64,000 bases of DNA from an uncultured Acidobacteriota bacterium (GCA_963713825.1 CAVQNG010000003.1:1792001-1856000); one strand, 5' to 3'; shown: positions 1 through 64,000, numbered from the stretch's first letter. Program-made: numbers and translations. The notes: a model not told the origin generated them from the sequence alone.

Positions 1-2
1 CC

Positions 3-662
3 GATCAACAGGCGGCCTACATGTTCAAGATGCTGGCCCACTGGTCTCTCGGTGATACTGGGAGCGCGCGGCAGGAGTTCGACAGAATGCCTCAAACCCC
101 CGGCGTCTTCCTGACCTACTACCAGGTTGGACAGGACTCCATGGAGCGAAACTGGGACCAGGCTCTCCGTCATCTGGACGAGTCGCCAACCGATCTCATC
201 GAGGGTCCTGATGTATGGATTCCTCTCGATCTATTGAGGGGCGAGCTCTACCTTCGACTCGACGACGAGGAAAGGTCGCGTCAGGCCTATCAATCCGCTC
301 TGGAGCTCGTGGAGCAGCAGTTGGCAGTGAACCCACAGGATGCCCGTTTGCACAGCTCTCTGGGACTGATCTACGCCGGTATGGGAATGAAGGAGGAGGC
401 AATCCGAGAGGGCCGAGAGGCGGTGAGACTCTACCCACCCGAGAAGGATGCCCTCCACGGCCCCACCCATGTCGAGAACCTGGCGCGCATCTACACAATG
501 GTAGGCGAGCCTGACGAGGCGCTCGAGCAGCTCGATCGCTTCCTCTCGATGCCGAACTGGACCACGGCAGAGTGGGTCGATATCGACCCCAGGTACGATG
601 CCCTGCGCGACCACCCACGCTACGAAGAAGTCCTAGGCAAGTACCGATCTGCTTCCCGGTGA
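3..662 (+). CDS. C-terminal TPR region of a kinase/TolB-like/TPR signalling protein (5' truncated by window edge)
   Basis: The frame is open from the window start. TPR-like helices (LGLIYAGMGMKEEAIREGREAV, LARIYTMVGEPDEALEQL) and the tail DPRYDALRDHPRYEEVL match the C-termini of the kinases at 13324-15747 and 38263-40875. Confidence 0.8.
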   Translation, partial: DQQAAYMFKMLAHWSLGDTGSARQEFDRMPQTPGVFLTYYQVGQDSMERNWDQALRHLDESPTDLIEGPDVWIPLDLLRGELYLRLDDEERSRQAYQSALELVEQQLAVNPQDARLHSSLGLIYAGMGMKEEAIREGREAVRLYPPEKDALHGPTHVENLARIYTMVGEPDEALEQLDRFLSMPNWTTAEWVDIDPRYDALRDHPRYEEVLGKYRSASR

Positions 663-773
663 TGGGGGAGGCAGGGAGGCCTGGTCGTCGCATGGCCCCT
701 AGACCTGAAGCTCTCCCAGCCTCTCGGCTAGAATGCGGTTCGCGAACCATCGAACGCAGTCGGGAGGAGAGGC

Positions 774-1574
774 ATGAGTGAGAGTCGCCTTCAGGCGGCT
801 GCTGACGCCGCCGCAGTCTACGAAGAGTTTTTCGTTCCAGCCCTTTTCAGCCAGTGGGCGCATCCGGTGTTGAATGCTGCGGAGGTACAGGGAGGCGATC
901 GGGTACTGGATGTGGCCTGTGGTACCGGGGTGTTAACGCGGGCCGCCGCCGAGCGGGTTGCACCGGCAGGCTCGGTCACAGGTCTCGACGCCAATCGAGG
1001 CATGTTGGCCGTGGCCGAGCGACTGGCGCCCGAGATTGACTGGGCCCATGGGGACGCTGAGTCCCTACCGTTCGATGACGAGTCGTTCGAAGCGGTCGTC
1101 AGTCAGTTTGGGCTGATGTTCTTTGCCGACCGAACTGGTGCGATTGCCGAGATGATCCGGGTTCTCGCCCCTGGTGGGCGAGTCGCGGTGGCGGTCTGGG
1201 ATAGCCTGGACAACACACCCGGCTATGCCGAGCTGGTCGGTCTGCTCCAGAGAATGTTCGGGGAGCAGGCTGCCGAAGCCCTCCGCGCTCCCTTTGCTCT
1301 CGGTGACCGTGATCAGCTCTCTTCGCTAGTGACCGGTGTCGTGGGTGCCGGTGCAACGGTCACAACCCGGAACGGAGTTGCACGCTTCCCGTCGGTGGCT
1401 TCGTGGATCCACACGGATGTGAAGGGCTGGTCACCCCTCGGTCAGCAATTGGACGAAGAGCAATTCGAGAGGCTGCAGACCGAGGCCGAAAGTACCCTGA
1501 GCTCGTTCGTCACCGAGCGGGGCACGGTCGAGTTCCCGATGCCCGCCCACATCGTCACACTCGGCAAGTCGTAG
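774..1574 (+). CDS. Class I SAM-dependent methyltransferase (UbiE/Methyltransf_11-like)
   Basis: VLDVACGTG motif I, GDAESLPFDDESFEAV and RVLAPGG; RBS GGAGGAG upstream. Confidence 0.9.
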   Translation: MSESRLQAAADAAAVYEEFFVPALFSQWAHPVLNAAEVQGGDRVLDVACGTGVLTRAAAERVAPAGSVTGLDANRGMLAVAERLAPEIDWAHGDAESLPFDDESFEAVVSQFGLMFFADRTGAIAEMIRVLAPGGRVAVAVWDSLDNTPGYAELVGLLQRMFGEQAAEALRAPFALGDRDQLSSLVTGVVGAGATVTTRNGVARFPSVASWIHTDVKGWSPLGQQLDEEQFERLQTEAESTLSSFVTERGTVEFPMPAHIVTLGKS

Positions 1575-1601
1575 TGAGCTCCGGCTAGGGCCGAGTGACC
1601 C

Positions 1602-1685
1602 ATGACTGGTGATCTGGCAATCTCTGAAATAACGATTGACTACGAATCGGGAGACGTTTCGGCGTGGTCGATGAGGTTTCCCTAG
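1602..1685 (+). pseudogene. 27-codon ORF MTGDLAISEITIDYESGDVSAWSMRFP: orphan or remnant copy of the C-terminal FxDGFESGDxxAW tag
   Basis: Translated by hand: ATG at 1602, TAG at 1683-1685, in-frame TGA at 1596-1598 upstream. DYESGDVSAWS followed by P-stop matches the tail of seven other proteins here. No clear RBS. Confidence 0.55.
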
Positions 1686-1729
1686 GAGGGATCCGATCAC
1701 CGTCGCGGCGGCTCGGTGACTGATCGCAC

Positions 1730-4108
1730 CTACCTGCCTTGACCCTGGCCTTGGTACTTGTCGAGCCAGTTCTCGACCTCTTGCGTTCTCACGTGGTCGG
1801 CTCCGAGAGACTCCAGGAGAATCTCGTGGGCCAGATCCAGCTCAGATCGAGCTGCAGCAGGCTGCCCGGCCTGGGCGAGAATCCAGCCGAGCAAGCCGTG
1901 GGATTCGCCGGTCCGCCATCCCCGGTCCCCCACGGCTGCCGTGTGAACGCTCAGCGACTGGCGTGCCAGACGCTCGGCCTCCACGAGGTCGCCCTGATCG
2001 GCTAGCACCCGTGCAAGCTTGGACTCTGTGCCTGCGACGCGGAGGTGATCGGCTCCGAAGATCGTCTGCCCGAGCTGCAGCGATTCCCGCAGTCGAGCCT
2101 CGGCTTGCGCCAGCTCACCAGCTCCGTAGTAGGCAAAACCAAGATTGCCCAGGCTGATGACGACCTCGGGACTGTCGTCGCCCATGAACTCCCGCCGCAG
2201 CGCGAGGGACTCGAGATGGAGCTCGATCGCCTCCTCGAACTTGCCCTGGTCTGCCAACACCGTGGCAAGATTGTTGGTCGTATAGGCGAGGTCACTCCGA
2301 GCTTCGCCCTCAAGAATTCGCCTCTCGGTCTCCAGGGCTTGGCGCTGGAGCTCTTCTGCCTTTTCGAGATTCCCCAAGTCCGCATGGGTGTTGGCGATGT
2401 TGACCAGAGTCTGCGTGTAGTCAGGATGCTCCTTGCCGACAGCCGCCTCCGTCAGCTGCAAAACCTCCTCCGAACAGCGCAGCGAGCCTTCGAGATCACC
2501 GCTGAGCCAGTAGACCATTCCCAGTCGGTCCACGGCGTCGATCAGTCGCCGATCGTTGGGCGCCAACTCGTCCCGCCTCAGGTCGACCGCCTTTTCCAGC
2601 AGGGGCAGTGCTGTTTCAAAGTCTCCGAGGGCCTGATAGCTGTCGCCGATGGTGAATCGAATGGCCGCTTCGACCTCGGGGTCGTCGCCGAATCGACCCT
2701 CGAGATTCGCGGCCGCCTCGTCGAGGACCTCCCGCACGCTGACCTCGCGCCCGCGGGCGCTGCTGGGCTGGACGGATGACAGCATCTCCTGCAGGAAGCC
2801 TGTCACTTCCCGCGACGATGCGGCATCTCGTTCGGCGATGGCGCGATCGTGCGTTGCCCGAACAAAGCCGAGTCCCGCCAGCAGCGAGCCCGCGAGCAGG
2901 GCCAGGACCGCGATCGATCCCGCCAGCGCTCCGACCCGATGCCGCATCACCCACCGTCCCAGCCGGTAGGTCCGGCTCGGTGGGCGCGCCTGAATCGGCT
3001 CGAACCTCAGATGGCGTTGGAGGTCGTCCATGAGTCCAGATGCCGATCCGTAGCGTCGAGCCGAGTCCTTCTCCAGGGCCTTCAAGGTGATCCAGTCGAG
3101 ATCGCCGGCAACCTTACGGCGCTCCAATTTGCCCAGGCGCTGGCTGGGCGCGACGGGTAACTGCTCGCACACGACTCGCTCGATGGCGGTCGGGCTGCCG
3201 GTATCTACGTGATAGGGCTTCTCGCCTGAAATGAGCAGATAGAGAAGGACCCCGAGCGAGTAGACGTCGGTCGCCGTGGTGACTCGCTCGCCCCGCACCT
3301 GCTCGGGGCTGGCGAAGTCGGGGGTCAGGAGGCGGCCGAAAGCCACGGTGACATCCGTTTGTAGGCCACTCGGGTCGAGCAGCCGAGCGATGCCAAAGTC
3401 GAGCAGCTTGGGCTGACCGTCTGCTGTTACGAGGATGTTGCTTGGCTTGAGGTCGCGGTGGACCACCAGATTGGCGTGAGCGAAGCTGACCGCAGAGCAG
3501 ATCGACATGAACAGCTGCAGCCTTTGGCGAAGTCCCAAGCCGTCGTCGTCGCAGTACTTGTCAACAGGTACACCCTCCACGAGCTCCATCACCAGGTAGT
3601 GCAGACCGCCTCTGGTGGTTCCGCCGTCGAGCAGGCGCGCGATGTTCGGGTGTACCAGATCGGCGAGGATCTGGCGCTCCACGTGGAACCTGTCGATGGT
3701 CCCCGGAACGGCCTCTTGAACGATCTTGATGGCGACGCGCTGGTCGTAGGTGTCGACGCGCTCGGCCTCGTAGACAATTCCCATTCCGCCCCGTCCCAGC
3801 TCGCCGACCAGTCGATACTGCCCTACGAGCTCACCCGGGCCGAGTGTGGAGGGGAGCGGCGCTCCTGTGCCGGATGGGGCCCGATCCAACCGCCGGGCGA
3901 AGGACGGGTCGGAGATCACTCCGTCGATCGTGCTGGCGATGAAGCTGTCGGAGCCGTCCTCGGCGTGCAGTAGCTCCTCGACCCGGGCGCGAAGATCAGG
4001 GTCCTCGCACTCGTGTTCGAGAAATCCCTGTCGCTGGTCCGGGGGGAGGGCCATCGCCTGATGGAACAGCTCCTCGAGGAGTATCCATTTCTCAGACTCC
4101 ACCGGCAC
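1730..4108 (-). CDS. Membrane-anchored Hanks-type Ser/Thr protein kinase with C-terminal TPR repeats
   Basis: GRGGMG, VAIK, HRDLKPSN, DFG and SPE motifs; TM segment ALAGSIAVLALLAGSLLAGLGF; TPR_12-like repeats. The GTG start overlaps the upstream sigma gene. Confidence 0.93.
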   Translation of the reverse strand: MPVESEKWILLEELFHQAMALPPDQRQGFLEHECEDPDLRARVEELLHAEDGSDSFIASTIDGVISDPSFARRLDRAPSGTGAPLPSTLGPGELVGQYRLVGELGRGGMGIVYEAERVDTYDQRVAIKIVQEAVPGTIDRFHVERQILADLVHPNIARLLDGGTTRGGLHYLVMELVEGVPVDKYCDDDGLGLRQRLQLFMSICSAVSFAHANLVVHRDLKPSNILVTADGQPKLLDFGIARLLDPSGLQTDVTVAFGRLLTPDFASPEQVRGERVTTATDVYSLGVLLYLLISGEKPYHVDTGSPTAIERVVCEQLPVAPSQRLGKLERRKVAGDLDWITLKALEKDSARRYGSASGLMDDLQRHLRFEPIQARPPSRTYRLGRWVMRHRVGALAGSIAVLALLAGSLLAGLGFVRATHDRAIAERDAASSREVTGFLQEMLSSVQPSSARGREVSVREVLDEAAANLEGRFGDDPEVEAAIRFTIGDSYQALGDFETALPLLEKAVDLRRDELAPNDRRLIDAVDRLGMVYWLSGDLEGSLRCSEEVLQLTEAAVGKEHPDYTQTLVNIANTHADLGNLEKAEELQRQALETERRILEGEARSDLAYTTNNLATVLADQGKFEEAIELHLESLALRREFMGDDSPEVVISLGNLGFAYYGAGELAQAEARLRESLQLGQTIFGADHLRVAGTESKLARVLADQGDLVEAERLARQSLSVHTAAVGDRGWRTGESHGLLGWILAQAGQPAAARSELDLAHEILLESLGADHVRTQEVENWLDKYQGQGQGR

Positions 4109-4676
4109 CGCCTTGGGTCAGTTCCGCGTGGAGCCAGGCCCGAGCCATCCTCATGTCGCGATCGACAGTGGCACGCGAGATGGCGAGAGCCTTTCCGGTC
4201 TCCTCGAAGTTGAGGCCACCAAAGAAGTGCAGCTCGACGACCTGCGCCTTGCGTTCATCGATCGTTGCCAATTTGTTCAGGGCGCGATCGAGATCGAGCA
4301 TGTCGGTTGCAGCTGGAGTGACAGTGGCCATGGTGGCCTCGACCAGGGAGAGCTCGGGTTGGCCTCCTCCCCGCTTGGCGCTGGTTTTGGCGCGGGCGTG
4401 ATCGACCAGAACTCTTCGCATGGCCTGTGCCGCGGCTTTGAAGAACTGGACTCTGTCCTGCCATTCGATGTCGAGCCCGACGAGCTTGGCGTAGGCCTCG
4501 TGAACCAGCGCGGTGGGTTGCAGGGTGTGCTCCACCCGTTCGCTCTTCATGTAGTGGGCAGCGAGACGACGCAGCTCGTCGTAGACCAGTGGCAGGAGGG
4601 CATCGATGGCCCCCTGCTTGCCCTCACGGCAATCGATGAGGAGCTGCGTGACGTCCCCGGTCGGGCTGTCGGTCAT
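4092..4676 (-). CDS. ECF RNA polymerase sigma factor, TIGR02999/ECF43-like (kinase-associated)
   Basis: DVTQLL, LLPLVYDELRRLA, HTLQPTALVHEAY, AMRRVLVDHAR..KRGG and region 4 VVELHFFGGL. Alternative start at 4694. Confidence 0.92.
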   Translation of the reverse strand: MTDSPTGDVTQLLIDCREGKQGAIDALLPLVYDELRRLAAHYMKSERVEHTLQPTALVHEAYAKLVGLDIEWQDRVQFFKAAAQAMRRVLVDHARAKTSAKRGGGQPELSLVEATMATVTPAATDMLDLDRALNKLATIDERKAQVVELHFFGGLNFEETGKALAISRATVDRDMRMARAWLHAELTQGGAGGV

Positions 4677-4842
4677 GCGGGCCGATATTGCCATATATCT
4701 GGTCTGGTGACAGTGACTTCCTGTGGCTGGGTGAGTACCGATGCAGCCAGATCTCGCTTAATGGTCTAGATACAAGCGAATTCAGGCTTCTAGAGATGGT
4801 GGATGGGCCATCCATCTCGATTCGACTTCGAGGAGGTCTCCA

Positions 4843-6048
4843 ATGTCGGGATCGAAGACCACGGAACAAGCCAAGGACGGCAGGGGGGGCTGGGAGAGCC
4901 GAGTAAGGAGAGCAGCCAGGCTCCTCATGGCGGTGGCTCTAGGAGCCCTCTGCTGGAGCCCGCCAGTGAGCGCGCGGGAATGTACGCTGGACCCAGCCTC
5001 GTTTCAAGCGGACTTTCAGGCCTATCTCGGTGACATCTACGAGCTGGCCGACGAAGTCGAGAGAAGAGGCCTGCCAGACGGCATCTCGCTACGTGAGCTG
5101 GCCTACGAAGCCGATGCAGCCGCACGAGCGATGACCGCAGAGCAGGAGGAAGCTCTATGCGCTTTCTTCTCCAGTCATGAAGCCCTTCGTCAGGCACCCA
5201 GAAGTCTGAGCGGGAGCCTGCGCCGGCTGCCCCAAACCTACGATGTCAGTGGCCAAGGTCGGGCCCGGGCCCTGGAGGCGACAGAGGAGGGTAAGAGCTG
5301 CTTGGGAGAACAGGGGCGGGCGGCAGTCGATCTGATCAACAAGACTGCCGACCTGGCGGGCATCGTGGGGCAGGCGATCTGCGATGCGGCTCCCTCGGGA
5401 GACCTCGTGGTTGTCAATACGGTGCTGTGCCCGATTGCCGGAGTGCTGAAGGTCACCGCGAAGGTCGCTGAATTCGTGACCAAGGTGGACGATATCTGTC
5501 AGCTCTTCAAGCAGGCATTCAACCTCGAGCAGGTCGAAAAGAAGACGGATGAGGGATTCCTCACCATGGGTCTTCGGTTCGACGACGTGGACAGCGAGCT
5601 AGGGACGTTGGCGAGACAGGTGAGCGTCGACAGCCTGGCACTTCAGGTCAGCGATGTGGACGCCGGGGTTTCCGACCTGGATCTGGAGCTCGACTCGGTG
5701 AGAGTCGATCTCGACGAGCAGCGAGACGACCGCCAGGAGTTTCAGGACCTCAACGTCCGGATCTCGATCGAGCAGCAGCTCGGGTCGGAGGCAAACGACC
5801 GGATTTCGCTCTTTCAGCTACCCGAATCGGTAGGCGGAAAGCTCGAAGAGGTCCGCGAGGTCGTGGCGGGGGCGATTCTGATGAATGACGACGCCGGTCA
5901 GGACATCGGCCTGGCCCTGACCTACTTCGCGCAAGGGGACGATCACTTCAACAACCAGGACTACAGCAACGCATTCGCGTCCTATCGACAGGCCTATCGG
6001 GAGGCGGCTCAGGCCAGGGAAATGCCGGACCCGAGCCTCAAACGATAG
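4843..6048 (+). CDS. Secreted hypothetical helical/coiled-coil protein
   Basis: RBS GGAGG; signal-like RRAARLLMAVALGALCWSPPVSA; Cys-containing hydrophobic hairpin, heptad region and helical C-terminal domain. Confidence 0.75.
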   Translation: MSGSKTTEQAKDGRGGWESRVRRAARLLMAVALGALCWSPPVSARECTLDPASFQADFQAYLGDIYELADEVERRGLPDGISLRELAYEADAAARAMTAEQEEALCAFFSSHEALRQAPRSLSGSLRRLPQTYDVSGQGRARALEATEEGKSCLGEQGRAAVDLINKTADLAGIVGQAICDAAPSGDLVVVNTVLCPIAGVLKVTAKVAEFVTKVDDICQLFKQAFNLEQVEKKTDEGFLTMGLRFDDVDSELGTLARQVSVDSLALQVSDVDAGVSDLDLELDSVRVDLDEQRDDRQEFQDLNVRISIEQQLGSEANDRISLFQLPESVGGKLEEVREVVAGAILMNDDAGQDIGLALTYFAQGDDHFNNQDYSNAFASYRQAYREAAQAREMPDPSLKR

Positions 6049-6063
6049 ATGGGGAGGCCGGAC

Positions 6064-9000
6064 ATGAGAACTACAACCCAAAGCTCTTACCAGGCAAGAC
6101 GACTCGGAGTCGCTCTCTTGGTGGCAACTGCCTTTAGTCTAGGCTCCTTGACGGCACAGGTCATTCCCACCGGTCCGCAGGTGCAAGTCAAGGACTATCC
6201 GAGCTTCTTCTTTCACCGCGGATCCGACGTAGCGGTCGTCGACCTGGACGGCAACTTCGTCGTCGTGTGGGCATCGCCGAACATGCAGAAGATCCTCGGT
6301 CAGCGTTTCGACAGCAGCGGTGCTCCCGTGGGAACGGAATTCGAGATCAGCACGGCAGGCTATCCAGGTAACAAGGAGAAACCCTCGGTGGCAGGGGATT
6401 TCGCCGGCAACTTCGTCGTCGTCTGGGAGCACGAGCGTGACGACAACCAGTACCCGGGAAGCCCCGAAGAGATCGTGGGGCGTCGGTTCGACAGCTCTGG
6501 GCCGCTCCACCCGACGGAGTTCAAGGTCAACGCGGCGAGCCCCTGGAGGCACGAGAACCCGAGTGTGACCCGTGATGGCAACTCGAACTTCGTTGTCGTG
6601 TGGCAGCGGTTCGATGACGAGAATCCTCCTGATAGGCCTCGAATCCTCGGACAGAGATTCGATGCGCAGGGAACGAAGCTAGGGGCGGAAATCGCTGTCA
6701 GCACGCTGGGTGAAGAAGAGGACGGGAAGGACGAGTTGCCCGACGTTGGCAGCAGCCTGGGTGGCGACTTCGTGGTGGTTTGGCAACAGAGTGGAGCCAA
6801 CAATGAAATCGACCCTTCAGGTGATGCCGCAGTCGGGCGTAGGTTCGATTCCTTCGGCGCCCCACAAGACGAGACCGAGTTCGTGGTGAACAGCTACACC
6901 ACAGGCTCGCAGAGCCGGCCCTCCGTCTGGGTCGGCCTCGATGGAAACTTCGTGGTCACCTGGCACGGTGAAGGCGAATCCGACGACTGGGGGATCTTTG
7001 CCAAGCAGTTCGCCTCGACCGGAGGCGCGATTGCAGACGAGTTTCTCGTCAACACGCTGACGACCGGTTTCCAGACCGAATCCGCAGTAGTAGCTGCCGA
7101 CGCGTTGGGTCATTTCGCTGTGACGTGGCACTCGAGACCCAGCGCCGGAGGGGACTACAGCCTGTTCGCGCGATGGTTCCGAAGCGACGGTCTGCCTTTC
7201 GAAGATCAGTTCGAAGTGCCGACACACACCACAGGCACCCAGGAGTCCCCTCGGATCGCCGGGGATGTCGACGGCAACTTCGTCGTCCTGTGGAACGGCG
7301 ATGGCCCAGCGGATGAAGGCTTCTCGGTGCGCCGCTTCGAGCAACCTGTCCTTCTGACCATCAACGACTTTTCGATCCAGGAGGGAGATGCGAGCGAGTC
7401 CGCGGAGGGGATTGCACTACTGACGGTCGAGGCCTCCAGGTCTCACCCGACCCTGGACGTTACCGTTGAGTACGCCACGGACGACGAGTCCGCCAGCTCC
7501 TTCGACGACTATGTGGCCTCGAGCGGAATGGTGCTCTTCGAAGCCGACACAAACGAGTTGACGGCAGCGATCGATGTGGAAGTCCTCGGCGACGATGTCT
7601 ATGAGCCCGATGAGACCTTCCTCGTCAATCTGGGTCGAGTGGAGAACGCGGCGATCGTTCGAGAGCAGGGGATCGCCACCATCCTCAACGACGACGACCC
7701 ACCGGGCATGACGATTGAAGATGCCTCGATAGAAGAGGGCAACACAGGGACGAGTGTTCTGACCTTCAGGGTCGATCTGACCGAAGTGCAGCAAGAGGAC
7801 GCCACGGTCGATTTCTCCAGTAGTGACGGCACCGCCACCGAGGGTAGTGACTACCAGGCAGGCAACGGAACGCTGACGATTCCAGGAGGCTCGACCACTG
7901 GTTTTGTCGGTATTGAGATCAACGGCGATTTCACCTCCGAGGGTGACGAATCACTTCTCGTCACTCTTTCCGACCCTTCGAACGGAACTCTTCTTCGAGA
8001 CACGGCGACAGGGACCATTCTGGACGACGATTGCGCGGTGGCAATCACTATCGATCCGTCGAGCGCGAACTACGGGATCGCCGGCGGAACCGGGGGCATC
8101 ACCGTCACGGATAGCCAGGGGTGTGGCTGGACGGCGGTGAGTAGCGAACCCTGGATCGTCATCACCTCGGCGACGAGCGGGGTTGGAAACGGCACGATCG
8201 AATATTCGATTGCCGCCAATGCCGATCCGTTGCCCAGGAACGGCTCGATCACGATCGCGGGTCAGATGTTCATCGTGACCCAGGATGGGGTTTCGTGCTC
8301 GCTCGGCCTGTCTCCGAACCTCGCGGACTTCGCGTCCGGTGGCGGTGACGGCACTTTTGCCGTATCAGACCCCGGAGTCTGTGGCTGGACTGCGGTCAGC
8401 AACGAGCCCTGGATCAAGGTGATGGCGGGCGGCAGCGGAGTCGGTAGCGGGATCGTGGAGTACTCGGTAGAGAAGAAGGCGACCCCGGGAGATCGCTCTG
8501 GGACCATCCTGGTGTCGGGCTTGCTGTTCACGGTCAACCAGGAAGGCAGTTTCTTCGACCACTTCGACGACAGTGTTCTGGCCCCGACCTGGACCTATTC
8601 GGATCCCCAGTTCTGGAGCGAGGGCAATTCGTTTCTCGAAGCCGATGTCCTCGGGGCAGGCGAGGAAGCCCAGGCAATTGCCATGCCGGCTTTTCCTGGC
8701 TGTGTCGAGTGCACAATCTCCACACGATTCGGTGTCGATGTGTTCGCTCTTGGGGATGTCGGTCTCTATGGCTGGTATGTCGACGATGACAATTTCGTTC
8801 GGCTGACCATGAGCGAGTTCACGAACGAGTGGACCCTGGTTCAAATGGTGGGTGGCGTAGAGGTGCAGAGTGTCATGACCGACTCCGAACCGATTCTCGC
8901 GAATGTCCTCTACGACATCGACTTGACCTTCGACGGCACCAAGATCAGCGCCTCCGTCGACGGGGACACAATACTGATTATGGTTCCCTGGCAGGGTACG

Positions 9001-9159
9001 CCACCGGCAGGAACGGTGGGGTTCCATGCGACTGAGACGATCGCAAACTTCGACCTGATCACGGTGCTCACGGATACCAGCACCGCTGGCCCGGTGTTGG
9101 TGTTCGGCGACAGTTTCGAAGGCGGCGACCTTACCGCCTGGTCGAGTCACAGCCCCTAG
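6064..9159 (+). CDS. Large secreted adhesin-like protein: 7-repeat beta-propeller, 2x Calx-beta, 2x BACON-like, jelly-roll domain, C-terminal FGDSFEGGDLTAWS tag
   Basis: RBS GGGGAGG before ATG 6064; signal peptide; seven (D/G)xxGxFVVxW repeats; Calx-beta motifs (VEYATDD..DY, GDDVYEPDETF, TILNDD); BACON-like CGWTAVSSEPWI twice. Confidence 0.85.
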   Translation: MRTTTQSSYQARRLGVALLVATAFSLGSLTAQVIPTGPQVQVKDYPSFFFHRGSDVAVVDLDGNFVVVWASPNMQKILGQRFDSSGAPVGTEFEISTAGYPGNKEKPSVAGDFAGNFVVVWEHERDDNQYPGSPEEIVGRRFDSSGPLHPTEFKVNAASPWRHENPSVTRDGNSNFVVVWQRFDDENPPDRPRILGQRFDAQGTKLGAEIAVSTLGEEEDGKDELPDVGSSLGGDFVVVWQQSGANNEIDPSGDAAVGRRFDSFGAPQDETEFVVNSYTTGSQSRPSVWVGLDGNFVVTWHGEGESDDWGIFAKQFASTGGAIADEFLVNTLTTGFQTESAVVAADALGHFAVTWHSRPSAGGDYSLFARWFRSDGLPFEDQFEVPTHTTGTQESPRIAGDVDGNFVVLWNGDGPADEGFSVRRFEQPVLLTINDFSIQEGDASESAEGIALLTVEASRSHPTLDVTVEYATDDESASSFDDYVASSGMVLFEADTNELTAAIDVEVLGDDVYEPDETFLVNLGRVENAAIVREQGIATILNDDDPPGMTIEDASIEEGNTGTSVLTFRVDLTEVQQEDATVDFSSSDGTATEGSDYQAGNGTLTIPGGSTTGFVGIEINGDFTSEGDESLLVTLSDPSNGTLLRDTATGTILDDDCAVAITIDPSSANYGIAGGTGGITVTDSQGCGWTAVSSEPWIVITSATSGVGNGTIEYSIAANADPLPRNGSITIAGQMFIVTQDGVSCSLGLSPNLADFASGGGDGTFAVSDPGVCGWTAVSNEPWIKVMAGGSGVGSGIVEYSVEKKATPGDRSGTILVSGLLFTVNQEGSFFDHFDDSVLAPTWTYSDPQFWSEGNSFLEADVLGAGEEAQAIAMPAFPGCVECTISTRFGVDVFALGDVGLYGWYVDDDNFVRLTMSEFTNEWTLVQMVGGVEVQSVMTDSEPILANVLYDIDLTFDGTKISASVDGDTILIMVPWQGTPPAGTVGFHATETIANFDLITVLTDTSTAGPVLVFGDSFEGGDLTAWSSHSP

Positions 9160-9195
9160 CCGTCAGGGTCGATCGAGGCCGACGAGGGCCAAGGA

Positions 9196-9298
9196 GCAGG
9201 GGAGGGACTCACCCCCTCCCACGGGTGGCAGCAAGAGCCGCCAATATGTCAGCGGACTCACGGAGGTTCTAATGTAGGGGAGGGGCTTGCCCCCTCCC
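9196..9298 (+). repeat. Two GTAG-type REP-like palindromes (9196-9220 degenerate; 9271-9298)
   Basis: AATGTAGGGGAGGGGCTTGCCCCCTCCC and GCAGGGGAGGGACTCACCCCCTCCC lie between convergent genes; same family as the copies at 50833-50890 and 51481-51562. Confidence 0.8.
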
Positions 9299-9307
9299 GA
9301 GGTTCCG

Positions 9308-10126
9308 TTAGGTACGCCGCCAGATCGAGGGACGGTGCGACAATGCCTCGAAATGAGGCCCACCTGCCGGCAGCTCCTCATGTGCCCCGACGACCAGATA
9401 TCCACCAGGATCGAGGCGTTGGTGCAGGGCAGCTAGATTCTCGCGCTGGGTCTCTTCGACGAAGTAGGTGAAGGCCAGGTTGCGGCAGAGGATCAGGTGG
9501 AAGGGGCCCTCGGGCACTTCCTGGCGAAGATCCTGGTGAGCGAACCGGATTCCCTCACGGTAGGGCTCGCGGAGGAGCAGCTGGTCCTGGTCGAGCTCCT
9601 CAAAGGCCGCGTCACGAATCTCCTTCGGCATTTCCTTCGTGCAGCCAATGGGGTAGACGGCCTGGCGAGCGCGCTCGAGTTGATGCTCGTCCGAGTCCGT
9701 AGCGGTGATATTCAAGCGTGCTGTCTTGAGCTCGGGATCGTCCGAGAGTCTGCGTAGGATGGAGATGGAGTAGGGCTCCTCGCCTGCACCGCAGCCAGCA
9801 CTCCAGATTCGAAGCTCAGACACACCATTCGACTTCACTTGTCGAGAAAGCTCGGGGAGAACCTCCTCCCCGAGCGTCTCGAAGACCCTTCGATCCCGAA
9901 AGAACCTCGAAATCGTGATTCGACAGTAGCCGTCGAGGATCGCCCACTCGTCGGGGTGCTTGCTCAGATACTCTCGGTAGCTCCTTGTGTCCCCGAGCCC
10001 CAGATCTCGTAGCCGCCGCCCGACCCGCTTGCACACCTGCCCCCGCACTTTGCGGAAACCGGGCCACCGAAAGCCCATCCTCGGCAGGGCCCACTGCAGG
10101 AAGAAGATGCACTCGGTATCTCGCAT
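9308..10126 (-). CDS. cheR: CheR-family methyltransferase (orphan)
   Basis: ISRFFRD, RIWSAGCGAGEEPYS, ATD, LILCRNL..YF and GGYLVVGAHE motifs. Confidence 0.88.
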   Translation of the reverse strand: MRDTECIFFLQWALPRMGFRWPGFRKVRGQVCKRVGRRLRDLGLGDTRSYREYLSKHPDEWAILDGYCRITISRFFRDRRVFETLGEEVLPELSRQVKSNGVSELRIWSAGCGAGEEPYSISILRRLSDDPELKTARLNITATDSDEHQLERARQAVYPIGCTKEMPKEIRDAAFEELDQDQLLLREPYREGIRFAHQDLRQEVPEGPFHLILCRNLAFTYFVEETQRENLAALHQRLDPGGYLVVGAHEELPAGGPHFEALSHRPSIWRRT

Positions 10127-10158
10127 CGCCTACCAACTGGCTATCGGCGACGACACCA

Positions 10159-11673
10159 TTACTGGCGGCGCGCATCTCGCCAGCCCAGCAGGGCAGCGAA
10201 CCACATAGCCGACCGTGGGCTGAAGGCTACCCGCCACAACCCGCCATGGATTGCCCCCTCCATGAACAACTCTGCCGGGTGATCGAGAGGAACCGCCGGA
10301 TTGGCGGCAGCTCCCTCGTACCGCAGATCGTGTACCAGCAATGCCGCCATGAGTGCATTGCTGGTGCCGGTTTCGAAGGCCTCGACGCCGAAGTAGTCGG
10401 CCCCGGCGTAGGCTGCGGCGAGAGCCGCATTGCGTACAACGGAAACGGTGTTGGTTCCTGGTGCCACGTTGCTCGACACGCGGAGACCTTGGCTCCGGGC
10501 AAGGGTCGCCCTCCACCGCTGCAACCTTTTGGCCAGGGCGTAGTTCGGGCCTTGCCCAACCACGAGGCTGTCGACAATGGCCGTCTCCTTGCCAGGCGTC
10601 AGAGGCAGCATCCCGGTGATGTTCGGAGTAAACAGGCGATTCCCGCTCAATGTGCGCAGCGATTCCTGCCATAACTTGCCTGCGTCGCGCTCCTCGTATC
10701 GTTGCCGCGCCATCTCGGCTGCCTCTCGAGGAACGGCGAAGACGTCTGTTGGTGTTGCCAGAAGGGCGAGCGTGATCCCCGATTGCTGTACCGCCAGATG
10801 CTCCATGATCGCGTCCATGGCCATGGCCACTCGCACATGCTGACTTCCGTCCAGATAGGCATATCCCCCAACGGTGAGAGGGCTATCGAGCGCCGCCAGC
10901 CAGGAGGCGATCTCTGGTGTCTCTGCGATCAGGTCCGCTCCGGCCTGGGAAGCCAGCACCGCGTCGTCGAGCTCGGGTCGGAAGGGGCTTCGAAGGGGGA
11001 GGATCAGACGGCCGTTTCCCTCCCGCGCATCGGCGATGAGTCGCTCCCAGATCGGCGGCCGATTCAGGTCGACAGCAACGATGTTCGCCCGCCAGCGGTT
11101 GAAGACCTGAAACGGGCCCATCTCGGCCCCTGCCCCCAACAAGACGATCGTCTGGTCAGCAAGGTCGAGCCACTCGGGGTTGGCCTGCACACGCCTCAGG
11201 GCCTCGGCACAAGAGGGCTCGTAGATTCCCCTGGCTTCCCAGTCATCGATCTGCCGTAGCAGGTCGCCTCCCGACAGGTGCTGTCCGGCATACGGGATAG
11301 TCAGCTCTCCTGGCGGTGAAGCATCTTGGCCCTCGATGACAGCCGTGTGCAGCTCTGTTTCTAGACTCCCCTTCATAGCCTCGGGGATGGAAAAGGTGTC
11401 TGGTCCCCTCACGAAGACCATCTCCCTGTACAGCGCACTCATGCCGTCCACGGCAACCCTCTCAGCAGCCTCGGGAGCTTTCAGCCCAGCTTCGACGAGC
11501 TTGCGATAATGGCGAGGATACCGATTGTGCCACGAGTCCTCCCGCGCGACTTCCTCCGCCGCAGCCTCGTCGATGGTGCGCAGTGCATCTGACAAGACGC
11601 GCTTGGCTGTGACAGTCGTGCCTCGCTTGTCCTCACCGGTTTGCGGGAAATTGAGGCCCTGTACTTGGTCCAT
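10159..11673 (-). CDS. Conserved hypothetical protein with Rossmann-like and SDR-like YxxxK motifs
   Basis: 504-aa ORF with TIVLLGAGAEMGP, NIVAVD and NYALAK...GLRVSSNVAPG. Confidence 0.7.
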   Translation of the reverse strand: MDQVQGLNFPQTGEDKRGTTVTAKRVLSDALRTIDEAAAEEVAREDSWHNRYPRHYRKLVEAGLKAPEAAERVAVDGMSALYREMVFVRGPDTFSIPEAMKGSLETELHTAVIEGQDASPPGELTIPYAGQHLSGGDLLRQIDDWEARGIYEPSCAEALRRVQANPEWLDLADQTIVLLGAGAEMGPFQVFNRWRANIVAVDLNRPPIWERLIADAREGNGRLILPLRSPFRPELDDAVLASQAGADLIAETPEIASWLAALDSPLTVGGYAYLDGSQHVRVAMAMDAIMEHLAVQQSGITLALLATPTDVFAVPREAAEMARQRYEERDAGKLWQESLRTLSGNRLFTPNITGMLPLTPGKETAIVDSLVVGQGPNYALAKRLQRWRATLARSQGLRVSSNVAPGTNTVSVVRNAALAAAYAGADYFGVEAFETGTSNALMAALLVHDLRYEGAAANPAVPLDHPAELFMEGAIHGGLWRVAFSPRSAMWFAALLGWRDARRQ

Positions 11674-11883
11674 GGTGCACCCCCAGAGATCTCAGGGTCG
11701 TTTGCGTACCCCAGTCTCGGCTTCGCACAGAGGTGGCGAGGAGCAGCGGCTTCGTGTGCTCAGCCTTGCGGATGGCGGTTCAAGGCAGGTTGCCCAGGAT
11801 CTGCCGGGGCGATTCTCAAGCTGGGCTCGCGGCATGTCGTGGTGACGAGACCGGGGTGATCTAGCGATCACTGCTGTCTGGGC

Positions 11884-12465
11884 TCAGGAGAGCGGCTCGA
11901 TCAGCTCTCGGTATCGCGGAGCGCCGAACTCATTGCCTTGGCTTTTCGCCACCGTCTCTTCGATCTCTGCGGCATGCGCAGCGAAATGGCCGGGGATGAC
12001 TTCGGAGAAGATCCTCTCCATCGTCAGGGGCGTCCCACTCGGAAAGGCGGTCTTGTTGTGCCACTGACTGTCCTCCACGTTCCTCAAAAGGGCCACCATT
12101 TTCGAATTGGCGGCGTCGTACCTCCTCAGCACTTCGTTGCGGTCGGCACCCCTTGCAGCTAGTTTGGCTGCCATGAAGTTCAACCGACGGGCGAGACGGC
12201 TGTGGAGAATCGTGGGCATCCCTTTGTTCTTCCCGGCGCGCCGTACCATCATGGCGAAGGCGATCTCCATGACACGACTCATGTGGCAGAGCACTTCTTT
12301 CACTGTCCAGCTGGTCACCACGCTCTCGAGGGCAAGCTGATTGTCACTCAATGAGCCGACGAGCTCGTGAAAGCTCCGGCGAGTCTGCTCGAGCCTCGCC
12401 TCGAGCGCTTCGCGATCGACAGGAGTCCCTGCTGTAGGCGGATCTTGATCCTGAGGGGAGGTCAA
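11884..12465 (-). CDS. DinB/maleylpyruvate-isomerase N-terminal-like protein
   Basis: SWTVKEVLCHM and a C-terminal HxxxH (HFAAH). Confidence 0.75.
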   Translation of the reverse strand: MTSPQDQDPPTAGTPVDREALEARLEQTRRSFHELVGSLSDNQLALESVVTSWTVKEVLCHMSRVMEIAFAMMVRRAGKNKGMPTILHSRLARRLNFMAAKLAARGADRNEVLRRYDAANSKMVALLRNVEDSQWHNKTAFPSGTPLTMERIFSEVIPGHFAAHAAEIEETVAKSQGNEFGAPRYRELIEPLS

Positions 12466-12571
12466 GGCTGCCTCCTTTCCTTACAAGATTCACCCTCAAC
12501 CCTAGCGAGACTGCCGGTCGCAGTCCACCTGTTGTTCGGCTTCAAGCCTGGGATAGATGTCTGGTCTGCAC

Positions 12572-12600
12572 AAAGAAAAGGCCGGGCGCGAGGCCCGGCC
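12572..12600 (-). terminator. Rho-independent terminator after the NTF2-like gene
   Basis: Minus strand reads GGCCGGGC-loop-GCCCGGCC followed by TTTTCTTT. Confidence 0.85.
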
Positions 12601-12627
12601 GAGATCGCACTCCTGTGGTGCGCAGGG

Positions 12628-13077
12628 TCAATCGTCGATCTCGCCGCCACTCCAGGTGAAGTACACCCACTTGCCGTCCTCTCTGATCAGGACGTCGGTG
12701 TATCTGCCGTGGTCGGTCTCCCGTTCTCCTTCCTTGTCCTCCGAAAGCTGAGAGTAGTAGTAGTGGGCCACGGCGGTGTCACCCTGCACCGCAATTCCGA
12801 TCGGAGTCACCTCGGCCTCCAGATTCTTCGACGATTCAGCGTTCCGTTTCCACCAGGCGCTGATCTGCTCGCGATTCCTGGGAGCGGGGGTGTCCATACC
12901 CCAAGCCAGGAGATTCGGATGGCATACCTTCGCGCACCAGTCCGTTTGATCATCGACATCCCATGTCCATTTCACTACCTTCCAAACTTCTTGCTGCTCG
13001 GCCGACCACTCCTGGCCGATTGCCGCGGGTGCGACCAATATGGCCATCAAGGCCAAAATCGTTGGAATGTGCTTCAT
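12628..13077 (-). CDS. Secreted NTF2-like/DUF4440 family protein
   Basis: RBS GGGAGG; signal peptide MKHIPTILALMAILVAPAAIG; GDTAVAHYYY and GRYTDVLIREDGKW. Confidence 0.8.
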   Translation of the reverse strand: MKHIPTILALMAILVAPAAIGQEWSAEQQEVWKVVKWTWDVDDQTDWCAKVCHPNLLAWGMDTPAPRNREQISAWWKRNAESSKNLEAEVTPIGIAVQGDTAVAHYYYSQLSEDKEGERETDHGRYTDVLIREDGKWVYFTWSGGEIDD

Positions 13078-13323
13078 CTCTTTGCCTCCCCTCGAATGTT
13101 GACTGACAATCGTCTGCTCTGAAGCGATCATCAGCCGTTGTGCTCCTGGGCAGTCCGCAGTTCTGCGGTCCTCCAGTGCCCATGCGCGAAGCCCGGCGAG
13201 AAGGAAGCCAGGACCAGATGCTCCGCGTCCCTGGGTACGCCCCAGGTTCTACCCTTTCGTGGGTTGTGGTCGGAGCCTACCAGTCCAGATTGCCTGAACG
13301 CGAGGAGAAGGTCAGAAGGAAAA

Positions 13324-15747
13324 CTACTCGGGCAGGTTCATCTGGCGCAGGAGCTCTTGAAACCGGGGCTCGTTCCTGAGGGATCGGAGACTCGCAAAGA
13401 CACCGATGTAGGGAAGGTTCGGGTCGTGCTCCTCGAAGGCGAGGTCGAGCTGGTCGAGGGCCTCACTGGTCATGCCGGCCTTGGCGAAGGCGATGCCGGC
13501 GTACAAGGGGTAAGTCTTCATCCTCTGGTTCGGATTGTCCACGTTCGCAACGTGAAAATAAGCCAGCTCCCTCTCGGCACCCGTGAAGCCACCTTCGGCG
13601 TAACCGGCTTCCATCGCTGCCGCGGCCTCTGGTAAACCGGTGGCAGTCCAAAGTGCGACATTCGCCGCGTACGATTCTTCAAGCCTCCCCAGGCAGTAGT
13701 AGGACCTGACCAATCCGCTCAGGGCGATGGGTTGGTTTGGAGTCGCCTCGAGGACCCCGCGGTAGAAGTCGATGGCTTCATCGCACCGATCTGTCCCGTT
13801 GAGCACCACTCCGTTGAGCACAAGAACCAGAGCGTTGTACGGGTCGAGCTCCAGGGCTCGCTCCATCTGTACGGTGGCCTCGGCGGGGCGCTGGTTGATC
13901 AGCAGATAGTGAGAGTAGTAGGCCCGCACATCCGCCCAGTTCGGCTTCAGCTCGATGGCGCGCCGAAAGGCGGTCTCGGCGCCCTCCCAATCCCAATCGC
14001 TCCAGGCTCTGACGATTGCGAGTGCGTAATGGGCTTCGGCAACAGACTCGTCAATCTCGAGGGCTCTTTCTGCAGCCGCTCTTGCCTTCGGTCCAGCCTC
14101 TTCCACCGGTGTGAGGCCCATCTGCTGACGTCCGGCCCAGACCAGTGCAAGGCCAGCGTGAGCCGGGGCGTAGTCCGGATCCCTCTCGAGCGCCTGCTCG
14201 AAGTAGTGCTGGGCAGCCTCCAGACCTGCCGGGGTCATCTCGGCGATCTGGGCCTGTCCTTTGAGATAGGCCTCGTAGGCCTCCGGGTCGACTTCGCGGC
14301 TGCTGGCGAGGAGGGCTTCTTCCTGCGGTGTCAGCGTGACCTGGATCTCCTGGGCAATCGCCTGGGCCACTTCGCCCTGCAGGGTCAGGATGCTCGAGAT
14401 CTCGCGCTCGTAACGGTCGGCCCAAAGGTTCGTCTCGGTGGCGGCTTCGATGAGCTGGGCGTTGACCGCAACACGATCGCCCTCGCGTGCTACCGAGCCC
14501 TCGACGAGACCGTCGACGTTCAGCTCGCGAGCGATCTCTGCGAGCGGTTTGTCGCTGCCTTTGTAGCGCATCGCCGAGGAGCGCGAGGTCACCTGGAGTT
14601 CGGCGATTCTGGAGAGACCGGTGATCAGGGCTTCGGTCATGCCGTCAACCAGGTAGTCCTGCTCCGGGTCACCCGAGAGGTTCCTCAGCGGCAGCACTGC
14701 AAGAGAGCTGATCTGCGGACCTTGCTGGGTGACTTCGGTCGGCTCACCAGGACCTCGTCCCGTGAACCACACTACTCCGGCCACGACTGCCAGAATCAGC
14801 GCCGCGGCCAGCAGGACCCGAGCACCGATTCCGAACCGAGTGGTCTTCGACCTGGTCCGAGCGACCTCTGCTCGTCCGGCGGTCAGTTCTCCGTCGAGCT
14901 CTACAAGTTGGGCGTGCAGCTCCCGAGCCGTCGGAAAGCGATCCTCCGGGTTCTTCGCGAGACATCTCTCGATCGTGTTAACCAGGATCTGGGGGATTCC
15001 GGATCTGAGCTCGGCGACGGATTCCGGCTCGTCGCGCAGGATACTCGACATGAGAGTCGCCGAATTCTCGCCGCGAAACGGACGCAACCCGCAGGCCATC
15101 TCGTACAGCACGACTCCGAAGGAGAAGATGTCCGTCCGAGGATCCACCGGCCTTCCCTGGATCTGCTCCGGCGACATGTAGGGCACGGTGCCCACGACCA
15201 GTCCTTGCCGGGTCAGTGGCTCCATCTCGGTCTGGAGCTCGGTTTCCAGCTGCGTGTCCAACAGGGTGTGCGCCTCCTGCCGGGACTTCGCCAGGCCGAA
15301 ATCGAGCACCTTCACCCGACCTTCATTCGTCACCATGATGTTGGCTGGCTTGAGGTCACGGTGAATGATGCCCTTCTCGTGCGCTGCAGCTAGCGCATCC
15401 GTCATGGCAACGACAATCTCGAGGATCTTCTCGACAGGAAGCTCACCTCTGGAGATCACGGCCGAGAGAGGCTCGCCCTCGACCAACTGCATGGTGAGGA
15501 ACCGGATCCCGTCCGACTCCTCCACCGAGTGAATCGACACGATGTTCGGATGGTCGAGGGACGCGAGGACCCTGGCTTCCCGCTTGAAGCGGGCAAGGCT
15601 GTCCGGGTCTTCAGTGAGTGCCGCTGGCAGGACCTTGAGCGCCACGTGACGTCTGAGCGTCGTGTCTTCAGCTCGGTACACCTCACCCATCCGACCTGCT
15701 CCGAGCTTGTCGAGGACACGGTAGTGCCCCAGGGTCTGGCCGATCAT
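13324..15747 (-). CDS. Ser/Thr protein kinase with TM helix, TolB-like domain and TPRs
   Basis: HYRVLDKLGAG.MGEVY, VALK, HRDLKPAN, DFG, YMSPEQ; SLAVLPLRNLSGDPEQDY; TPR repeats. Confidence 0.93.
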   Translation of the reverse strand: MIGQTLGHYRVLDKLGAGRMGEVYRAEDTTLRRHVALKVLPAALTEDPDSLARFKREARVLASLDHPNIVSIHSVEESDGIRFLTMQLVEGEPLSAVISRGELPVEKILEIVVAMTDALAAAHEKGIIHRDLKPANIMVTNEGRVKVLDFGLAKSRQEAHTLLDTQLETELQTEMEPLTRQGLVVGTVPYMSPEQIQGRPVDPRTDIFSFGVVLYEMACGLRPFRGENSATLMSSILRDEPESVAELRSGIPQILVNTIERCLAKNPEDRFPTARELHAQLVELDGELTAGRAEVARTRSKTTRFGIGARVLLAAALILAVVAGVVWFTGRGPGEPTEVTQQGPQISSLAVLPLRNLSGDPEQDYLVDGMTEALITGLSRIAELQVTSRSSAMRYKGSDKPLAEIARELNVDGLVEGSVAREGDRVAVNAQLIEAATETNLWADRYEREISSILTLQGEVAQAIAQEIQVTLTPQEEALLASSREVDPEAYEAYLKGQAQIAEMTPAGLEAAQHYFEQALERDPDYAPAHAGLALVWAGRQQMGLTPVEEAGPKARAAAERALEIDESVAEAHYALAIVRAWSDWDWEGAETAFRRAIELKPNWADVRAYYSHYLLINQRPAEATVQMERALELDPYNALVLVLNGVVLNGTDRCDEAIDFYRGVLEATPNQPIALSGLVRSYYCLGRLEESYAANVALWTATGLPEAAAAMEAGYAEGGFTGAERELAYFHVANVDNPNQRMKTYPLYAGIAFAKAGMTSEALDQLDLAFEEHDPNLPYIGVFASLRSLRNEPRFQELLRQMNLPE

Positions 15748-15852
15748 CGAAAGCTATCCTCGATCTGACGTGTCCCTATCCTACGTTCTCGGCCACCCGC
15801 GGACACTACCCGACGGGGCGGGGCATCCCGAGTCGTGTAGCATGCTTGGCCC

Positions 15853-16821
15853 ATGGGAAGTGGACCCGCGCTCTCTGTCGTGACGATCGGCTACGAGTCG
15901 GCGGCCGACTGCCGGTTGGTGATCGGAGAGCTGGCGCGTCAGACGCTGGCGAACGAGCTCGAGGTCATCGTTGTGGCTCCGGATCGAGAGGGCCTCAGTG
16001 AGGACCACATCGAGTCCTTTGGCACCTGGCAATGGGTCACCCTCCCAGAGATTCGGATCTGTGGAACCGCCATGGCAGAGGGTTTCAGGGCGGCGGCCGG
16101 GCCCTTCGTGACCTATGCTGAGGAGCACACCTATCTCAACGACGATTGGGCCGAACAGGTTCTCGCGGCCCATAGGAAGGGCTACTCGGTCGTCGGGTTC
16201 GTCATGGAGAACGCGAACCCCGAGACGCTGACCAGCTGGGCTCACCTCTATGGCCAGTTCGGGCCGGTGGTGGCACCCGTGGAGTCGGGAGAGTCAGACT
16301 TCCTGGCGGGCCACCATGTCTCCTACAGCCGGAGCTTGCTCCTCGGCTACGGCGACTCTCTGGATGACATGTTGGAAGACGAATCGGCGCTATTCCTCGA
16401 TCTGCGATCGAAGGGAATTCGCATGTATGTCGCAGGAGAGGCCATCTCGAGACACGTCAACATCTCCAGCCTTTCTGCTTACATGCTGATGGACTACCTG
16501 GGCCAACGGAGTTTTGCCGGCGCCCGTGTGCAGGCAGGCAATTGGAGCTTTTTCAAACGCCTGGCTTTCGCTGGCGCCCTTCCGTTGATCCCATTTGTGA
16601 GATTGCGGCGGATCATTCGCGACATTCGCCGATCCGGTCGGCAGGAGTTGCTCCTGCCCAAGATCCTTTGGCCCATCGGCCTGGCCCTGTCCGCGGGCGC
16701 CTGGGGAGAGATGCTCGGCTATCTGATCGGTCCTGGCAACGCAGCCGAACGCAAAGCCCCGGCTGAGCTGCAGCGAGAGAACTATCTGGCGAAGCGGGAC
16801 CACTGGTCGAAGGCCAATTAG
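15853..16821 (+). CDS. Glycosyltransferase family 2-like protein
   Basis: N-terminal LSVVTI..ELEVIVV, EEH at the DxD position, hydrophobic C-terminal helices. Confidence 0.75.
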   Translation: MGSGPALSVVTIGYESAADCRLVIGELARQTLANELEVIVVAPDREGLSEDHIESFGTWQWVTLPEIRICGTAMAEGFRAAAGPFVTYAEEHTYLNDDWAEQVLAAHRKGYSVVGFVMENANPETLTSWAHLYGQFGPVVAPVESGESDFLAGHHVSYSRSLLLGYGDSLDDMLEDESALFLDLRSKGIRMYVAGEAISRHVNISSLSAYMLMDYLGQRSFAGARVQAGNWSFFKRLAFAGALPLIPFVRLRRIIRDIRRSGRQELLLPKILWPIGLALSAGAWGEMLGYLIGPGNAAERKAPAELQRENYLAKRDHWSKAN

Positions 16822-16909
16822 AACGCGTCGAGGAAGTCCTGGTCTTTGCCTGGTTTGGCGCGAGGAACGGTGTACATCTGACAGAACGAGGAGTCAAAAC
16901 GGGGATTTC

Positions 16910-16951
16910 TGACACAGACAATTTGACACAACTGTCATAACAATCTACACT
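16910..16951 (+). promoter_or_regulatory. Sigma70-type promoter of vapBC with overlapping palindromic operator
   Basis: TTGACA (16923-16928), 17-bp spacer, TACACT (16946-16951); palindrome TGACA-CAAC-TGTCA (16924-16937); extra TGACACA at 16910. Confidence 0.8.
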
Positions 16952-16958
16952 CGAGACT

Positions 16959-17243
16959 ATGGTGAAGACGCGCAAGATCCAGGTGACGCTCGAGAAAGAT
17001 CAGTACGAGAAGCTGGCCGAGATCGCCGAGCGAGACGGCAAGAAGCTGGCTGCGGTGGTCCGGGAGTCGGTCGTTCAGTACTGCCTGGGCCCGGAGTCGA
17101 AGAAGGCCAAGCGGGAAGCCCTCGAGACACTCCTGGCTGAAGCTGCGCCTCCCCCCGAGGACTACGGCACCTGGGAGCGCGAGTACTCCAGGCTGAAGTC
17201 CAAGCCCGAGGACTCGAAACCCAGGCGAAGGACTGGGGGCTGA
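16959..17243 (+). CDS. vapB: Antitoxin, CopG/ribbon-helix-helix-like (VapB)
   Basis: KIQVTLEKDQYEKLAEIAERDGKKLAAVVRESV fits an RHH pattern; stop lies 1 nt before the PIN toxin start. Confidence 0.8.
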   Translation: MVKTRKIQVTLEKDQYEKLAEIAERDGKKLAAVVRESVVQYCLGPESKKAKREALETLLAEAAPPPEDYGTWEREYSRLKSKPEDSKPRRRTGG

Positions 17244-17244
17244 G

Positions 17245-17673
17245 ATGGGTGCCGAAGGATCCTACTTTCTCGACGCCAACATCCTGATGTACGCCGCGGG
17301 CTCGGCTCATCCCCTGAGAGAGCCTTGCAGGGATGCGCTTGCCAGAGCGGTCGACCAGGAAGTCAGTCTGGTCACCGACGCCGAGGTACTTCAAGAGATC
17401 CTTCATCGCTACTTCTCGATCGGAAGGCCGGAGAGTGCCCGCACTATCCATCGCTCGGCGATCGATCTCTGTGACGAGGTCTTTCCGATCGATGTGAAGA
17501 ACACAACGAGAGCTCTGGAGTTGCTTCTCGCGCACCGGGAACTCACTCCACGGGATGCAATTCACGTGGCCGCGATGGAGCATCGCGGGCTCGAGCTGCT
17601 GCTTTCGACCGACCGGGATTTCGACGGTCTGCAGCAGGTCGAGCGGATCGATCCAGCTACCTTTCTTCTCTAG
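17245..17673 (+). CDS. vapC: PIN-domain toxin VapC
   Basis: FLDANILMY, EVLQE, RDAIHVA and STDRDFD acidic PIN motifs. Confidence 0.92.
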   Translation: MGAEGSYFLDANILMYAAGSAHPLREPCRDALARAVDQEVSLVTDAEVLQEILHRYFSIGRPESARTIHRSAIDLCDEVFPIDVKNTTRALELLLAHRELTPRDAIHVAAMEHRGLELLLSTDRDFDGLQQVERIDPATFLL

Positions 17674-17705
17674 AGATCGAATAGGTTGGATTGTTCTGGT
17701 GAGCA

Positions 17706-17719
17706 GGTGCCAGGCAATT
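17706..17719. repeat. Degenerate GGTGCCWGGCACC palindrome
   Basis: GGTGCCAGGCAATT between convergent genes; resembles the copies at 26087 and 54551. Confidence 0.4.
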
Positions 17720-18968
17720 ATCGGGTCTGAGTGTGCACGGTGATCCAATCGCCAAGGAGCTGCAGCGCTTCGGGACGGATCTCGCGGCTGCCGGGCTCGG
17801 TGAAGCCATGGCCGACTCCGTCGAAGACCTGGACCGTAATGTCTGAGTCAGATCGGGCTTTCATGGTGGTCAAGCGATCGACGCTTGTCTGCACCGGGAC
17901 GTTGTCCTTTTCGTCCTCTCGGCCGTACAGCACGAGGACCGGTGCTCGGACCCTCTCCCAGTAGGGAATCGGATCAACGTCCCCATTCTTGTCCCACCAG
18001 ACTGGGCGCCGCGCTTTGGGGACTGCGCTGGCAATGGGCTGCAGGGCGATCGCAACGAGCTTCGGAAACCCCATCTGCGCCAGAGTCTGGACGCTCTCGT
18101 GGGCGAGTTGCTGGTTCGGGGAGACTGTCGCGCCAGAGAGCGAGACCACGAAGGGCAGATCGGTCCTGTCCGCAGCGGCCATCGGAGCGATCCAGCTCCC
18201 TCCCTGGCTGACTCCGACCAGACCGACGCGGGAAGCATCGATGTCCGGCTGGTGGCGTACGAAATCCACGGCGGCTTCTGTGTCGGTTACGAAGTCCTCG
18301 AACCCGGCCAGACGCCACTCGCCGGAAGAGAGCCCACTACCTCTCTTGTCGGGAAGCAGGACTGCGATCTCGCGTGACAGAAGGTGATGCGCAATCTGGA
18401 GGTACCAGAGGTTGTCGCGGTGGCTTTCGCCTGAGCCGTGGATGATGACTGCGGCTGGGTGTGGGCCAGGAGTCGTCGGAACGAAAAGGGTGCCGGAAAG
18501 CTCGATCTCGCCATTGGCAAACGAGGCGTCCCGAGGTTCGTAGGGACCGTCACAGCGGGTAGCCAGCCTGGCTTCGTTGCTCTCGTCCATCCATTCGAGA
18601 GTGGTGACCTCGGAGCTCTCACCTCTGAGTAACCTGACGTCCCGGCCTCGTTGCTCACGGCCAGGGCTCCACACGAACCGATCGGGCTCGATGAGCTCGA
18701 AGCGCTGAAGGAAGAGGTCCTCGTCCGTCGAGACGAAGGCCAGATTGCCGTCGGCAGCGTAGGTCAAGAGGACACAGGCTCCAGGCTCGATCTCGTACCA
18801 GCCGACGGCTTCGCTGAGGAGCTCTAGATCCCTTTCGGGCGGGACCCTGGACTCGATTGGATCGGGTTCGATCAGGAAGGGAATCGCCACCAGGGCGCCA
18901 ACGTAGAGGACCAGCGCGAGTCCGAGGATCCAGAGGAGAGTCTTGGTGATCGTGCGACTGGCGCTCAT
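17718..18968 (-). CDS. Membrane-anchored alpha/beta hydrolase (S9/S15-like)
   Basis: N-terminal TM helix; IHGSG, DKRGSG, GVSQGG nucleophile elbow, DxxVP and GVGH. Confidence 0.85.
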   Translation of the reverse strand: MSASRTITKTLLWILGLALVLYVGALVAIPFLIEPDPIESRVPPERDLELLSEAVGWYEIEPGACVLLTYAADGNLAFVSTDEDLFLQRFELIEPDRFVWSPGREQRGRDVRLLRGESSEVTTLEWMDESNEARLATRCDGPYEPRDASFANGEIELSGTLFVPTTPGPHPAAVIIHGSGESHRDNLWYLQIAHHLLSREIAVLLPDKRGSGLSSGEWRLAGFEDFVTDTEAAVDFVRHQPDIDASRVGLVGVSQGGSWIAPMAAADRTDLPFVVSLSGATVSPNQQLAHESVQTLAQMGFPKLVAIALQPIASAVPKARRPVWWDKNGDVDPIPYWERVRAPVLVLYGREDEKDNVPVQTSVDRLTTMKARSDSDITVQVFDGVGHGFTEPGSREIRPEALQLLGDWITVHTQTR

Positions 18969-18987
18969 GACTTCCTCCCTGATCCGG

Positions 18988-21900
18988 TCAACCTTCGATC
19001 AGCAGGAACACGCCCGTCCCCGCTGGCACTTCCACAGCTGAGAGGTCCACCTCGCTGGCCTCCTGGAGCCCTTCAACCTCCGGCGCATGGGCCCGAACCT
19101 TGCCTTCCAGCTCCAGGGCGGCCAAGTCGACCCTCAGATCGACCACCTCATCGGTCTCCGACCACGACGCGACGGCTATGAGCACTCCGTCGGGCCGGGC
19201 GTAGGTTGTTGCCAGGACCTGTGGATTGTCAGTCAGCACAGGCGCGTCCTCGAGCCAATAGCCGAGCATGCGGCTCTCCGCGATGCCGAACTCGTTCATC
19301 ATGGCCCAGACGGGACGGGGGTCCGATTCCCCGTACTTTCTTGCGGTCATCCCATAGAGCAGGCCCCGGTAGGGATGTCCACCGTCCTGGAGCATCTCGC
19401 CCATGAGGCCGAAGGGCAGGCCAGCCACCTCGGTCATCCAGTAGTCGGGCCCCTGGTCGTAGTCGAAGTATTCACCGAACCAGAGACGCGAGATGAAGGG
19501 AAAGTGCTCCATGTACAGCATGGCGCTGTTGATGAAGCCGTCGCGTTCGTTGAACTGATTGGCCGAGTGGAGGTCGATGACCACCTCGTCCCGGTGCTCG
19601 TGCAAGACTGTGACCAGGCGCTTGACGGTTTCACGGCTGAAGGCGATGTCGTCCAGGTACAGGCCGTCGATGTGTTGGTTCTCCGCCAACCAGTCGAGCC
19701 CGGCGATGTAGTAGTTCGTCCACCTCGAGGTGCCCTTGTTGAGAATTGCGGCGTCATCGACCCGGAAGGCATGCCATGCCGAGTGGTAGTCGTCCTCCAG
19801 GTGCTCCTGTAGCCAGGAGTGCCCACCGCCCTCGCCGTCGTTGAGGATCTCGTCACCCAGGCTCCGGAGGGCGAACATCTCGTACGCCTTGTAGGTCAGC
19901 TCGCGGATCGTGTAGTAGAGCTTGAATTTGATGCCGAGCTCGTGCGCGCGGTCGATGTACTCGGCCTGCTTGTCGAGGTTGAAGAAGGGATAGTTGATGT
20001 AGGGGTTGATCTCGTTGGCGTGATGGATGTTCACCACAGTGCCACCCCATTCCTTCACCTGGTCCACAGGCACGTATTGGTGGACGAACCGGGTGTTGAA
20101 GTGCGCCTTGGTGTCGATCGGTTTAAAGGGCGTAATGAGGAACCGGATGTTGAAGTGCAGGGTGTCGCCGGCTGACAGCGTGCGGGGTCCGGAGTAGTTG
20201 TGTGCGATGACGGCCTCAGTCTCTTCTCGGATCTGAATCCCGCCTTGGCCCTCGTTGAACCACGATGGTGGCATCCGCAAAGGCTGGTTGCGATAGAAGT
20301 TCGTGTTCAGCGGTCGAGCGTAGTTGTCGTCGCGCAGCACGTATTGGAGGCCCTTGTTGATACCTCCGAGCCAGAGTCCCTCATGGTGGTTCTCGACGGC
20401 CCAGGTCCAGTCGATCTCCGGTGGCCGGCGGCCGCCCATGCGGCCCAGGCCCAGCATGTATGTGGCGGCTGAGGGCTCGAAGTGGATGGGGAGCGCGATG
20501 TCCTCGACGGAGACGTCGGTCAGTGCTTCCAGTGAGATGCGGTAGTCGAGCATCCCGTCGTACTCGAGAGCTCCTTCGACCGTCATGTCGAAGTGTTCGG
20601 AGGTGCTCTCGACCGTCCAGAGGGTGCCGCTACGGGTGGCTTGCTGGATCTCGAACGGCGCGGACTCGAAGGACTCGGACTGACCGTTCACGACGACCTC
20701 GAGCTCGAGGGGGCGGCCCAGGATCTGCGCGGCATCGGGGCCTACGACGAGCTCGGGTGTGAAGAAGCTGTGGATCTGATCTGGCAGTCCTGTTGTGCCG
20801 AGCTCCACTCTCCTACCGAGAATCGAAAGCGAGTGATCGTCGACGGTCACCGGCGAGAACGGCTCGATGACGAAGTCTGGATCGGTGCCGATCGTCGAGT
20901 CGAGCCAGGCCAGGCGGGTCATGAGGTCGGGCTCGTTTTCACCTCCGTTGGTGGCCCGTGCGTCCCGAACCTCCAACTCGACGCGAACCGAACGGCTGCC
21001 GGCATTGGCCGTGATTACAGTGACCGTGCCTTCGACCGTCCCCGTCGACTGTTCCTCCGGGATCCGAACGCCGATCCATAGAGGCTGGACGGTACCTGCC
21101 GGCACCGAGATGTCCTTCTCGAATGGCGCACCCTTTTCGTTGATGCCCCCGCAGGTGAAGCAGGTTAGGGTCTCGCGCCAGGCCTCGGGGAAGCCCTCGA
21201 AGGAGACCTCGAGGTCGGTCAGGTCCTCATCAGCTGCGATGACTACGACCTGGAACGTGAAGGACTCGTCCCGGAGAGCCTGGCTCGACAGGAGCTCCAT
21301 TTCGGGGCGGGTGGTCCAGTGCCAGGGGATAAGGTGTCGCATGCGGACGGGGAAGTCCCGGTGCTCCGCTACCAGCCTCCAGGCCGGGTCGGCGCCAGCC
21401 ATGAACGCGGCCGTTTCCTCCTGCGTAGCGACGACCTCCATGGGAAAGAAGCTGTGGAAGTCGTCGACCGACTGGATGTGGGTGGTTCTGGCCTGGGGAA
21501 GATCGGCAGCCGCCTGCGCTGCTTCGACCCAATCGGTGTCGGGCTCTGGGGCCATCTCGGGATAGGTGATGGTGGGGTAGTAGCTTCCCGTCGAGTGCCA
21601 GGGCATGTAGTAGACGTGGTAGGTGTCCGACCCTGGATTGGGCTGGAAGATCACATCGCCCGAGGCGTTCTCGACCCGCGTTGCCAGAGCATTGGGCACA
21701 GGTTGGCCGGTGGCGGAGTCCAGCACCACAACGGATTTGGAAGAGGGGTCGGCATCCCTCCGCCTCCAGGGAATGGTGACGGTAACGGCCTCCACCGAGG
21801 GATCTTCCACCACCACGACGGCGCGGTGATTACCCCAGGAGAAACCCTCCTCACCGGCGACCAGATGCGGGTCCCAGTTGCCGGCTTCGAAGATCACTCC

Positions 21901-22026
21901 GTCCACTTCGTTGGGAATCGGTGGCGCTCGATGGAGCGCGGTGGTCTGCGGTCGATCTTCCGAGCAGGCTGCCAGGACCAGGATGACGACCAGTCCGAGG
22001 CGACAGCGAGCGAGTACCGTCATCAT
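18988..22026 (-). CDS. Lipoprotein with putative glycoside hydrolase domain (DUF6067-like)
   Basis: Lipobox LAAC; NIHHANEINPYINYPF, YYTIREL and IDGLYLDD motifs. Confidence 0.75.
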   Translation of the reverse strand: MMTVLARCRLGLVVILVLAACSEDRPQTTALHRAPPIPNEVDGVIFEAGNWDPHLVAGEEGFSWGNHRAVVVVEDPSVEAVTVTIPWRRRDADPSSKSVVVLDSATGQPVPNALATRVENASGDVIFQPNPGSDTYHVYYMPWHSTGSYYPTITYPEMAPEPDTDWVEAAQAAADLPQARTTHIQSVDDFHSFFPMEVVATQEETAAFMAGADPAWRLVAEHRDFPVRMRHLIPWHWTTRPEMELLSSQALRDESFTFQVVVIAADEDLTDLEVSFEGFPEAWRETLTCFTCGGINEKGAPFEKDISVPAGTVQPLWIGVRIPEEQSTGTVEGTVTVITANAGSRSVRVELEVRDARATNGGENEPDLMTRLAWLDSTIGTDPDFVIEPFSPVTVDDHSLSILGRRVELGTTGLPDQIHSFFTPELVVGPDAAQILGRPLELEVVVNGQSESFESAPFEIQQATRSGTLWTVESTSEHFDMTVEGALEYDGMLDYRISLEALTDVSVEDIALPIHFEPSAATYMLGLGRMGGRRPPEIDWTWAVENHHEGLWLGGINKGLQYVLRDDNYARPLNTNFYRNQPLRMPPSWFNEGQGGIQIREETEAVIAHNYSGPRTLSAGDTLHFNIRFLITPFKPIDTKAHFNTRFVHQYVPVDQVKEWGGTVVNIHHANEINPYINYPFFNLDKQAEYIDRAHELGIKFKLYYTIRELTYKAYEMFALRSLGDEILNDGEGGGHSWLQEHLEDDYHSAWHAFRVDDAAILNKGTSRWTNYYIAGLDWLAENQHIDGLYLDDIAFSRETVKRLVTVLHEHRDEVVIDLHSANQFNERDGFINSAMLYMEHFPFISRLWFGEYFDYDQGPDYWMTEVAGLPFGLMGEMLQDGGHPYRGLLYGMTARKYGESDPRPVWAMMNEFGIAESRMLGYWLEDAPVLTDNPQVLATTYARPDGVLIAVASWSETDEVVDLRVDLAALELEGKVRAHAPEVEGLQEASEVDLSAVEVPAGTGVFLLIEG

Positions 22027-22030
22027 CTTT

Positions 22031-24904
22031 CTACCTCCACACTCTTGGGCCCCAAGGCACCATTCGGGTCTGTGCGAGGCCCAGGAAGAAGCGCGCCAGG
22101 CTCTCGTCCGGCTCGTAGGGCCGTCCCTGACCCAGGGACTCCGGCCACTCCATGGCCGCCAGCAGGTGCTCCTCGGCCAGCGGATAGTCTCCAGTGGCGA
22201 GAGCTTCCAGGGCCACCTGCGTGTGCGCCTGCTCCCAGAGTTGATGGCTGTCTCGCGCGTTTTCGGAGGGCAGGACCTGCACGTTCGACAGAATCTCGAC
22301 AGCCGCCGCTGCCTGGTCCGTCCGGATGAACGCCTTGGCCTCCAGTAGTGCGAGATTGAAGTCGTTGGGGAAGCGGTTGCGTGCCTCCTCCAGAGCGGTC
22401 AGTGATGCCTCCCATTCGCCCTGGTCCTGGAGGTGTCGAACCAAATAGACATGCAGCACCCGAGTCTCGGGGTCCAACGACACCGCCCTGCGAAGGTCCG
22501 CGGTTCGGTGGGCACCCTGGGTCTGGTGGAGCAAGAAGCTCCTGGCGACGTAGAACGGCGCGAAGTCCGGCCGGTCGCTCAGGTCGTTCATGAGCGAGAT
22601 CGCCTCAGAGTTACGGTCCACGGCCCAGAGATTCAGGGCATGGAGGTAGGTCCAGACCCAATGCTCGCTGTACTCATCCGCCCAGTCGAGGACAGGTAGG
22701 GATTCCCGGCGATACGGGAATTGGTAGGCAACTTCGGGTTCCTTGGCAAGCGCACTCGGTTCGCCTTGAAGAAAGGCCTTCCATGCTTGGTGAACCGCGC
22801 CGCGCTCTGTACCGGCAACGCTCAGGATCGCCAACGCATCAGCCGACAGGCCGAGGTTGACGTAGCCCATGGCGAGCTCCAGCAAACTCTGGTCCGGATA
22901 CTCGCCTCCAAGTCTGCCAGCCAATGTCTCGGCGGTTGCTGGGGACGGTGTCTGCAGGTACTTCTCGGCGAAGGCAAAGTGGTGCATGGGGTCGACGGCA
23001 AGCAACTCGCGGAGCGCATTGGCGGCGAGCGTGGTGTCGCCAGTCTTCCGGCCAATGACGGCCAGCGCCCTCCATGCCGGAATGCTGTGGCGGTCGAAGT
23101 CGATCGCCAGCCGTGCATAGCGCGCGGCCTCCGAGAAGCTCTCCTCACCAATCATCAACTCTGCCAGCTGAGCATAGGCCGCAGATCGGTAGGCGGTGGA
23201 GCGGGCAGCCCATCCGAACGCGTCCCGGGCATCAGCGGTCTTGCCGATGGCTCGGTACAGCGAACCCGCGAGGAAATTGGCTTGGCCGTCGTAGGCGTCG
23301 AGTTGGAGGACTCGGTCCGCGTGCTCCAGGCCGGTCTCGTATAGGCCGGCCCGGAAGGAGAGGTCAGCCATGCCCAAGAGCGCCTCACGCTGCCAGGGCT
23401 CGGTATCCAGAGCTGCCTGGAAGAGCTCTCGTGCTTCGGCATACTGCCGACCTTTCAGGAGCTCCCGAGCCTGAAAAGCCCTTCGGTCGGCCTCTGGGAT
23501 GCTCTTGACGGCAGCCGGGTCGGTGGAGAACGGCCGGGACAGAAGCCGCGATTCCGGGTCCGAGTTGTAGTCCAGGTCCAGCCCGGCGAGCTGAACCCGG
23601 TAGTGATTCTCACCTGCCAGATCTACGGCCGCTTGCACACGACCCAAGGGAGCCAGCGCCGCCGGAATCTCGGCCGCGAGCTTCTCGCCCACCCAGATAC
23701 GCAGGGTGTCGGTCACTTCACGCAATGCGATCACGTCGACGGTGAGTTGCCCTTCTTCGACCCCGATGTGCATGGCGCCGTCCCGAGAGGCGTCGGTGAG
23801 TCCCCCGATTTCCTCTAAAGGGAACCAGGTCTCGGTCCACCGACTGGCCGACATCGGATCGAAGGTCGCCTGGGTGATGGGGTTCACTTCCTCGGTGGGG
23901 GCGTACTGGACGAACAGCCGGCCGGCCTGGAACTCCACGTACTGGCCGTCGGTGTCGGTGAGCAGTTCCTCCCAGACGCCGCCCTCGCGCGACAGCGCCC
24001 AGAGCCAGAGCTTTTGACCAGGCATCTCCTCGTGACGAGCCCAGTGGCCGAACCCGTAGTCGTCGTCCAGGTAATAGCCGCCGAAGAAGTCGTTGAGCTC
24101 GCCGACCACGTGGTAGGACTTGTGGCTCTCGAAGGTGTTGTTGCGGTAGAGCGGCAGGAACCGACCCTGGTCATCGATGGGCCAACTCCGTTCGGCTCCC
24201 GAGTGCTTCAAGTAGCGGTCCCCGGTTATGGCCATCTCGAGATCGTCCTGGGCGAAGGCCGCCGCCGTCATCCAGTTGTAGTAGGGCTGTTCGAGAGGCG
24301 TAGGGTTGTACCAGACGACGTTGGTTTCGAAGTAAGCCGCGTCTGCAGGGAGGCGGATCTCCACCCGCCAGTGGGTCCGCGATGGCAGGTCCATGCCGCC
24401 CACGAAACAGCTCACGCTACCGTCGTCGTTGTCTCGCAGGAGATAGTCCACTGGGGTTGCAGTGGCCGGCGTGTGGCCGATGACGCCGAAGTTGAACTCG
24501 ATGCCGCCGGAGGTCCATGGGCCACGCAGGGCGATGTTGCGGAACTTCATCACCTCGTTGCGGTAGATGAACTCGTGGCCCGTCTCCTTGACGACCGCGC
24601 CCCAGATCTTGCCGCCGACCTCCGGCAGGACGAACACCTCGATGTAGTCGTTCTCCAGCCGGACGACTTTCCAGTCCCGCGGCTCGGAGGCGACCGAGTA
24701 GCCCTCGAACGAGTGGTAGGGATAAAGCCGGGAATCCTTCGTCAGGATGGGGACCGGATTCGGCTCCGAGAACGGATAGGTCTCGAGAGTCAGCACCTCT
24801 TCCGAGATGCGAGCGGCCTGGGCTTGGGCCGCGATCGGCACGCAGGCAATGAGGCCGCAGAGCGCTGCGAGCAGTGGCAGGCTCGTGCGGTTCGACCGGG
24901 TCAT
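22031..24904 (-). CDS. DUF5107 domain plus TPR secreted protein
   Basis: Signal peptide; LENDYIEVFVLPEVGGKIW, WTSGGIEFN and GQKLW; C-terminal TPRs. Stop is 4 bp from the downstream gene. Confidence 0.82.
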   Translation of the reverse strand: MTRSNRTSLPLLAALCGLIACVPIAAQAQAARISEEVLTLETYPFSEPNPVPILTKDSRLYPYHSFEGYSVASEPRDWKVVRLENDYIEVFVLPEVGGKIWGAVVKETGHEFIYRNEVMKFRNIALRGPWTSGGIEFNFGVIGHTPATATPVDYLLRDNDDGSVSCFVGGMDLPSRTHWRVEIRLPADAAYFETNVVWYNPTPLEQPYYNWMTAAAFAQDDLEMAITGDRYLKHSGAERSWPIDDQGRFLPLYRNNTFESHKSYHVVGELNDFFGGYYLDDDYGFGHWARHEEMPGQKLWLWALSREGGVWEELLTDTDGQYVEFQAGRLFVQYAPTEEVNPITQATFDPMSASRWTETWFPLEEIGGLTDASRDGAMHIGVEEGQLTVDVIALREVTDTLRIWVGEKLAAEIPAALAPLGRVQAAVDLAGENHYRVQLAGLDLDYNSDPESRLLSRPFSTDPAAVKSIPEADRRAFQARELLKGRQYAEARELFQAALDTEPWQREALLGMADLSFRAGLYETGLEHADRVLQLDAYDGQANFLAGSLYRAIGKTADARDAFGWAARSTAYRSAAYAQLAELMIGEESFSEAARYARLAIDFDRHSIPAWRALAVIGRKTGDTTLAANALRELLAVDPMHHFAFAEKYLQTPSPATAETLAGRLGGEYPDQSLLELAMGYVNLGLSADALAILSVAGTERGAVHQAWKAFLQGEPSALAKEPEVAYQFPYRRESLPVLDWADEYSEHWVWTYLHALNLWAVDRNSEAISLMNDLSDRPDFAPFYVARSFLLHQTQGAHRTADLRRAVSLDPETRVLHVYLVRHLQDQGEWEASLTALEEARNRFPNDFNLALLEAKAFIRTDQAAAAVEILSNVQVLPSENARDSHQLWEQAHTQVALEALATGDYPLAEEHLLAAMEWPESLGQGRPYEPDESLARFFLGLAQTRMVPWGPRVWR

Positions 24905-25101
24905 GGGAGGTCGGAGAGAAGACTGTCTCGAAGATGCGTTAGTGCGGGAGCTTCGGCCCCTGGAGGCAGGTTACCGAGGCCTCAGAGACGGTGTCAATTC
25001 AGGGGTGACCTCCTTCACTGTGGATTCTGTAACCCTTTGCGACAATGGATTTCGACAGGTTGACGATTCTGACAACCGCGCCACTCCCGGGAGGGTCCGC
25101 G

Positions 25102-26079
25102 ATGCTCAGACCACGGGTTCGTCTCCGCGCAGTAGCACTCGCTCCAGTGTTGGTCTTTCTCCTCGCCACTTCGGCCACAAGAGGCCAGATGCTCGTGGAT
25201 CACTCCTGCACGGATCTCGACGTAGTGCCCGACACAGCGATCACCAAGGCTGCTGCCGATCTTCATATCGCCTACAACCACACCAGCCACGGTAGCCAGC
25301 TCGTGAGCGGCATGAATGCGCTCGCGAGCTTTCCCGACTACGGCGATACCTACCAATGGTCGGACAACGGCACGGCGGGGCTCGATCTCGATGACTACGG
25401 CATCCCCTGCAACGATTCCGATCTGAGTCAGGGCGACTACATCGATGGGAATGGGGTCACCCCATGGGTGACGTGCACGCGGGCGTTTCTAGACAATGCT
25501 GCCAACGCCCACATCAACGTCGTCATGTGGTCGTGGTGCAGCATTCACGGGCACGATGCCCAGCGGTACGTGGAAAACATGGAGATCCTCGTCACCGAGT
25601 ACCCGAACGTTGACTTCGTCTTCATGACCGGCCACGCGCAGGGCCAGGGTGAGGACATGACCCCCGACAGCGTGCACTACAACAACCAGCTCATTCGTGC
25701 ACACACTCAGGCCCACGGCCGCATCCTGTTCGACTTCGCCGACATCGAGGCCTACGATCCCGACGAGGCCTACTTCTGGGACCTGTTTCTCCAGGACAAC
25801 CTGGATTACAACGGCGGAAACTGGGCGGTGGAGTGGATCAGTGCCAACCCCGGATCCGAGCTCGACCAACTTACGACCGGCGATGGAGTCAACGGCTACG
25901 ACGGCCTCGGCAGTTGTGCCCATTCCGCCTCGCCGTCAGATGCGACCCTGAATTGCATCCTCAAGGGGCGCGCCGCCTGGTGGATGTTCGCAGAGCTGGC
26001 GGGCTGGCGACCGGGCCTCGTCTTCGGAGATGGCTTCGAGACCGGCGGCACTTCTGCGTGGTCCGCCACATCACCGTAG
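25102..26079 (+). CDS. Secreted SGNH-hydrolase-like protein with C-terminal FGDGFETGGTSAWS tag
   Basis: RBS GGGAGG; signal peptide; HTSHGSQ, VVMWSWC, FMTGH and LFDFADIE; C-terminal tag. Confidence 0.75.
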   Translation: MLRPRVRLRAVALAPVLVFLLATSATRGQMLVDHSCTDLDVVPDTAITKAAADLHIAYNHTSHGSQLVSGMNALASFPDYGDTYQWSDNGTAGLDLDDYGIPCNDSDLSQGDYIDGNGVTPWVTCTRAFLDNAANAHINVVMWSWCSIHGHDAQRYVENMEILVTEYPNVDFVFMTGHAQGQGEDMTPDSVHYNNQLIRAHTQAHGRILFDFADIEAYDPDEAYFWDLFLQDNLDYNGGNWAVEWISANPGSELDQLTTGDGVNGYDGLGSCAHSASPSDATLNCILKGRAAWWMFAELAGWRPGLVFGDGFETGGTSAWSATSP

Positions 26080-26086
26080 GAAATGA

Positions 26087-26099
26087 GGTGCCTGTCACC
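26087..26099. repeat. GGTGCCTGTCACC palindromic element
   Basis: Imperfect palindrome in the 22-bp gap between convergent genes. Confidence 0.5.
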
Positions 26100-26101
26100 G
26101 A

Positions 26102-26635
26102 TTAGTGGGAGGGGACGCGCTTCCAGGCGAAGGGCACCTCTTGCACTCCATCCTTCGTGTGCATCGCCAGGTAGACCTGGATCTCGTCGGGCCCGCGGCG
26201 CTGGTAGGTGAGGCCATCGAACCACGCGTGATCCTTGTTGAAGGCAACCAGCGGGAAATCGACTGTCTCGTCCTTCTCCTCCCAGCCAGTCAGGTCGGAG
26301 TTGAAGTGCTTCAGACGGAGGAGCACGGTCTCATCCTCCTCAGTCAAGGTGAAGATCTCGTAGAACGCTGCTTCTCCGTCTTTGACGAGGCGGAACATGC
26401 CGACCATGGTGCCGCTGGCAGGAGCACTCCAGATCTCGTTGGCGGTGCCACCGAGGGCCTCGGCCTGCCAATGGCCTTCGAGCCAGGCGAAGTCGGTGAC
26501 CTTCGCGGCCGGTCCCTTGGCCCCTTCCGCCAGCTGTAGGGTGTGCTCGGTCAGCTTCTCCTGGGCTGAAAGGAACGAGGTTGAACAGATAAGCAGCGCT
26601 GAGAGTCCCGCGGCGACTCGAGATAACCTAGACAT
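26102..26635 (-). CDS. Secreted DUF6265-like protein
   Basis: RBS GGAGG; signal peptide; WLEGHW...EIWS.P..GTMVGMFR...FYE...LRLKHF. Confidence 0.72.
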   Translation of the reverse strand: MSRLSRVAAGLSALLICSTSFLSAQEKLTEHTLQLAEGAKGPAAKVTDFAWLEGHWQAEALGGTANEIWSAPASGTMVGMFRLVKDGEAAFYEIFTLTEEDETVLLRLKHFNSDLTGWEEKDETVDFPLVAFNKDHAWFDGLTYQRRGPDEIQVYLAMHTKDGVQEVPFAWKRVPSH

Positions 26636-26700
26636 CCCTACCTCCTGTTCCTGCATCCTGCGAAAGAGTGAAATTGGCCGCATTGTACGACACCGTAGGC

Positions 26701-27735
26701 TCACCAATCTCGCCCAAGATCGACCATGCGTGCTACGAGCTCGCGCCCAAAGGAGGGATTGACGTCGCTACAGTAGGTCACAGAAGTAGACTGCTCGAGA
26801 TTGTGTGAGACCTCCAGAGCGTCTCGCGCGAAGAGCAATGATCGCTGCTTCTGGACGCGAGCTGGAATTGGCTCGCAAACGAAGTCTTGCCGATCGATGA
26901 CGTAGCCAACAGCCAGACTGTCAAACGGGTAGAAGCCTTCGGTGCCCAGATGCTCCAACCAGAACCGCATCCAGCCTCGACTCATCACCGCCAGCCATTG
27001 GGCGACCCCTCCACTTGATGAAAGGAGCGAAAGGTCGGTTGGAGTGACCGTCACCCTCTGAGCTGCCTCGAACGGGAGGAGGCTCAACGCAACGCCCGAG
27101 CTCAGGATTGCCTCGAATGCGGCAGGGTCCTGGGTGAAGTTGAAATCATGAAAGTGGAGCAGCCCGCTCGTGCCCGGAAACAGACGTCGTTGCGATGGCC
27201 TCGTCCCTCCAACGGCGACGATCTGCTGGATATTGTCAGCGACTTGAGGATGTTGAGCCAACAAGGCTGCTACATTTGTCAGCGGTCCCAACGCCAGAAT
27301 CGTCAACTGGCCCTGGTCCAGTGCCGTGGCGATCGCCGCGATCGCTGGTCTAGCAGCTCCACCGCCGGCCTGCTGAGAGCCCCGGTGCACGGGGGGCAAA
27401 TCCTCGCCGCCACTCTCGGCCCATTGATCGAGGACCGTTCGAGTGACGGCGAAGACCGTTTCCTCATCCACGTTGCCGAAGACGGTGCTGATCCCATGGA
27501 TTGTCAACTCTGGCGAGCTCAATGCCAACAGGAGAGCCCAGCAGTCATCCGCGTCGGCCGTCGCTGCTTGACCGCAAGCCGCGTCGGTGTCGATCCACAC
27601 CGATGTGGGAGCGCCGGCTGGAGAGGCCGGAGCTGCCTGACAGAGCGACGCCAGGACAAGGAAGACAAGGCTCCGGGCGAGGCCGGCCAGGCTTCCAAGA
27701 CGGACTTCATGCGGCCAAGCGACAGACAGTCTCAT
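26701..27735 (-). CDS. Exported nucleoside hydrolase (IU-NH family)
   Basis: WIDTD..DADD, STVFGN, LALGPLTN, DFNFTQDP and PFD motifs; signal-like N-terminus. Confidence 0.85.
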   Translation of the reverse strand: MRLSVAWPHEVRLGSLAGLARSLVFLVLASLCQAAPASPAGAPTSVWIDTDAACGQAATADADDCWALLLALSSPELTIHGISTVFGNVDEETVFAVTRTVLDQWAESGGEDLPPVHRGSQQAGGGAARPAIAAIATALDQGQLTILALGPLTNVAALLAQHPQVADNIQQIVAVGGTRPSQRRLFPGTSGLLHFHDFNFTQDPAAFEAILSSGVALSLLPFEAAQRVTVTPTDLSLLSSSGGVAQWLAVMSRGWMRFWLEHLGTEGFYPFDSLAVGYVIDRQDFVCEPIPARVQKQRSLLFARDALEVSHNLEQSTSVTYCSDVNPSFGRELVARMVDLGRDW

Positions 27736-28288
27736 AGCGCGTCGTCGAGCGACTCTGGTGAATTGGGGTGAGACCCTCCCGAAGCCGGAGCGCTTCGAGC
27801 TCTCTGATTGTGGGGAAACCCGCGTGGCGACGGACTATCGCGCGTCCGATCGCGGCTATCCAACCTGGGCAGACGAGATCGGTATAGAGGAAATACCCGT
27901 CGGGCTTCAGAACCCGCACCATTTCTGCCAACAGTGACTGCCACTCCGGAACATGGTGCGTGACCATATTGGTCGACACGATGTCAAAGGCGTTGTCATC
28001 GAACGGCAGCTGCGTTGCGTCGAGAGTCAAGAAGCGAGCGCTCTCCAGTTCGGAGCTGTCCGCTTGTGCGATGCGGATCTGTGCGGGGTCTACATCGACG
28101 CCCGCGATTTCGAGTCCGAGCGTCCTGGCGAGATGGATCGGTGCGGCTCCGTTCCCACACCCGACATCGAGGTATCGCATCCCCGGTCGAGGATCGGCAA
28201 ATCGGACCATCTCTTCGGCATGCCTGGCCACCTTGTCACTGTGGCCCCTACCGTTGACGAAGTGTTTTTCCAGTTTGCTCATTCTCAT
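27707..28288 (-). CDS. Class I SAM-dependent methyltransferase
   Basis: YLDVGCGNG, DATQLPFDDNAFD and RVLKPDG; RBS GGAGG. Confidence 0.88.
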   Translation of the reverse strand: MRMSKLEKHFVNGRGHSDKVARHAEEMVRFADPRPGMRYLDVGCGNGAAPIHLARTLGLEIAGVDVDPAQIRIAQADSSELESARFLTLDATQLPFDDNAFDIVSTNMVTHHVPEWQSLLAEMVRVLKPDGYFLYTDLVCPGWIAAIGRAIVRRHAGFPTIRELEALRLREGLTPIHQSRSTTRYETVCRLAA

Positions 28289-28457
28289 GTCATCTGCCTC
28301 CTTTCCGAAGCGGGACGTCCAGCACATCGGCGGTTTCCGAAGGCGAGGTCCCGTTGTATGACAAGAGAATGCCAGCCGAGCGACTCGACCGCATTGACGG
28401 TGAGTGCCGTATTTCTTGCCCAGACCGGCCAGATCTGGGCAAGGCAGTTGGCGAGAT

Positions 28458-29507
28458 CTACGGCGTTGGGTCTGGTGGCATGGCGGCTGAAGCGGCTGCG
28501 GCCTGTGCCTGGAACTCAGCTGGCGTCGTCCCTGTCCACCTCCTGAAGGCCCGATAGAAGGCGCTGAGCTCCGAGAATCCCACCAGGAATGCGACCTCGG
28601 CGATGCTGCAACGCCGATTGGTAAGGAGGTCGGCGGCCCGTTCTCGTCGCAGCTGCTCGAGCAGCACGCGAAAGCTGGTGTCCTCTTGGCGTAGGCCTCG
28701 GTGAAGAGTTCGAACGCTCATGTTGAGACTGTCGGCGACCTGACGCGCGGTTGGTGCACCCGAGCTCAGCGCTTCGACGAGTTGCTCCCGAACTCTGCCG
28801 CTGAGAGTCGAGCGAGACGGGGCCCACTGCAAGGTCGTCTCCGCGTAGCGGTCCATCATTCGGACCAGAGCCGTGTCGGCCCGAGAGTTGGGGATATCGA
28901 GGATCGTATTGGGCACGTGCAGCGCTGTCCGGCCACTCGAAAACAGCACGCCCTCCCCAAAGAGACGTCGGTGCTCCGAGATGTCGGCCGGAGCCTGGTG
29001 TGCGAAACAGACGCGACTTGGCAGCCAGTCTCGTCCCGCGACCAGCCGTCCGAAACGTACCCAGGCGGTTACGAGGAATTCTGCCGGCTGTTGCCCCACC
29101 GCCAGTCCACCGGGCAGGGAATGACTGAGAATTGCTTCTTGTATTCCCTCTTTGAGTGAGAGATCGGTGCCTTCGTGAATAAGACGTTGGTAGCGACAGG
29201 CCCGGTGGTAGGCATCGCGCAGCGTTGGACTGGAAAGGACAGCATAGGCGTGCACCTCGAAGGATCCGACCGGGGCTGCCTCCGCGAGGTGAATGCCCAC
29301 GTGCTCGTCACCTGTTGCTTCGCGCGCCACCTCCCACAGAGCCATCATCGACTCCAATGGTACGGTTCCCTCGGGATCTCCATCCACCGTATCGCGCGGT
29401 ATGGAAGCTTCGGCGAGAATCGAATCAACTGGGTGGCCGAGAGCCTCCAGGCCCGCGACCACCGGTTGGAGTCCTCGTACTGTGAGATGTGACTTCCACG
29501 CTATCAT
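28458..29507 (-). CDS. AraC-family transcriptional regulator (OruR/ArgR-type N-terminal domain)
   Basis: C-terminal MSVRTLHRGL...SIAEVAFLVGFSELSAFYRAFRRWTGTTP. Confidence 0.92.
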   Translation of the reverse strand: MIAWKSHLTVRGLQPVVAGLEALGHPVDSILAEASIPRDTVDGDPEGTVPLESMMALWEVAREATGDEHVGIHLAEAAPVGSFEVHAYAVLSSPTLRDAYHRACRYQRLIHEGTDLSLKEGIQEAILSHSLPGGLAVGQQPAEFLVTAWVRFGRLVAGRDWLPSRVCFAHQAPADISEHRRLFGEGVLFSSGRTALHVPNTILDIPNSRADTALVRMMDRYAETTLQWAPSRSTLSGRVREQLVEALSSGAPTARQVADSLNMSVRTLHRGLRQEDTSFRVLLEQLRRERAADLLTNRRCSIAEVAFLVGFSELSAFYRAFRRWTGTTPAEFQAQAAAASAAMPPDPTP

Positions 29508-29692
29508 GTGGTGACCTACTTGGGAGTTGTCAGTGGGTCAGTATAGTCGCTCATGGATCGCGAACTCCGGGCGATGTGGCTGAAACCTGGTGAGATCCGC
29601 CAAGGTCTTCTGGAGCATGATAGGGATGCGCCCAGCAGAAAGGATGCCATGTAGAATCCTGCTATCCCTTATCGAGTTGAAATGAGGTGAAC

Positions 29693-30157
29693 ATGGCGGA
29701 GACCATCCAGTTCCGACTCAACGGCCAGCAGAAGACGGTGGAGACCGACGGAGACCGTAAGCTCCTGTGGGTGCTGCGGACGGATCTCGGATTGACCGGT
29801 ACCAAGTACGGTTGCGGTGAGAGCCTCTGCGGCTCGTGCACGGTAGTTGTGGATGGAGAGGCGGTGCGAACCTGCCAGCTTCCCGTTTCTGCTGTGCAGG
29901 GCAAGGAGGTCCTGACGATCGAAGGCCTTGCCAGCGGCAAGAATCTCCATCCTCTGCAGGAGGAGTTCGCCGATCGAGGGGCTCTGCAGTGCGGCTTCTG
30001 CACTCCAGGGATGATCATGAATGCCTACGGACTGATCCTCTCCAAGAAGCCGTTGTCCCGCGGTGAGATCGTCGAGGGCATGGAGGAGAACCTCTGTCGC
30101 TGTGGTGCTCATCAACGGATCGTCGAGGCGATCGAAGCCGCTTCGAGGAGGGTATAG
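29693..30157 (+). CDS. iorA: (2Fe-2S)-binding small subunit of a xanthine oxidase-family molybdoenzyme (IorA/CoxS-like)
   Basis: GTKYGCGESLCGSCTV, QCGFCTPG and NLCRCG; RBS GAGGTGA. Confidence 0.9.
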   Translation: MAETIQFRLNGQQKTVETDGDRKLLWVLRTDLGLTGTKYGCGESLCGSCTVVVDGEAVRTCQLPVSAVQGKEVLTIEGLASGKNLHPLQEEFADRGALQCGFCTPGMIMNAYGLILSKKPLSRGEIVEGMEENLCRCGAHQRIVEAIEAASRRV

Positions 30158-30159
30158 AG

Positions 30160-32361
30160 ATGACGATTCGAGACTTCTCTGCAGAAGAGATGCTCAGAGA
30201 ACAGATGGGCGGATTGCCGGCGACTGACGAGGCGACTCTGCCTCCTCTCGGAACCCTCGATCGGCGTCAGTTCCTCAAGGCCGTCGGTGGCGGCATCGTA
30301 GTCCTCGTTGCCATGGGAGGTTCTGGCGGCTCGGTCGTCGAGGCCCAGGGAATGGGCTATCCGGAGGATTTCAACGCCTACCTCCGCATTGGCAAGGATG
30401 GCCGGGTTACCGTTTTCTCCGGCAAGATCGAGATGGGGCAGGGCGTCATGACTTCGCTGGCCCAGATGGCCGCCGAGGAGCTGGGCGTCAGCCTGCATCG
30501 CATCGACATGATCATGGGTGACACCGATCTGTGCCCGTATGACCGCGGAACCTGGGGTTCGATGAGCACGCGGTTCTTTGGCCCGGCTGTTCGCGCTGCC
30601 GCCGCCAAGGCCCGCGAAGTGCTCCTCGACCTGGCCTCGGAGCGCTTCGGAGCTCCGATCGACAGGCTGAGGGTGAAGGATGGTGTCATCACTCTGCTTA
30701 CCGACCGATCTCGAACCTTCACCTTCGGCGATCTTGCGGGTGGCGAGCCGATCACTCACACCATCGATCGAGAAGCGGTGCTCAGAAGCGTCCGCGAATT
30801 CAAGGCGATGGGCGTGCCGACCAAGCGGCTGGACGCGCTCGACAAGGTCACGGGAAAAGCCAAGTACGCCGGAGACATCCAGTTGCCGGGCATGCTCTAC
30901 GCCCGCCAGCTGCGGCCACCTGCGCACAGCTCCGAGCTCCGCAGCGTGGAGACCTCGAAGGCCGAAGAGGTGCCTGGCGTAGTTATCGTCAACCAGGATG
31001 GTGTCGTCGCGGCGCTGCACGAAGATCCCGAGCAGGCCGAGCGCGCACTGGGCCTCATCGAGGCCAATTGGCAGACTCCAGAGCCTCACGTCGATGAGAC
31101 GACGATCTGGGACTACTTGCGATCCAAGGACCCTGGTGGCGAGCCCGATGACGTGAGGGGCAGCGTCGGGGAGGGGGCGGAAAGCTCTACGAAGCGCTTC
31201 AGCCGCACCTACTACGATGGGTACGTCGCGCACGCCCCGATCGAAACTCACACCGCGACGGCTACCGTACAAGACGGCAAGGTCACGCTTTGGGTCTCAA
31301 CGCAGTCTCCATTCGGGAATCAAGCCACGGTGGCAGACGCCCTCGGGATTCCGAAGGAGCAGGTGCGAGTCATCACCCCCTACGTAGGCGGCGGTTTCGG
31401 CGGCAAGTCCACGGCTCACCAGGCAACGGAAGCCGCTCGGCTCACCCGCATCGTCGGACGTCCGGTTCAGGTGGCATACACGCGGGCCGAGGAGTTCTTC
31501 TACGACACGTTTCAGCCAGCCGCCTTCATCGAGATCGACTCTGGCATCGATGATGGGGGCCACATCGCGCTTTGGGACTACCATGTCTTCTTCGCCGGTG
31601 ACCGGGGAGCCGAGCAGCTCTACGACGTGCCGAACAGTCAGATCGTCGTGCACAGCCAGGGATGGCGCGCGCCGGGTGTCCACCCGTTTGCCACTGGCGC
31701 TTGGCGGGCTCCCGGTGCGAACACCAACATCTTCGCCAAGGAGTCGCAGATCGATGTGATGGCGGCGGCGGCCGGGATGGACCCGATCGAATTCCGTCTG
31801 CGCAACACCAGGGACAAGCGGCTCAGAAGTGTTCTCAAAGCCGTTGCCGACGCCTACGATTGGGAGCCGCAGCCCACACCGAGTGGTCGGGGCCTGGGAG
31901 TGGCCTGCGGCATCGATGCTGGCACCTATGTGGCGCACATCGTCGAGGTGGTGGTGGACCGAACGACCGGCGAAGTTCAGGTGAAGCGAGTCGTCTGCGC
32001 GCAGGATATGGGAATCGTTGTCAACCCCGAAGGCGCCAAGATGCAAATGGAAGGCTGCATCACCATGGGGCTGGGCTACGCGTTTCGCGAGAACCTGCGC
32101 TTCCGCGGCGGCGAGATCCTCGACAAGAACTTCGACACCTATGAGATCCCGAGATTTTCCTGGGTGCCCAAGATCGACACCGTGCTGGTGAAGAACGACG
32201 AGCTCGATCCCCAGGGTGGCGGCGAGCCGGCCATCATCGGCATGGGCGGGGCGATCGCCAACGCCATCTTCGACGCCACTGGCGCCCGGCTCTTCCACCT
32301 GCCGATGACGCCCAAACGTGTGCTGGAGGCACTGGCCCGGTTGCCTGACTTCGAGGGCTAG
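30160..32361 (+). CDS. iorB: Molybdopterin-binding large subunit, isoquinoline 1-oxidoreductase beta-like, with Tat-like motif
   Basis: DRRQFLK, EMGQG, GGGFGGK, AWRAPG, QMEG and GGGEP motifs; IorB-type domain order. Confidence 0.88.
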   Translation: MTIRDFSAEEMLREQMGGLPATDEATLPPLGTLDRRQFLKAVGGGIVVLVAMGGSGGSVVEAQGMGYPEDFNAYLRIGKDGRVTVFSGKIEMGQGVMTSLAQMAAEELGVSLHRIDMIMGDTDLCPYDRGTWGSMSTRFFGPAVRAAAAKAREVLLDLASERFGAPIDRLRVKDGVITLLTDRSRTFTFGDLAGGEPITHTIDREAVLRSVREFKAMGVPTKRLDALDKVTGKAKYAGDIQLPGMLYARQLRPPAHSSELRSVETSKAEEVPGVVIVNQDGVVAALHEDPEQAERALGLIEANWQTPEPHVDETTIWDYLRSKDPGGEPDDVRGSVGEGAESSTKRFSRTYYDGYVAHAPIETHTATATVQDGKVTLWVSTQSPFGNQATVADALGIPKEQVRVITPYVGGGFGGKSTAHQATEAARLTRIVGRPVQVAYTRAEEFFYDTFQPAAFIEIDSGIDDGGHIALWDYHVFFAGDRGAEQLYDVPNSQIVVHSQGWRAPGVHPFATGAWRAPGANTNIFAKESQIDVMAAAAGMDPIEFRLRNTRDKRLRSVLKAVADAYDWEPQPTPSGRGLGVACGIDAGTYVAHIVEVVVDRTTGEVQVKRVVCAQDMGIVVNPEGAKMQMEGCITMGLGYAFRENLRFRGGEILDKNFDTYEIPRFSWVPKIDTVLVKNDELDPQGGGEPAIIGMGGAIANAIFDATGARLFHLPMTPKRVLEALARLPDFEG

Positions 32362-32397
32362 CTCGCCTCGCGGTCCGTCTCCAGCGGTAGCGCTCGA

Positions 32398-34953
32398 CTA
32401 CTCCTGCCGCAGGGCCTGGACCGGATCCAGGCGCGAGGCGCGGTGGGCCGGCCAGAAGCCGGCGACCAGGGCCACACCGATGAGCACCAGGGAGGCCAGA
32501 AGAAGTGTCTCGAGGTTCGACGGGTCGAGACCGAAGAGCAGGCCCGCCATGAGCCTACCCGAGGCCAGGGCCACGGCCAGACCGATGGCGACCCCGATGA
32601 CAACGAGGACCAGGGCGCTCTTGAGCGCCATCCAGGTGACCTGGGTTCGCAGTGCGCCCAGGGCGATCCGGATTCCGATCTCACGTGTCCTGCGAGAGAC
32701 GCCGTAGGCCACGACGCCATAGAGGCCGAGCGACGCCAGGATCAGCGCCAGCAGTCCGAAGAGAGTCGTCAGCTGGGCAATCATCTTCTCCTGTTGCAGG
32801 GTCCGTTCGATAACGTCCGTCAGGGGTCGAGCAACGAGCAGCGGCAGGCCTGATGCGACCTCCGCGATGACACGGCTGACCTCGGGAATCAGCGTCTCCG
32901 GCTTCTGGCGGGACCGGGTCAGAAGGGTGAACAGAGCCTGCATATTCTGGGCGACAGGAAAGTAGACCGTCGGGGTCGCTTCGGTGCGTAGATCGTGCTG
33001 CTTGAAGTTCCCCACCATGCCGACGATCTCGATGTCTTGGGCGGTGTCATCGCCATCGACGCCGAAACGCTCGCCAATGGGCGATCGGCCTGCGAAGTAA
33101 CGACGAGCGAAGGCCTCGTTGACGACCGCTACCTGCGGGGCGCCTTCAGCGTCGCTCTCGGCGAGGGGTCGTCCGAGCAGAAGCCGAGCCCCGATGGTCT
33201 CGAAATAGCCGGGCGTCACGAGGTCGGCCTCGATCAGAGCCTCGGAGTCGGTTTGGGGTTGGTAGCCATCGATCGAGATCGCGTTTACGTAGCGGCCGCT
33301 GCCGAAGGGTCCCAAATAGGCAATGCTGGCCGACTCGACACCCGGCAGCGCCTCGACTCTGGCCAGCAGATCTCGATACAGGCCCGGGAGTTGCTCTGGC
33401 GTGTACCCACCACCCTGGGGATCGATGTAGGCGGCGAGCAGTGCTTCGTGGATGACGCCGGTCTCCTCACTTCTCAAGTTCTGGAGACTGGCCACCAGCA
33501 GACCCGCGGCAACGAGCAGAGGCAGAGAGATCGCAACCTGAGAGACCAGGAGGATCTCCCGCAGTCCCCAGCCGCGGCCGGGGTCGTCGAAAGCTCCGCC
33601 TTCGCTTTTCATCGAGGCGGTCAGATCGGTTCGTGTGGCGCGCAGCGCCGGGATGAGACCGAAGAGCATCACGCTGAGGAGCGAGACGACGAGCGTGAAT
33701 CCCAGCACTCGGAGGTCGAGCCCCACGTCGATGGGGACGGCGCGGGTCGAAATCAGGCTGAGGAGCAGGGAGATCAACCACCGCGCCACGAGCAACCCCA
33801 TGGCGCCGCCCACGAGAGCTAGGATCAGGCCCTCGGTGAGGAACTGGCGCAGCAGCCGATTGCGCGTCGACCCCAGGGCCATGCGTAGTGCCACCTCCTG
33901 CTCGCGAGTCGCCGCCCTGGCCAATTGCAGGTTACCGACGTTGGCGCAGGCGATCAGCAAGACGAGGCCGACCACCGACATCAGGAATACGAGGGGCCTC
34001 GAGTACCTTCTCCGGAGCGGCGAGAAGCCCTTGGCGAACGGCTCCAACTCGGTCGAGAGAGCGGCGATCGTGCGCTTCGACTCTGCAGAGAGCTCGGAGC
34101 CCGCAGCGTCGGTCACGACCCGACGGAAGATCTCGTTGGTCCTGGCTTCCGCGGCCTGCACGGTGACGCTCGGATCCAGGCGTCCAAGGATTCTCAACCA
34201 CATCCTCTCCCGATCGTCGAGGAAGGAAGGTTCCCGCGTGATCTCGGACTGCATCGCGAGCGGTACCCAGAGGTCGGTCGAGAACCCGACCGTGACGCCT
34301 TGGAAGTCGGCAGAGGTCACTCCGAGAATGGTGTAACGGGCGCCGCTCAACTCGATCGTGCTATTGACGATGTCTGGGTCCTGCCCGAACTTCCGGGTCC
34401 AGAGTCCATGGCTGATCACGACCACCGGATGAGCTCCGGCAACTCGATTGTCGGCAGGGGAGAGGGTGCGGCCGAGAGCTGCCGGAACGCCGAGCAGGTC
34501 GAAAAAGTTGCCGCTCACCAGGCGTGCCTGGAACCTCTCCATGGGCTCGCCGGGCACGGGTGCCTCGTCGGTGGCGAAAACGTCGATGGGATAGCTCGAC
34601 AGAGCGGCCAGGCCGCTGAAGTACTCACCTTGCTGTTGGAAGTCCTGATAGAGGGGATAGGAGAAGAGGCTGGTGTCTCTCTCCTCGGGCGTATCGGAAA
34701 TCCTCTGCCCCATCCTGGCTTCGGCGCCGAAGACGTAGAGCTCCTCGGGGCTCTCGACCGGAAGGGAGCGAACCATGACGGCGTTCACCAACGTGAAGAT
34801 CGCGGTGTTGGCGCCGATGCCGAGAGCCAACGTGAGCGTCACCACGAGCGTGAACATCGGGCTCTTGACCAGGGACCTTGCTCCGTAGCGAAGATCCCGG
34901 AAGAAGGTTTCGAGAAAGTCGAATGGTGTCTTGGTCGAGTGGCTGCTGGTCAT
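32398..34953 (-). CDS. ADOP-type duplicated ABC permease (MacB_PCD/FtsX x2)
   Basis: RDLRYGARSL.KSP.F..LALGIGANTAIF, LLIACANV, and GLYGVVAYGVSRRTREIGIRIALGA...DPVQALRQE. Start re-assigned to ATG 34953. Confidence 0.9.
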   Translation of the reverse strand: MTSSHSTKTPFDFLETFFRDLRYGARSLVKSPMFTLVVTLTLALGIGANTAIFTLVNAVMVRSLPVESPEELYVFGAEARMGQRISDTPEERDTSLFSYPLYQDFQQQGEYFSGLAALSSYPIDVFATDEAPVPGEPMERFQARLVSGNFFDLLGVPAALGRTLSPADNRVAGAHPVVVISHGLWTRKFGQDPDIVNSTIELSGARYTILGVTSADFQGVTVGFSTDLWVPLAMQSEITREPSFLDDRERMWLRILGRLDPSVTVQAAEARTNEIFRRVVTDAAGSELSAESKRTIAALSTELEPFAKGFSPLRRRYSRPLVFLMSVVGLVLLIACANVGNLQLARAATREQEVALRMALGSTRNRLLRQFLTEGLILALVGGAMGLLVARWLISLLLSLISTRAVPIDVGLDLRVLGFTLVVSLLSVMLFGLIPALRATRTDLTASMKSEGGAFDDPGRGWGLREILLVSQVAISLPLLVAAGLLVASLQNLRSEETGVIHEALLAAYIDPQGGGYTPEQLPGLYRDLLARVEALPGVESASIAYLGPFGSGRYVNAISIDGYQPQTDSEALIEADLVTPGYFETIGARLLLGRPLAESDAEGAPQVAVVNEAFARRYFAGRSPIGERFGVDGDDTAQDIEIVGMVGNFKQHDLRTEATPTVYFPVAQNMQALFTLLTRSRQKPETLIPEVSRVIAEVASGLPLLVARPLTDVIERTLQQEKMIAQLTTLFGLLALILASLGLYGVVAYGVSRRTREIGIRIALGALRTQVTWMALKSALVLVVIGVAIGLAVALASGRLMAGLLFGLDPSNLETLLLASLVLIGVALVAGFWPAHRASRLDPVQALRQE

Positions 34954-35175
34954 CAGCGGATCCTTCCTGATTGGCGCACATTCGGAACTCTCGCGCTCAT
35001 GGAATGCATCGGGCGTGCCAAGCGTTACCTTCAACGAGTAGCAGGCCTGAAGTGACCACCAGGCTGACAAGATCTGTTCGATCGCGGGATGTTCGGTCCC
35101 GAAAGCAGACAGCCTCGACAAGACCCGGAGGAACCTAGCAGGTATGATCGCACCTCCAATTTGGTGGAGAACCCG

Positions 35176-37083
35176 ATGAGACACCGACAGTCGATCCCAG
35201 TGCCAACCGTTCTTGTTCTGCTCGTTTTGGCCGTCCCGGCCCTGGTATTTGGGTCGCCGGGTCCCGTGCACGTCTCTCAATATGAATGGACGGATGTAAC
35301 TCGCATCGTCGCGATCGGCGATCTCCACGGCAGCTATGAGAAGGCTTTGCGAATTCTCGAGGCCGCTGGCCTGATCGATGGCGATCTGCGCTGGAGCGGC
35401 GGCGAAGAGCATCTGGTCATTACCGGCGACGTTCTCGATCGCGGCACGGGTGGACGGGAGTTGATGGATCTGATCCGTCGGCTGCAGGGCGAGTCGCAAG
35501 CCGCCGGAGGCTACGTCCACATGTTGCTCGGCAACCACGAGGCGATGAACCTCATGCGGGATCTGCGCTACGTCAATCCTGTGGCCTACCAGTCGTTCGC
35601 CTCGGAGGAGAAGAAGCCGGATCGCAGAGCCGCACTGAAGTCCTATCTGGCCAGTCGCCAGAAGAATGCGAATCGAGAAGTGGCGACCAGCGAGTTCGAA
35701 AAGAAGTACCCGCCCGGCTACTTCGCCCGCCAGCAGAGCCTCAATCCTGATGGCGAGTACGGCGAGTGGCTCCTCGGGCTCCCCGCCATCGTCATGGTCA
35801 ACGACGTGATCTACATGCATGGCGGCCTGACGGAGGAGATTGCGGAGGTCGGGGTCGACGAGACGAATCGGCTCGTGCAAAGTGACCTGCGGCGCCACCT
35901 GGAGTCGCGGGGGGTGTTGGAAAAGAGGGGGATCGTCGAGCCCTGGATGGAGTACGTCGACATCGTATGGGTCAGGCAACAGGGGAAAGAGCAGGGAGAC
36001 AAGCTAACGGAAGAACTGCGCCTGGCTGTCGATGGTCTCGTGGGGACGTCCGACAGTCTGATGCTAGGGGGGCGAGGTCCGCTGTGGTATCGGGGGGGGT
36101 CCCACGAAGACGAGCGCATCGAGCGCGACAGCCTGGAGCGCACCCTCGAGCTGCTGGAGGCCAGGGCGATCGTTGTTGCCCACAGTCCGACCGAGGGCCG
36201 GGAGATCACTTCGCGGTTTCAGAACCGACTATTCCGTATCGATCACGACATCAGCTCCAGCGACGCGCTGCAGGCCCTGGTGGTCGAAGGTGATGACATC
36301 CTGGTTCTGGATGCCTCGACAGGCCGAGAGATCGAAGCGCCAAGAGAGCTGCCGATCGGCAAGCTCGATCCGCAGACGGTCACACAATGGTCGGATGCCG
36401 AGCTGCAGGAGTTCCTACAGCAGGCGTCGGTCATCGCCTCGCGCGACCTGGGCCGCGGGAGCACCCGACCGCGCCTTGTGGAAATGGAGATGGCAGGCAA
36501 GAAGGAGCGCGGCATTTTCAAGAACGTTTCGATCGGTGGCGAGCCAGGGTTCGAAGGTCAAATGGACCGCTATGAGCACGAGGTCGCGGCCTATCGCCTG
36601 GACCGAGAGCTCGATCTGGGATTGGTTCCAGTGTGTGTCCTGCGCGAGTTGGATGGCGAGCCGGGCTCGCTACAGGCGTGGGTCGAGGACGCGGTGGATC
36701 AGGAGTCGGCCACGGCTTACGAGCTGGAGTTCTTCGATCGAGATTGGGTAAAAGAGCGCATCGCGGATGGCGTGGTCTTCGACGCCCTGATTGGCAACCC
36801 TGACCGGGGGGCGGACGACATCCTCTGCGCTGTGCAACAGGACAGGCTATTTCTCATCGATCACTCGAAGGCCTTTCCAGTCTCGTCGGAGATCGGTTGG
36901 GAAGAAGGTCGGACGGTATCGATCGATCCCAGCCTGATCGCCGCTCTTGAAGGTCTGGACCAGGCCTCTTTAGAGCAAGATCTGGGCGAGTTGCTCTCCG
37001 CCGACCAGATCGAGGCTCTTTTGGGGCGCCGCGACCAGATTCTCGAACACGTCACCCCAGCGGTCGGCGAAGCCGGACCCTAG
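35176..37083 (+). CDS. Secreted metallophosphoesterase (Shewanella-like phosphatase) fused to an atypical PI3K/PI4K/Fam20-like kinase domain
   Basis: Signal peptide; GDLHG, GDVLDRG, GNHE and HGG; C-terminal GIFK, EVAAYRLDRELDLGLVP, DALIGNPDR and LIDHSKAF. Confidence 0.82.
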   Translation: MRHRQSIPVPTVLVLLVLAVPALVFGSPGPVHVSQYEWTDVTRIVAIGDLHGSYEKALRILEAAGLIDGDLRWSGGEEHLVITGDVLDRGTGGRELMDLIRRLQGESQAAGGYVHMLLGNHEAMNLMRDLRYVNPVAYQSFASEEKKPDRRAALKSYLASRQKNANREVATSEFEKKYPPGYFARQQSLNPDGEYGEWLLGLPAIVMVNDVIYMHGGLTEEIAEVGVDETNRLVQSDLRRHLESRGVLEKRGIVEPWMEYVDIVWVRQQGKEQGDKLTEELRLAVDGLVGTSDSLMLGGRGPLWYRGGSHEDERIERDSLERTLELLEARAIVVAHSPTEGREITSRFQNRLFRIDHDISSSDALQALVVEGDDILVLDASTGREIEAPRELPIGKLDPQTVTQWSDAELQEFLQQASVIASRDLGRGSTRPRLVEMEMAGKKERGIFKNVSIGGEPGFEGQMDRYEHEVAAYRLDRELDLGLVPVCVLRELDGEPGSLQAWVEDAVDQESATAYELEFFDRDWVKERIADGVVFDALIGNPDRGADDILCAVQQDRLFLIDHSKAFPVSSEIGWEEGRTVSIDPSLIAALEGLDQASLEQDLGELLSADQIEALLGRRDQILEHVTPAVGEAGP

Positions 37084-37114
37084 ATATCGCCGTCCAATCA
37101 GAGGGCCGATCCGG

Positions 37115-38122
37115 TCAGGGGACCGATCCGGTCCAGGCTGCCGTGTCACCCGATTCGAAGCCGTCCTGGAAGACCATCTCTCCGAAGGCCCCGATGTGAG
37201 TGGTGCTGATGACGATGTTGTCGAACCAGATGCGGTAGGACTGACTGGCCTCGGGAAAATAGTTCCAAACGATGAAGTGATTGAGCAGGAGCTCCTCGGT
37301 GTGCCGCCAAAGCACACCGGTGTGATGTGCGACCAGCTCACCGTCGATCCACAGCGCCATCTCGCCGTCGTAGTTGCCCGCGCCCAGAAACACAGTATTG
37401 GCCCGGATCATGGTTTCCACGGAGTACCAGCGATCCTGCTCCATTGAGACGGCAGTCCCTTGGTTCAAGTTGAAGTGGTTGCCCCAGCAGCACTCGAGCC
37501 CGTTGTTGCAGGGCAGTCCTCTGTTGGCACACCCTTCGCAAATGGCATTCGCATCCGCGTAGGTATTACAGTGACTGCCGGGATCGCAGCTCATGTCGGG
37601 AAAGTAGCTGTAGAAGAAGGGTTCGCCCGGTAGCACATCCGGCACTGTTTCGCGGCTGTCCACCGTCGCACCGTTCAGGCATTTGATGCCATTGGGGCGA
37701 CAGCCGGCTGTACCGTGGCAGGACCACGGGTCGTCGTCGCGGTCACCGTGAACTGCAAAGAAGTGGTGCATCGGACGGTCCCAGGCGCTGTCCCATTTCA
37801 TGTAGAAGCGAACGTAAATACGTTCTTCGCCGAAGAAGCGGTAGCCGAAGCTGGCTCCCGTGCCGTCGGTATCCAGGACCGCTTCCACCGAGCCGCTGCC
37901 TTGAAAGGTGTGCAGGCCTGGCACACCTGCGGTGACGAGAGTGGCGTCGTCATCGTGCTCCATACCCTCCCAGGAGTGGGTCTCGAAGTCGTTGCAGTAG
38001 ACAGCCGGATTCTGCTGGCAATAGGGCTCGATGGCCGTGAGCGGGCCGGCCCCGACCAGGGCGGCAACCAGGGCCGAGAGGGTGACTCGAGACCTTCGAC
38101 GGTGACAACCGAGCTTGCTCAC
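37115..38122 (-). CDS. Secreted jelly-roll (polysaccharide lyase/LamG-like) protein with Cys-rich insert and C-terminal FQDGFESGDTAAWT tag
   Basis: GTG start and signal peptide; IYVRFYMK, RWYSVE, DGEMALWIDG and IWFDNIVIS. Confidence 0.75.
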   Translation of the reverse strand: MSKLGCHRRRSRVTLSALVAALVGAGPLTAIEPYCQQNPAVYCNDFETHSWEGMEHDDDATLVTAGVPGLHTFQGSGSVEAVLDTDGTGASFGYRFFGEERIYVRFYMKWDSAWDRPMHHFFAVHGDRDDDPWSCHGTAGCRPNGIKCLNGATVDSRETVPDVLPGEPFFYSYFPDMSCDPGSHCNTYADANAICEGCANRGLPCNNGLECCWGNHFNLNQGTAVSMEQDRWYSVETMIRANTVFLGAGNYDGEMALWIDGELVAHHTGVLWRHTEELLLNHFIVWNYFPEASQSYRIWFDNIVISTTHIGAFGEMVFQDGFESGDTAAWTGSVP

Positions 38123-38262
38123 GCTTGGATCGAGGGTACCAAGACAGTGTCGGCAGTTCAGTGGAGGTTCAACACTGTCTCGTGGGAGGTGCGGCCCAGT
38201 GTAGAATCCCAGTAAATAGGCAGGTCAAGATCGTCCAGCAGGAGCCGCGAGGAAGGGGCTCG

Positions 38263-40875
38263 ATGATCGACGATTCCATAGCGCACTACCAAATCCTCCG
38301 CAAGCTCGGTAAGGGCGGCATGGGGGAGGTGTTTCTCGCGCGAGACGAGAAGCTGGGGCGCAAAGTGGCCCTCAAAGTCCTGCCACCGGAGGCGGCGGGG
38401 AATCAAGAGAGACTCGAGCGTTTCCGGCGCGAGGCCAAGGCCGTCGCGGCGTTGAACCACCCCAACATCGTCACGATCTATTCGGTCGAGGAGGTCGACG
38501 GCCTGCACTTCCTGACGATGGAGTACGTGGAAGGCAAGACGCTGTCGGAGGTGGTTCCGAAGAGCGGTCTCAGCCTGGAGCGCTTCTTCGAGATCGCCGG
38601 TTCCCTAGCGGATGCCCTGAGCAAGGCTCACGAAAAGGGGATCATCCATCGCGACCTGAAGCCCCGCAACGTGATGGTGGATCGAGATGGGCGGATTCGA
38701 GTCCTCGATTTCGGTCTGGCCAAGCTGCTTCCGACCCAGCGCAGGGAGGATGTGGATCTCGACTCGACACAGCCGACCGAGGTGCTGACGGGCGAGGGGA
38801 AGGTAGTCGGAACGACGCCCTTCATGTCACCGGAGCAACTCCGGGGTCGTCCGCTGGACGCGCGATCCGACATCTTCTCCCTGGGCATTCTGCTGTATTG
38901 GATGTCGACGGGCCGCCATCCTTTCAGTCGTGACAGCTCGGCCGATGTCATCTCCGCGATCCTCACCTCCAACCCGCCTCCGGTGACTGAAATCAAGGAG
39001 GACATGCCACGCCATCTCGGGCGTGTCATCCGGCACTGTCTAGAGAAGGACCCTTCGCAGCGGTTCCAGACAGCCCTCGATGTGCGCAACGAGCTCGAGG
39101 CGCTGCGAGAGGAAGTGTCGAGTGGTACAGCAACTGTCAGCTCGGAGTCCCTGTTCCCAGCCGAGCCCGAGAAGCGATCGAGGCGCTGGCGTGGCCTGGC
39201 CCTGGCGGCTGTATCCGTGGTCGCAATCCTGGTGGGGCTTCTGGTTGTGCGCAGCTGTGCGAGCCCGCCCCAGGATCTCAGGACTCTGGCAGTGCTGCCG
39301 TTCGCCAACCTGACAGGCGATCCCGAGAACGACCACCTGGGAGAGGTCTTCAGCAGCGGCCTGACGTACGAGCTCTCGGGCCGGTATGGCCTCCAGACGG
39401 TGGGTCGATCCGAAGTCGCGAGCCTTATTGGGAATGGTGTCGGAGCGTCCGAGTTTGGCAAGCGACTGGGTGTTGGCTCTGTCGTCGACGGCGAGATTCT
39501 TCGCGAAGGCGACCGGCGAAGAGTCGTGGTCAGCTTGACGGACACGGCTAACGGTTTCGTGCTGTGGTCGGAGCCCTATTCCTCCTCAGAGCCGGGCCTT
39601 GTCGCGCTGCAAGAGGAGGTGGCCAGAGATCTCGGTGCGCTGCTGTCGATTCCAATGACCCCAAGGCAGCGACGGCGACTGAGGAAGAACCCGGCTGAAC
39701 TGACCCGCGCCTACTCTCACTATGTGCGGGGCCAGAGGTTTCTCGATCAAGCGGATGATCCGAGTGGGCCGGAATCCGCCGCGGACAATTTCCGACAGGC
39801 AATCCGGTTGCACCCGGAATTCGCCATCGCTCACGCCAGCCTGAGCGAGGCCCTGTGGCAGATGTACCATCGGGACCTGGACCCGCAGCTTCTCGAGCAG
39901 GCTGAAATCGAAGCCAATCTAGCCCTCGAGCAGGCTCCGGACCTGCCCGCTGCGCGAATCGCCCTTTCCCGGGTGCTCCGGAGCACGGGTCAGGTGTCAG
40001 CCTCGATTGAAGTCCTGGAGCAGGCCATCGCCGATCATCCGAACCCGGATGAGGCCTACAGAGAGCTTGCCGCGGGCTACGAGCGAATCGGCGAGTTGGA
40101 GCCGGCGGAGAGCTATTACAGGACCGCCGCCGCGCTCAACGAGAGCGATTGGCTGAACTGGAATCGCCTCGGAGCGCTGCTCGCTGAGCTCGGGCGTTAC
40201 GATGAGGCGCGGGTTGCTTTTCAGCGTGCAGTAGACGTGGCTCCAGAACACATTTACCGTCCGCTCGAGAACCTCGGAACCCTCTACGTCTATGAAGCCG
40301 ACTACGAGACGGCGATCGAGATTTACGAGAAGATCCCAGAGCCCATACCGTACGCGCTGCTAGCCACCAATATCGCCACGGCTTACTTCTTCAAGGGTGA
40401 CATGGACCAGGCGGTCGGGAACTTCGCTCTGGCCGTGAAGCTGGATCCCAAAGATGCGGCGCTGCGGCGAAACCACGGTGACGTGCTGTTGCGCATGGGC
40501 GACCGCGAGGCGGCGGCGGCCGAGTACCGTGAGGCGGTGGCCCTGATGGACGAGGAGTTATCCGTCAATCCGGGGGACGGTGAACTTTTGCTCCACCGTG
40601 CCATGTATTCAGCCAAAGCGGGCGACTGCGAAAGCGCCGTGTCGGAGGCGACCGAGTTGAAGGCGACTCTCCCGAAGACGGCATTCGGAGCGCACGAGCT
40701 CGCCTACATATACGCCCTCTGTGGGACGCGTGAGATGGCGCTGGTGGCCGTCCGCGAGGCGATCGATCTGGGGATCAACCCCGAGCTGATGGCTCAAGAG
40801 GACGAGTTCGCCTCACTCCAAGACGATCCGGAGTTCCAGGCCTTGACCGGTGGCGGGCCAGAGAGCCCGAGCTAG
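38263..40875 (+). CDS. Ser/Thr protein kinase with TM helix, TolB-like domain and TPRs
   Basis: HYQILRKLGKGGMGEV, HRDLKPRN, DFG, SPEQ; LAVLPFANLTGD; TPRs. Start re-assigned to ATG 38263. Confidence 0.93.
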   Translation: MIDDSIAHYQILRKLGKGGMGEVFLARDEKLGRKVALKVLPPEAAGNQERLERFRREAKAVAALNHPNIVTIYSVEEVDGLHFLTMEYVEGKTLSEVVPKSGLSLERFFEIAGSLADALSKAHEKGIIHRDLKPRNVMVDRDGRIRVLDFGLAKLLPTQRREDVDLDSTQPTEVLTGEGKVVGTTPFMSPEQLRGRPLDARSDIFSLGILLYWMSTGRHPFSRDSSADVISAILTSNPPPVTEIKEDMPRHLGRVIRHCLEKDPSQRFQTALDVRNELEALREEVSSGTATVSSESLFPAEPEKRSRRWRGLALAAVSVVAILVGLLVVRSCASPPQDLRTLAVLPFANLTGDPENDHLGEVFSSGLTYELSGRYGLQTVGRSEVASLIGNGVGASEFGKRLGVGSVVDGEILREGDRRRVVVSLTDTANGFVLWSEPYSSSEPGLVALQEEVARDLGALLSIPMTPRQRRRLRKNPAELTRAYSHYVRGQRFLDQADDPSGPESAADNFRQAIRLHPEFAIAHASLSEALWQMYHRDLDPQLLEQAEIEANLALEQAPDLPAARIALSRVLRSTGQVSASIEVLEQAIADHPNPDEAYRELAAGYERIGELEPAESYYRTAAALNESDWLNWNRLGALLAELGRYDEARVAFQRAVDVAPEHIYRPLENLGTLYVYEADYETAIEIYEKIPEPIPYALLATNIATAYFFKGDMDQAVGNFALAVKLDPKDAALRRNHGDVLLRMGDREAAAAEYREAVALMDEELSVNPGDGELLLHRAMYSAKAGDCESAVSEATELKATLPKTAFGAHELAYIYALCGTREMALVAVREAIDLGINPELMAQEDEFASLQDDPEFQALTGGGPESPS

Positions 40876-40935
40876 ATCCAGGTGGCCGGGCTTGGTGTTT
40901 CGAGCCGCGCCTTCACGAGACCCGTGGATCTTTGC

Positions 40936-41349
40936 CTAAGGATGAATGATGGCTCCGGGATCGGAACTCGCGATCAAATTTCCCTCACCGTCAAAAAGCT
41001 CGACGACATAGGTCCAGTATGTGCCAGGGGTCGTGTCGTCATCGGGCGGCCCACTGAGTGCCCCGTTATTCGGATAATGGATGTCGACCGGAACATTCGA
41101 AAAGCACGCGAAGGTCTCATCTCTGATCCTGAGCATTTGATCTGGCTCCAAATCATCGACGACTACCCATTCGAGTTCTTGTCCATCACAAAACGGCTTC
41201 TTGCCAATAATGGGAGGGTTCTTGGGCGCCACGACTATCCTGAAAATCCCCTCTGCTTTCTTCTTCCCCGTGACTATGATGTTCACCCGCCTCGTTTGTG
41301 GGGGTTGATCAATAGTGATCGCTCGGCCTTTGTTGCCATCCGTCATCAT
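40936..41349 (-). CDS. Small hypothetical beta-rich protein ending DPGAIIHP
   Basis: Strong RBS GAAGGAGGG; 137 aa; YWTYVVELF...SSDPGAIIHP. Confidence 0.7.
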   Translation of the reverse strand: MMTDGNKGRAITIDQPPQTRRVNIIVTGKKKAEGIFRIVVAPKNPPIIGKKPFCDGQELEWVVVDDLEPDQMLRIRDETFACFSNVPVDIHYPNNGALSGPPDDDTTPGTYWTYVVELFDGEGNLIASSDPGAIIHP

Positions 41350-41604
41350 CGCCCTCCTTCCCAGAGGAAAAATCCTCGCGGGGCATATGCCCCGGTTGCT
41401 AGGCTATTCAAATTGTCGCGAGCTCCCTAGACACTAGGACCCTGGGGTCGCCGCGTCAAGTCGAGCCAGCTTCTGGTTGGTCCCCGTCCCACCCCAATGG
41501 GTGTTGCGGAAGAGGCCCCGATCGGCAGACCCTGTGTTCGGTTGCCGAGGGGCTGGTGCCAAAGGAAGACCTGAATGGAACAGGGCAAAGAGAGGGAGCA
41601 GACC

Positions 41605-42903
41605 ATGCAAATCTGGCGCATCTGGATGTTGAGCATTCTCGCGTTGTTCCTGGCGACAAGTGGGGCAGTAGCAGAAGTCATCGCGATCAAGGCCGACCGG
41701 CTTATCGATGGGACGGGAGCGGCCACCGTTGAGAATGCAGTTCTGTTGGTCGAGGGAGACCGGATTGTAGCTGTTGGAGCGGCAGCCGATTTGCTGATTC
41801 CGCCAGCAGCCCGAGTGATCGACCTGAAGGGGTACACCATTCTTCCGGGCCTCATGGACTGCCATGTGCACATTAGCGGTGCACCGGGCGACGGCGGCGA
41901 CACCCAGAAGCTTCGAGAATCCGAGGCTCACGAGGCGATCTACAGTGTCGCCCACGCCAAGATCACCCTCGAGGCGGGGTTCACGACGATTCGCAACGTC
42001 GGTGCGGGCAACTACTCCGATGCGGCCCTGCGAGACTTGATCGCCAAAGGAGTGGTGCCAGGGCCTCGGATGTACGTCGCCACCCGAGGCGTGGGAGCCA
42101 CCGGTGGGCATGCCGACATCAATGGTTGGAACCCAGCGCTCAATCTGCCCGGGTACGCCCAGATCGCCGACGGGGTGGATGAGCTGCGCAAGGCCATCCG
42201 GACCCAGATCAAGTATGGCGCCGATGTCATCAAGATCACGGCCACGGGAGGGGTCCTCTCAGCTGGCACCTCCCTCGACGAGCAGCAATACACCCTCGAA
42301 GAGCTTGCAGCCGTGGTCGAGACCGCTGGCAACCTGGGAGTCAAGGTTGCGGCCCATGCCCACTCGCCGGCCGGCATGAACGACGCTATCCGCGCCGGTG
42401 TGGCCTCGATCGAGCACGGCAGCCTGGTGGACGACGAGGGCATTGAGCTCATGCTCGAGCATGGAACCTACCTGGTTCCGACCCTCTACACCCTGGACTT
42501 CATCATCGAAGAGGGCGAGGCCTGGGGCATTCCGCAGTACTCCATCGACAAGGCTGCATCCATGGCGGTGCAGCAGCGCGAGCGTCTCCGCAAAGCCTAT
42601 GAGGCCGGTGTGAAGTTCGCTTACGGTACCGACGCCGCGGTCTTTCCCCACGGCTTGAACGCCAAGGATTTCGAGATTCTGGTGGAAGAGCTCGGGGTGC
42701 CGCCGATGGCAGCGATTGGCATGGCCACCCTTGATTCGGCCGAGCTGATCGGCATCTCAGAGGACGTCGGGACCCTGGAGTCTGGCAAGTGGGCGGATGT
42801 GATCGCTGTTGCCGGTAACCCACTCGAGGACATTACGCTCCTGGAGGACGTTCGCTTTGTGATGAAGGGTGGCGTGGTCTACAAGTCTCCACTCGCTGAG
42901 TAG
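41605..42903 (+). CDS. Secreted metal-dependent amidohydrolase (Xaa-Pro dipeptidase-like)
   Basis: Signal peptide; PGLMDCHVH, GFTTIR, AHAH, SIEHG and GTDA. Confidence 0.9.
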   Translation: MQIWRIWMLSILALFLATSGAVAEVIAIKADRLIDGTGAATVENAVLLVEGDRIVAVGAAADLLIPPAARVIDLKGYTILPGLMDCHVHISGAPGDGGDTQKLRESEAHEAIYSVAHAKITLEAGFTTIRNVGAGNYSDAALRDLIAKGVVPGPRMYVATRGVGATGGHADINGWNPALNLPGYAQIADGVDELRKAIRTQIKYGADVIKITATGGVLSAGTSLDEQQYTLEELAAVVETAGNLGVKVAAHAHSPAGMNDAIRAGVASIEHGSLVDDEGIELMLEHGTYLVPTLYTLDFIIEEGEAWGIPQYSIDKAASMAVQQRERLRKAYEAGVKFAYGTDAAVFPHGLNAKDFEILVEELGVPPMAAIGMATLDSAELIGISEDVGTLESGKWADVIAVAGNPLEDITLLEDVRFVMKGGVVYKSPLAE

Positions 42904-42982
42904 GTGGCCGGCACTCGCATTTGCACCCTGAGGTAGATACCCGAGTCGGACGGATAGACTGGTCGTTCTGGAGGTCAACACG

Positions 42983-44629
42983 ATGCGAAACCGCTTCAGC
43001 CTGGTGATAGCTATTCTCTCCCTGTCGGTCCTCTGTCTATCGTCCTCGTTAGCAGCCTCGGCGTCTGTCGACAGCCCGACAGGCTACGACGAGCTCGTCC
43101 AGCTGTTTACGGACTGGCGCGAGTTCCAGCAGCCGGTGTTTCGGGATGGAGTGCCCGACTACACACCCCCTGCGATGGAGCGACAGCATCAGGAGCTGGC
43201 GAAGTACCAGCAGCGACTGGCGGCCATCGATACCTCTGGTTGGCCGGTGGAGCAGCAGATCGACAGCCTCCTGGTGGGCGCCGAGATGAATGGTCTCGAC
43301 TTCGATCACCGGGTCCTGCAGCCCTGGCTCAGGGATCCGGGCTTCTATGCGGTGGTGATCGATGCGGAGAGCGACACCCCCTTGCGTGAAGGTCCTGTGA
43401 TGGGCGGGGCGATCGAGCTCTGGCGACTGAGATTTCCATTGGCCGACGCGGAACTGGCGCCTTTGCAGGCGCGTCTGCAAGCCATACCGGCAGTTCTCGA
43501 GCAGGCCAGGGAGAATCTGGTGGGCAACGCCAGGGATCTCTGGCAGCTCGGCATCTGGACCCAGGATGGTCAGATCGCGATTCTCGGAGACCTCGCAGAG
43601 CAGCTTCGGCCCACACATCCCGAGCTCGTCCCCGACATCGAGCAAGCCCGCCAAGCTGTCAGTGACTTCAAGGCCTGGCTCGAGGAGCAGCTACCGACGA
43701 AGAACGGTCCCTCGGGTGTTGGCGTCGAGAACTACACCTGGTACCTGCGCAACGTCCATCTCGTGCCCTACAGCTGGGAGGACGAGCTGCAGCTGATGGA
43801 GCGGGAGCTCGCCCGTTCGATCGCCCATATGAAGCTCGAGGAGCATCGCAACCGCGAGCTGCCACCACTCGAGCCACCCGCCAATGACGAGGAGTGGCAG
43901 GCGCGGGCCGGCGCTGCAATCGAGGACTTCTTGCGTTTCCTCGACGAAGAAGCAGTCATGGAGGTCGAGGACTACATGGAGCCAGCACTTCGGGAACGCG
44001 TGGCACCGTACGCTCCGCCCGAGGCGCGGCATTTCTTCGCGCAGGTCGATCTGCGGGACCCGCGGGTCATGCGTTGCCATCACATTCATTGGATCGACAA
44101 GGCAAGGATGAGAGAGGACCCCCATTCCAGCCCGATCCGCCGGGTGCCACTGCTGTACAACATCTGGGACAGCCGAGCCGAAGGGCTGGCGACCGGCTGG
44201 GAGGAGATGATGGCGAGCGCCGGCCTCTTCGATGACAGTCCACGCAGCCGTGAGCTCGTCTACATCATGGTCGCTCAACGAGCGGCACGGGCGATCGCCG
44301 GTCTCCGGGTGCAGAGCAACGAATGGTCGGTCGACGAGGCGGTGGTCTTTGCAGCCGAGCAGACTCCGCGAGGGTGGTTCCGGGCGGATGGCAATCTCGT
44401 CCTTTTCGAGCAGCAGCTCTACCTCCAGCAGCCCGGCTACGGCACCAGCTATCTCACCGGCAAGGCGCTCATCGAAGACCTGCTCGCCGAGCGTGCTCTC
44501 CAGCTTGGCGACGCGTTCGTCCTCAAAGACGTCATGGAAGAGTTCTTTGCCACTGGAGTCATCCCCGTTTCATTGATCCGCTGGGAGATGACCGGCCTCC
44601 GCGACCCGATCCTGATGCCCGGCGACTAG
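42983..44629 (+). CDS. DUF885 family secreted protein
   Basis: Signal peptide; AEGLATGWEE and QPGYGTSYLTGK. Confidence 0.78.
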   Translation: MRNRFSLVIAILSLSVLCLSSSLAASASVDSPTGYDELVQLFTDWREFQQPVFRDGVPDYTPPAMERQHQELAKYQQRLAAIDTSGWPVEQQIDSLLVGAEMNGLDFDHRVLQPWLRDPGFYAVVIDAESDTPLREGPVMGGAIELWRLRFPLADAELAPLQARLQAIPAVLEQARENLVGNARDLWQLGIWTQDGQIAILGDLAEQLRPTHPELVPDIEQARQAVSDFKAWLEEQLPTKNGPSGVGVENYTWYLRNVHLVPYSWEDELQLMERELARSIAHMKLEEHRNRELPPLEPPANDEEWQARAGAAIEDFLRFLDEEAVMEVEDYMEPALRERVAPYAPPEARHFFAQVDLRDPRVMRCHHIHWIDKARMREDPHSSPIRRVPLLYNIWDSRAEGLATGWEEMMASAGLFDDSPRSRELVYIMVAQRAARAIAGLRVQSNEWSVDEAVVFAAEQTPRGWFRADGNLVLFEQQLYLQQPGYGTSYLTGKALIEDLLAERALQLGDAFVLKDVMEEFFATGVIPVSLIRWEMTGLRDPILMPGD

Positions 44630-44748
44630 CTTCGACTCCTGCTCTATACTGGCCCGCACAACTGTGATCAGCGAGGGGGAAAGTCGCTTTCGAAACGTGC
44701 CCGGGACCTCTTCGACGCTCGGGCGTTCGGCCTGCTAGGCTGGATGGG

Positions 44749-45726
44749 ATGTCGGGTGATGTCAGGGCCGACCCACGGTTCGTTCGCCCGCGGAGCGAAT
44801 TCACTCCAGCGTACCTGAGCACCTGGGAGTCGGGGCGCCTCACCGGAAAGGTAGAGGAAGCTTTGGAGGAACTCCGAGTCTGCCGGGTCTGTCCTCGGGA
44901 TTGCGACGTCGATCGGCTGGCCGACGAGCGGGCGATCTGCAAGACGGGTCGCTGGGCGCGTGTCGCAAGCGCGTTTCCCCACCACGGCGAGGAAGACTGC
45001 CTGCGAGGATCCCGAGGCTCGGGGACGATCTTCTTCTCGCACTGCAATCTGCGCTGCGTCTTCTGCCAGAACCACGACATCTCCTGGGAAGGGAGTGGGA
45101 GGGAGGTGGCAGCGGAGGAGCTGGCGGCTCTCATGCTCGAGCTCCAGGATCTGGGTTGTCACAACATCAATTTCGTGACGCCGGAACATGTGGTCCCCCA
45201 GGTACTCGAAGGAGTGCAGATCGCAGTAGGCAGGGGACTGCGTTTGCCGCTGGTCTACAACACCAGTGGCTACGACTCGCTGCGCTCCATCGAGCTGCTG
45301 GATGGCGTTATCGACATCTACATGCCCGACTTCAAGTTCTGGGACGACGGCACAGCCCGTCGTCTGGTCCTGGCGGAGGACTACCCCGAGCGGGCTCGCG
45401 ACGCCTTCCGGGCCATGCACCGCCAGGCGGGAGACCTGGTCTTCGATGAGGAGGGCATTGCTTTGCGCGGCCTGCTGGTCCGCCACCTGGTCATGCCGGA
45501 GGGCCTGGCAGGAACCCGTGGAATCACGCGGTTTCTCGCCCACGAGCTCTCCCCCGATACCTTCGTCAACATCATGGGCCAGTACTCACCCGCCGGTCAG
45601 GTCGTCAAGAAATCCGGCCAATACTCGGAGATCGGCCGCCGCATCACCCACACAGAGTACCTGGAAGCCTTCGAGGTCGCCGTCGAAGAGGGCCTCCACC
45701 GCTTTGATCACCGCCCGTACCTCTGA
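44749..45726 (+). CDS. pflX: Radical SAM protein, PflX family
   Basis: CRVCPRDC, HHGEEDCL.G.RGSGTIFF, CNLRCVFC, NINFVTP, DIYMPDFK and VRHLVMP. Confidence 0.9.
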   Translation: MSGDVRADPRFVRPRSEFTPAYLSTWESGRLTGKVEEALEELRVCRVCPRDCDVDRLADERAICKTGRWARVASAFPHHGEEDCLRGSRGSGTIFFSHCNLRCVFCQNHDISWEGSGREVAAEELAALMLELQDLGCHNINFVTPEHVVPQVLEGVQIAVGRGLRLPLVYNTSGYDSLRSIELLDGVIDIYMPDFKFWDDGTARRLVLAEDYPERARDAFRAMHRQAGDLVFDEEGIALRGLLVRHLVMPEGLAGTRGITRFLAHELSPDTFVNIMGQYSPAGQVVKKSGQYSEIGRRITHTEYLEAFEVAVEEGLHRFDHRPYL

Positions 45727-45839
45727 GCCATCCCAGCACTCCGGCACCTATCTTGCGTTCTACCCATGAGAGAGAGTGGGTTATGAACGATTTGACCGTT
45801 TATGATAGAGTCGGGGGAGCTTGAAAGGAAACAACCGTC

Positions 45840-46592
45840 ATGAATTCAGGACTTGTAGTCTCGTTGAAGGACAGAAGGATCGGAGCGCTGCTGGCGTTGT
45901 CCGTACTGTTTCTCACTGCCCTGGCCTTATTGTTGCCAGCGGATTCACCGGCCAATGACTTCGATCAGATCGTTGCAGCTGCGTTCGATCAAGCCATTGG
46001 AGAGGTTCAGATTTCAGAGATCGATGTCAGTTCCCTGACGATTTCGGAGCAGGAGCTCCTGCCGGTGTTTCCCGAGGTAGAAGGGGATAATCTGGAGCAG
46101 AGGAGCTTTCGCCTGCCGAGCGATTTCGAAGGTGAAGCCAATCTGGTCTTCATCGCCTTTCGCCGCCCTCAGCAAGCCGAGGTCGAAAGCTGGCTGCCGC
46201 TCACGAAGGACCTGGTCGAGAGGCATGCGGGTCTGCGGTTCTACGAGCTTCCCACCATTTCGGCCCGCAATGGCATGGCTCGCTACTTTATCGACAACAG
46301 TATGCGGCAGGCCATCCAAGACCGCAAAGCGCGAGAGCTCACGATCCCCCTTTATCTCGACAAGGAGCCATTTCTTCAGGCACTCGACATCCCCGATGAA
46401 GAGTCGATCCATGTTCTACTGGTCGGTAAAGAGGGTCGGATCCACTGGCGAGCCGAGGGTGCTCTGACCGAAGAATCCGCTGTGGGTCTAGAGAGGGCTC
46501 TGGCGAGGCGATTGCAGGCCAGGGCGAAGGTTGCCAGCTACGATTTCTTGGATGCCGCACCGCTCCTTGAATTCGCTTTTCTGGAGGAGTAG
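45840..46592 (+). CDS. Exported thioredoxin-fold protein, ATP10-like
   Basis: N-terminal hydrophobic segment; FPEVEGDNL...LPSDFEG..NLVFIAF..QQAEVESW and GRIHWRAEG. Confidence 0.65.
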   Translation: MNSGLVVSLKDRRIGALLALSVLFLTALALLLPADSPANDFDQIVAAAFDQAIGEVQISEIDVSSLTISEQELLPVFPEVEGDNLEQRSFRLPSDFEGEANLVFIAFRRPQQAEVESWLPLTKDLVERHAGLRFYELPTISARNGMARYFIDNSMRQAIQDRKARELTIPLYLDKEPFLQALDIPDEESIHVLLVGKEGRIHWRAEGALTEESAVGLERALARRLQARAKVASYDFLDAAPLLEFAFLEE

Positions 46593-46629
46593 CGTCGGGC
46601 ATCAAACGACGAAGGAAGGAGTCGTCCCG

Positions 46630-46854
46630 ATGCGCTACCCGGACCCGCGCCTACCGGTGGGGGAGACACTTCTCAGCACCCTGAGAAGGCTGCCCTCACC
46701 TAGATCCAACGCAGCAGCTCCGTTCTACGAGCGTCCCTGGAAGCTGAGAACAACCGTGCCTTCGGACCCGGCTGAGTGCGGCTGTCTCGAGCGTGGCCAA
46801 TCGGAGCTCATGCACCTGCTGAAGACACTCGAGTCCTACCGAGTAGAGCCCTAG
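46630..46854 (+). CDS. Small hypothetical protein (74 aa)
   Basis: RBS-like AAGGAAGGAG before ATG 46630; no recognisable motif. Confidence 0.4.
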   Translation: MRYPDPRLPVGETLLSTLRRLPSPRSNAAAPFYERPWKLRTTVPSDPAECGCLERGQSELMHLLKTLESYRVEP

Positions 46855-46903
46855 GGTTTCTCCAGGATTCCGTTTCGCCACCCTCGAGCGAGGGGAGCTG
46901 CTC

Positions 46904-48169
46904 TCAGCGCCAGACCAGCGGTCGCTGGACCACCGACGACCAGGCTGTCGTGTCGCCCGATTCGAAGCCGTCGGAGAAGAGCGGCTCCGCCGTCTCTTCG
47001 ATGCAGTATAGGCTTGAGAAGTTGAAGTCGCAGCTGCTGGTGAAGAGCAGGGTCCAGGCACTGTCCGCCGCGTTGGCGGCGCCCGCGCGAGCTGTTTCCG
47101 TTCCGCTCGCCGAGGTCCAGTCGGAACAAGTTCCATTGTCCCGGAGTCCGTCGCTGGCGGTCGCCGTCCACACCGCAATGTATGAAGAATACCTGCCCAG
47201 CTCTGACACATTGATGGAGGCCTCGAGTGATCCGTCCAACATGTCGGCCAGCGAGTCGGCCACCTTGACGCCATCCGGGCGGACCCTGGGTCCATCGACC
47301 AGAAAGCGATCCTTGGCGTCGGTCGTCGAGTCGGAGATCCAGGCTTTGAAACTCGAAGGATTCGCGAGTGAACCTGCCGCAGCCCGGGCCTGGCAGATGG
47401 CATCGGCGGCAGCCACTCCTGTCTGGCCTCCGGCATCGGGCCAGGAGCCCAAATCTCCCGTGCCCCTCACCGAGGTCACGAAGGCGACGGCACCCGTCTC
47501 GGCGGGTGGGGTCAGCGCAGGCCCCGATCCCGGCTCGAAGCAAAAGAGGTGAGCCGCGCCGGCACACGCCGGTGATCCGGTGTTGGTCCAGCTATACGAG
47601 CCTCGAGCCGTGCTTCCCACTTGTACAGCGACCGCAGGCGTGGCGGTCCAGTCCCCGCAGGTGCTGTGATTCGTGTCCAGAGTTCCTTCTGCGTCGGTTG
47701 CCGTAAAGACCGAGCCTGGAACGGACTCGCCATCTTCGTCGGCTGCCAGGGGGTAATAGACGACGGCTTCGGGAGGAACAAGCCGGTCGATTGTTTCGCT
47801 GAACGGCAGGCCGTCGGTCCGAACCCACGGGCCAGCGGCGACGGGAAGTTGTGCCTGGCCGCAATTGGCTGACTTCTTGCCGGTGAACCCATGCAACCTG
47901 CAGTAGGCGTCATCTGTACTCGTCGAAAGCCAGGCGATGAAGGTGTCGGCGTTCTGGAGCCCCGCGTCCGTGGCGAGAGTGCGGCAGATCTCGTCGCCGG
48001 CGCTAGCCCCGACGGCACTGCCTGCTTCAGGCCAGCTGCCGAGATCGGCCGTGCCAGTCACCGAGGTGACAAAGGCGACTTTCGGCTGCTGCGCCTCGAG
48101 CGCCGACACGAAGGCGCAAGAAAAGAGAAGAATTGTCCAGAGCCGAATCCGGCTGGTCGTCGGTTGCAT
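46904..48169 (-). CDS. Secreted protein with two DUF1554/endostatin-like domains and C-terminal FSDGFESGDTTAWS tag (paralog B)
   Basis: RBS GGAGG at ATG 48169; signal peptide; two repeats of AFVTS..G.DLG.W....G..AxDxIC...A......F.AW.S. Confidence 0.82.
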   Translation of the reverse strand: MQPTTSRIRLWTILLFSCAFVSALEAQQPKVAFVTSVTGTADLGSWPEAGSAVGASAGDEICRTLATDAGLQNADTFIAWLSTSTDDAYCRLHGFTGKKSANCGQAQLPVAAGPWVRTDGLPFSETIDRLVPPEAVVYYPLAADEDGESVPGSVFTATDAEGTLDTNHSTCGDWTATPAVAVQVGSTARGSYSWTNTGSPACAGAAHLFCFEPGSGPALTPPAETGAVAFVTSVRGTGDLGSWPDAGGQTGVAAADAICQARAAAGSLANPSSFKAWISDSTTDAKDRFLVDGPRVRPDGVKVADSLADMLDGSLEASINVSELGRYSSYIAVWTATASDGLRDNGTCSDWTSASGTETARAGAANAADSAWTLLFTSSCDFNFSSLYCIEETAEPLFSDGFESGDTTAWSSVVQRPLVWR

Positions 48170-48257
48170 ACTGCCTCCTCGCCCGCCAACCGGTATCCGG
48201 AGGCAGTGTTGGTAGATCAAACTGTTCGCGGTTGCGCTGATGGGCACTCTAGCATGG

Positions 48258-48276
48258 TGCCCCCGGGGGGGGGGCA
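48258..48276 (-). terminator. GC hairpin containing a G10/C10 run just after the paralog A stop
   Basis: TGCCCCC/GGGGGCA stem; no U-tract. Confidence 0.35.
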
Positions 48277-48279
48277 TTC

Positions 48280-49542
48280 TCAGCGAAAAATCAGCGGCCG
48301 CTGGACCACCGACGACCAGGCTGTCGTGTCCCCCGACTCGAAGCCGTCGGAGAAGATCGGCTCGGGTGGATCCTCGATGCAATAGAGACGCGAGTTGGCG
48401 AAGCTGCAGCTCGGGCTGTAGTACACGGTCCACGTGCTGTCCGCCCCAAAGGTGGTGCCCGCGCGAGCGGTATCTCCTCCGCTGGCCGAGGTCCAGTCTG
48501 AGCAAGTTCCGTCGAGGAGCCATCCTTCCGAGTTGGTCGCCGTCCAGGCCGCGTCGTTCGTGAGATAGGTCCCGAGCTCGGTTACGTTGATAGACGCATT
48601 GAGGGAGCCGTCCAGTAGGTCGGCGAACGAGTCCGCCACCTTGACTCCGTCTGGCCGCACTCTCGGTCCATCCGTGAGGAGGCGGTCCCTGGCATGGGTT
48701 GCCGAGTCGGACAGCCAGGCTCTGAATCTCGAGGGATTGGGCAGCGACGCCACCGCGGCCCGTACCTGACAGATGGCATCCGCCGCAGCCAATCCGGTCT
48801 GGCTTCCGGCGTCGGTCCAGGAGCCCAGGTCAGCTGATCCCGATACCGACGTCGCGAATGCAAGAGCACCAGTCTCCGCTGGTGGCGTGAGAGCGGGTCC
48901 CGCTCCAGGTTCGAGGCAAATCAGATGATTCGCCACATCGCATCGGTTGCTACCCATATTGGTCCAGCCCGCGGAACCGCGCGCCGTTCCGCCAAGGACC
49001 ACGCCATCCGGAATAGTCGAGGTCCAATCTGTGCAGGTGACGGGGTTCGGTGACACAGTGCCATTGGACATGGTTGCCGTCATCATGTATCCCTCGACGG
49101 GGTTTCCATCTTCATCGGCTGCCAGAGGGTAGTAGACGACTGATTCAGGGAGCAGTAGCCGGTCGATACTCTCCCCGAACGGCAAGCCGTCGGTCCGAAC
49201 CCACGGGCCAGCATCGACGGGCAGCTCGGCCTGACCACAGTTTGCGGACTTCTTGCCGCTGAATCCATGCAGCCTGCAGTAGGCATCATCGGTGCTCGTC
49301 GAGAGCCATGCGATGAAGGTGCCCGCATTGGCGAGTCCAGCGTCGGTGGCGAGAGTCCGGCAGATCGCGTCGCCGGCGGCCGCTCCGACGGCACTCCCTG
49401 CCTCTGGCCAGCTGCCCAGGTCGGCAGTGCCGTTCACCGAGGTCACAAAGGCGACTTTCTGTTGGGCTTCGAGCGCAGGGGAAGACAGCCCGACGAGAAC
49501 GAAGATCATCCACGCCAGGTAGCGGTAGCTGGTAGGTCCCAT
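48280..49542 (-). CDS. Secreted protein with two DUF1554/endostatin-like domains and C-terminal tag (paralog A)
   Basis: RBS GGGAGG at ATG 49542; colinear with, and highly similar to, 46904-48169. Confidence 0.82.
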   Translation of the reverse strand: MGPTSYRYLAWMIFVLVGLSSPALEAQQKVAFVTSVNGTADLGSWPEAGSAVGAAAGDAICRTLATDAGLANAGTFIAWLSTSTDDAYCRLHGFSGKKSANCGQAELPVDAGPWVRTDGLPFGESIDRLLLPESVVYYPLAADEDGNPVEGYMMTATMSNGTVSPNPVTCTDWTSTIPDGVVLGGTARGSAGWTNMGSNRCDVANHLICLEPGAGPALTPPAETGALAFATSVSGSADLGSWTDAGSQTGLAAADAICQVRAAVASLPNPSRFRAWLSDSATHARDRLLTDGPRVRPDGVKVADSFADLLDGSLNASINVTELGTYLTNDAAWTATNSEGWLLDGTCSDWTSASGGDTARAGTTFGADSTWTVYYSPSCSFANSRLYCIEDPPEPIFSDGFESGDTTAWSSVVQRPLIFR

Positions 49543-49700
49543 GGCACCTCCCACCTCCGAAATGGAGCTGTAGCGACTGTCAAGTCGTTGAGAAAAGACT
49601 GTCTCGGCACAAAAAGCCTAGCACAGGGAGAGTCTCCCAACTAACAGCAGTCCTGCGCCGGAAATGGTACGTTCGGCCCTATTCCAGAAGGGGTGGAGCC

Positions 49701-50822
49701 ATGAAGAGACGTGTCATCTCGAGCCTTCTACTTGTGAGCTTTCTGGCGGTGCCGATGTTCGGTTCGCGGAGCACCTACGACGGGCCGACGTTGCGAGACA
49801 ACTACGACGGCCCCATCCTTGTCGACAACTCCCAGCTGCGCTACCGCGGTGCCGACATGCTGAGCTTCGACACGGCCGTGTACCTGGAGCACGAGGCTCC
49901 CAACTTGATGCCGCTCCGCCCGGCGATCGACACCTGGGCTGCCATGCACGCCATTCATCCACGGGTGCTGATTCAGGTGCTGCGTGCGTACTGGCCGGTG
50001 GCGCCGACCTCGGGGAACATGGTCGAGAAGCAGACTGTCCACCAGATCGCCACCGGAATCGCTATGGTCTACCTGCGGCATCCTGAGGACCCCCTGGCAG
50101 CCTCGAAAGCGGTGATGGCCATCGCGGATGCCTACCATCTGAGGGTCGACCTGCCCGCCGAGCTGGCCAGGGGCCGGCACCTTCCGACACCCACGGCGCC
50201 ACTGGTCTTCGGTTGGTTCCAGCCGCCTTGGACGATTGGCGACACCTGGGCCGGAGGCGGTGCTCACGGTGACACTGGCAGCGGGGTCCGCAACGCGCTC
50301 GACTACTGGGGACAATGGCGCGATTGGGGTGCGGACTTGAGCCAATGGTGGGTGGCGGCGACCCAGGCCGGTACCGCACGAGTATGGTCCGAGTGCAGCG
50401 TATCGGTGTATCACGCCGATGACTGGGTGTCGACTTACTACCACCTGGAGAATATTCAGATTGCGGACCGCCAAGTCGTGGAACGAAACACGGTGATCTC
50501 GAACTACGCCAACGACAAGCCGACGGCACTTTGCCAGGGGGGCTCGTCCACGGGACCGCATCTCCACTCGGCTCTCTACCACAATGGCAACCGCGTCGAG
50601 ATCGATGAGGCCAACGTGGACTTCACCGCCTTCTCGCATCACGCTGGCGAGGGCCAGTACGACTTCAACTGTGCCACCTCCTGGTACACCCACGACACCA
50701 ACGGCAAGGTCTGCCCCTCGGCGGACCAACTCTGGAACAATGCTCCGCCCCCGAGCCCCATGCCCTTCATCGACGGCTTCGAGTCCGGCGACACCGCGGC
50801 CTGGACGAGCACTACCCAGTAG
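49701..50822 (+). CDS. lasA: M23A metalloendopeptidase, LasA/beta-lytic protease-like, with C-terminal FIDGFESGDTAAWT tag
   Basis: Signal and pro-region (IHPRVLI); GAHGDTGSG..ALD, CSVSVYH, YYHL and ALCQGGSSTGPHLH. Confidence 0.88.
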   Translation: MKRRVISSLLLVSFLAVPMFGSRSTYDGPTLRDNYDGPILVDNSQLRYRGADMLSFDTAVYLEHEAPNLMPLRPAIDTWAAMHAIHPRVLIQVLRAYWPVAPTSGNMVEKQTVHQIATGIAMVYLRHPEDPLAASKAVMAIADAYHLRVDLPAELARGRHLPTPTAPLVFGWFQPPWTIGDTWAGGGAHGDTGSGVRNALDYWGQWRDWGADLSQWWVAATQAGTARVWSECSVSVYHADDWVSTYYHLENIQIADRQVVERNTVISNYANDKPTALCQGGSSTGPHLHSALYHNGNRVEIDEANVDFTAFSHHAGEGQYDFNCATSWYTHDTNGKVCPSADQLWNNAPPPSPMPFIDGFESGDTAAWTSTTQ

Positions 50823-50832
50823 CAATCGTCAG

Positions 50833-50890
50833 AATGTAGGGGAGAGGTTCACCCCCTCCCGCGGGCGGGGGTAGGCCCCCAGGCCCCTAC
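50833..50890. repeat. Inverted pair of GTAG-type REPs
   Basis: AATGTAGGGGAGAGGTTCACCCCCTCCC followed by an inverted degenerate copy ending CCCCTAC. Confidence 0.78.
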
Positions 50891-50997
50891 GACCCCAAGC
50901 CCTATTGGCGCAGGCTCCTCGGACGGACCGACCTGATCGGTGCCGTCGGCTTCAATGCTGTTGTCCTACAATGTCCGCTCAGTTGAAAGGAGAGCCG

Positions 50998-51477
50998 ATG
51001 AGCACCCGCGTCCTGCCGACACAGATTTACTACAACCTCGGAGCCCTGAAGATGAACCTCGAGGGGCTGACCCACGAGGAGAGCCTCGTTCAGCCGCAGC
51101 CAGCCGGCAACTGCCTCAATTGGATCGTCGGTCACATCCTGGCCAACCGCGCTGGCATTCTCGGTTTGCTGGGTAAGGACCCGGTGTGGAACGAGAAGGA
51201 AGCGGCACCCTACCAAAGAGGTTCCGAGCCACTGACGGATCCGGCGCTGGCCAAAGATCTCGATGAGCTCGTTGCGATGCTCGAGAACTCGCAGGAGTCG
51301 ATTCTCACGGGGATTGCTGAAATCTCAGCCGAGGGCCTGCAAGCACCGGCGCCCAGTGGCAAAGAGGGAGAAACGGTTGAGACTGGCCTTGCGGCTCTCG
51401 TCTTTCACGAGGCCTACCATGTGGGAGAGACGGGCATCCTGCGTCGCTTGCTCGGCCACGAGGGAGCCATCGGATAA
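50998..51477 (+). CDS. DinB family protein
   Basis: RBS AAAGGAG; NCLNWIVGHI and FHEAYHVG. Confidence 0.88.
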   Translation: MSTRVLPTQIYYNLGALKMNLEGLTHEESLVQPQPAGNCLNWIVGHILANRAGILGLLGKDPVWNEKEAAPYQRGSEPLTDPALAKDLDELVAMLENSQESILTGIAEISAEGLQAPAPSGKEGETVETGLAALVFHEAYHVGETGILRRLLGHEGAIG

Positions 51478-51480
51478 CGC

Positions 51481-51562
51481 GGGCGGGGGCAAGCCCCGCC
51501 CCTACATTGAGAGCGGTAGGTGCCGCCTTCGGGCCACGAGCGGGGCAAACCCCTTTCCTACA
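51481..51562 (-). repeat. Two GTAG-type REPs (51481-51508; 51538-51562)
   Basis: Reverse complements read AATGTAGGGGCGGGGCTTGCCCCCGCCC and TGTAGGAAAGGGGTTTGCCCCGCTC. Confidence 0.8.
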
Positions 51563-53711
51563 GTGTCGGTGGGCCGTCTTCGGATGCGACCGGTCGGTCT
51601 CCAGAAAGGCTGCGTACCCGGCCTGTCACCGTTCCGTCAGGTGAGATCGTGAGCAGCGCTTGACCTTGTAGGTCGCCCAACCACAGGCTGCCATCCAGAG
51701 CTACAGCCATGGTCGACGGAGCTTCGAGGGCTTCGGAGTCGAGAAAGACCCATGGGTCTTCACATCGGTCCGCGCAGTCCAGCGCCCAGATCTTCTTTCC
51801 CCTAGCATCAGCCACATAGAGTCGCTGTTGACCCTGTCCATATTCGAGCGTTATGGGATAACCCAGCGTGTCGGCTACGAACTGGAGCCGTGGTGTCTCC
51901 GTGTCTGTTTGGACGATCCAGAGCGTGCCGGTTGCCCCCTGAGCCGCGAACAGCCGTCTGTGGGAAGTGTCGAAATGCAAGGCCGTTGCTGGCGTTCCAC
52001 CGGGCAAGTCCAGCATTTTCTCTGGGTTGGGTGAGTCCTGCGTGAGGTCTGCGACCCATAGTCCTGGACCCTCTTGCCCGTCATGACTCAGGTAGAGGAC
52101 CTTGCTCTGCACATCGAAGGCGGCAGCATTGAAACACTCGGAGCCGGCGACAGGTATCCGCCCCAGTTCTCGATAGCCGTCATTGTCCACCTGGAACTCG
52201 TAGACCTCCGTTTGGCATTTGGATGAGCCACGGCCCTCGGGTCTCGAAATCGCTGCGTAGGCCAGGTGTCCAGCCACATGAAAGCCTATGCCCTGGTTGG
52301 GATCGATGGACGGGCTCAGACAGGACAGGAAGACTGGTCGATCCGAGCCCGGACGCACCGAGTACACGGCGCGCGAACGGTCCAGGAACAAAGCACTGCC
52401 ATCGGGTCGGGGAGCCACCGCCACCGGCCGAACCCCGTCTTCGCGAACCACGGTTGTCGTGATTCCTTCGTTGTAGGTGCCGCTCAGGGTGAGGACAGCT
52501 TCCATCAGGCGAAACGTATCCTCGGTCAGAACGGCGGAGTGATTGGGAATCAATTCGCCGGGCACCTGCATGATCCAGTAGGGGGTGTCGTTGAGCACCC
52601 AGGGCTTGCGCCGGATGCTGAAACGATGCTCCTCTCCATCGAAGGAGAGGGCCATCTGCTGGGTTTCCGGATCGTACTCTGCCCTGTAGTTGGCGGGCGA
52701 TGACCTATCCGACTCTCCCAGGTCCTCGCTGTCACCGGGGGGTCTCTTTGGGCCGACCGTGACCTCGTGGCTGTGCAGTGCCGAGGTGTGACCCGCCGTG
52801 TGGGTGTACAGATGCTGTTGCTTGGAAATTGGGCTGCAATACTCCTGTCCGTAGTCGCGGAACTTCTTGTTCATCGCCTTGATGCTCATGCCGATTGGGA
52901 AGAAGAGGCTGGTCGCCTTGTCGGTCTGCGAGGTGAAAGAGACCAGGAGCGGTCGCTCATAGCGGTTGCCTCTCTTGTCGACTCGATAGGTCTTGAGTCG
53001 ATTGCGAGCCAGAATGTCGACCATCTGTTTGGTCTGGCTCGCCGAGCCGGCCGGGTTGAGAAGCACGACCAGATCGGCCGGGAAGATCAGCTCCTGCTCG
53101 GGCGAGGCCAGAAGGGCGCTTATCGCGGCCTGGGCCAGGGCCCGCTCGAGGATCATCGAGCCGAACGAATGGCCGATCAGCACGGAGCGCGAGTTCGGAT
53201 TGACCCGCATCGTCGTCAGGATTCGATAGATGGCCTCGGTCGCCGAGGCACCGGCGATCCGTTCCGCTGCGCCGCGCCGGTTGTAGAAGGAGGCCTCCCG
53301 AATCAGGGGAACATTAGAGACCCTGCCCCTCCAGCCGAGATAGACCCCCATCACCGGAATGCCGACCCCGGGGAACCGCTGCTCGATGTCCTCTTCAAGG
53401 CGAGTCAGGAATTTGCGGTACTGATAGATGGACCCCTTGTCCGCTTGGTCTTCGCGCGGGGAAGCGTCGTTGTTCCAGCCGTGGACGAACACCACGAGAG
53501 CAACTCCCGGGCCGCTGTTGAGTCGCTCGAGGTGCGCCAGGGCGCTGTCGAGCTGTGAGGGCGACCATAGCTCCCCCTGATCGTCGAACTCGATGAAGGC
53601 CAGGCTGTAGTCGGCATGCTCCTCGAGACTCGTGGGTCGATACATACGGTGCGCCGTGCACGACAGTGCAAAGAGCCCGGCAAGCAGGGGGACGATAAAT
53701 CTCCGAAGCAT
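51558..53711 (-). CDS. Lipoprotein: alpha/beta hydrolase domain fused to a beta-propeller
   Basis: Lipobox FALSC; FIEFDDQG, FVHGWNN, YLGWRG and GHSFG; C-terminal NHL/SMP-30-like blades. Confidence 0.78.
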   Translation of the reverse strand: MLRRFIVPLLAGLFALSCTAHRMYRPTSLEEHADYSLAFIEFDDQGELWSPSQLDSALAHLERLNSGPGVALVVFVHGWNNDASPREDQADKGSIYQYRKFLTRLEEDIEQRFPGVGIPVMGVYLGWRGRVSNVPLIREASFYNRRGAAERIAGASATEAIYRILTTMRVNPNSRSVLIGHSFGSMILERALAQAAISALLASPEQELIFPADLVVLLNPAGSASQTKQMVDILARNRLKTYRVDKRGNRYERPLLVSFTSQTDKATSLFFPIGMSIKAMNKKFRDYGQEYCSPISKQQHLYTHTAGHTSALHSHEVTVGPKRPPGDSEDLGESDRSSPANYRAEYDPETQQMALSFDGEEHRFSIRRKPWVLNDTPYWIMQVPGELIPNHSAVLTEDTFRLMEAVLTLSGTYNEGITTTVVREDGVRPVAVAPRPDGSALFLDRSRAVYSVRPGSDRPVFLSCLSPSIDPNQGIGFHVAGHLAYAAISRPEGRGSSKCQTEVYEFQVDNDGYRELGRIPVAGSECFNAAAFDVQSKVLYLSHDGQEGPGLWVADLTQDSPNPEKMLDLPGGTPATALHFDTSHRRLFAAQGATGTLWIVQTDTETPRLQFVADTLGYPITLEYGQGQQRLYVADARGKKIWALDCADRCEDPWVFLDSEALEAPSTMAVALDGSLWLGDLQGQALLTISPDGTVTGRVRSLSGDRPVASEDGPPTL

Positions 53712-53713
53712 GG

Positions 53714-54511
53714 CTAGAGGAAGTCGAGGATCAATTGGTTCACTCTCTCGGGCCGTTCCAGTGGCGAGATATGACCGGCGCCGTAGATGACGTGAAACAT
53801 CGAGTCTGGCATCGCCGCCGCGACATCGCGCATCTCGGCTACCGGTGTGATGACGTCGTGCTCGCCGCAGAGCAGGAGAGCCGGCAGTTCGATGTTCGGC
53901 AGTTCGTCGGTCATGTCGGGCCGCTCCGCCATGCCTCGTAGCGCTGCGGCGATGGTGGCTGGTCGGGTCGAAGCCATGACCCGTTTCGTTGCCTCGACGC
54001 AGGGCGGATTGGATTCGAGGCTTCGAGGCGCAAAGAGCTTGGGCAGCATCGAATCGGCAACGGGCAACGAGCCCTCTGCGAGCACCGTTCCGGCCAGCGC
54101 CAGCCGACCCTGCGCCCCTTCAGGCGTGTCACTGGCGGCGCGGGTGTCGCACAGGATCAGCTTCTCGAGCCTCTCCCGGTGATGCCGCCAGAACTGCCAG
54201 GCGACGTAGCCGCCCATCGACAGCCCACAGAAAGTGATGGGCTCTCGAATCTCCAAGGCATCGAGCAGTCCGGCCAGGTCGTCCGCATACTGCTGCATGG
54301 TGGTCTTTGCGCCATCACCACCGCCTGGGCCTGCGCTCTCGCCGAAGCCGCGCAGATCGGCTGCGATAACGCGACAACGAATCGCCAGCGCATCGATCTG
54401 CTCCGACCACATGCTGTGGTCGAGTGGGAAGCCGTGTACCAGCAGAAGAACTGGGCCGGCCCCACGGTCTTTGAAAGCCAACTCGACTTCGCCAACAGAG
54501 ATTCTTCGCAT
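53714..54511 (-). CDS. Alpha/beta hydrolase (3-oxoadipate enol-lactonase-like)
   Basis: LLVHGFPLDHSMW, DLRGFG, GLSMGG, GEHD and AGH; RBS GAGGAGG. Confidence 0.88.
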   Translation of the reverse strand: MRRISVGEVELAFKDRGAGPVLLLVHGFPLDHSMWSEQIDALAIRCRVIAADLRGFGESAGPGGGDGAKTTMQQYADDLAGLLDALEIREPITFCGLSMGGYVAWQFWRHHRERLEKLILCDTRAASDTPEGAQGRLALAGTVLAEGSLPVADSMLPKLFAPRSLESNPPCVEATKRVMASTRPATIAAALRGMAERPDMTDELPNIELPALLLCGEHDVITPVAEMRDVAAAMPDSMFHVIYGAGHISPLERPERVNQLILDFL

Positions 54512-54550
54512 CCTGGGCCTCCTCGGGCAGAGCGCAGGCACCCGCCATGA

Positions 54551-54565
54551 AGGTGCCTGGCACCT
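54551..54565. repeat. AGGTGCCTGGCACCT palindrome
   Basis: Perfect 7-1-7 palindrome in a divergent intergenic region. Confidence 0.55.
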
Positions 54566-54672
54566 ATCCTATCGGTCCGGGGTCAGCCAACGTGACAGAA
54601 TCTCACTTTGCAAGTGTCGGAGTTTCTGCCCTCCAAAGGGTCTGGAATCGATAGCGCGAAGGGAGCAACGGA

Positions 54673-55272
54673 ATGAGGGTCTTGGTGGTAGGAGCGTCAG
54701 GGACGATCGGGCGAGCCGTCGTCGCGGAACTGGAGGATCGGCACGATGTGGTCTCTGCGGGACGCACCTCGGGTGCGGTGAGACTGGATATCACCGTCAG
54801 GGAGTCCATCCGAGCAACCTTCGAGAAGTTCGGTTCGGTCGATGCCGTCGTGTCGGCTTCCGGGTCGGTGAAGTTCGCACCATTCGGCGACATGAGCCAT
54901 GACGACTACACTCTCGGCCTCGAGGACAAGCTAATGGGGCAGGTCAACCTGGTCTTGATTGGGCGTGACTACGTCTCGGACGGTGGGTCGTTTACGCTCA
55001 CCTCTGGGGTGCTCGACAGCGATCCCATCGTGGCGGGCTCATCGGCCTCGATGGTCAACGGGGCGCTGAACTCCTTCGTTCGAGCCGCCGCCATCGAGAT
55101 GCCGCGAGGCCAGCGCATCAACGTGGTGAGCCCTGGAGTGATCGAAGAAGCGATGGAAGCTTACGCGCCTTTCTTCCGAGGCTTCGAACCCGTGCCGGCG
55201 TCCCGAGCCGCTCTCGCCTATGCCAAGAGTGTCGAGGGTGCTCAGACCGGTCAGGTCTTTCGCGTCGTCTAG
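54673..55272 (+). CDS. Short-chain dehydrogenase (atypical SDR, PRK07578-like)
   Basis: VVGASGTIG, KLMGQVNLV, GGSFTLTSG and RINVVSPG. Confidence 0.9.
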   Translation: MRVLVVGASGTIGRAVVAELEDRHDVVSAGRTSGAVRLDITVRESIRATFEKFGSVDAVVSASGSVKFAPFGDMSHDDYTLGLEDKLMGQVNLVLIGRDYVSDGGSFTLTSGVLDSDPIVAGSSASMVNGALNSFVRAAAIEMPRGQRINVVSPGVIEEAMEAYAPFFRGFEPVPASRAALAYAKSVEGAQTGQVFRVV

Positions 55273-55287
55273 AGAGCGCGGTGCTCT

Positions 55288-55923
55288 ATGAAGCTCATCG
55301 ACCTTACCCACGTCGTCAAACCGGGAATGACTGTGTTCCCCGGCACAGAAGCGCCGGTTTTCGAAGTGGGCTCTTCGATCGACAAGGATGGCTTCGAAGA
55401 GAAGAAGATCACCATGTTCTCCCATACCGGGACGCACATGGACGCTCCGGCACACATCATCGCCGGCGCCCGCAGATTGGACGAGTTTCCCATTGGCAAG
55501 TTCTCGGGCCAGGCTTGCGTCGTCGATGTGGATAGCAACGATGCCGTCAAGATTGATGTGGAAGTGCTAAAGAGCAGGGGCGAGGCGATTCTCGAGTCCG
55601 ACTTCGTGATCCTGCGCAGCGGCTGGAGCCAGCTGTGGGACTCCGACGAGTACTTCCGTAATTTCCCTGTCCTGAGCCCTGAAGCAGCTCAGTGGCTCGT
55701 CGAGGCGAACATCAAGGGCGTCGGCCTCGACATGATCTCGGTGGACGAGTGCGATTCCACCGATTTCGCTGTCCACAACATCCTGCTCGGCGCGGATCTG
55801 GTGATCATCGAGAACCTGACGAACCTGGAGCTGCTGCCCGATTCGGTCTTCTCCTTCTACTGCTTCCCCCTACGCATCGACCAGGCAGACGGCTCCCCAG
55901 TGCGTGCTGTGGCTGCTGTCTGA
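55288..55923 (+). CDS. Cyclase family metal-dependent hydrolase (kynurenine formamidase-like)
   Basis: SHTGTHMDAPAH, IIENL and DGSPVRAVA. Confidence 0.9.
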   Translation: MKLIDLTHVVKPGMTVFPGTEAPVFEVGSSIDKDGFEEKKITMFSHTGTHMDAPAHIIAGARRLDEFPIGKFSGQACVVDVDSNDAVKIDVEVLKSRGEAILESDFVILRSGWSQLWDSDEYFRNFPVLSPEAAQWLVEANIKGVGLDMISVDECDSTDFAVHNILLGADLVIIENLTNLELLPDSVFSFYCFPLRIDQADGSPVRAVAAV

Positions 55924-55935
55924 AGCTGCTGCTTT

Positions 55936-57114
55936 TCACTGCACCACGGTAGGCCAGGCCGACAGGTCACCCGACTCGAAATCGTCCTTGAAGATCGCGG
56001 TGTCGAGGTGCCCCAGCGCGACAGCCCTGCTGTTGTCAGTGTCTGCACTGACGTCGCCGCAGGTGAAGCCTCCGTTGCCATCGCCAAGGCAGACACGATC
56101 CTCTTCACTCACATTGGAGAAGACGGCATCGAGATGCGAGTCGTCGTCGATCAGGCCCAGCGCAACGTCAACCGAAGTGTAGCTGACGGCCTCGACGTTG
56201 CTGCAGGAGAAGCCGCCTGTGCCGTCGCCCAGGCAGACGCGATTCGGGTCACCAGCGTTCGCGAAAACAACATCGACGTTGTCGTCGCCGTCAATCAATC
56301 CTGACGCCACACTGGTGGTAGTACCACGTTCGCTCAGATAGCTGCAGGTGAGGCCGCCCAGCCCGTCACCCACACAGAGCTGATTCGATCCGTTCGAGTT
56401 GCTGACAACGGCGTCCAAATGCCGGTCGGAATCGATCCGATCGAGCACGATGTCCGAAGAAAGGGAGCCAACGTCGAGCTCGCTGCAGGAGAAGCCGCCG
56501 GCACCATCGCCAAGGCAGATTTGAGCGTCGGACCCGCTGAAGACCGCGTCGAGGTGGTTGTCGGCGTCCAGCCAGTCCAGCGCGACCGCGGACGTAGTAG
56601 TGGGATCGCCCGCGAAGTCACTACAGGAAAAGCCACCGCTTCCGTCTCCCAAACAGACCCGATCCCACCAGCCGGACGTGGCGAGCACCACATCGAGGTT
56701 CAGGTCACCGTCGACGAATCCGAGGGCCACTCCGAACGTGTTGATGCTGGACTGGCTGAGGTCGCCACAGGTGAAGTCTCCGAAGCCATCGCCGAGGCAG
56801 AGCCGGTTGCCCTTGTAGGCGTTGGTGGCAAAGATCGCATCGAGATGAACGTCGCCGTCGACCAGTCCGAGTGCTACGTTTTGGGTGATCCTGATGTCGG
56901 TCTCGAGGTCGCTGCAGCTGAATCCACCTGTGCCGTCGCCGAGACAGACCTGGCTTTCGGCGTCGTAGACGGCAAACACGGCATCGAGATTCCCGGCGCC
57001 TTTGGCCGGTATCGTCAGTGAGCCGGAAGCTCCCAGCAACACGAGAATGAAGGCGAGTGGAAGCGAGTTGTGCTTCAGCTGTTCAGGGCTTGGATGTTCC
57101 TTGGGTCTCTTCAT
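55936..57114 (-). CDS. Secreted FG-GAP/VCBS-like 7-bladed beta-propeller with C-terminal FKDDFESGDLSAW tag
   Basis: RBS GGGAGGGG; hydrophobic signal; seven repeats of LDxVF...C[LV]GDGxGxFxC...VAL..xDxD. Confidence 0.85.
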   Translation of the reverse strand: MKRPKEHPSPEQLKHNSLPLAFILVLLGASGSLTIPAKGAGNLDAVFAVYDAESQVCLGDGTGGFSCSDLETDIRITQNVALGLVDGDVHLDAIFATNAYKGNRLCLGDGFGDFTCGDLSQSSINTFGVALGFVDGDLNLDVVLATSGWWDRVCLGDGSGGFSCSDFAGDPTTTSAVALDWLDADNHLDAVFSGSDAQICLGDGAGGFSCSELDVGSLSSDIVLDRIDSDRHLDAVVSNSNGSNQLCVGDGLGGLTCSYLSERGTTTSVASGLIDGDDNVDVVFANAGDPNRVCLGDGTGGFSCSNVEAVSYTSVDVALGLIDDDSHLDAVFSNVSEEDRVCLGDGNGGFTCGDVSADTDNSRAVALGHLDTAIFKDDFESGDLSAWPTVVQ

Positions 57115-57136
57115 TTTGGTCCCCTCCCGCATGCAG

Positions 57137-57254
57137 GTAGCTGCTTTCGGCAGCCCGGCGATCTTGGGAACCTTCGAGGTCGATGAAGGAGGCGAGGACC
57201 CGTGGCTTTGTGCACTCAGCCTTTCGACTGGCTTACCCTTGTCGAGGCAGCCAC
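57137..57254 (-). promoter_or_regulatory. Cyclic di-GMP-I (GEMM-I) riboswitch in the 5' leader of 55936-57114
   Basis: Minus strand reads AAGGGTAAGCCAGTC-GAAA-GGCTGAGTGCACAAAGCCACGGGTC...GATCGCCGGGCTGCCGA. This gives P2 with a GAAA tetraloop, the CAAAG junction, P3, and an extended P1 (GTGGCTGC/GCAGCTAC). Confidence 0.8.
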
Positions 57255-57415
57255 TCCCCGCCAGGTGCACCTCGTTCGAATCTGCACCCGCGAGGGTGAC
57301 TTGCTTGCTTCAGATTATAGGATTTCTGTTCCTCCGAGGGTTCCCTTGCTCTCATCCCTCACAGCCTCGACCGAGAGTGATTCTGCAACCTCCTGTCGGT
57401 CGGTCACCACTACAC

Positions 57416-58852
57416 CTACCTGGTGACGAAATAGGACCGGCGAAGCGAACGGGTCTGCCCTTGGCTCTGCCAGGCGAATTCGAGTGTGAAGCGGCGGTGC
57501 TGGGGGCCAGCCGGCCGAATGCGGTTCCTCGGGATGATGATCAGATGGCGTCCCTCGCCCGAAGCAGGGAAGTCCGAAGTGTCGGTGGGACCGCCTTGTA
57601 GATCAGTGACACGGACAGTCGCGTCGGGCAGTGGATCGCCACCGGAGTCGAGCGCGACCAGGCGCACACGGACGTTCGTGACCGACGTTCGCAGGGCGTC
57701 CTCCGCGTCGACTGCTCCGTAGACGAAGGGGGCCAGCGGAAGCCCTCCCAACAGGTGCCGCAGCAGGTTACGTCCACCAGGATTGCGCCACAGGGTCGAG
57801 TGTGGGTTGGTCTTGCCGCCATGATCCCGTCCGACGGGGACGTGATAGGTGGCGACGTCGGCGCCGCGAAGCCAGTTCGCCGAGACGCGGGGCACAGTGG
57901 CATCGCCGCCTCCTTGGAGGTCGTCTCCCTCTTCGTTCACGAAGACGACATCCAACTGCTCCGGTGGTCCGGTCATCACCGCCCGCACCGCAGTCTCGGC
58001 CCCCCATCCGACAACGTTCGTCACAGGGATCGAGTGCCCTCCCAATCGGAGTGACGGCGTGCGCTGACCGAGAGTGGAGTCGGCTGCGTCGGCCCTCATG
58101 TCCATCTGGTCTTCCAGATCCGGTGTGAACCAGCCTCGTTTGAGTAGGGGAGTCACCTGCCTCCCTGCCCCGTCGATCGCCAAACGAAGGGGCCGCCCCT
58201 GGTCGTCTTCCATGACGGTCTTATCCGGGTCGGGAGGTAGGAGGTCGAAGGCCGCCCAGCTGAGGGACACCACCCTTTTCGTTTCGGGCTTGGTCAAGAG
58301 CGGTCCGAACCCATTCGTACCAGTGAGGAAGAGCAGGGACTTCAATGTACCCGCCCAGGGCACCCCGAAACCGATGACGCGTTCGACCATTCCCAGGAAG
58401 GCGTTGTCGTTCTTGTGGCTTTCGAGTAGATAGCGCGCCACCAGGCCGCCAGTCGAGTGGGCGATGATCGTGACCGGTGCCTGGGCTTGTTGAGCTTCCT
58501 TCTCGATCGCCTGCTCGAGCCGAGCCTGCATGCCGACGTCGAATATCGGCCGACGCCAGTCCCACCCGAACCGGACCGGCTCGATGCCGATTGTGCTGAG
58601 AATGTTGTACAGAGAGTCGGCCTGCTTGGCGAGATCGAAGAACAGGAAGTTGGCCAGCCGCCGAATCGGCTCCCCGGCGACGAGCGGGTCGAGAGCGGCC
58701 AGGTCGTCCGGCGCCTCGAGCTGCTTCAGGATGCGCTTCTTGGAGGCGGGGTGGAGCAGTCCAGGGATGTTGAGAAAGACCTTCTTCCCCGTGTCTCGCT
58801 CCAGGATGTGGGTCCCGGGATAGCCTGGAATAAACAGCACGGGCTTGGGCAT
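57416..58852 (-). CDS. Lipase/lecithin:cholesterol acyltransferase (LCAT/PGAP1)-like alpha/beta hydrolase
   Basis: FIPGYPGT, FGWDWR, IAHSTGGL, GVPWAG, GDATVP and His in PHSTL; no signal peptide. Confidence 0.8.
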   Translation of the reverse strand: MPKPVLFIPGYPGTHILERDTGKKVFLNIPGLLHPASKKRILKQLEAPDDLAALDPLVAGEPIRRLANFLFFDLAKQADSLYNILSTIGIEPVRFGWDWRRPIFDVGMQARLEQAIEKEAQQAQAPVTIIAHSTGGLVARYLLESHKNDNAFLGMVERVIGFGVPWAGTLKSLLFLTGTNGFGPLLTKPETKRVVSLSWAAFDLLPPDPDKTVMEDDQGRPLRLAIDGAGRQVTPLLKRGWFTPDLEDQMDMRADAADSTLGQRTPSLRLGGHSIPVTNVVGWGAETAVRAVMTGPPEQLDVVFVNEEGDDLQGGGDATVPRVSANWLRGADVATYHVPVGRDHGGKTNPHSTLWRNPGGRNLLRHLLGGLPLAPFVYGAVDAEDALRTSVTNVRVRLVALDSGGDPLPDATVRVTDLQGGPTDTSDFPASGEGRHLIIIPRNRIRPAGPQHRRFTLEFAWQSQGQTRSLRRSYFVTR

Positions 58853-58943
58853 GGCTTCTCCCTAGATCAAGAGACCGACTCGGTCATTCGACTTTGGGCA
58901 TCGAGCACCGGCAGCTGGTTGGACATGACCTTCAGGTCCTCCT

Positions 58944-59567
58944 CTACCTTTCGATGGCTGCTTGCTGCAGGCCGCTTCGAGTCTGCTCCAGAGCCTGATC
59001 GAAGGCCTGATAGAGCTGCTCGACGATGCCGGCAACCGTCTCGTTGCTACCTGTGGCCGAACCTTCGACCACCCCGGACCACAGCGTCTTGCCATCGCGC
59101 TCGACCAGCCTCAGCTCGAGGGCCAGTCGGGCCAGTTGCTGGCCGGGTACGTCGATCTCTTCGAGATAGATAACGCGGCCCCGAAGGAACGCCGAGTAGT
59201 CGCCACTCGAAGTCACCGGCTCGATGCGGTCGATCCCGGGTGTACCTTGTAGACCCTCGGCCATGGACACGGCGACCAGGTCGCCCAGAGGGGCCGCCCA
59301 GCGGTGGTAGGTGTAGAAGCCAACCTCGACCGCATCGGTTCCCAGTCGATACACCAGTTGGTCCCGATCGTACGGTGGGTCGACGGTGAAGGGCTCGACA
59401 CCGATTCGCAGGCCGGTCGAGTCACTCGAAGGGGTGGCAACTTCTGTTGCCGTATTCGTCGGGGCGAGGACGTAGTAGTGAGTCGTTGGGGCCGAGCTGC
59501 AGGCGCCGAGTAGCGAGACAGCCAACGAGGTGGCCCACAGCAGCGAGATCAGCTTCGATTGCCTCAT
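58944..59567 (-). CDS. PqiC/ABC-type auxiliary lipoprotein
   Basis: Lipobox LGAC; THYYVL, YDRDQLVYR and YHRWAAP. Confidence 0.85.
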   Translation of the reverse strand: MRQSKLISLLWATSLAVSLLGACSSAPTTHYYVLAPTNTATEVATPSSDSTGLRIGVEPFTVDPPYDRDQLVYRLGTDAVEVGFYTYHRWAAPLGDLVAVSMAEGLQGTPGIDRIEPVTSSGDYSAFLRGRVIYLEEIDVPGQQLARLALELRLVERDGKTLWSGVVEGSATGSNETVAGIVEQLYQAFDQALEQTRSGLQQAAIER

Positions 59568-60517
59568 CGATCCACTCCTTCCCCGGGCTTGCGATCCGGC
59601 CCTTTCGAATTGCGCACCAGGGCCGATGGGCGCTCCTTGATCGACTCCGTGAATGCCTTCAGATTGGCTGTGGCCAGTCGCAGGTCACGCACCATGGCTT
59701 CGAGCTCTCCTTGGTTCATCTCCATCGAGCTGACACTGTCGCCGGCGGAGTCCAGAAGGGAAGACAGTCGATCGCCGTCCGGCCCCAGGGCGGTTCGCAG
59801 GTCTCCCACCAACCCCTGCAGGTCGGTGGTCAGGTCCGGGATACCCGCAACTCCGGTTTCCAGCTCGGCAGATAGATCATCGAGTCGCGTCATCAGCGAT
59901 GTCAGCCGCGGACCCGCCTCTTGCATCGTGTCGCGCATCGCCGTCAGGCTCTCACTGATCGAGGCCAGATTCTGGTCTGACATCAGGAGCTCGAAACGCT
60001 CCAAAAGTGGTCCCGTACTTGCGGAAAGGCTCTGCAGCAAAGCCGTCATCTCGTCGAGAGCCACGCCGGCGCGATCCGATAGCTCACCGAAACCACTCAT
60101 GGCGTCGGCGGTGCTGACCATTTCGAGACCCACGATCGGCGTATCAGGGGGCAGCGCCGGCTCGCCCGATGGCCCGGTGTCGATCTCGAGATAAGGGCTG
60201 CCGAGAAGACCATCCGTTGTCAGCCTCGCCGAGGCGGCATCGGTGACCAAGATGTCGGCGTCGAGTCCGATCCGGAAGAGCACCGGCCACTCTGTGCCCG
60301 GCCGCAGGTCGACGTCCTGGACCCGGCCCACTTCCATTCCAGCGACGCGGACCGGATCCCCTTGGCGCACGCCTCCAGAGCTCTTCATGAGGACTTCGTA
60401 GGTTGCTCTTTCGGTGCCTCCGGGGTGGAATCCAGCCACCCACAGGGAGCCAACGACGAGAATTGCCAGAGCGATGATCACAAACAGTCCGGCACGAATG
60501 GTGCTCGTATCTTTCAT
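59564..60517 (-). CDS. mlaD: MCE/MlaD family substrate-binding protein with long helical region
   Basis: N-terminal TM helix; GGVRQGDPVRVAGMEVGRV and DGLLGSPYLEI; C-terminal ERPSALV. Confidence 0.88.
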   Translation of the reverse strand: MKDTSTIRAGLFVIIALAILVVGSLWVAGFHPGGTERATYEVLMKSSGGVRQGDPVRVAGMEVGRVQDVDLRPGTEWPVLFRIGLDADILVTDAASARLTTDGLLGSPYLEIDTGPSGEPALPPDTPIVGLEMVSTADAMSGFGELSDRAGVALDEMTALLQSLSASTGPLLERFELLMSDQNLASISESLTAMRDTMQEAGPRLTSLMTRLDDLSAELETGVAGIPDLTTDLQGLVGDLRTALGPDGDRLSSLLDSAGDSVSSMEMNQGELEAMVRDLRLATANLKAFTESIKERPSALVRNSKGPDRKPGEGVDR

Positions 60518-61308
60518 TGGCCTGTAATCCAGTGTCGGTAGCGCTCGCCATGCTCGGCGGCAATTTCGGTTTCACGGTCGAGGAAGCGGCGAACGATGCT
60601 GTTGGTCGAGGCCTTGATCTCGTCCGGTGTGCCAATCGCCAGGATGCGCCCCCGGTCGATCAGCGCAATGCGCTCGCCAACTGCGAAGGCGCTCTCGAGC
60701 TCGTGCGTGACCACGATCAAGGTGACGTCAAAGACCTCTCGCAAGCGAATCAGCAACTGGTCGAGGCCTGCCGAGGTCACAGGGTCGAGGCCCGCGGACG
60801 GCTCGTCGGCGAAGAGGATCTGAGGGTCGAGAGCCATGGCACGAGCGAAGGCGACCCGCTTGCGCATCCCACCCGAGAGCTCGGACGGATACAAGTCGGC
60901 GGTTCCTTCCAGGCCCACCAGGGCCAGTTTGATTCGCACGATGAGCTCGCGCGTCGTCTTCGGCAGATCGGTGAGCTCCTCGAGAGGCAGATCGATGTTC
61001 TCGCCCACCGTCATGGAGGTGAAGAGGGCTCCTGCCTGGAACGCCACTCCCATCGACTGTCGCAGCCGAGCCAGCTCCTGGCGTTTGGCCCGAAACAGAT
61101 TGGTGCCCGCCACGATTACCTCTCCTTCATCGGGCTCTTCGAGGCCGATCAGGCAGCGCAGCAGGGTGCTCTTGCCGCTACCGCTGGATCCCAGGATGAT
61201 CAACGTCTCGCCAGTCTCGATCTCGAGATCGATGCCGTCCAGCACGGTCTTTTCACCGAAGCTCTTGTGCAGGCCACGAGCCTCGATGATGGTTGTTGCC
61301 GGACTCAA
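60514..61308 (-). CDS. mlaF: ABC ATPase, MlaF/Mkl family
   Basis: GSSGSGKS, ELSGGMRKR, ADEPSAGLDP and VTH. Confidence 0.92.
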   Translation of the reverse strand: MSPATTIIEARGLHKSFGEKTVLDGIDLEIETGETLIILGSSGSGKSTLLRCLIGLEEPDEGEVIVAGTNLFRAKRQELARLRQSMGVAFQAGALFTSMTVGENIDLPLEELTDLPKTTRELIVRIKLALVGLEGTADLYPSELSGGMRKRVAFARAMALDPQILFADEPSAGLDPVTSAGLDQLLIRLREVFDVTLIVVTHELESAFAVGERIALIDRGRILAIGTPDEIKASTNSIVRRFLDRETEIAAEHGERYRHWITGQ

Positions 61309-62114
61309 GTTTGGCCCCTCAGGTAGAGGATCGCTGTCACGAAGAGGTCCGCGGCGATGATGAGGACGATGGATCGCACCACCGCGCGCGTCGTCGACCG
61401 GCCGACCTCGTCAGCGCCGCCCTCCGTGTCGAGGCCCTGCTGACAGGAGACGAGCCCGATGATGGCGCCAAAGACCACGGCCTTGAGCACGCCGCCCCAG
61501 ACATCCTGTTGAACCAGCGCGGCGAGGCTATCCGTGAGATAGCCATGAGCACCGAGGCCGAGAACGAAGACCCCGACCCCACAACCGCCCAGGATCCCCA
61601 AAAGGCCACTGAAGATGGTGAGCGCCGGTACTGCCACAATCAGGCTGATCATCCGGGGTACCACCACCAGACTCACCGGGTCGATCCCCATGACGGTGAG
61701 CGCGTCGATCTCCTGGGAGATCTTCATGGTGCCCAATTCCGCCGTGATGGCCGAGCCGACGCGACCGGCCACCAGGATGGCTGTGAGCAACGGAGCCAGC
61801 TCGCGTGTCATGGAGACCGCTACCAGATTGGCCACCAGATTCGTCACCCCCATCTGACGCAGCTGATAGGCCGACTGGAGCGCCAGAATCATGCCAATGA
61901 GGAGCGAGATCAACGCCACGAGGGCCAGCGAGCTGTTGCCAGCCGCAGTGATTTGTCCCGCTGTGGTGTTGACCCGCAGCCGGCCACCGCGCAGCGGCAC
62001 CATGATGGTGCGTACCAGAGCCGTCGAACCGACCTGCCACAGACGGCCGGCGTCGTGAAGGAACGCCAGCACCCTGGAACCGGACCAGGTCAGGATCTGG
62101 GTCAGCATTCTCAA
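61305..62114 (-). CDS. mlaE: MlaE family permease
   Basis: RELAPLLTAILVAGRVGSAITAELGTMKISQEIDAL and VGRSTTRAVV. Start is TTG 62114 or ATG 62108. Confidence 0.92.
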   Translation of the reverse strand: MRMLTQILTWSGSRVLAFLHDAGRLWQVGSTALVRTIMVPLRGGRLRVNTTAGQITAAGNSSLALVALISLLIGMILALQSAYQLRQMGVTNLVANLVAVSMTRELAPLLTAILVAGRVGSAITAELGTMKISQEIDALTVMGIDPVSLVVVPRMISLIVAVPALTIFSGLLGILGGCGVGVFVLGLGAHGYLTDSLAALVQQDVWGGVLKAVVFGAIIGLVSCQQGLDTEGGADEVGRSTTRAVVRSIVLIIAADLFVTAILYLRGQT

Positions 62115-62506
62115 TGCTTGATCTGCTGATGGACATCGTCCATACAGCCGAAACAGCGCATCAGGGCTTCCTCGAAGCCGGCGAGCTTGAAGACTCTTGT
62201 CACCGCGTCGTTGGCCCCTACCAGAAAGAGCGCGGGACCCTGCTCGTAAGTCATCCTCAGGCCCTCGAGCAGCACCGCCATGGCGGCCGTGTCGAACCGG
62301 TCCACCTTGCTGAGCTCGACGACGAGATTGCGGTCCGGGTGGGCTTCGATGGCCTCGAATAGCTGGCGCCGCAGCTCTGGAGCCTCACGGAATGTCACTG
62401 ACCCCTGTAGGGTCAGCATTGCCGTGTATGTGCCGGCCTGAGGTTCGTAGTCGATCTCGAACCGAGGCGGATCAACGAGTGTTTGCATGCCGTGCGAGTC
62501 TACCAT
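62111..62506 (-). CDS. STAS domain protein (MlaB/anti-sigma antagonist-like)
   Basis: LVVELSKVDRFDTAAMAVL and VTRVFKLAGF; overlaps mlaE by 4 bp. Alternative start at 62488. Confidence 0.85.
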   Translation of the reverse strand: MVDSHGMQTLVDPPRFEIDYEPQAGTYTAMLTLQGSVTFREAPELRRQLFEAIEAHPDRNLVVELSKVDRFDTAAMAVLLEGLRMTYEQGPALFLVGANDAVTRVFKLAGFEEALMRCFGCMDDVHQQIKH

Positions 62507-62560
62507 CGGCTCCAGCGCCTGGCTCTCGGCGGGGTCCAGACTGGAGGCGCCCGTCGATTC

Positions 62561-63295
62561 CTATTTGACTTCCTCGAAGACGCTCATTGTCTCGTCCTTG
62601 ACACCATCTTCGGTTTTGGCCTGTGCCCCTGCAGGGGAGGCAAGAAAGGTCTGAAACGCCTCCATGTCCTCGACATCGATCATCAGCTCGACGAGATTGG
62701 GATTGTCGGAATTCTGAAAGACCCGGACATGTGGCGCCCCATGTTGTGCGAACAGCTCGTGCCGGCTGTCCTCACCCTGCCAAGAGGCCAGCCAGCGATC
62801 GGCATCTTCCACCTCATGCGCGATGGCCAGGGTCGTGCCGCCTGAGCCTCGAGCCGGGAGGTCACTACTGAACTGGTCGTTGCTGATCTTCCACTCGCCA
62901 TCGACAAGTCGCCAGGTCTCGATGAACTTCCCCTGGTCGGCAGTCGTGCCATCGGCTGTCATCAGCGTGTAGGTCCCAACGTGATAGCCGATGTCGCCGG
63001 CTGCCCTGATCTCGATGGTCTCGATCCCGCCTCCGAGGCCGGCGTCGATCATTTCACCGAAGATTGCCCGAACAGCGTCGTGACCGACTGCGAGCTCAGC
63101 GTTTGGCGGTAGTACCCGGGCGTCAGCCCAATAGGTCGCTACTACGCCTTCGACGTCACCTGCGTTGAGGGCCGTTAACCAGCCCTCGGCAGCTGCGGCT
63201 ATTTCAGGGCTATCCTGTGATCCCTGCGGGGCAGGGGCACAGGCGGCCACACCGACGATCACAAGTAATGCTGTTGTCAGATTCAAGAACTTCAT
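62561..63295 (-). CDS. Lipoprotein: DUF4440/YybH NTF2-like domain plus small dimeric alpha/beta barrel domain
   Basis: Lipobox VAAC; DQGKFIETWRLVDGEWKI; C-terminal HEVEDADRW...NPNLV. Confidence 0.78.
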   Translation of the reverse strand: MKFLNLTTALLVIVGVAACAPAPQGSQDSPEIAAAAEGWLTALNAGDVEGVVATYWADARVLPPNAELAVGHDAVRAIFGEMIDAGLGGGIETIEIRAAGDIGYHVGTYTLMTADGTTADQGKFIETWRLVDGEWKISNDQFSSDLPARGSGGTTLAIAHEVEDADRWLASWQGEDSRHELFAQHGAPHVRVFQNSDNPNLVELMIDVEDMEAFQTFLASPAGAQAKTEDGVKDETMSVFEEVK

Positions 63296-63459
63296 CTCAA
63301 CCCCCTTAGACGTAAATGCAAACCGAGCCACGAACCGACGCGGCCGGCAGACAGTTGTTCACCGTCTTTCGTACGAATTGTTGACGACAGCCTATCCGAT
63401 CCACCGGCGAGATGCACTCGCGGTGGCGGCACCGCCACATCGTGGGGAGGCTTTGGGCC

Positions 63460-63975
63460 TTACTGGATCGACAGAATCTGGATGTCGAAGTTCAGCGTCT
63501 GCCCAGCCAACGGATGATTGAAGTCCAGGATGATGGTTTCTTCCTTCACCTCGTGGACGCGAACTGGATGTTCCTGCCCATCAGGACCGGCAGCCATCAG
63601 CATGATGCCCGGAGTTCTGGCGTCCTCGGGTAGCTTGTCCATCGGGACTTCCTGGAAAGCCTCGGGGTTGACGGGGCCGTAGCCCTGCTCGGCGGTCAAT
63701 TGGATCTGTTTCGAATCACCGACTTTGGCTCCGAGAAGGGCCTCCTCGAGTGCGGGCAGGATCTCGCCGGTGCCCTGCGTGAAGGTGAGCGGATTGCCTC
63801 CGACATTGCTGTCGACGGCCGTACCGTCCTCCAACGACAGGGTGTATTCGATGCCAACCGAGCTGCCGTCCTCGATCATTACGGTCTGATCATCCTGGGC
63901 CCGAATGGCTGCAGTGGCAAGAAGGGCCAACGCGAGGCCCGAAAGTGCGAGGCGAGAGATCGATGTGCGAAGCAT
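63460..63975 (-). CDS. SlyD/SlpA-type FKBP peptidyl-prolyl isomerase with N-terminal signal peptide
   Basis: IEYTL..EDG..VDS, ILPALEEALLG and LDFNHPLAGQTLNF; signal LALSGLALALLATAAIRA; no His-rich tail. Confidence 0.88.
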   Translation of the reverse strand: MLRTSISRLALSGLALALLATAAIRAQDDQTVMIEDGSSVGIEYTLSLEDGTAVDSNVGGNPLTFTQGTGEILPALEEALLGAKVGDSKQIQLTAEQGYGPVNPEAFQEVPMDKLPEDARTPGIMLMAAGPDGQEHPVRVHEVKEETIILDFNHPLAGQTLNFDIQILSIQ

Positions 63976-64000
63976 TACTTTCCCCTTGATCGGTCTGTGC

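Follow-up and report, generated by a model that had tools for sequence, protein, structure and literature searches.

About 80 unrelated exported proteins of a sediment acidobacterium end in one 20-residue peptide, and comparisons with other proteins show that this tag is the first beta-hairpin (two strands, ~22 residues) of a ConA-like jelly-roll domain, which in other proteins is present in full and spans ~190 residues. The remainder of the domain was found in exactly one significant copy in the same genome, as a small tagless protein termed the body here. We consider it probable that tag and body constitute a natural split-lectin docking system of tag and receptor, the binding being predicted and its place of action putative.

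The window, i.e. the whole stretch of 64,000 nucleotides that was analysed, contains seven ORFs with the C-terminal end F-x-D-G-F-E-S-G-D-x-x-A-W plus five residues, at the positions reported in an earlier note on this sequence. Their likely starts were picked by eye, as an in-frame ATG ahead of a signal-peptide-like stretch. The seven are as follows.

6049..9159, + strand: cargo 1, 1036 aa, likely start 6049; N-terminal repeat region, Calx-beta, BACON; C-terminal part a jelly roll that has a first strand of its own, followed by the tag at 9100-9156
25102..26079, + strand: cargo 2, ~325 aa from ATG 25102 (longest ORF start 25045); no family in a Pfam scan; tag 26020-26076
37115..38122, - strand: cargo 3, 335 aa, likely start 38122 (GTG); jelly roll resembling polysaccharide lyases (weak PF21294/PF14099), first strand of its own present; tag 37118-37174
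46904..48171, - strand: cargo 4, ~421 aa from ATG 48169; weak DUF1554; tag 46925-46981, then six extra residues
48280..49544, - strand: cargo 5, from ATG 49542; tandem paralogue of cargo 4; tag 48301-48357, then six extra residues
49701..50822, + strand: cargo 6, 373 aa, likely start 49701; LasA-like M23 metallopeptidase, Pro-rich linker, tag 50763-50819
55936..57116, - strand: cargo 7, ~392 aa from ATG 57114; FG-GAP repeat protein; tag 55939-55995

All seven N-termini have the look of a Sec signal peptide when inspected by eye, as the earlier note had also observed. A signal-peptide heuristic, positive for 51 of 64 C-terminally tagged gene models versus 1761 of 3455 background models, was dropped as evidence, being too permissive (51% of all gene models positive). 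Conservation was confirmed to act at the protein level, in that 73 of the 237 same-residue codon pairs between two tags use different codons. The genes around the tagged ones in the window are limited to kinases, an ECF sigma factor, GH123, MacB, Mla and metabolic genes, and machinery sought beside the tagged genes in the window was not found. In the AlphaFold model of cargo 6, the body of the metallopeptidase had pLDDT values above 90, whilst the last 23 residues scored 41-51 and had no secondary structure, which argues that the tail of this cargo, the only one folded, is detached and not an integral strand of its fold.

A profile of the tail retrieved 83 six-frame ORFs (including a few duplicates from redundant contigs) from the 5.42-Mb genome (G000) at E<=1e-3, and none from the same ORFs when reversed, so that the recurrence goes well beyond what chance would give. 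The tag formed the exact end of 65 of these, was followed by 1-7 further residues in 13, and lay near the N-terminus in three and elsewhere in two. Amongst the exact-end tags the last residue was P (34), Q (20) or E (11) and the penultimate one V in 43 cases; the F, E, G and W of the tag were invariant or nearly so. BLAST sorted the 77 cargo bodies with a length of 80 aa or more into 46 clusters, which bears out the earlier impression of unrelated cargo, and the cargos include exoenzyme types such as M36, trypsin-like, GDSL lipase and M23. No model covered the tail in Pfam and NCBIfam scans of the cargos or in Pfam scans of the tails alone. The tag proved not to be strictly C-terminal, as had been supposed: in four proteins it opens the mature chain, right after the signal peptide and ahead of a proline linker, and an Rhs protein has one internal copy. 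Because of these N-terminal copies and their linkers, a tag usable at either protein end fits a docking peptide, not a C-terminal processing signal.

The system resembles LPXTG/sortase, PEP-CTERM/exosortase, GlyGly-CTERM/rhombosortase and the T9SS CTD in that one terminal tag is shared by many unrelated exported proteins. The signals of sortase, exosortase and rhombosortase consist of a motif followed by a hydrophobic TM helix and a basic tail. The tails found here are acidic, comprise ~20 aa and lack any hydrophobic stretch, ending five residues past the Trp, and the earlier conclusion that they fit none of these systems therefore stands; the PEP-CTERM model (TIGR02595) was silent in G000 and in control genomes alike and is uninformative alone. 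The T9SS CTD is a folded beta-sandwich of 70-100 aa at the cargo C-terminus, whereas the tag has ~22 aa and occurs at N-termini also, and the sole G000 match to TIGR04183, inside a 1339-aa ORF, barely passed the cut-off (23.5 against 23 bits). Unlike the partners of all these sorting signals, that of the tag looks like a binding protein rather than a transpeptidase or translocon.

A profile of 20 tails matched 6954 cluster representatives (E<=1e-3) among 1.84 billion proteins, and 79 of the best 150 of these contained at least two copies of the motif. In most multi-copy proteins among the best 150, the motif recurred every ~190-290 aa, with ~170-190 aa following the last copy; in 14 of them, two copies lay within 40 aa. 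Segments starting at the motif belonged to one family in 141 of 147 instances, and Pfam PF14099 and PF02018 aligned from profile positions 1-3 at the motif, weakly and below their cut-offs. In G131, a genome of the same family as G000, the whole domain lies at the C-terminus of GSDH-like and FG-GAP enzymes, the G000 homologues of which (39-46% and 26-33% identity, respectively) end in the tag only. The tag is the first hairpin of a known ConA-like jelly roll, and not an independent invention. The parent domain of tag and body belongs to the ConA-like lectin/glucanase superfamily, whose jelly roll is a two-sheet sandwich with paired first and last strands, and Foldseek matched the body model to GH16, PL7, CBM40, galectins and similar folds (E 3e-5 to 3e-4, TM 0.31-0.46). 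For the parent domain and the body, no curated family reached its cut-off and no PDB relative was found by sequence.

When the domain HMM was run against the six-frame ORFs of G000, there was one strong match (domain E 2.8e-16), beginning at HMM position 40, with the tag region (~10-30) absent. This body (G000:C25:782692-783348, 218 aa) is encoded on a contig other than that of the window; its N-terminus looks signal-peptide-like by eye, and its mature part starts where the tag ends. The proposal that a modular tag is read by machinery encoded elsewhere in the genome is upheld in part: the tag is modular and its likely partner lies on contig C25, but that partner looks like a single small receptor and not like an enzyme or secretion apparatus. 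Inspection of 22 bodies from tag-positive class genomes showed each to be tagless, and none of the 72 database homologues (clusters) of the body, 127-303 aa in length, had a tag. The G000 protein alone as query sufficed to find the bodies of G165 and G176. It missed those of G119, G005 and G276, an apparent refutation, and a profile without their own sequences then found one match in each; the bodies of G000 and G119, from the same genus and apparently syntenic loci, share only 21% identity. A search of longer homologues for fused receptors covered four proteins only, was limited by shared words and is uninformative. Predicted alone, the body is a beta-sandwich (pLDDT 77) with its first 16 residues below 50 and no substitute first strand.

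Amongst 201 genomes of the class, 30 contained both tag and body, five the tag only, two the body only and 164 neither, counts in which kin are not independent and for which the body profile (A3) includes sequences from seven positive genomes. In one family, two genera had both and the 27 genomes of a third genus neither. The five tag-only genomes (of 35 tag-positive) yielded no body even at E<=1; all are fragmented (180-740 contigs, 91-95% complete), and three are from genera whose other members have a body. At least 40 tag copies were present in each of 20 genomes, and tag-rich genomes mostly had one body gene. In a sample of the phylum, no body was detected in 10 of 20 tag-positive genomes (1-5 tag matches each). 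Since tag and body come from a single domain family, shared ancestry instead of function could account for part of their co-distribution.

Complexes of the mature body with a 30-aa tail were predicted with ipSAE values of 0.68, 0.74 and 0.75 (median 0.74), the best of three controls reaching 0.01, though as the prediction joins two halves of one fold, the pass may simply restate that fold. The ipSAE mark is attained by 116 of 157 solved complexes and by 2 of 215 mismatched pairs, a calibration that is only rough here, the complex prediction having used its own alignments. The runs had at least 88% of contacts in common and a partner pLDDT of at least 71. In the predicted pairing, F-I-D-G-F of the tag lies along body residues 189-193 (the last strand) and W-T-S-T-T along residues 37-41, so that the tag is set against the last strand as in the intact jelly roll. 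The most conserved residues of the body are those predicted to contact the tag, the family entropy being 1.25 bits in interface columns (n=33) versus 2.45 bits in the others (n=152; Mann-Whitney p 1e-10). The body is without the domain's first hairpin and the predicted complex puts the tag in its place, which, as a prediction only, would resemble donor-strand complementation, where a subunit fold lacking a strand is completed in trans.

With respect to anchoring, G276, G415 and G400 have tagless bodies with fused SLH domains (PF00395, E ~1e-11, 45-46 bits, cut-off 20.8), and the body of G348 has SLH look-alike repeats, seen by eye only. There was no SLH match in the whole genome of G000, and no recognisable anchor on its body. 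The G276 body gene adjoins a polysaccharide pyruvyl-transferase/glycosyltransferase gene. An inner-membrane anti-sigma factor of G119 (zf-HC2) has a tag-like peptide at its end, and the gene for it lies directly upstream of the body; because of this, at least one contact of tag and body would be placed in the periplasm.

We propose the following course for the docking system. The tag would be a donor hairpin detached from the rest of a jelly-roll (lectin/CBM-like) domain, and each genome would have a single gene for that rest, a small Sec-exported receptor. After export, the tag of a cargo would insert between the last strand of the receptor and its conserved A-Y-V strand, completing the fold and docking each of ~80 cargos non-covalently. 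The receptor may be held in the envelope or matrix by fused SLH domains in some relatives, and elsewhere presumably via surface-polysaccharide systems encoded beside the body gene. Docking of ~80 cargos on the product of one receptor gene would need high receptor expression. DNA runs from sediment metagenomes contain the body locus, and two estuary RNA-library runs (one study) gave short contigs that fall within the body gene and its neighbour, by which neither transcription and its level nor the habitat is proven. More tentatively, the completed lectin might bind the cell's own sulfated or pyruvylated polysaccharide or be SLH-held, in a proteome-wide tag-and-catcher arrangement that builds a cellulosome-like coat of proteases, lipases, lyases and adhesins, with the tagged anti-sigma factor sensing free receptor and tuning expression; this extended version is possible, albeit doubtful.

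Alternatively, the tag could be an export or sorting signal read in the periplasm, taking cargo across or onto the outer membrane, with the body serving that route as an adaptor or chaperone in the periplasm. In its favour are the Sec-exported look of all cargos, many of them of typical exoenzyme kinds, the two secretins of G000, the G119 arrangement, which suggests a periplasmic contact, and the fact that the wall polymers bound by SLH domains in diderm bacteria are usually on the periplasmic side. We regard this alternative as unlikely, given that in none of the six annotated body neighbourhoods was a secretion component associated with tags or bodies, that a secretion signal seldom takes N-terminal and internal positions, as some tags do, and that relatives have in place of the tag the whole domain, a folded lectin domain being no known export signal. 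Nothing points to the export role suggested in the earlier note. Distinctly improbable is a stand-alone acidic, aromatic sticky peptide, possibly Ca2+- or glycan-binding or self-associating, with the body an unrelated lectin sharing ancestry. Motifs rich in D, E and G can bind Ca2+, the body is undetectable in some genomes outside the class with one to five tags, and distant LasA-like homologues (named Marinicella by the source) end in half a tag, stopping right after G-F-E. This alternative leaves unexplained why 72 conserved database clusters are without just this hairpin, why tag-rich genomes mostly have one body gene, and why body conservation peaks at the predicted tag contacts. A C-terminal degradation or quality-control signal for a periplasmic tail-specific or PDZ protease would be in keeping with the fixed distance from tag to C-terminus and the restriction of the last residue to P, Q or E, but is very improbable in light of the functional-looking N-terminal and internal copies, the 13 of 83 variants with extra residues and the want of any protease linked to the tag. 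That the tails are functionless vestiges of decayed C-terminal domains is hardly credible, even with the whole domain at the same position in relatives, as decay would not yield 65 tags ending at an identical position with (near-)invariant F, E, G and W and varying synonymous codons, on 46 unrelated cargo clusters and in at least 40 copies in each of 20 genomes.

The proposed docking system has parallels in several known ones. The cellulosome comprises cohesin-dockerin docking, SLH-anchored scaffoldins and RsgI-type anti-sigma sensors. It is similar in that many secreted enzymes bear one short terminal module that docks non-covalently into a shared receptor (as proposed here), the receptor can be SLH-anchored, and an anti-sigma factor carries an extracytoplasmic module of the system. 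The dockerin, however, has ~70 residues with two ~22-residue Ca2+-binding repeats and binds the surface of a complete cohesin (a nine-stranded jelly roll), whereas here a single 22-residue hairpin would complete an incomplete jelly roll, in another phylum and with other cargo; no Pfam dockerin or cohesin match was obtained on cargos, tails or body.

Pili of the chaperone-usher type carry both the fold and the donor strand on polymerising pilins and use a dedicated chaperone and usher. With these and with type V pili the system would have in common a beta-sandwich without an edge element that is completed in trans, as predicted here. Donor-strand complementation/exchange has recently been reported for a Gram-positive WxL pilus also (bioRxiv 10.64898/2026.10.17.759780). 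In the present system, by contrast, what the fold lacks is the hairpin at the N-terminus of a jelly roll, and one lectin-like protein would accept it from ~80 unrelated enzymes and adhesins, with no pilins. Around the six body loci and in the window, no periplasmic chaperone, outer-membrane usher or polymerising pilins were found.

In SpyTag/SpyCatcher and split-GFP, as is proposed here, a short peptide is a strand split off a beta-rich domain and the catcher is the rest. Those systems are engineered, and SpyCatcher forms an isopeptide bond; the present one would be natural, proteome-wide and presumably non-covalent. No description of the system or its docking principle was found in the literature searched (on motif strings, Acidobacteria sorting signals and split-domain strand complementation), the coverage of which did not extend to subscription journals. 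If true, it would represent a new principle of bacterial sorting or display, in which a single domain is divided over the proteome: a 22-residue donor hairpin serves as the address, and one shared, incomplete lectin receives it. About 1/60 of the proteins of these sediment Acidobacteriota, which are abundant, would be accounted for in this way. The system would also show by what means their exoenzymes are kept, explain the 6954 public cluster representatives with the motif as an orphan tag or the start of a whole domain, and offer biotechnology a natural, small, genetically encodable tag-receptor pair.

Look-alikes in the atlas comprised clusters of hypothetical proteins in Acidobacteriota and Pseudomonadota, plus one PF21340-bearing cluster.

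The seven open reading frames (ORFs) of the window that the earlier note had described as ending in a common F-x-D-G-F-E-S-G-D-x-x-A-W tag were borne out, coordinates included, by a check of the sequence, and their N-termini, as judged by eye, look like the Sec signal peptides it had assigned to all seven; a signal-peptide heuristic was positive for 51% of all gene models and was not used as evidence. Its claim that the tag is conserved at the protein level also held, with different codons in 73 of 237 same-residue codon pairs between tags. The genome harbouring the window (G000; 5.42 Mb in 38 contigs, with the window on contig C3) belongs to the Acidobacteriota, class Thermoanaerobaculia, an assignment with which the source names of close homologues agree. 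A tail-profile scan of its six-frame ORFs with a threshold of E ≤ 1e-3 retrieved 83 of them, against none when the same ORFs were reversed. This count is slightly too high, as some tagged ORFs recur in identical or nearly identical form across contigs C14/C38, C1/C24, C5/C21/C22 and C13/C15, through either redundancy of the assembly or duplication in the recent past.

Position of the tag in the 83 ORFs
Exact end of the ORF: 65 ORFs
Followed by 1-7 more residues: 13 ORFs
Close to the N-terminus: 3 ORFs
Elsewhere: 2 ORFs

A tryptophan was found six residues from the end in all 65 exactly terminal tags, the last residue of which was proline (34), glutamine (20) or glutamate (11). One further, fourth N-terminal copy scored slightly below the threshold of the scan, and all four N-terminal tags lie immediately after the signal peptide and precede a proline-rich linker. 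A single internal copy (residues 1318-1335), preceded by a poly-proline stretch and followed by a C-terminal region, is carried by an Rhs-repeat protein of approximately 1600 aa (C35:14156-18982, locus L005).

The tag-bearing (cargo) proteins were diverse, in that 77 cargo bodies from G000 formed 46 BLAST clusters, and a Pfam scan of 27 of the 83 ORFs (the seven of the window, loci L006-L020 and loci L001-L005) identified, among others, Calx-beta/BACON, FG-GAP, M23, M36 fungalysin, trypsin-like peptidase, GDSL lipase, Laminin_G_3 and lyase-like jelly-roll families. In agreement with the modular tail envisaged in the earlier note, the tag is not integral to the fold of the one cargo modelled, the LasA-like M23 protein (49701..50822, + strand; folded with 60 homologues): pLDDT exceeded 90 throughout the enzyme and was 41-51 over the last 23 residues, which were devoid of secondary structure. 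The tag forms the end of the protein in 53 of 84 homologues of this cargo and lies eight residues short of it in one; more distant homologues (P0276, P0280 and P0283-P0299, two of them labelled Marinicella by the source) carry a half tag, [IL]-[FY]-x-[ND]-G-F-[ED], followed by a stop, and others are tagless. The largest tagged cluster (window positions 6049-7400 and ten other G000 ORFs) has an N-terminal part built of a repeat of approximately 55-60 residues (..D-G-N-F-V-V-V-W.. then ..G-Q-R-F-D..G.P.G.E-F.V-N..), for which a Pfam search gave no match.

When 1.84 billion cluster representatives were searched with the tail profile, 6954 proteins were retrieved at E ≤ 1e-3.

Arrangement of the tag in the best 150 of the 6954 proteins
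Single terminal copy, many being contig-end fragments: 67
Multiple copies, none terminal: 66
Multiple copies, one terminal: 13
Other pattern: 4

Among these best 150, motifs in most multi-copy proteins were spaced approximately 190-290 residues apart, with approximately 170-190 residues beyond the last copy, and two copies lay at most 40 residues apart in 14 proteins. One family accounted for 141 of 147 motif-initiated segments, its consensus opening with the tag and spanning approximately 190 residues in all, and PF14099 (Polysacc_lyase) and PF02018 (CBM_4_9) aligned at the motif from profile positions 1-3, both below cut-offs. Taken together, these results identify the tag as the hairpin with which a ConA-like jelly-roll domain begins.

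A search of all six-frame ORFs of G000 with an HMM of this whole domain yielded a single strong match (C25:782647-783348, domain E 2.8e-16, HMM positions 40-209). The gene (C25:782692-783348) encodes a 218-aa product with a signal peptide as judged by eye, the mature N-terminus of which aligns to the post-tag segment of whole domains, the tag itself being absent; such a domain lacking its first hairpin is here termed a body. The sole other body-like match was cargo 3 of the window (37115..38122, - strand), a more distant jelly roll possessing its own first strand. Modelled alone, the G000 body formed a beta-sandwich (pLDDT 77, pTM 0.76) with pLDDT <50 over its first 16 residues; no other strand was predicted in place of the missing first one. 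Its Foldseek neighbours were jelly rolls of the GH16, PL7, CBM40 and galectin types (TM 0.31-0.46, E no better than 3e-5). No significant sequence relatives of the body were found in Pfam, NCBIfam or the PDB, no model of tag or body in the Pfam and NCBIfam libraries, and no description of the system in the searched full-text literature outside subscription journals.

As sole query, the G000 body retrieved stand-alone tagless homologues in two other genomes (G165 and G176) and whole domains at enzyme C-termini in G131, and missed the bodies of G119, G005 and G276. A profile built without these last three genomes gave exactly one match in each, consisting of a signal peptide and tagless body in G119 and G005, with SLH domains in addition in G276. 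Inspection of sixteen more bodies from tag-positive genomes found the tag in none; 12 were stand-alone, those of G415 and G400 were Pfam-confirmed SLH fusions, that of G348 has SLH-like repeats as judged by eye only, and that of G399 carries another kind of extension at its N-terminus. In a 5.8-billion-protein collection the family comprised 72 clusters (127-303 aa, all 'hypothetical'), none with the tag or a Pfam family. Conserved ends define two subfamilies, ..Y-V-S-T-R and ..S-F-R-T-L-A-P. The bodies of G000 (L033:6693-7346) and G119 (L047:1414-2115), two species of one genus, belong to different subfamilies and are 21% identical, yet their tags match the same profile equally well. Unsplit whole domains occur as a secreted stand-alone protein in G285, of another class, and at the C-termini of enzymes in G131 and G130; the G000 homologues of the G131 enzymes carry only the tag at their ends (identity 39-46% among the GSDH-like enzymes and 26-33% in the case of the FG-GAP protein). 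Pseudomonadota were the commonest source of Atlas look-alikes of the body, and a single-strand version of the tag/body system, with the half tag described above, may exist there.

Tag and body were also co-distributed, in counts that carry three caveats: related genomes are not independent, 7 of the genomes scored positive contributed sequences to the body profile, and a single domain is the common ancestor of both parts.

Co-distribution of tag and body
Phylum sample, 301 genomes: tag 20, body 12, both 10, tag only 10, body only 2, neither 279
Class sample, 201 genomes: tag 35, body 32, both 30, tag only 5, body only 2, neither 164

In the phylum sample, tag-positive genomes without a body had just 1-5 tag matches each. 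In the class sample, the body-only genomes (G427 and G460) encode whole domains in which the first strand is present, and no body was found in the five tag-only genomes even at E ≤ 1; their assemblies, with 180-740 contigs and a completeness of 91-95%, are the more fragmented ones, and in three cases other members of the same genus do have a body. Within family f4 both are present in two genera and neither in 27 genomes of genus g5, and one genus of family f1 lacks both. At least 40 tags each were found in 20 genomes of this sample, and most tag-rich genomes have a single body match.

A complex was modelled from the G000 body in its mature form (10 aligned sequences) and the last 30 residues of the window M23 protein (20 aligned tails). 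The ipSAE was 0.74 (runs 0.68, 0.74 and 0.75) versus 0.01 in the best of three controls; among solved complexes 116 of 157 attain this mark, and among mismatched pairs 2 of 215 do. The score may do no more than restate one fold because tag and body are its two halves; as a prediction, it shows compatibility of the tag with the body and not binding. At least 88% of contacts were common to the runs, and partner pLDDT was at least 71. In the model, tag residues 13-17 (F-I-D-G-F) paired with body residues 189-193, the last strand, and residues 25-29 (W-T-S-T-T) with 37-41, the conserved A-Y-V strand, which places the tag where strands 1-2 would be expected in a jelly roll of this kind. As a separate line of evidence, conservation within the body family is highest in the predicted interface columns (mean entropy 1.25 vs 2.45 bits, Mann-Whitney p 1e-10), which account for 19 of the 30 most conserved positions. 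The mechanism with the best support, which we consider probable, is that a lectin fold split between two proteins is completed in trans, whereby a hairpin on each cargo would complete the fold of one common body. The observations comprise the homology of the tag to the domain, the single and tagless body, the joint occurrence of the two, the fusions and the surrounding genes; that tag and body bind, what the binding serves and where in the cell it takes place are inferences.

Genes adjoining the body gene
G276: upstream, S8 protease with a degenerate tag; downstream, one 1340-aa polysaccharide pyruvyl-transferase/glycosyltransferase
G176: inside a polysaccharide cluster with three GT4 genes, Wzy_C, flippase-sulfotransferase and epimerases
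G165: sulfatase-like genes and sulfotransferase; close by, ECF sigma factor, zf-HC2 anti-sigma factor and tagged protein
G119: glycosyltransferases, sulfatase-like genes and ABC transporter
G119, L047:702-1352, + strand: zf-HC2 anti-sigma factor (PF13490), single TM helix and tag-like peptide at the C-terminal end, immediately upstream of the body gene
G000, C25:776862-782431 (L033:863-6432), same strand as the body gene: three tandem fibre-like paralogues (520-611 aa), immediately upstream of it
G000, downstream: sulfatase-like genes, GT2 genes and ABC transporter

The three paralogues have signal peptides and coiled-coil ends, with Peptidase_S74 (endosialidase chaperone) in two, and look like trimeric fibres. 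The G000 and G119 loci look syntenic, judging from near-identical ends of flanking products rather than alignment. The SLH fusions and polysaccharide loci suggest that cargo is retained on a wall or surface polymer; in G000 itself no SLH domain was found. G000 encodes two secretins, and its one T9SS-CTD-like match is marginal and internal. It is unlikely that the tag is instead an export signal and the body its adaptor. A tag acting as an autonomous sticky peptide, without recourse to the body, appears slightly less likely again. That it serves as a degron is highly improbable, and that the tags are mere vestiges scarcely credible.

Under trans-completion, the tagged anti-sigma factor of G119 suggests that at least part of the tag-body contact would be periplasmic. 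This protein is reminiscent of the RsgI anti-sigma factors, a feature of cellulosome producers, and could possibly sense the receptor (body) in its free state. In the window itself, genes for an ECF sigma factor (4092-4694, - strand) and a Ser/Thr kinase-TPR protein (1730-4108, - strand) are coupled and run divergently from the first cargo and an unknown gene of 401 aa; two further kinase-TPR genes are located at 13324-15747 and at 38125-40875.
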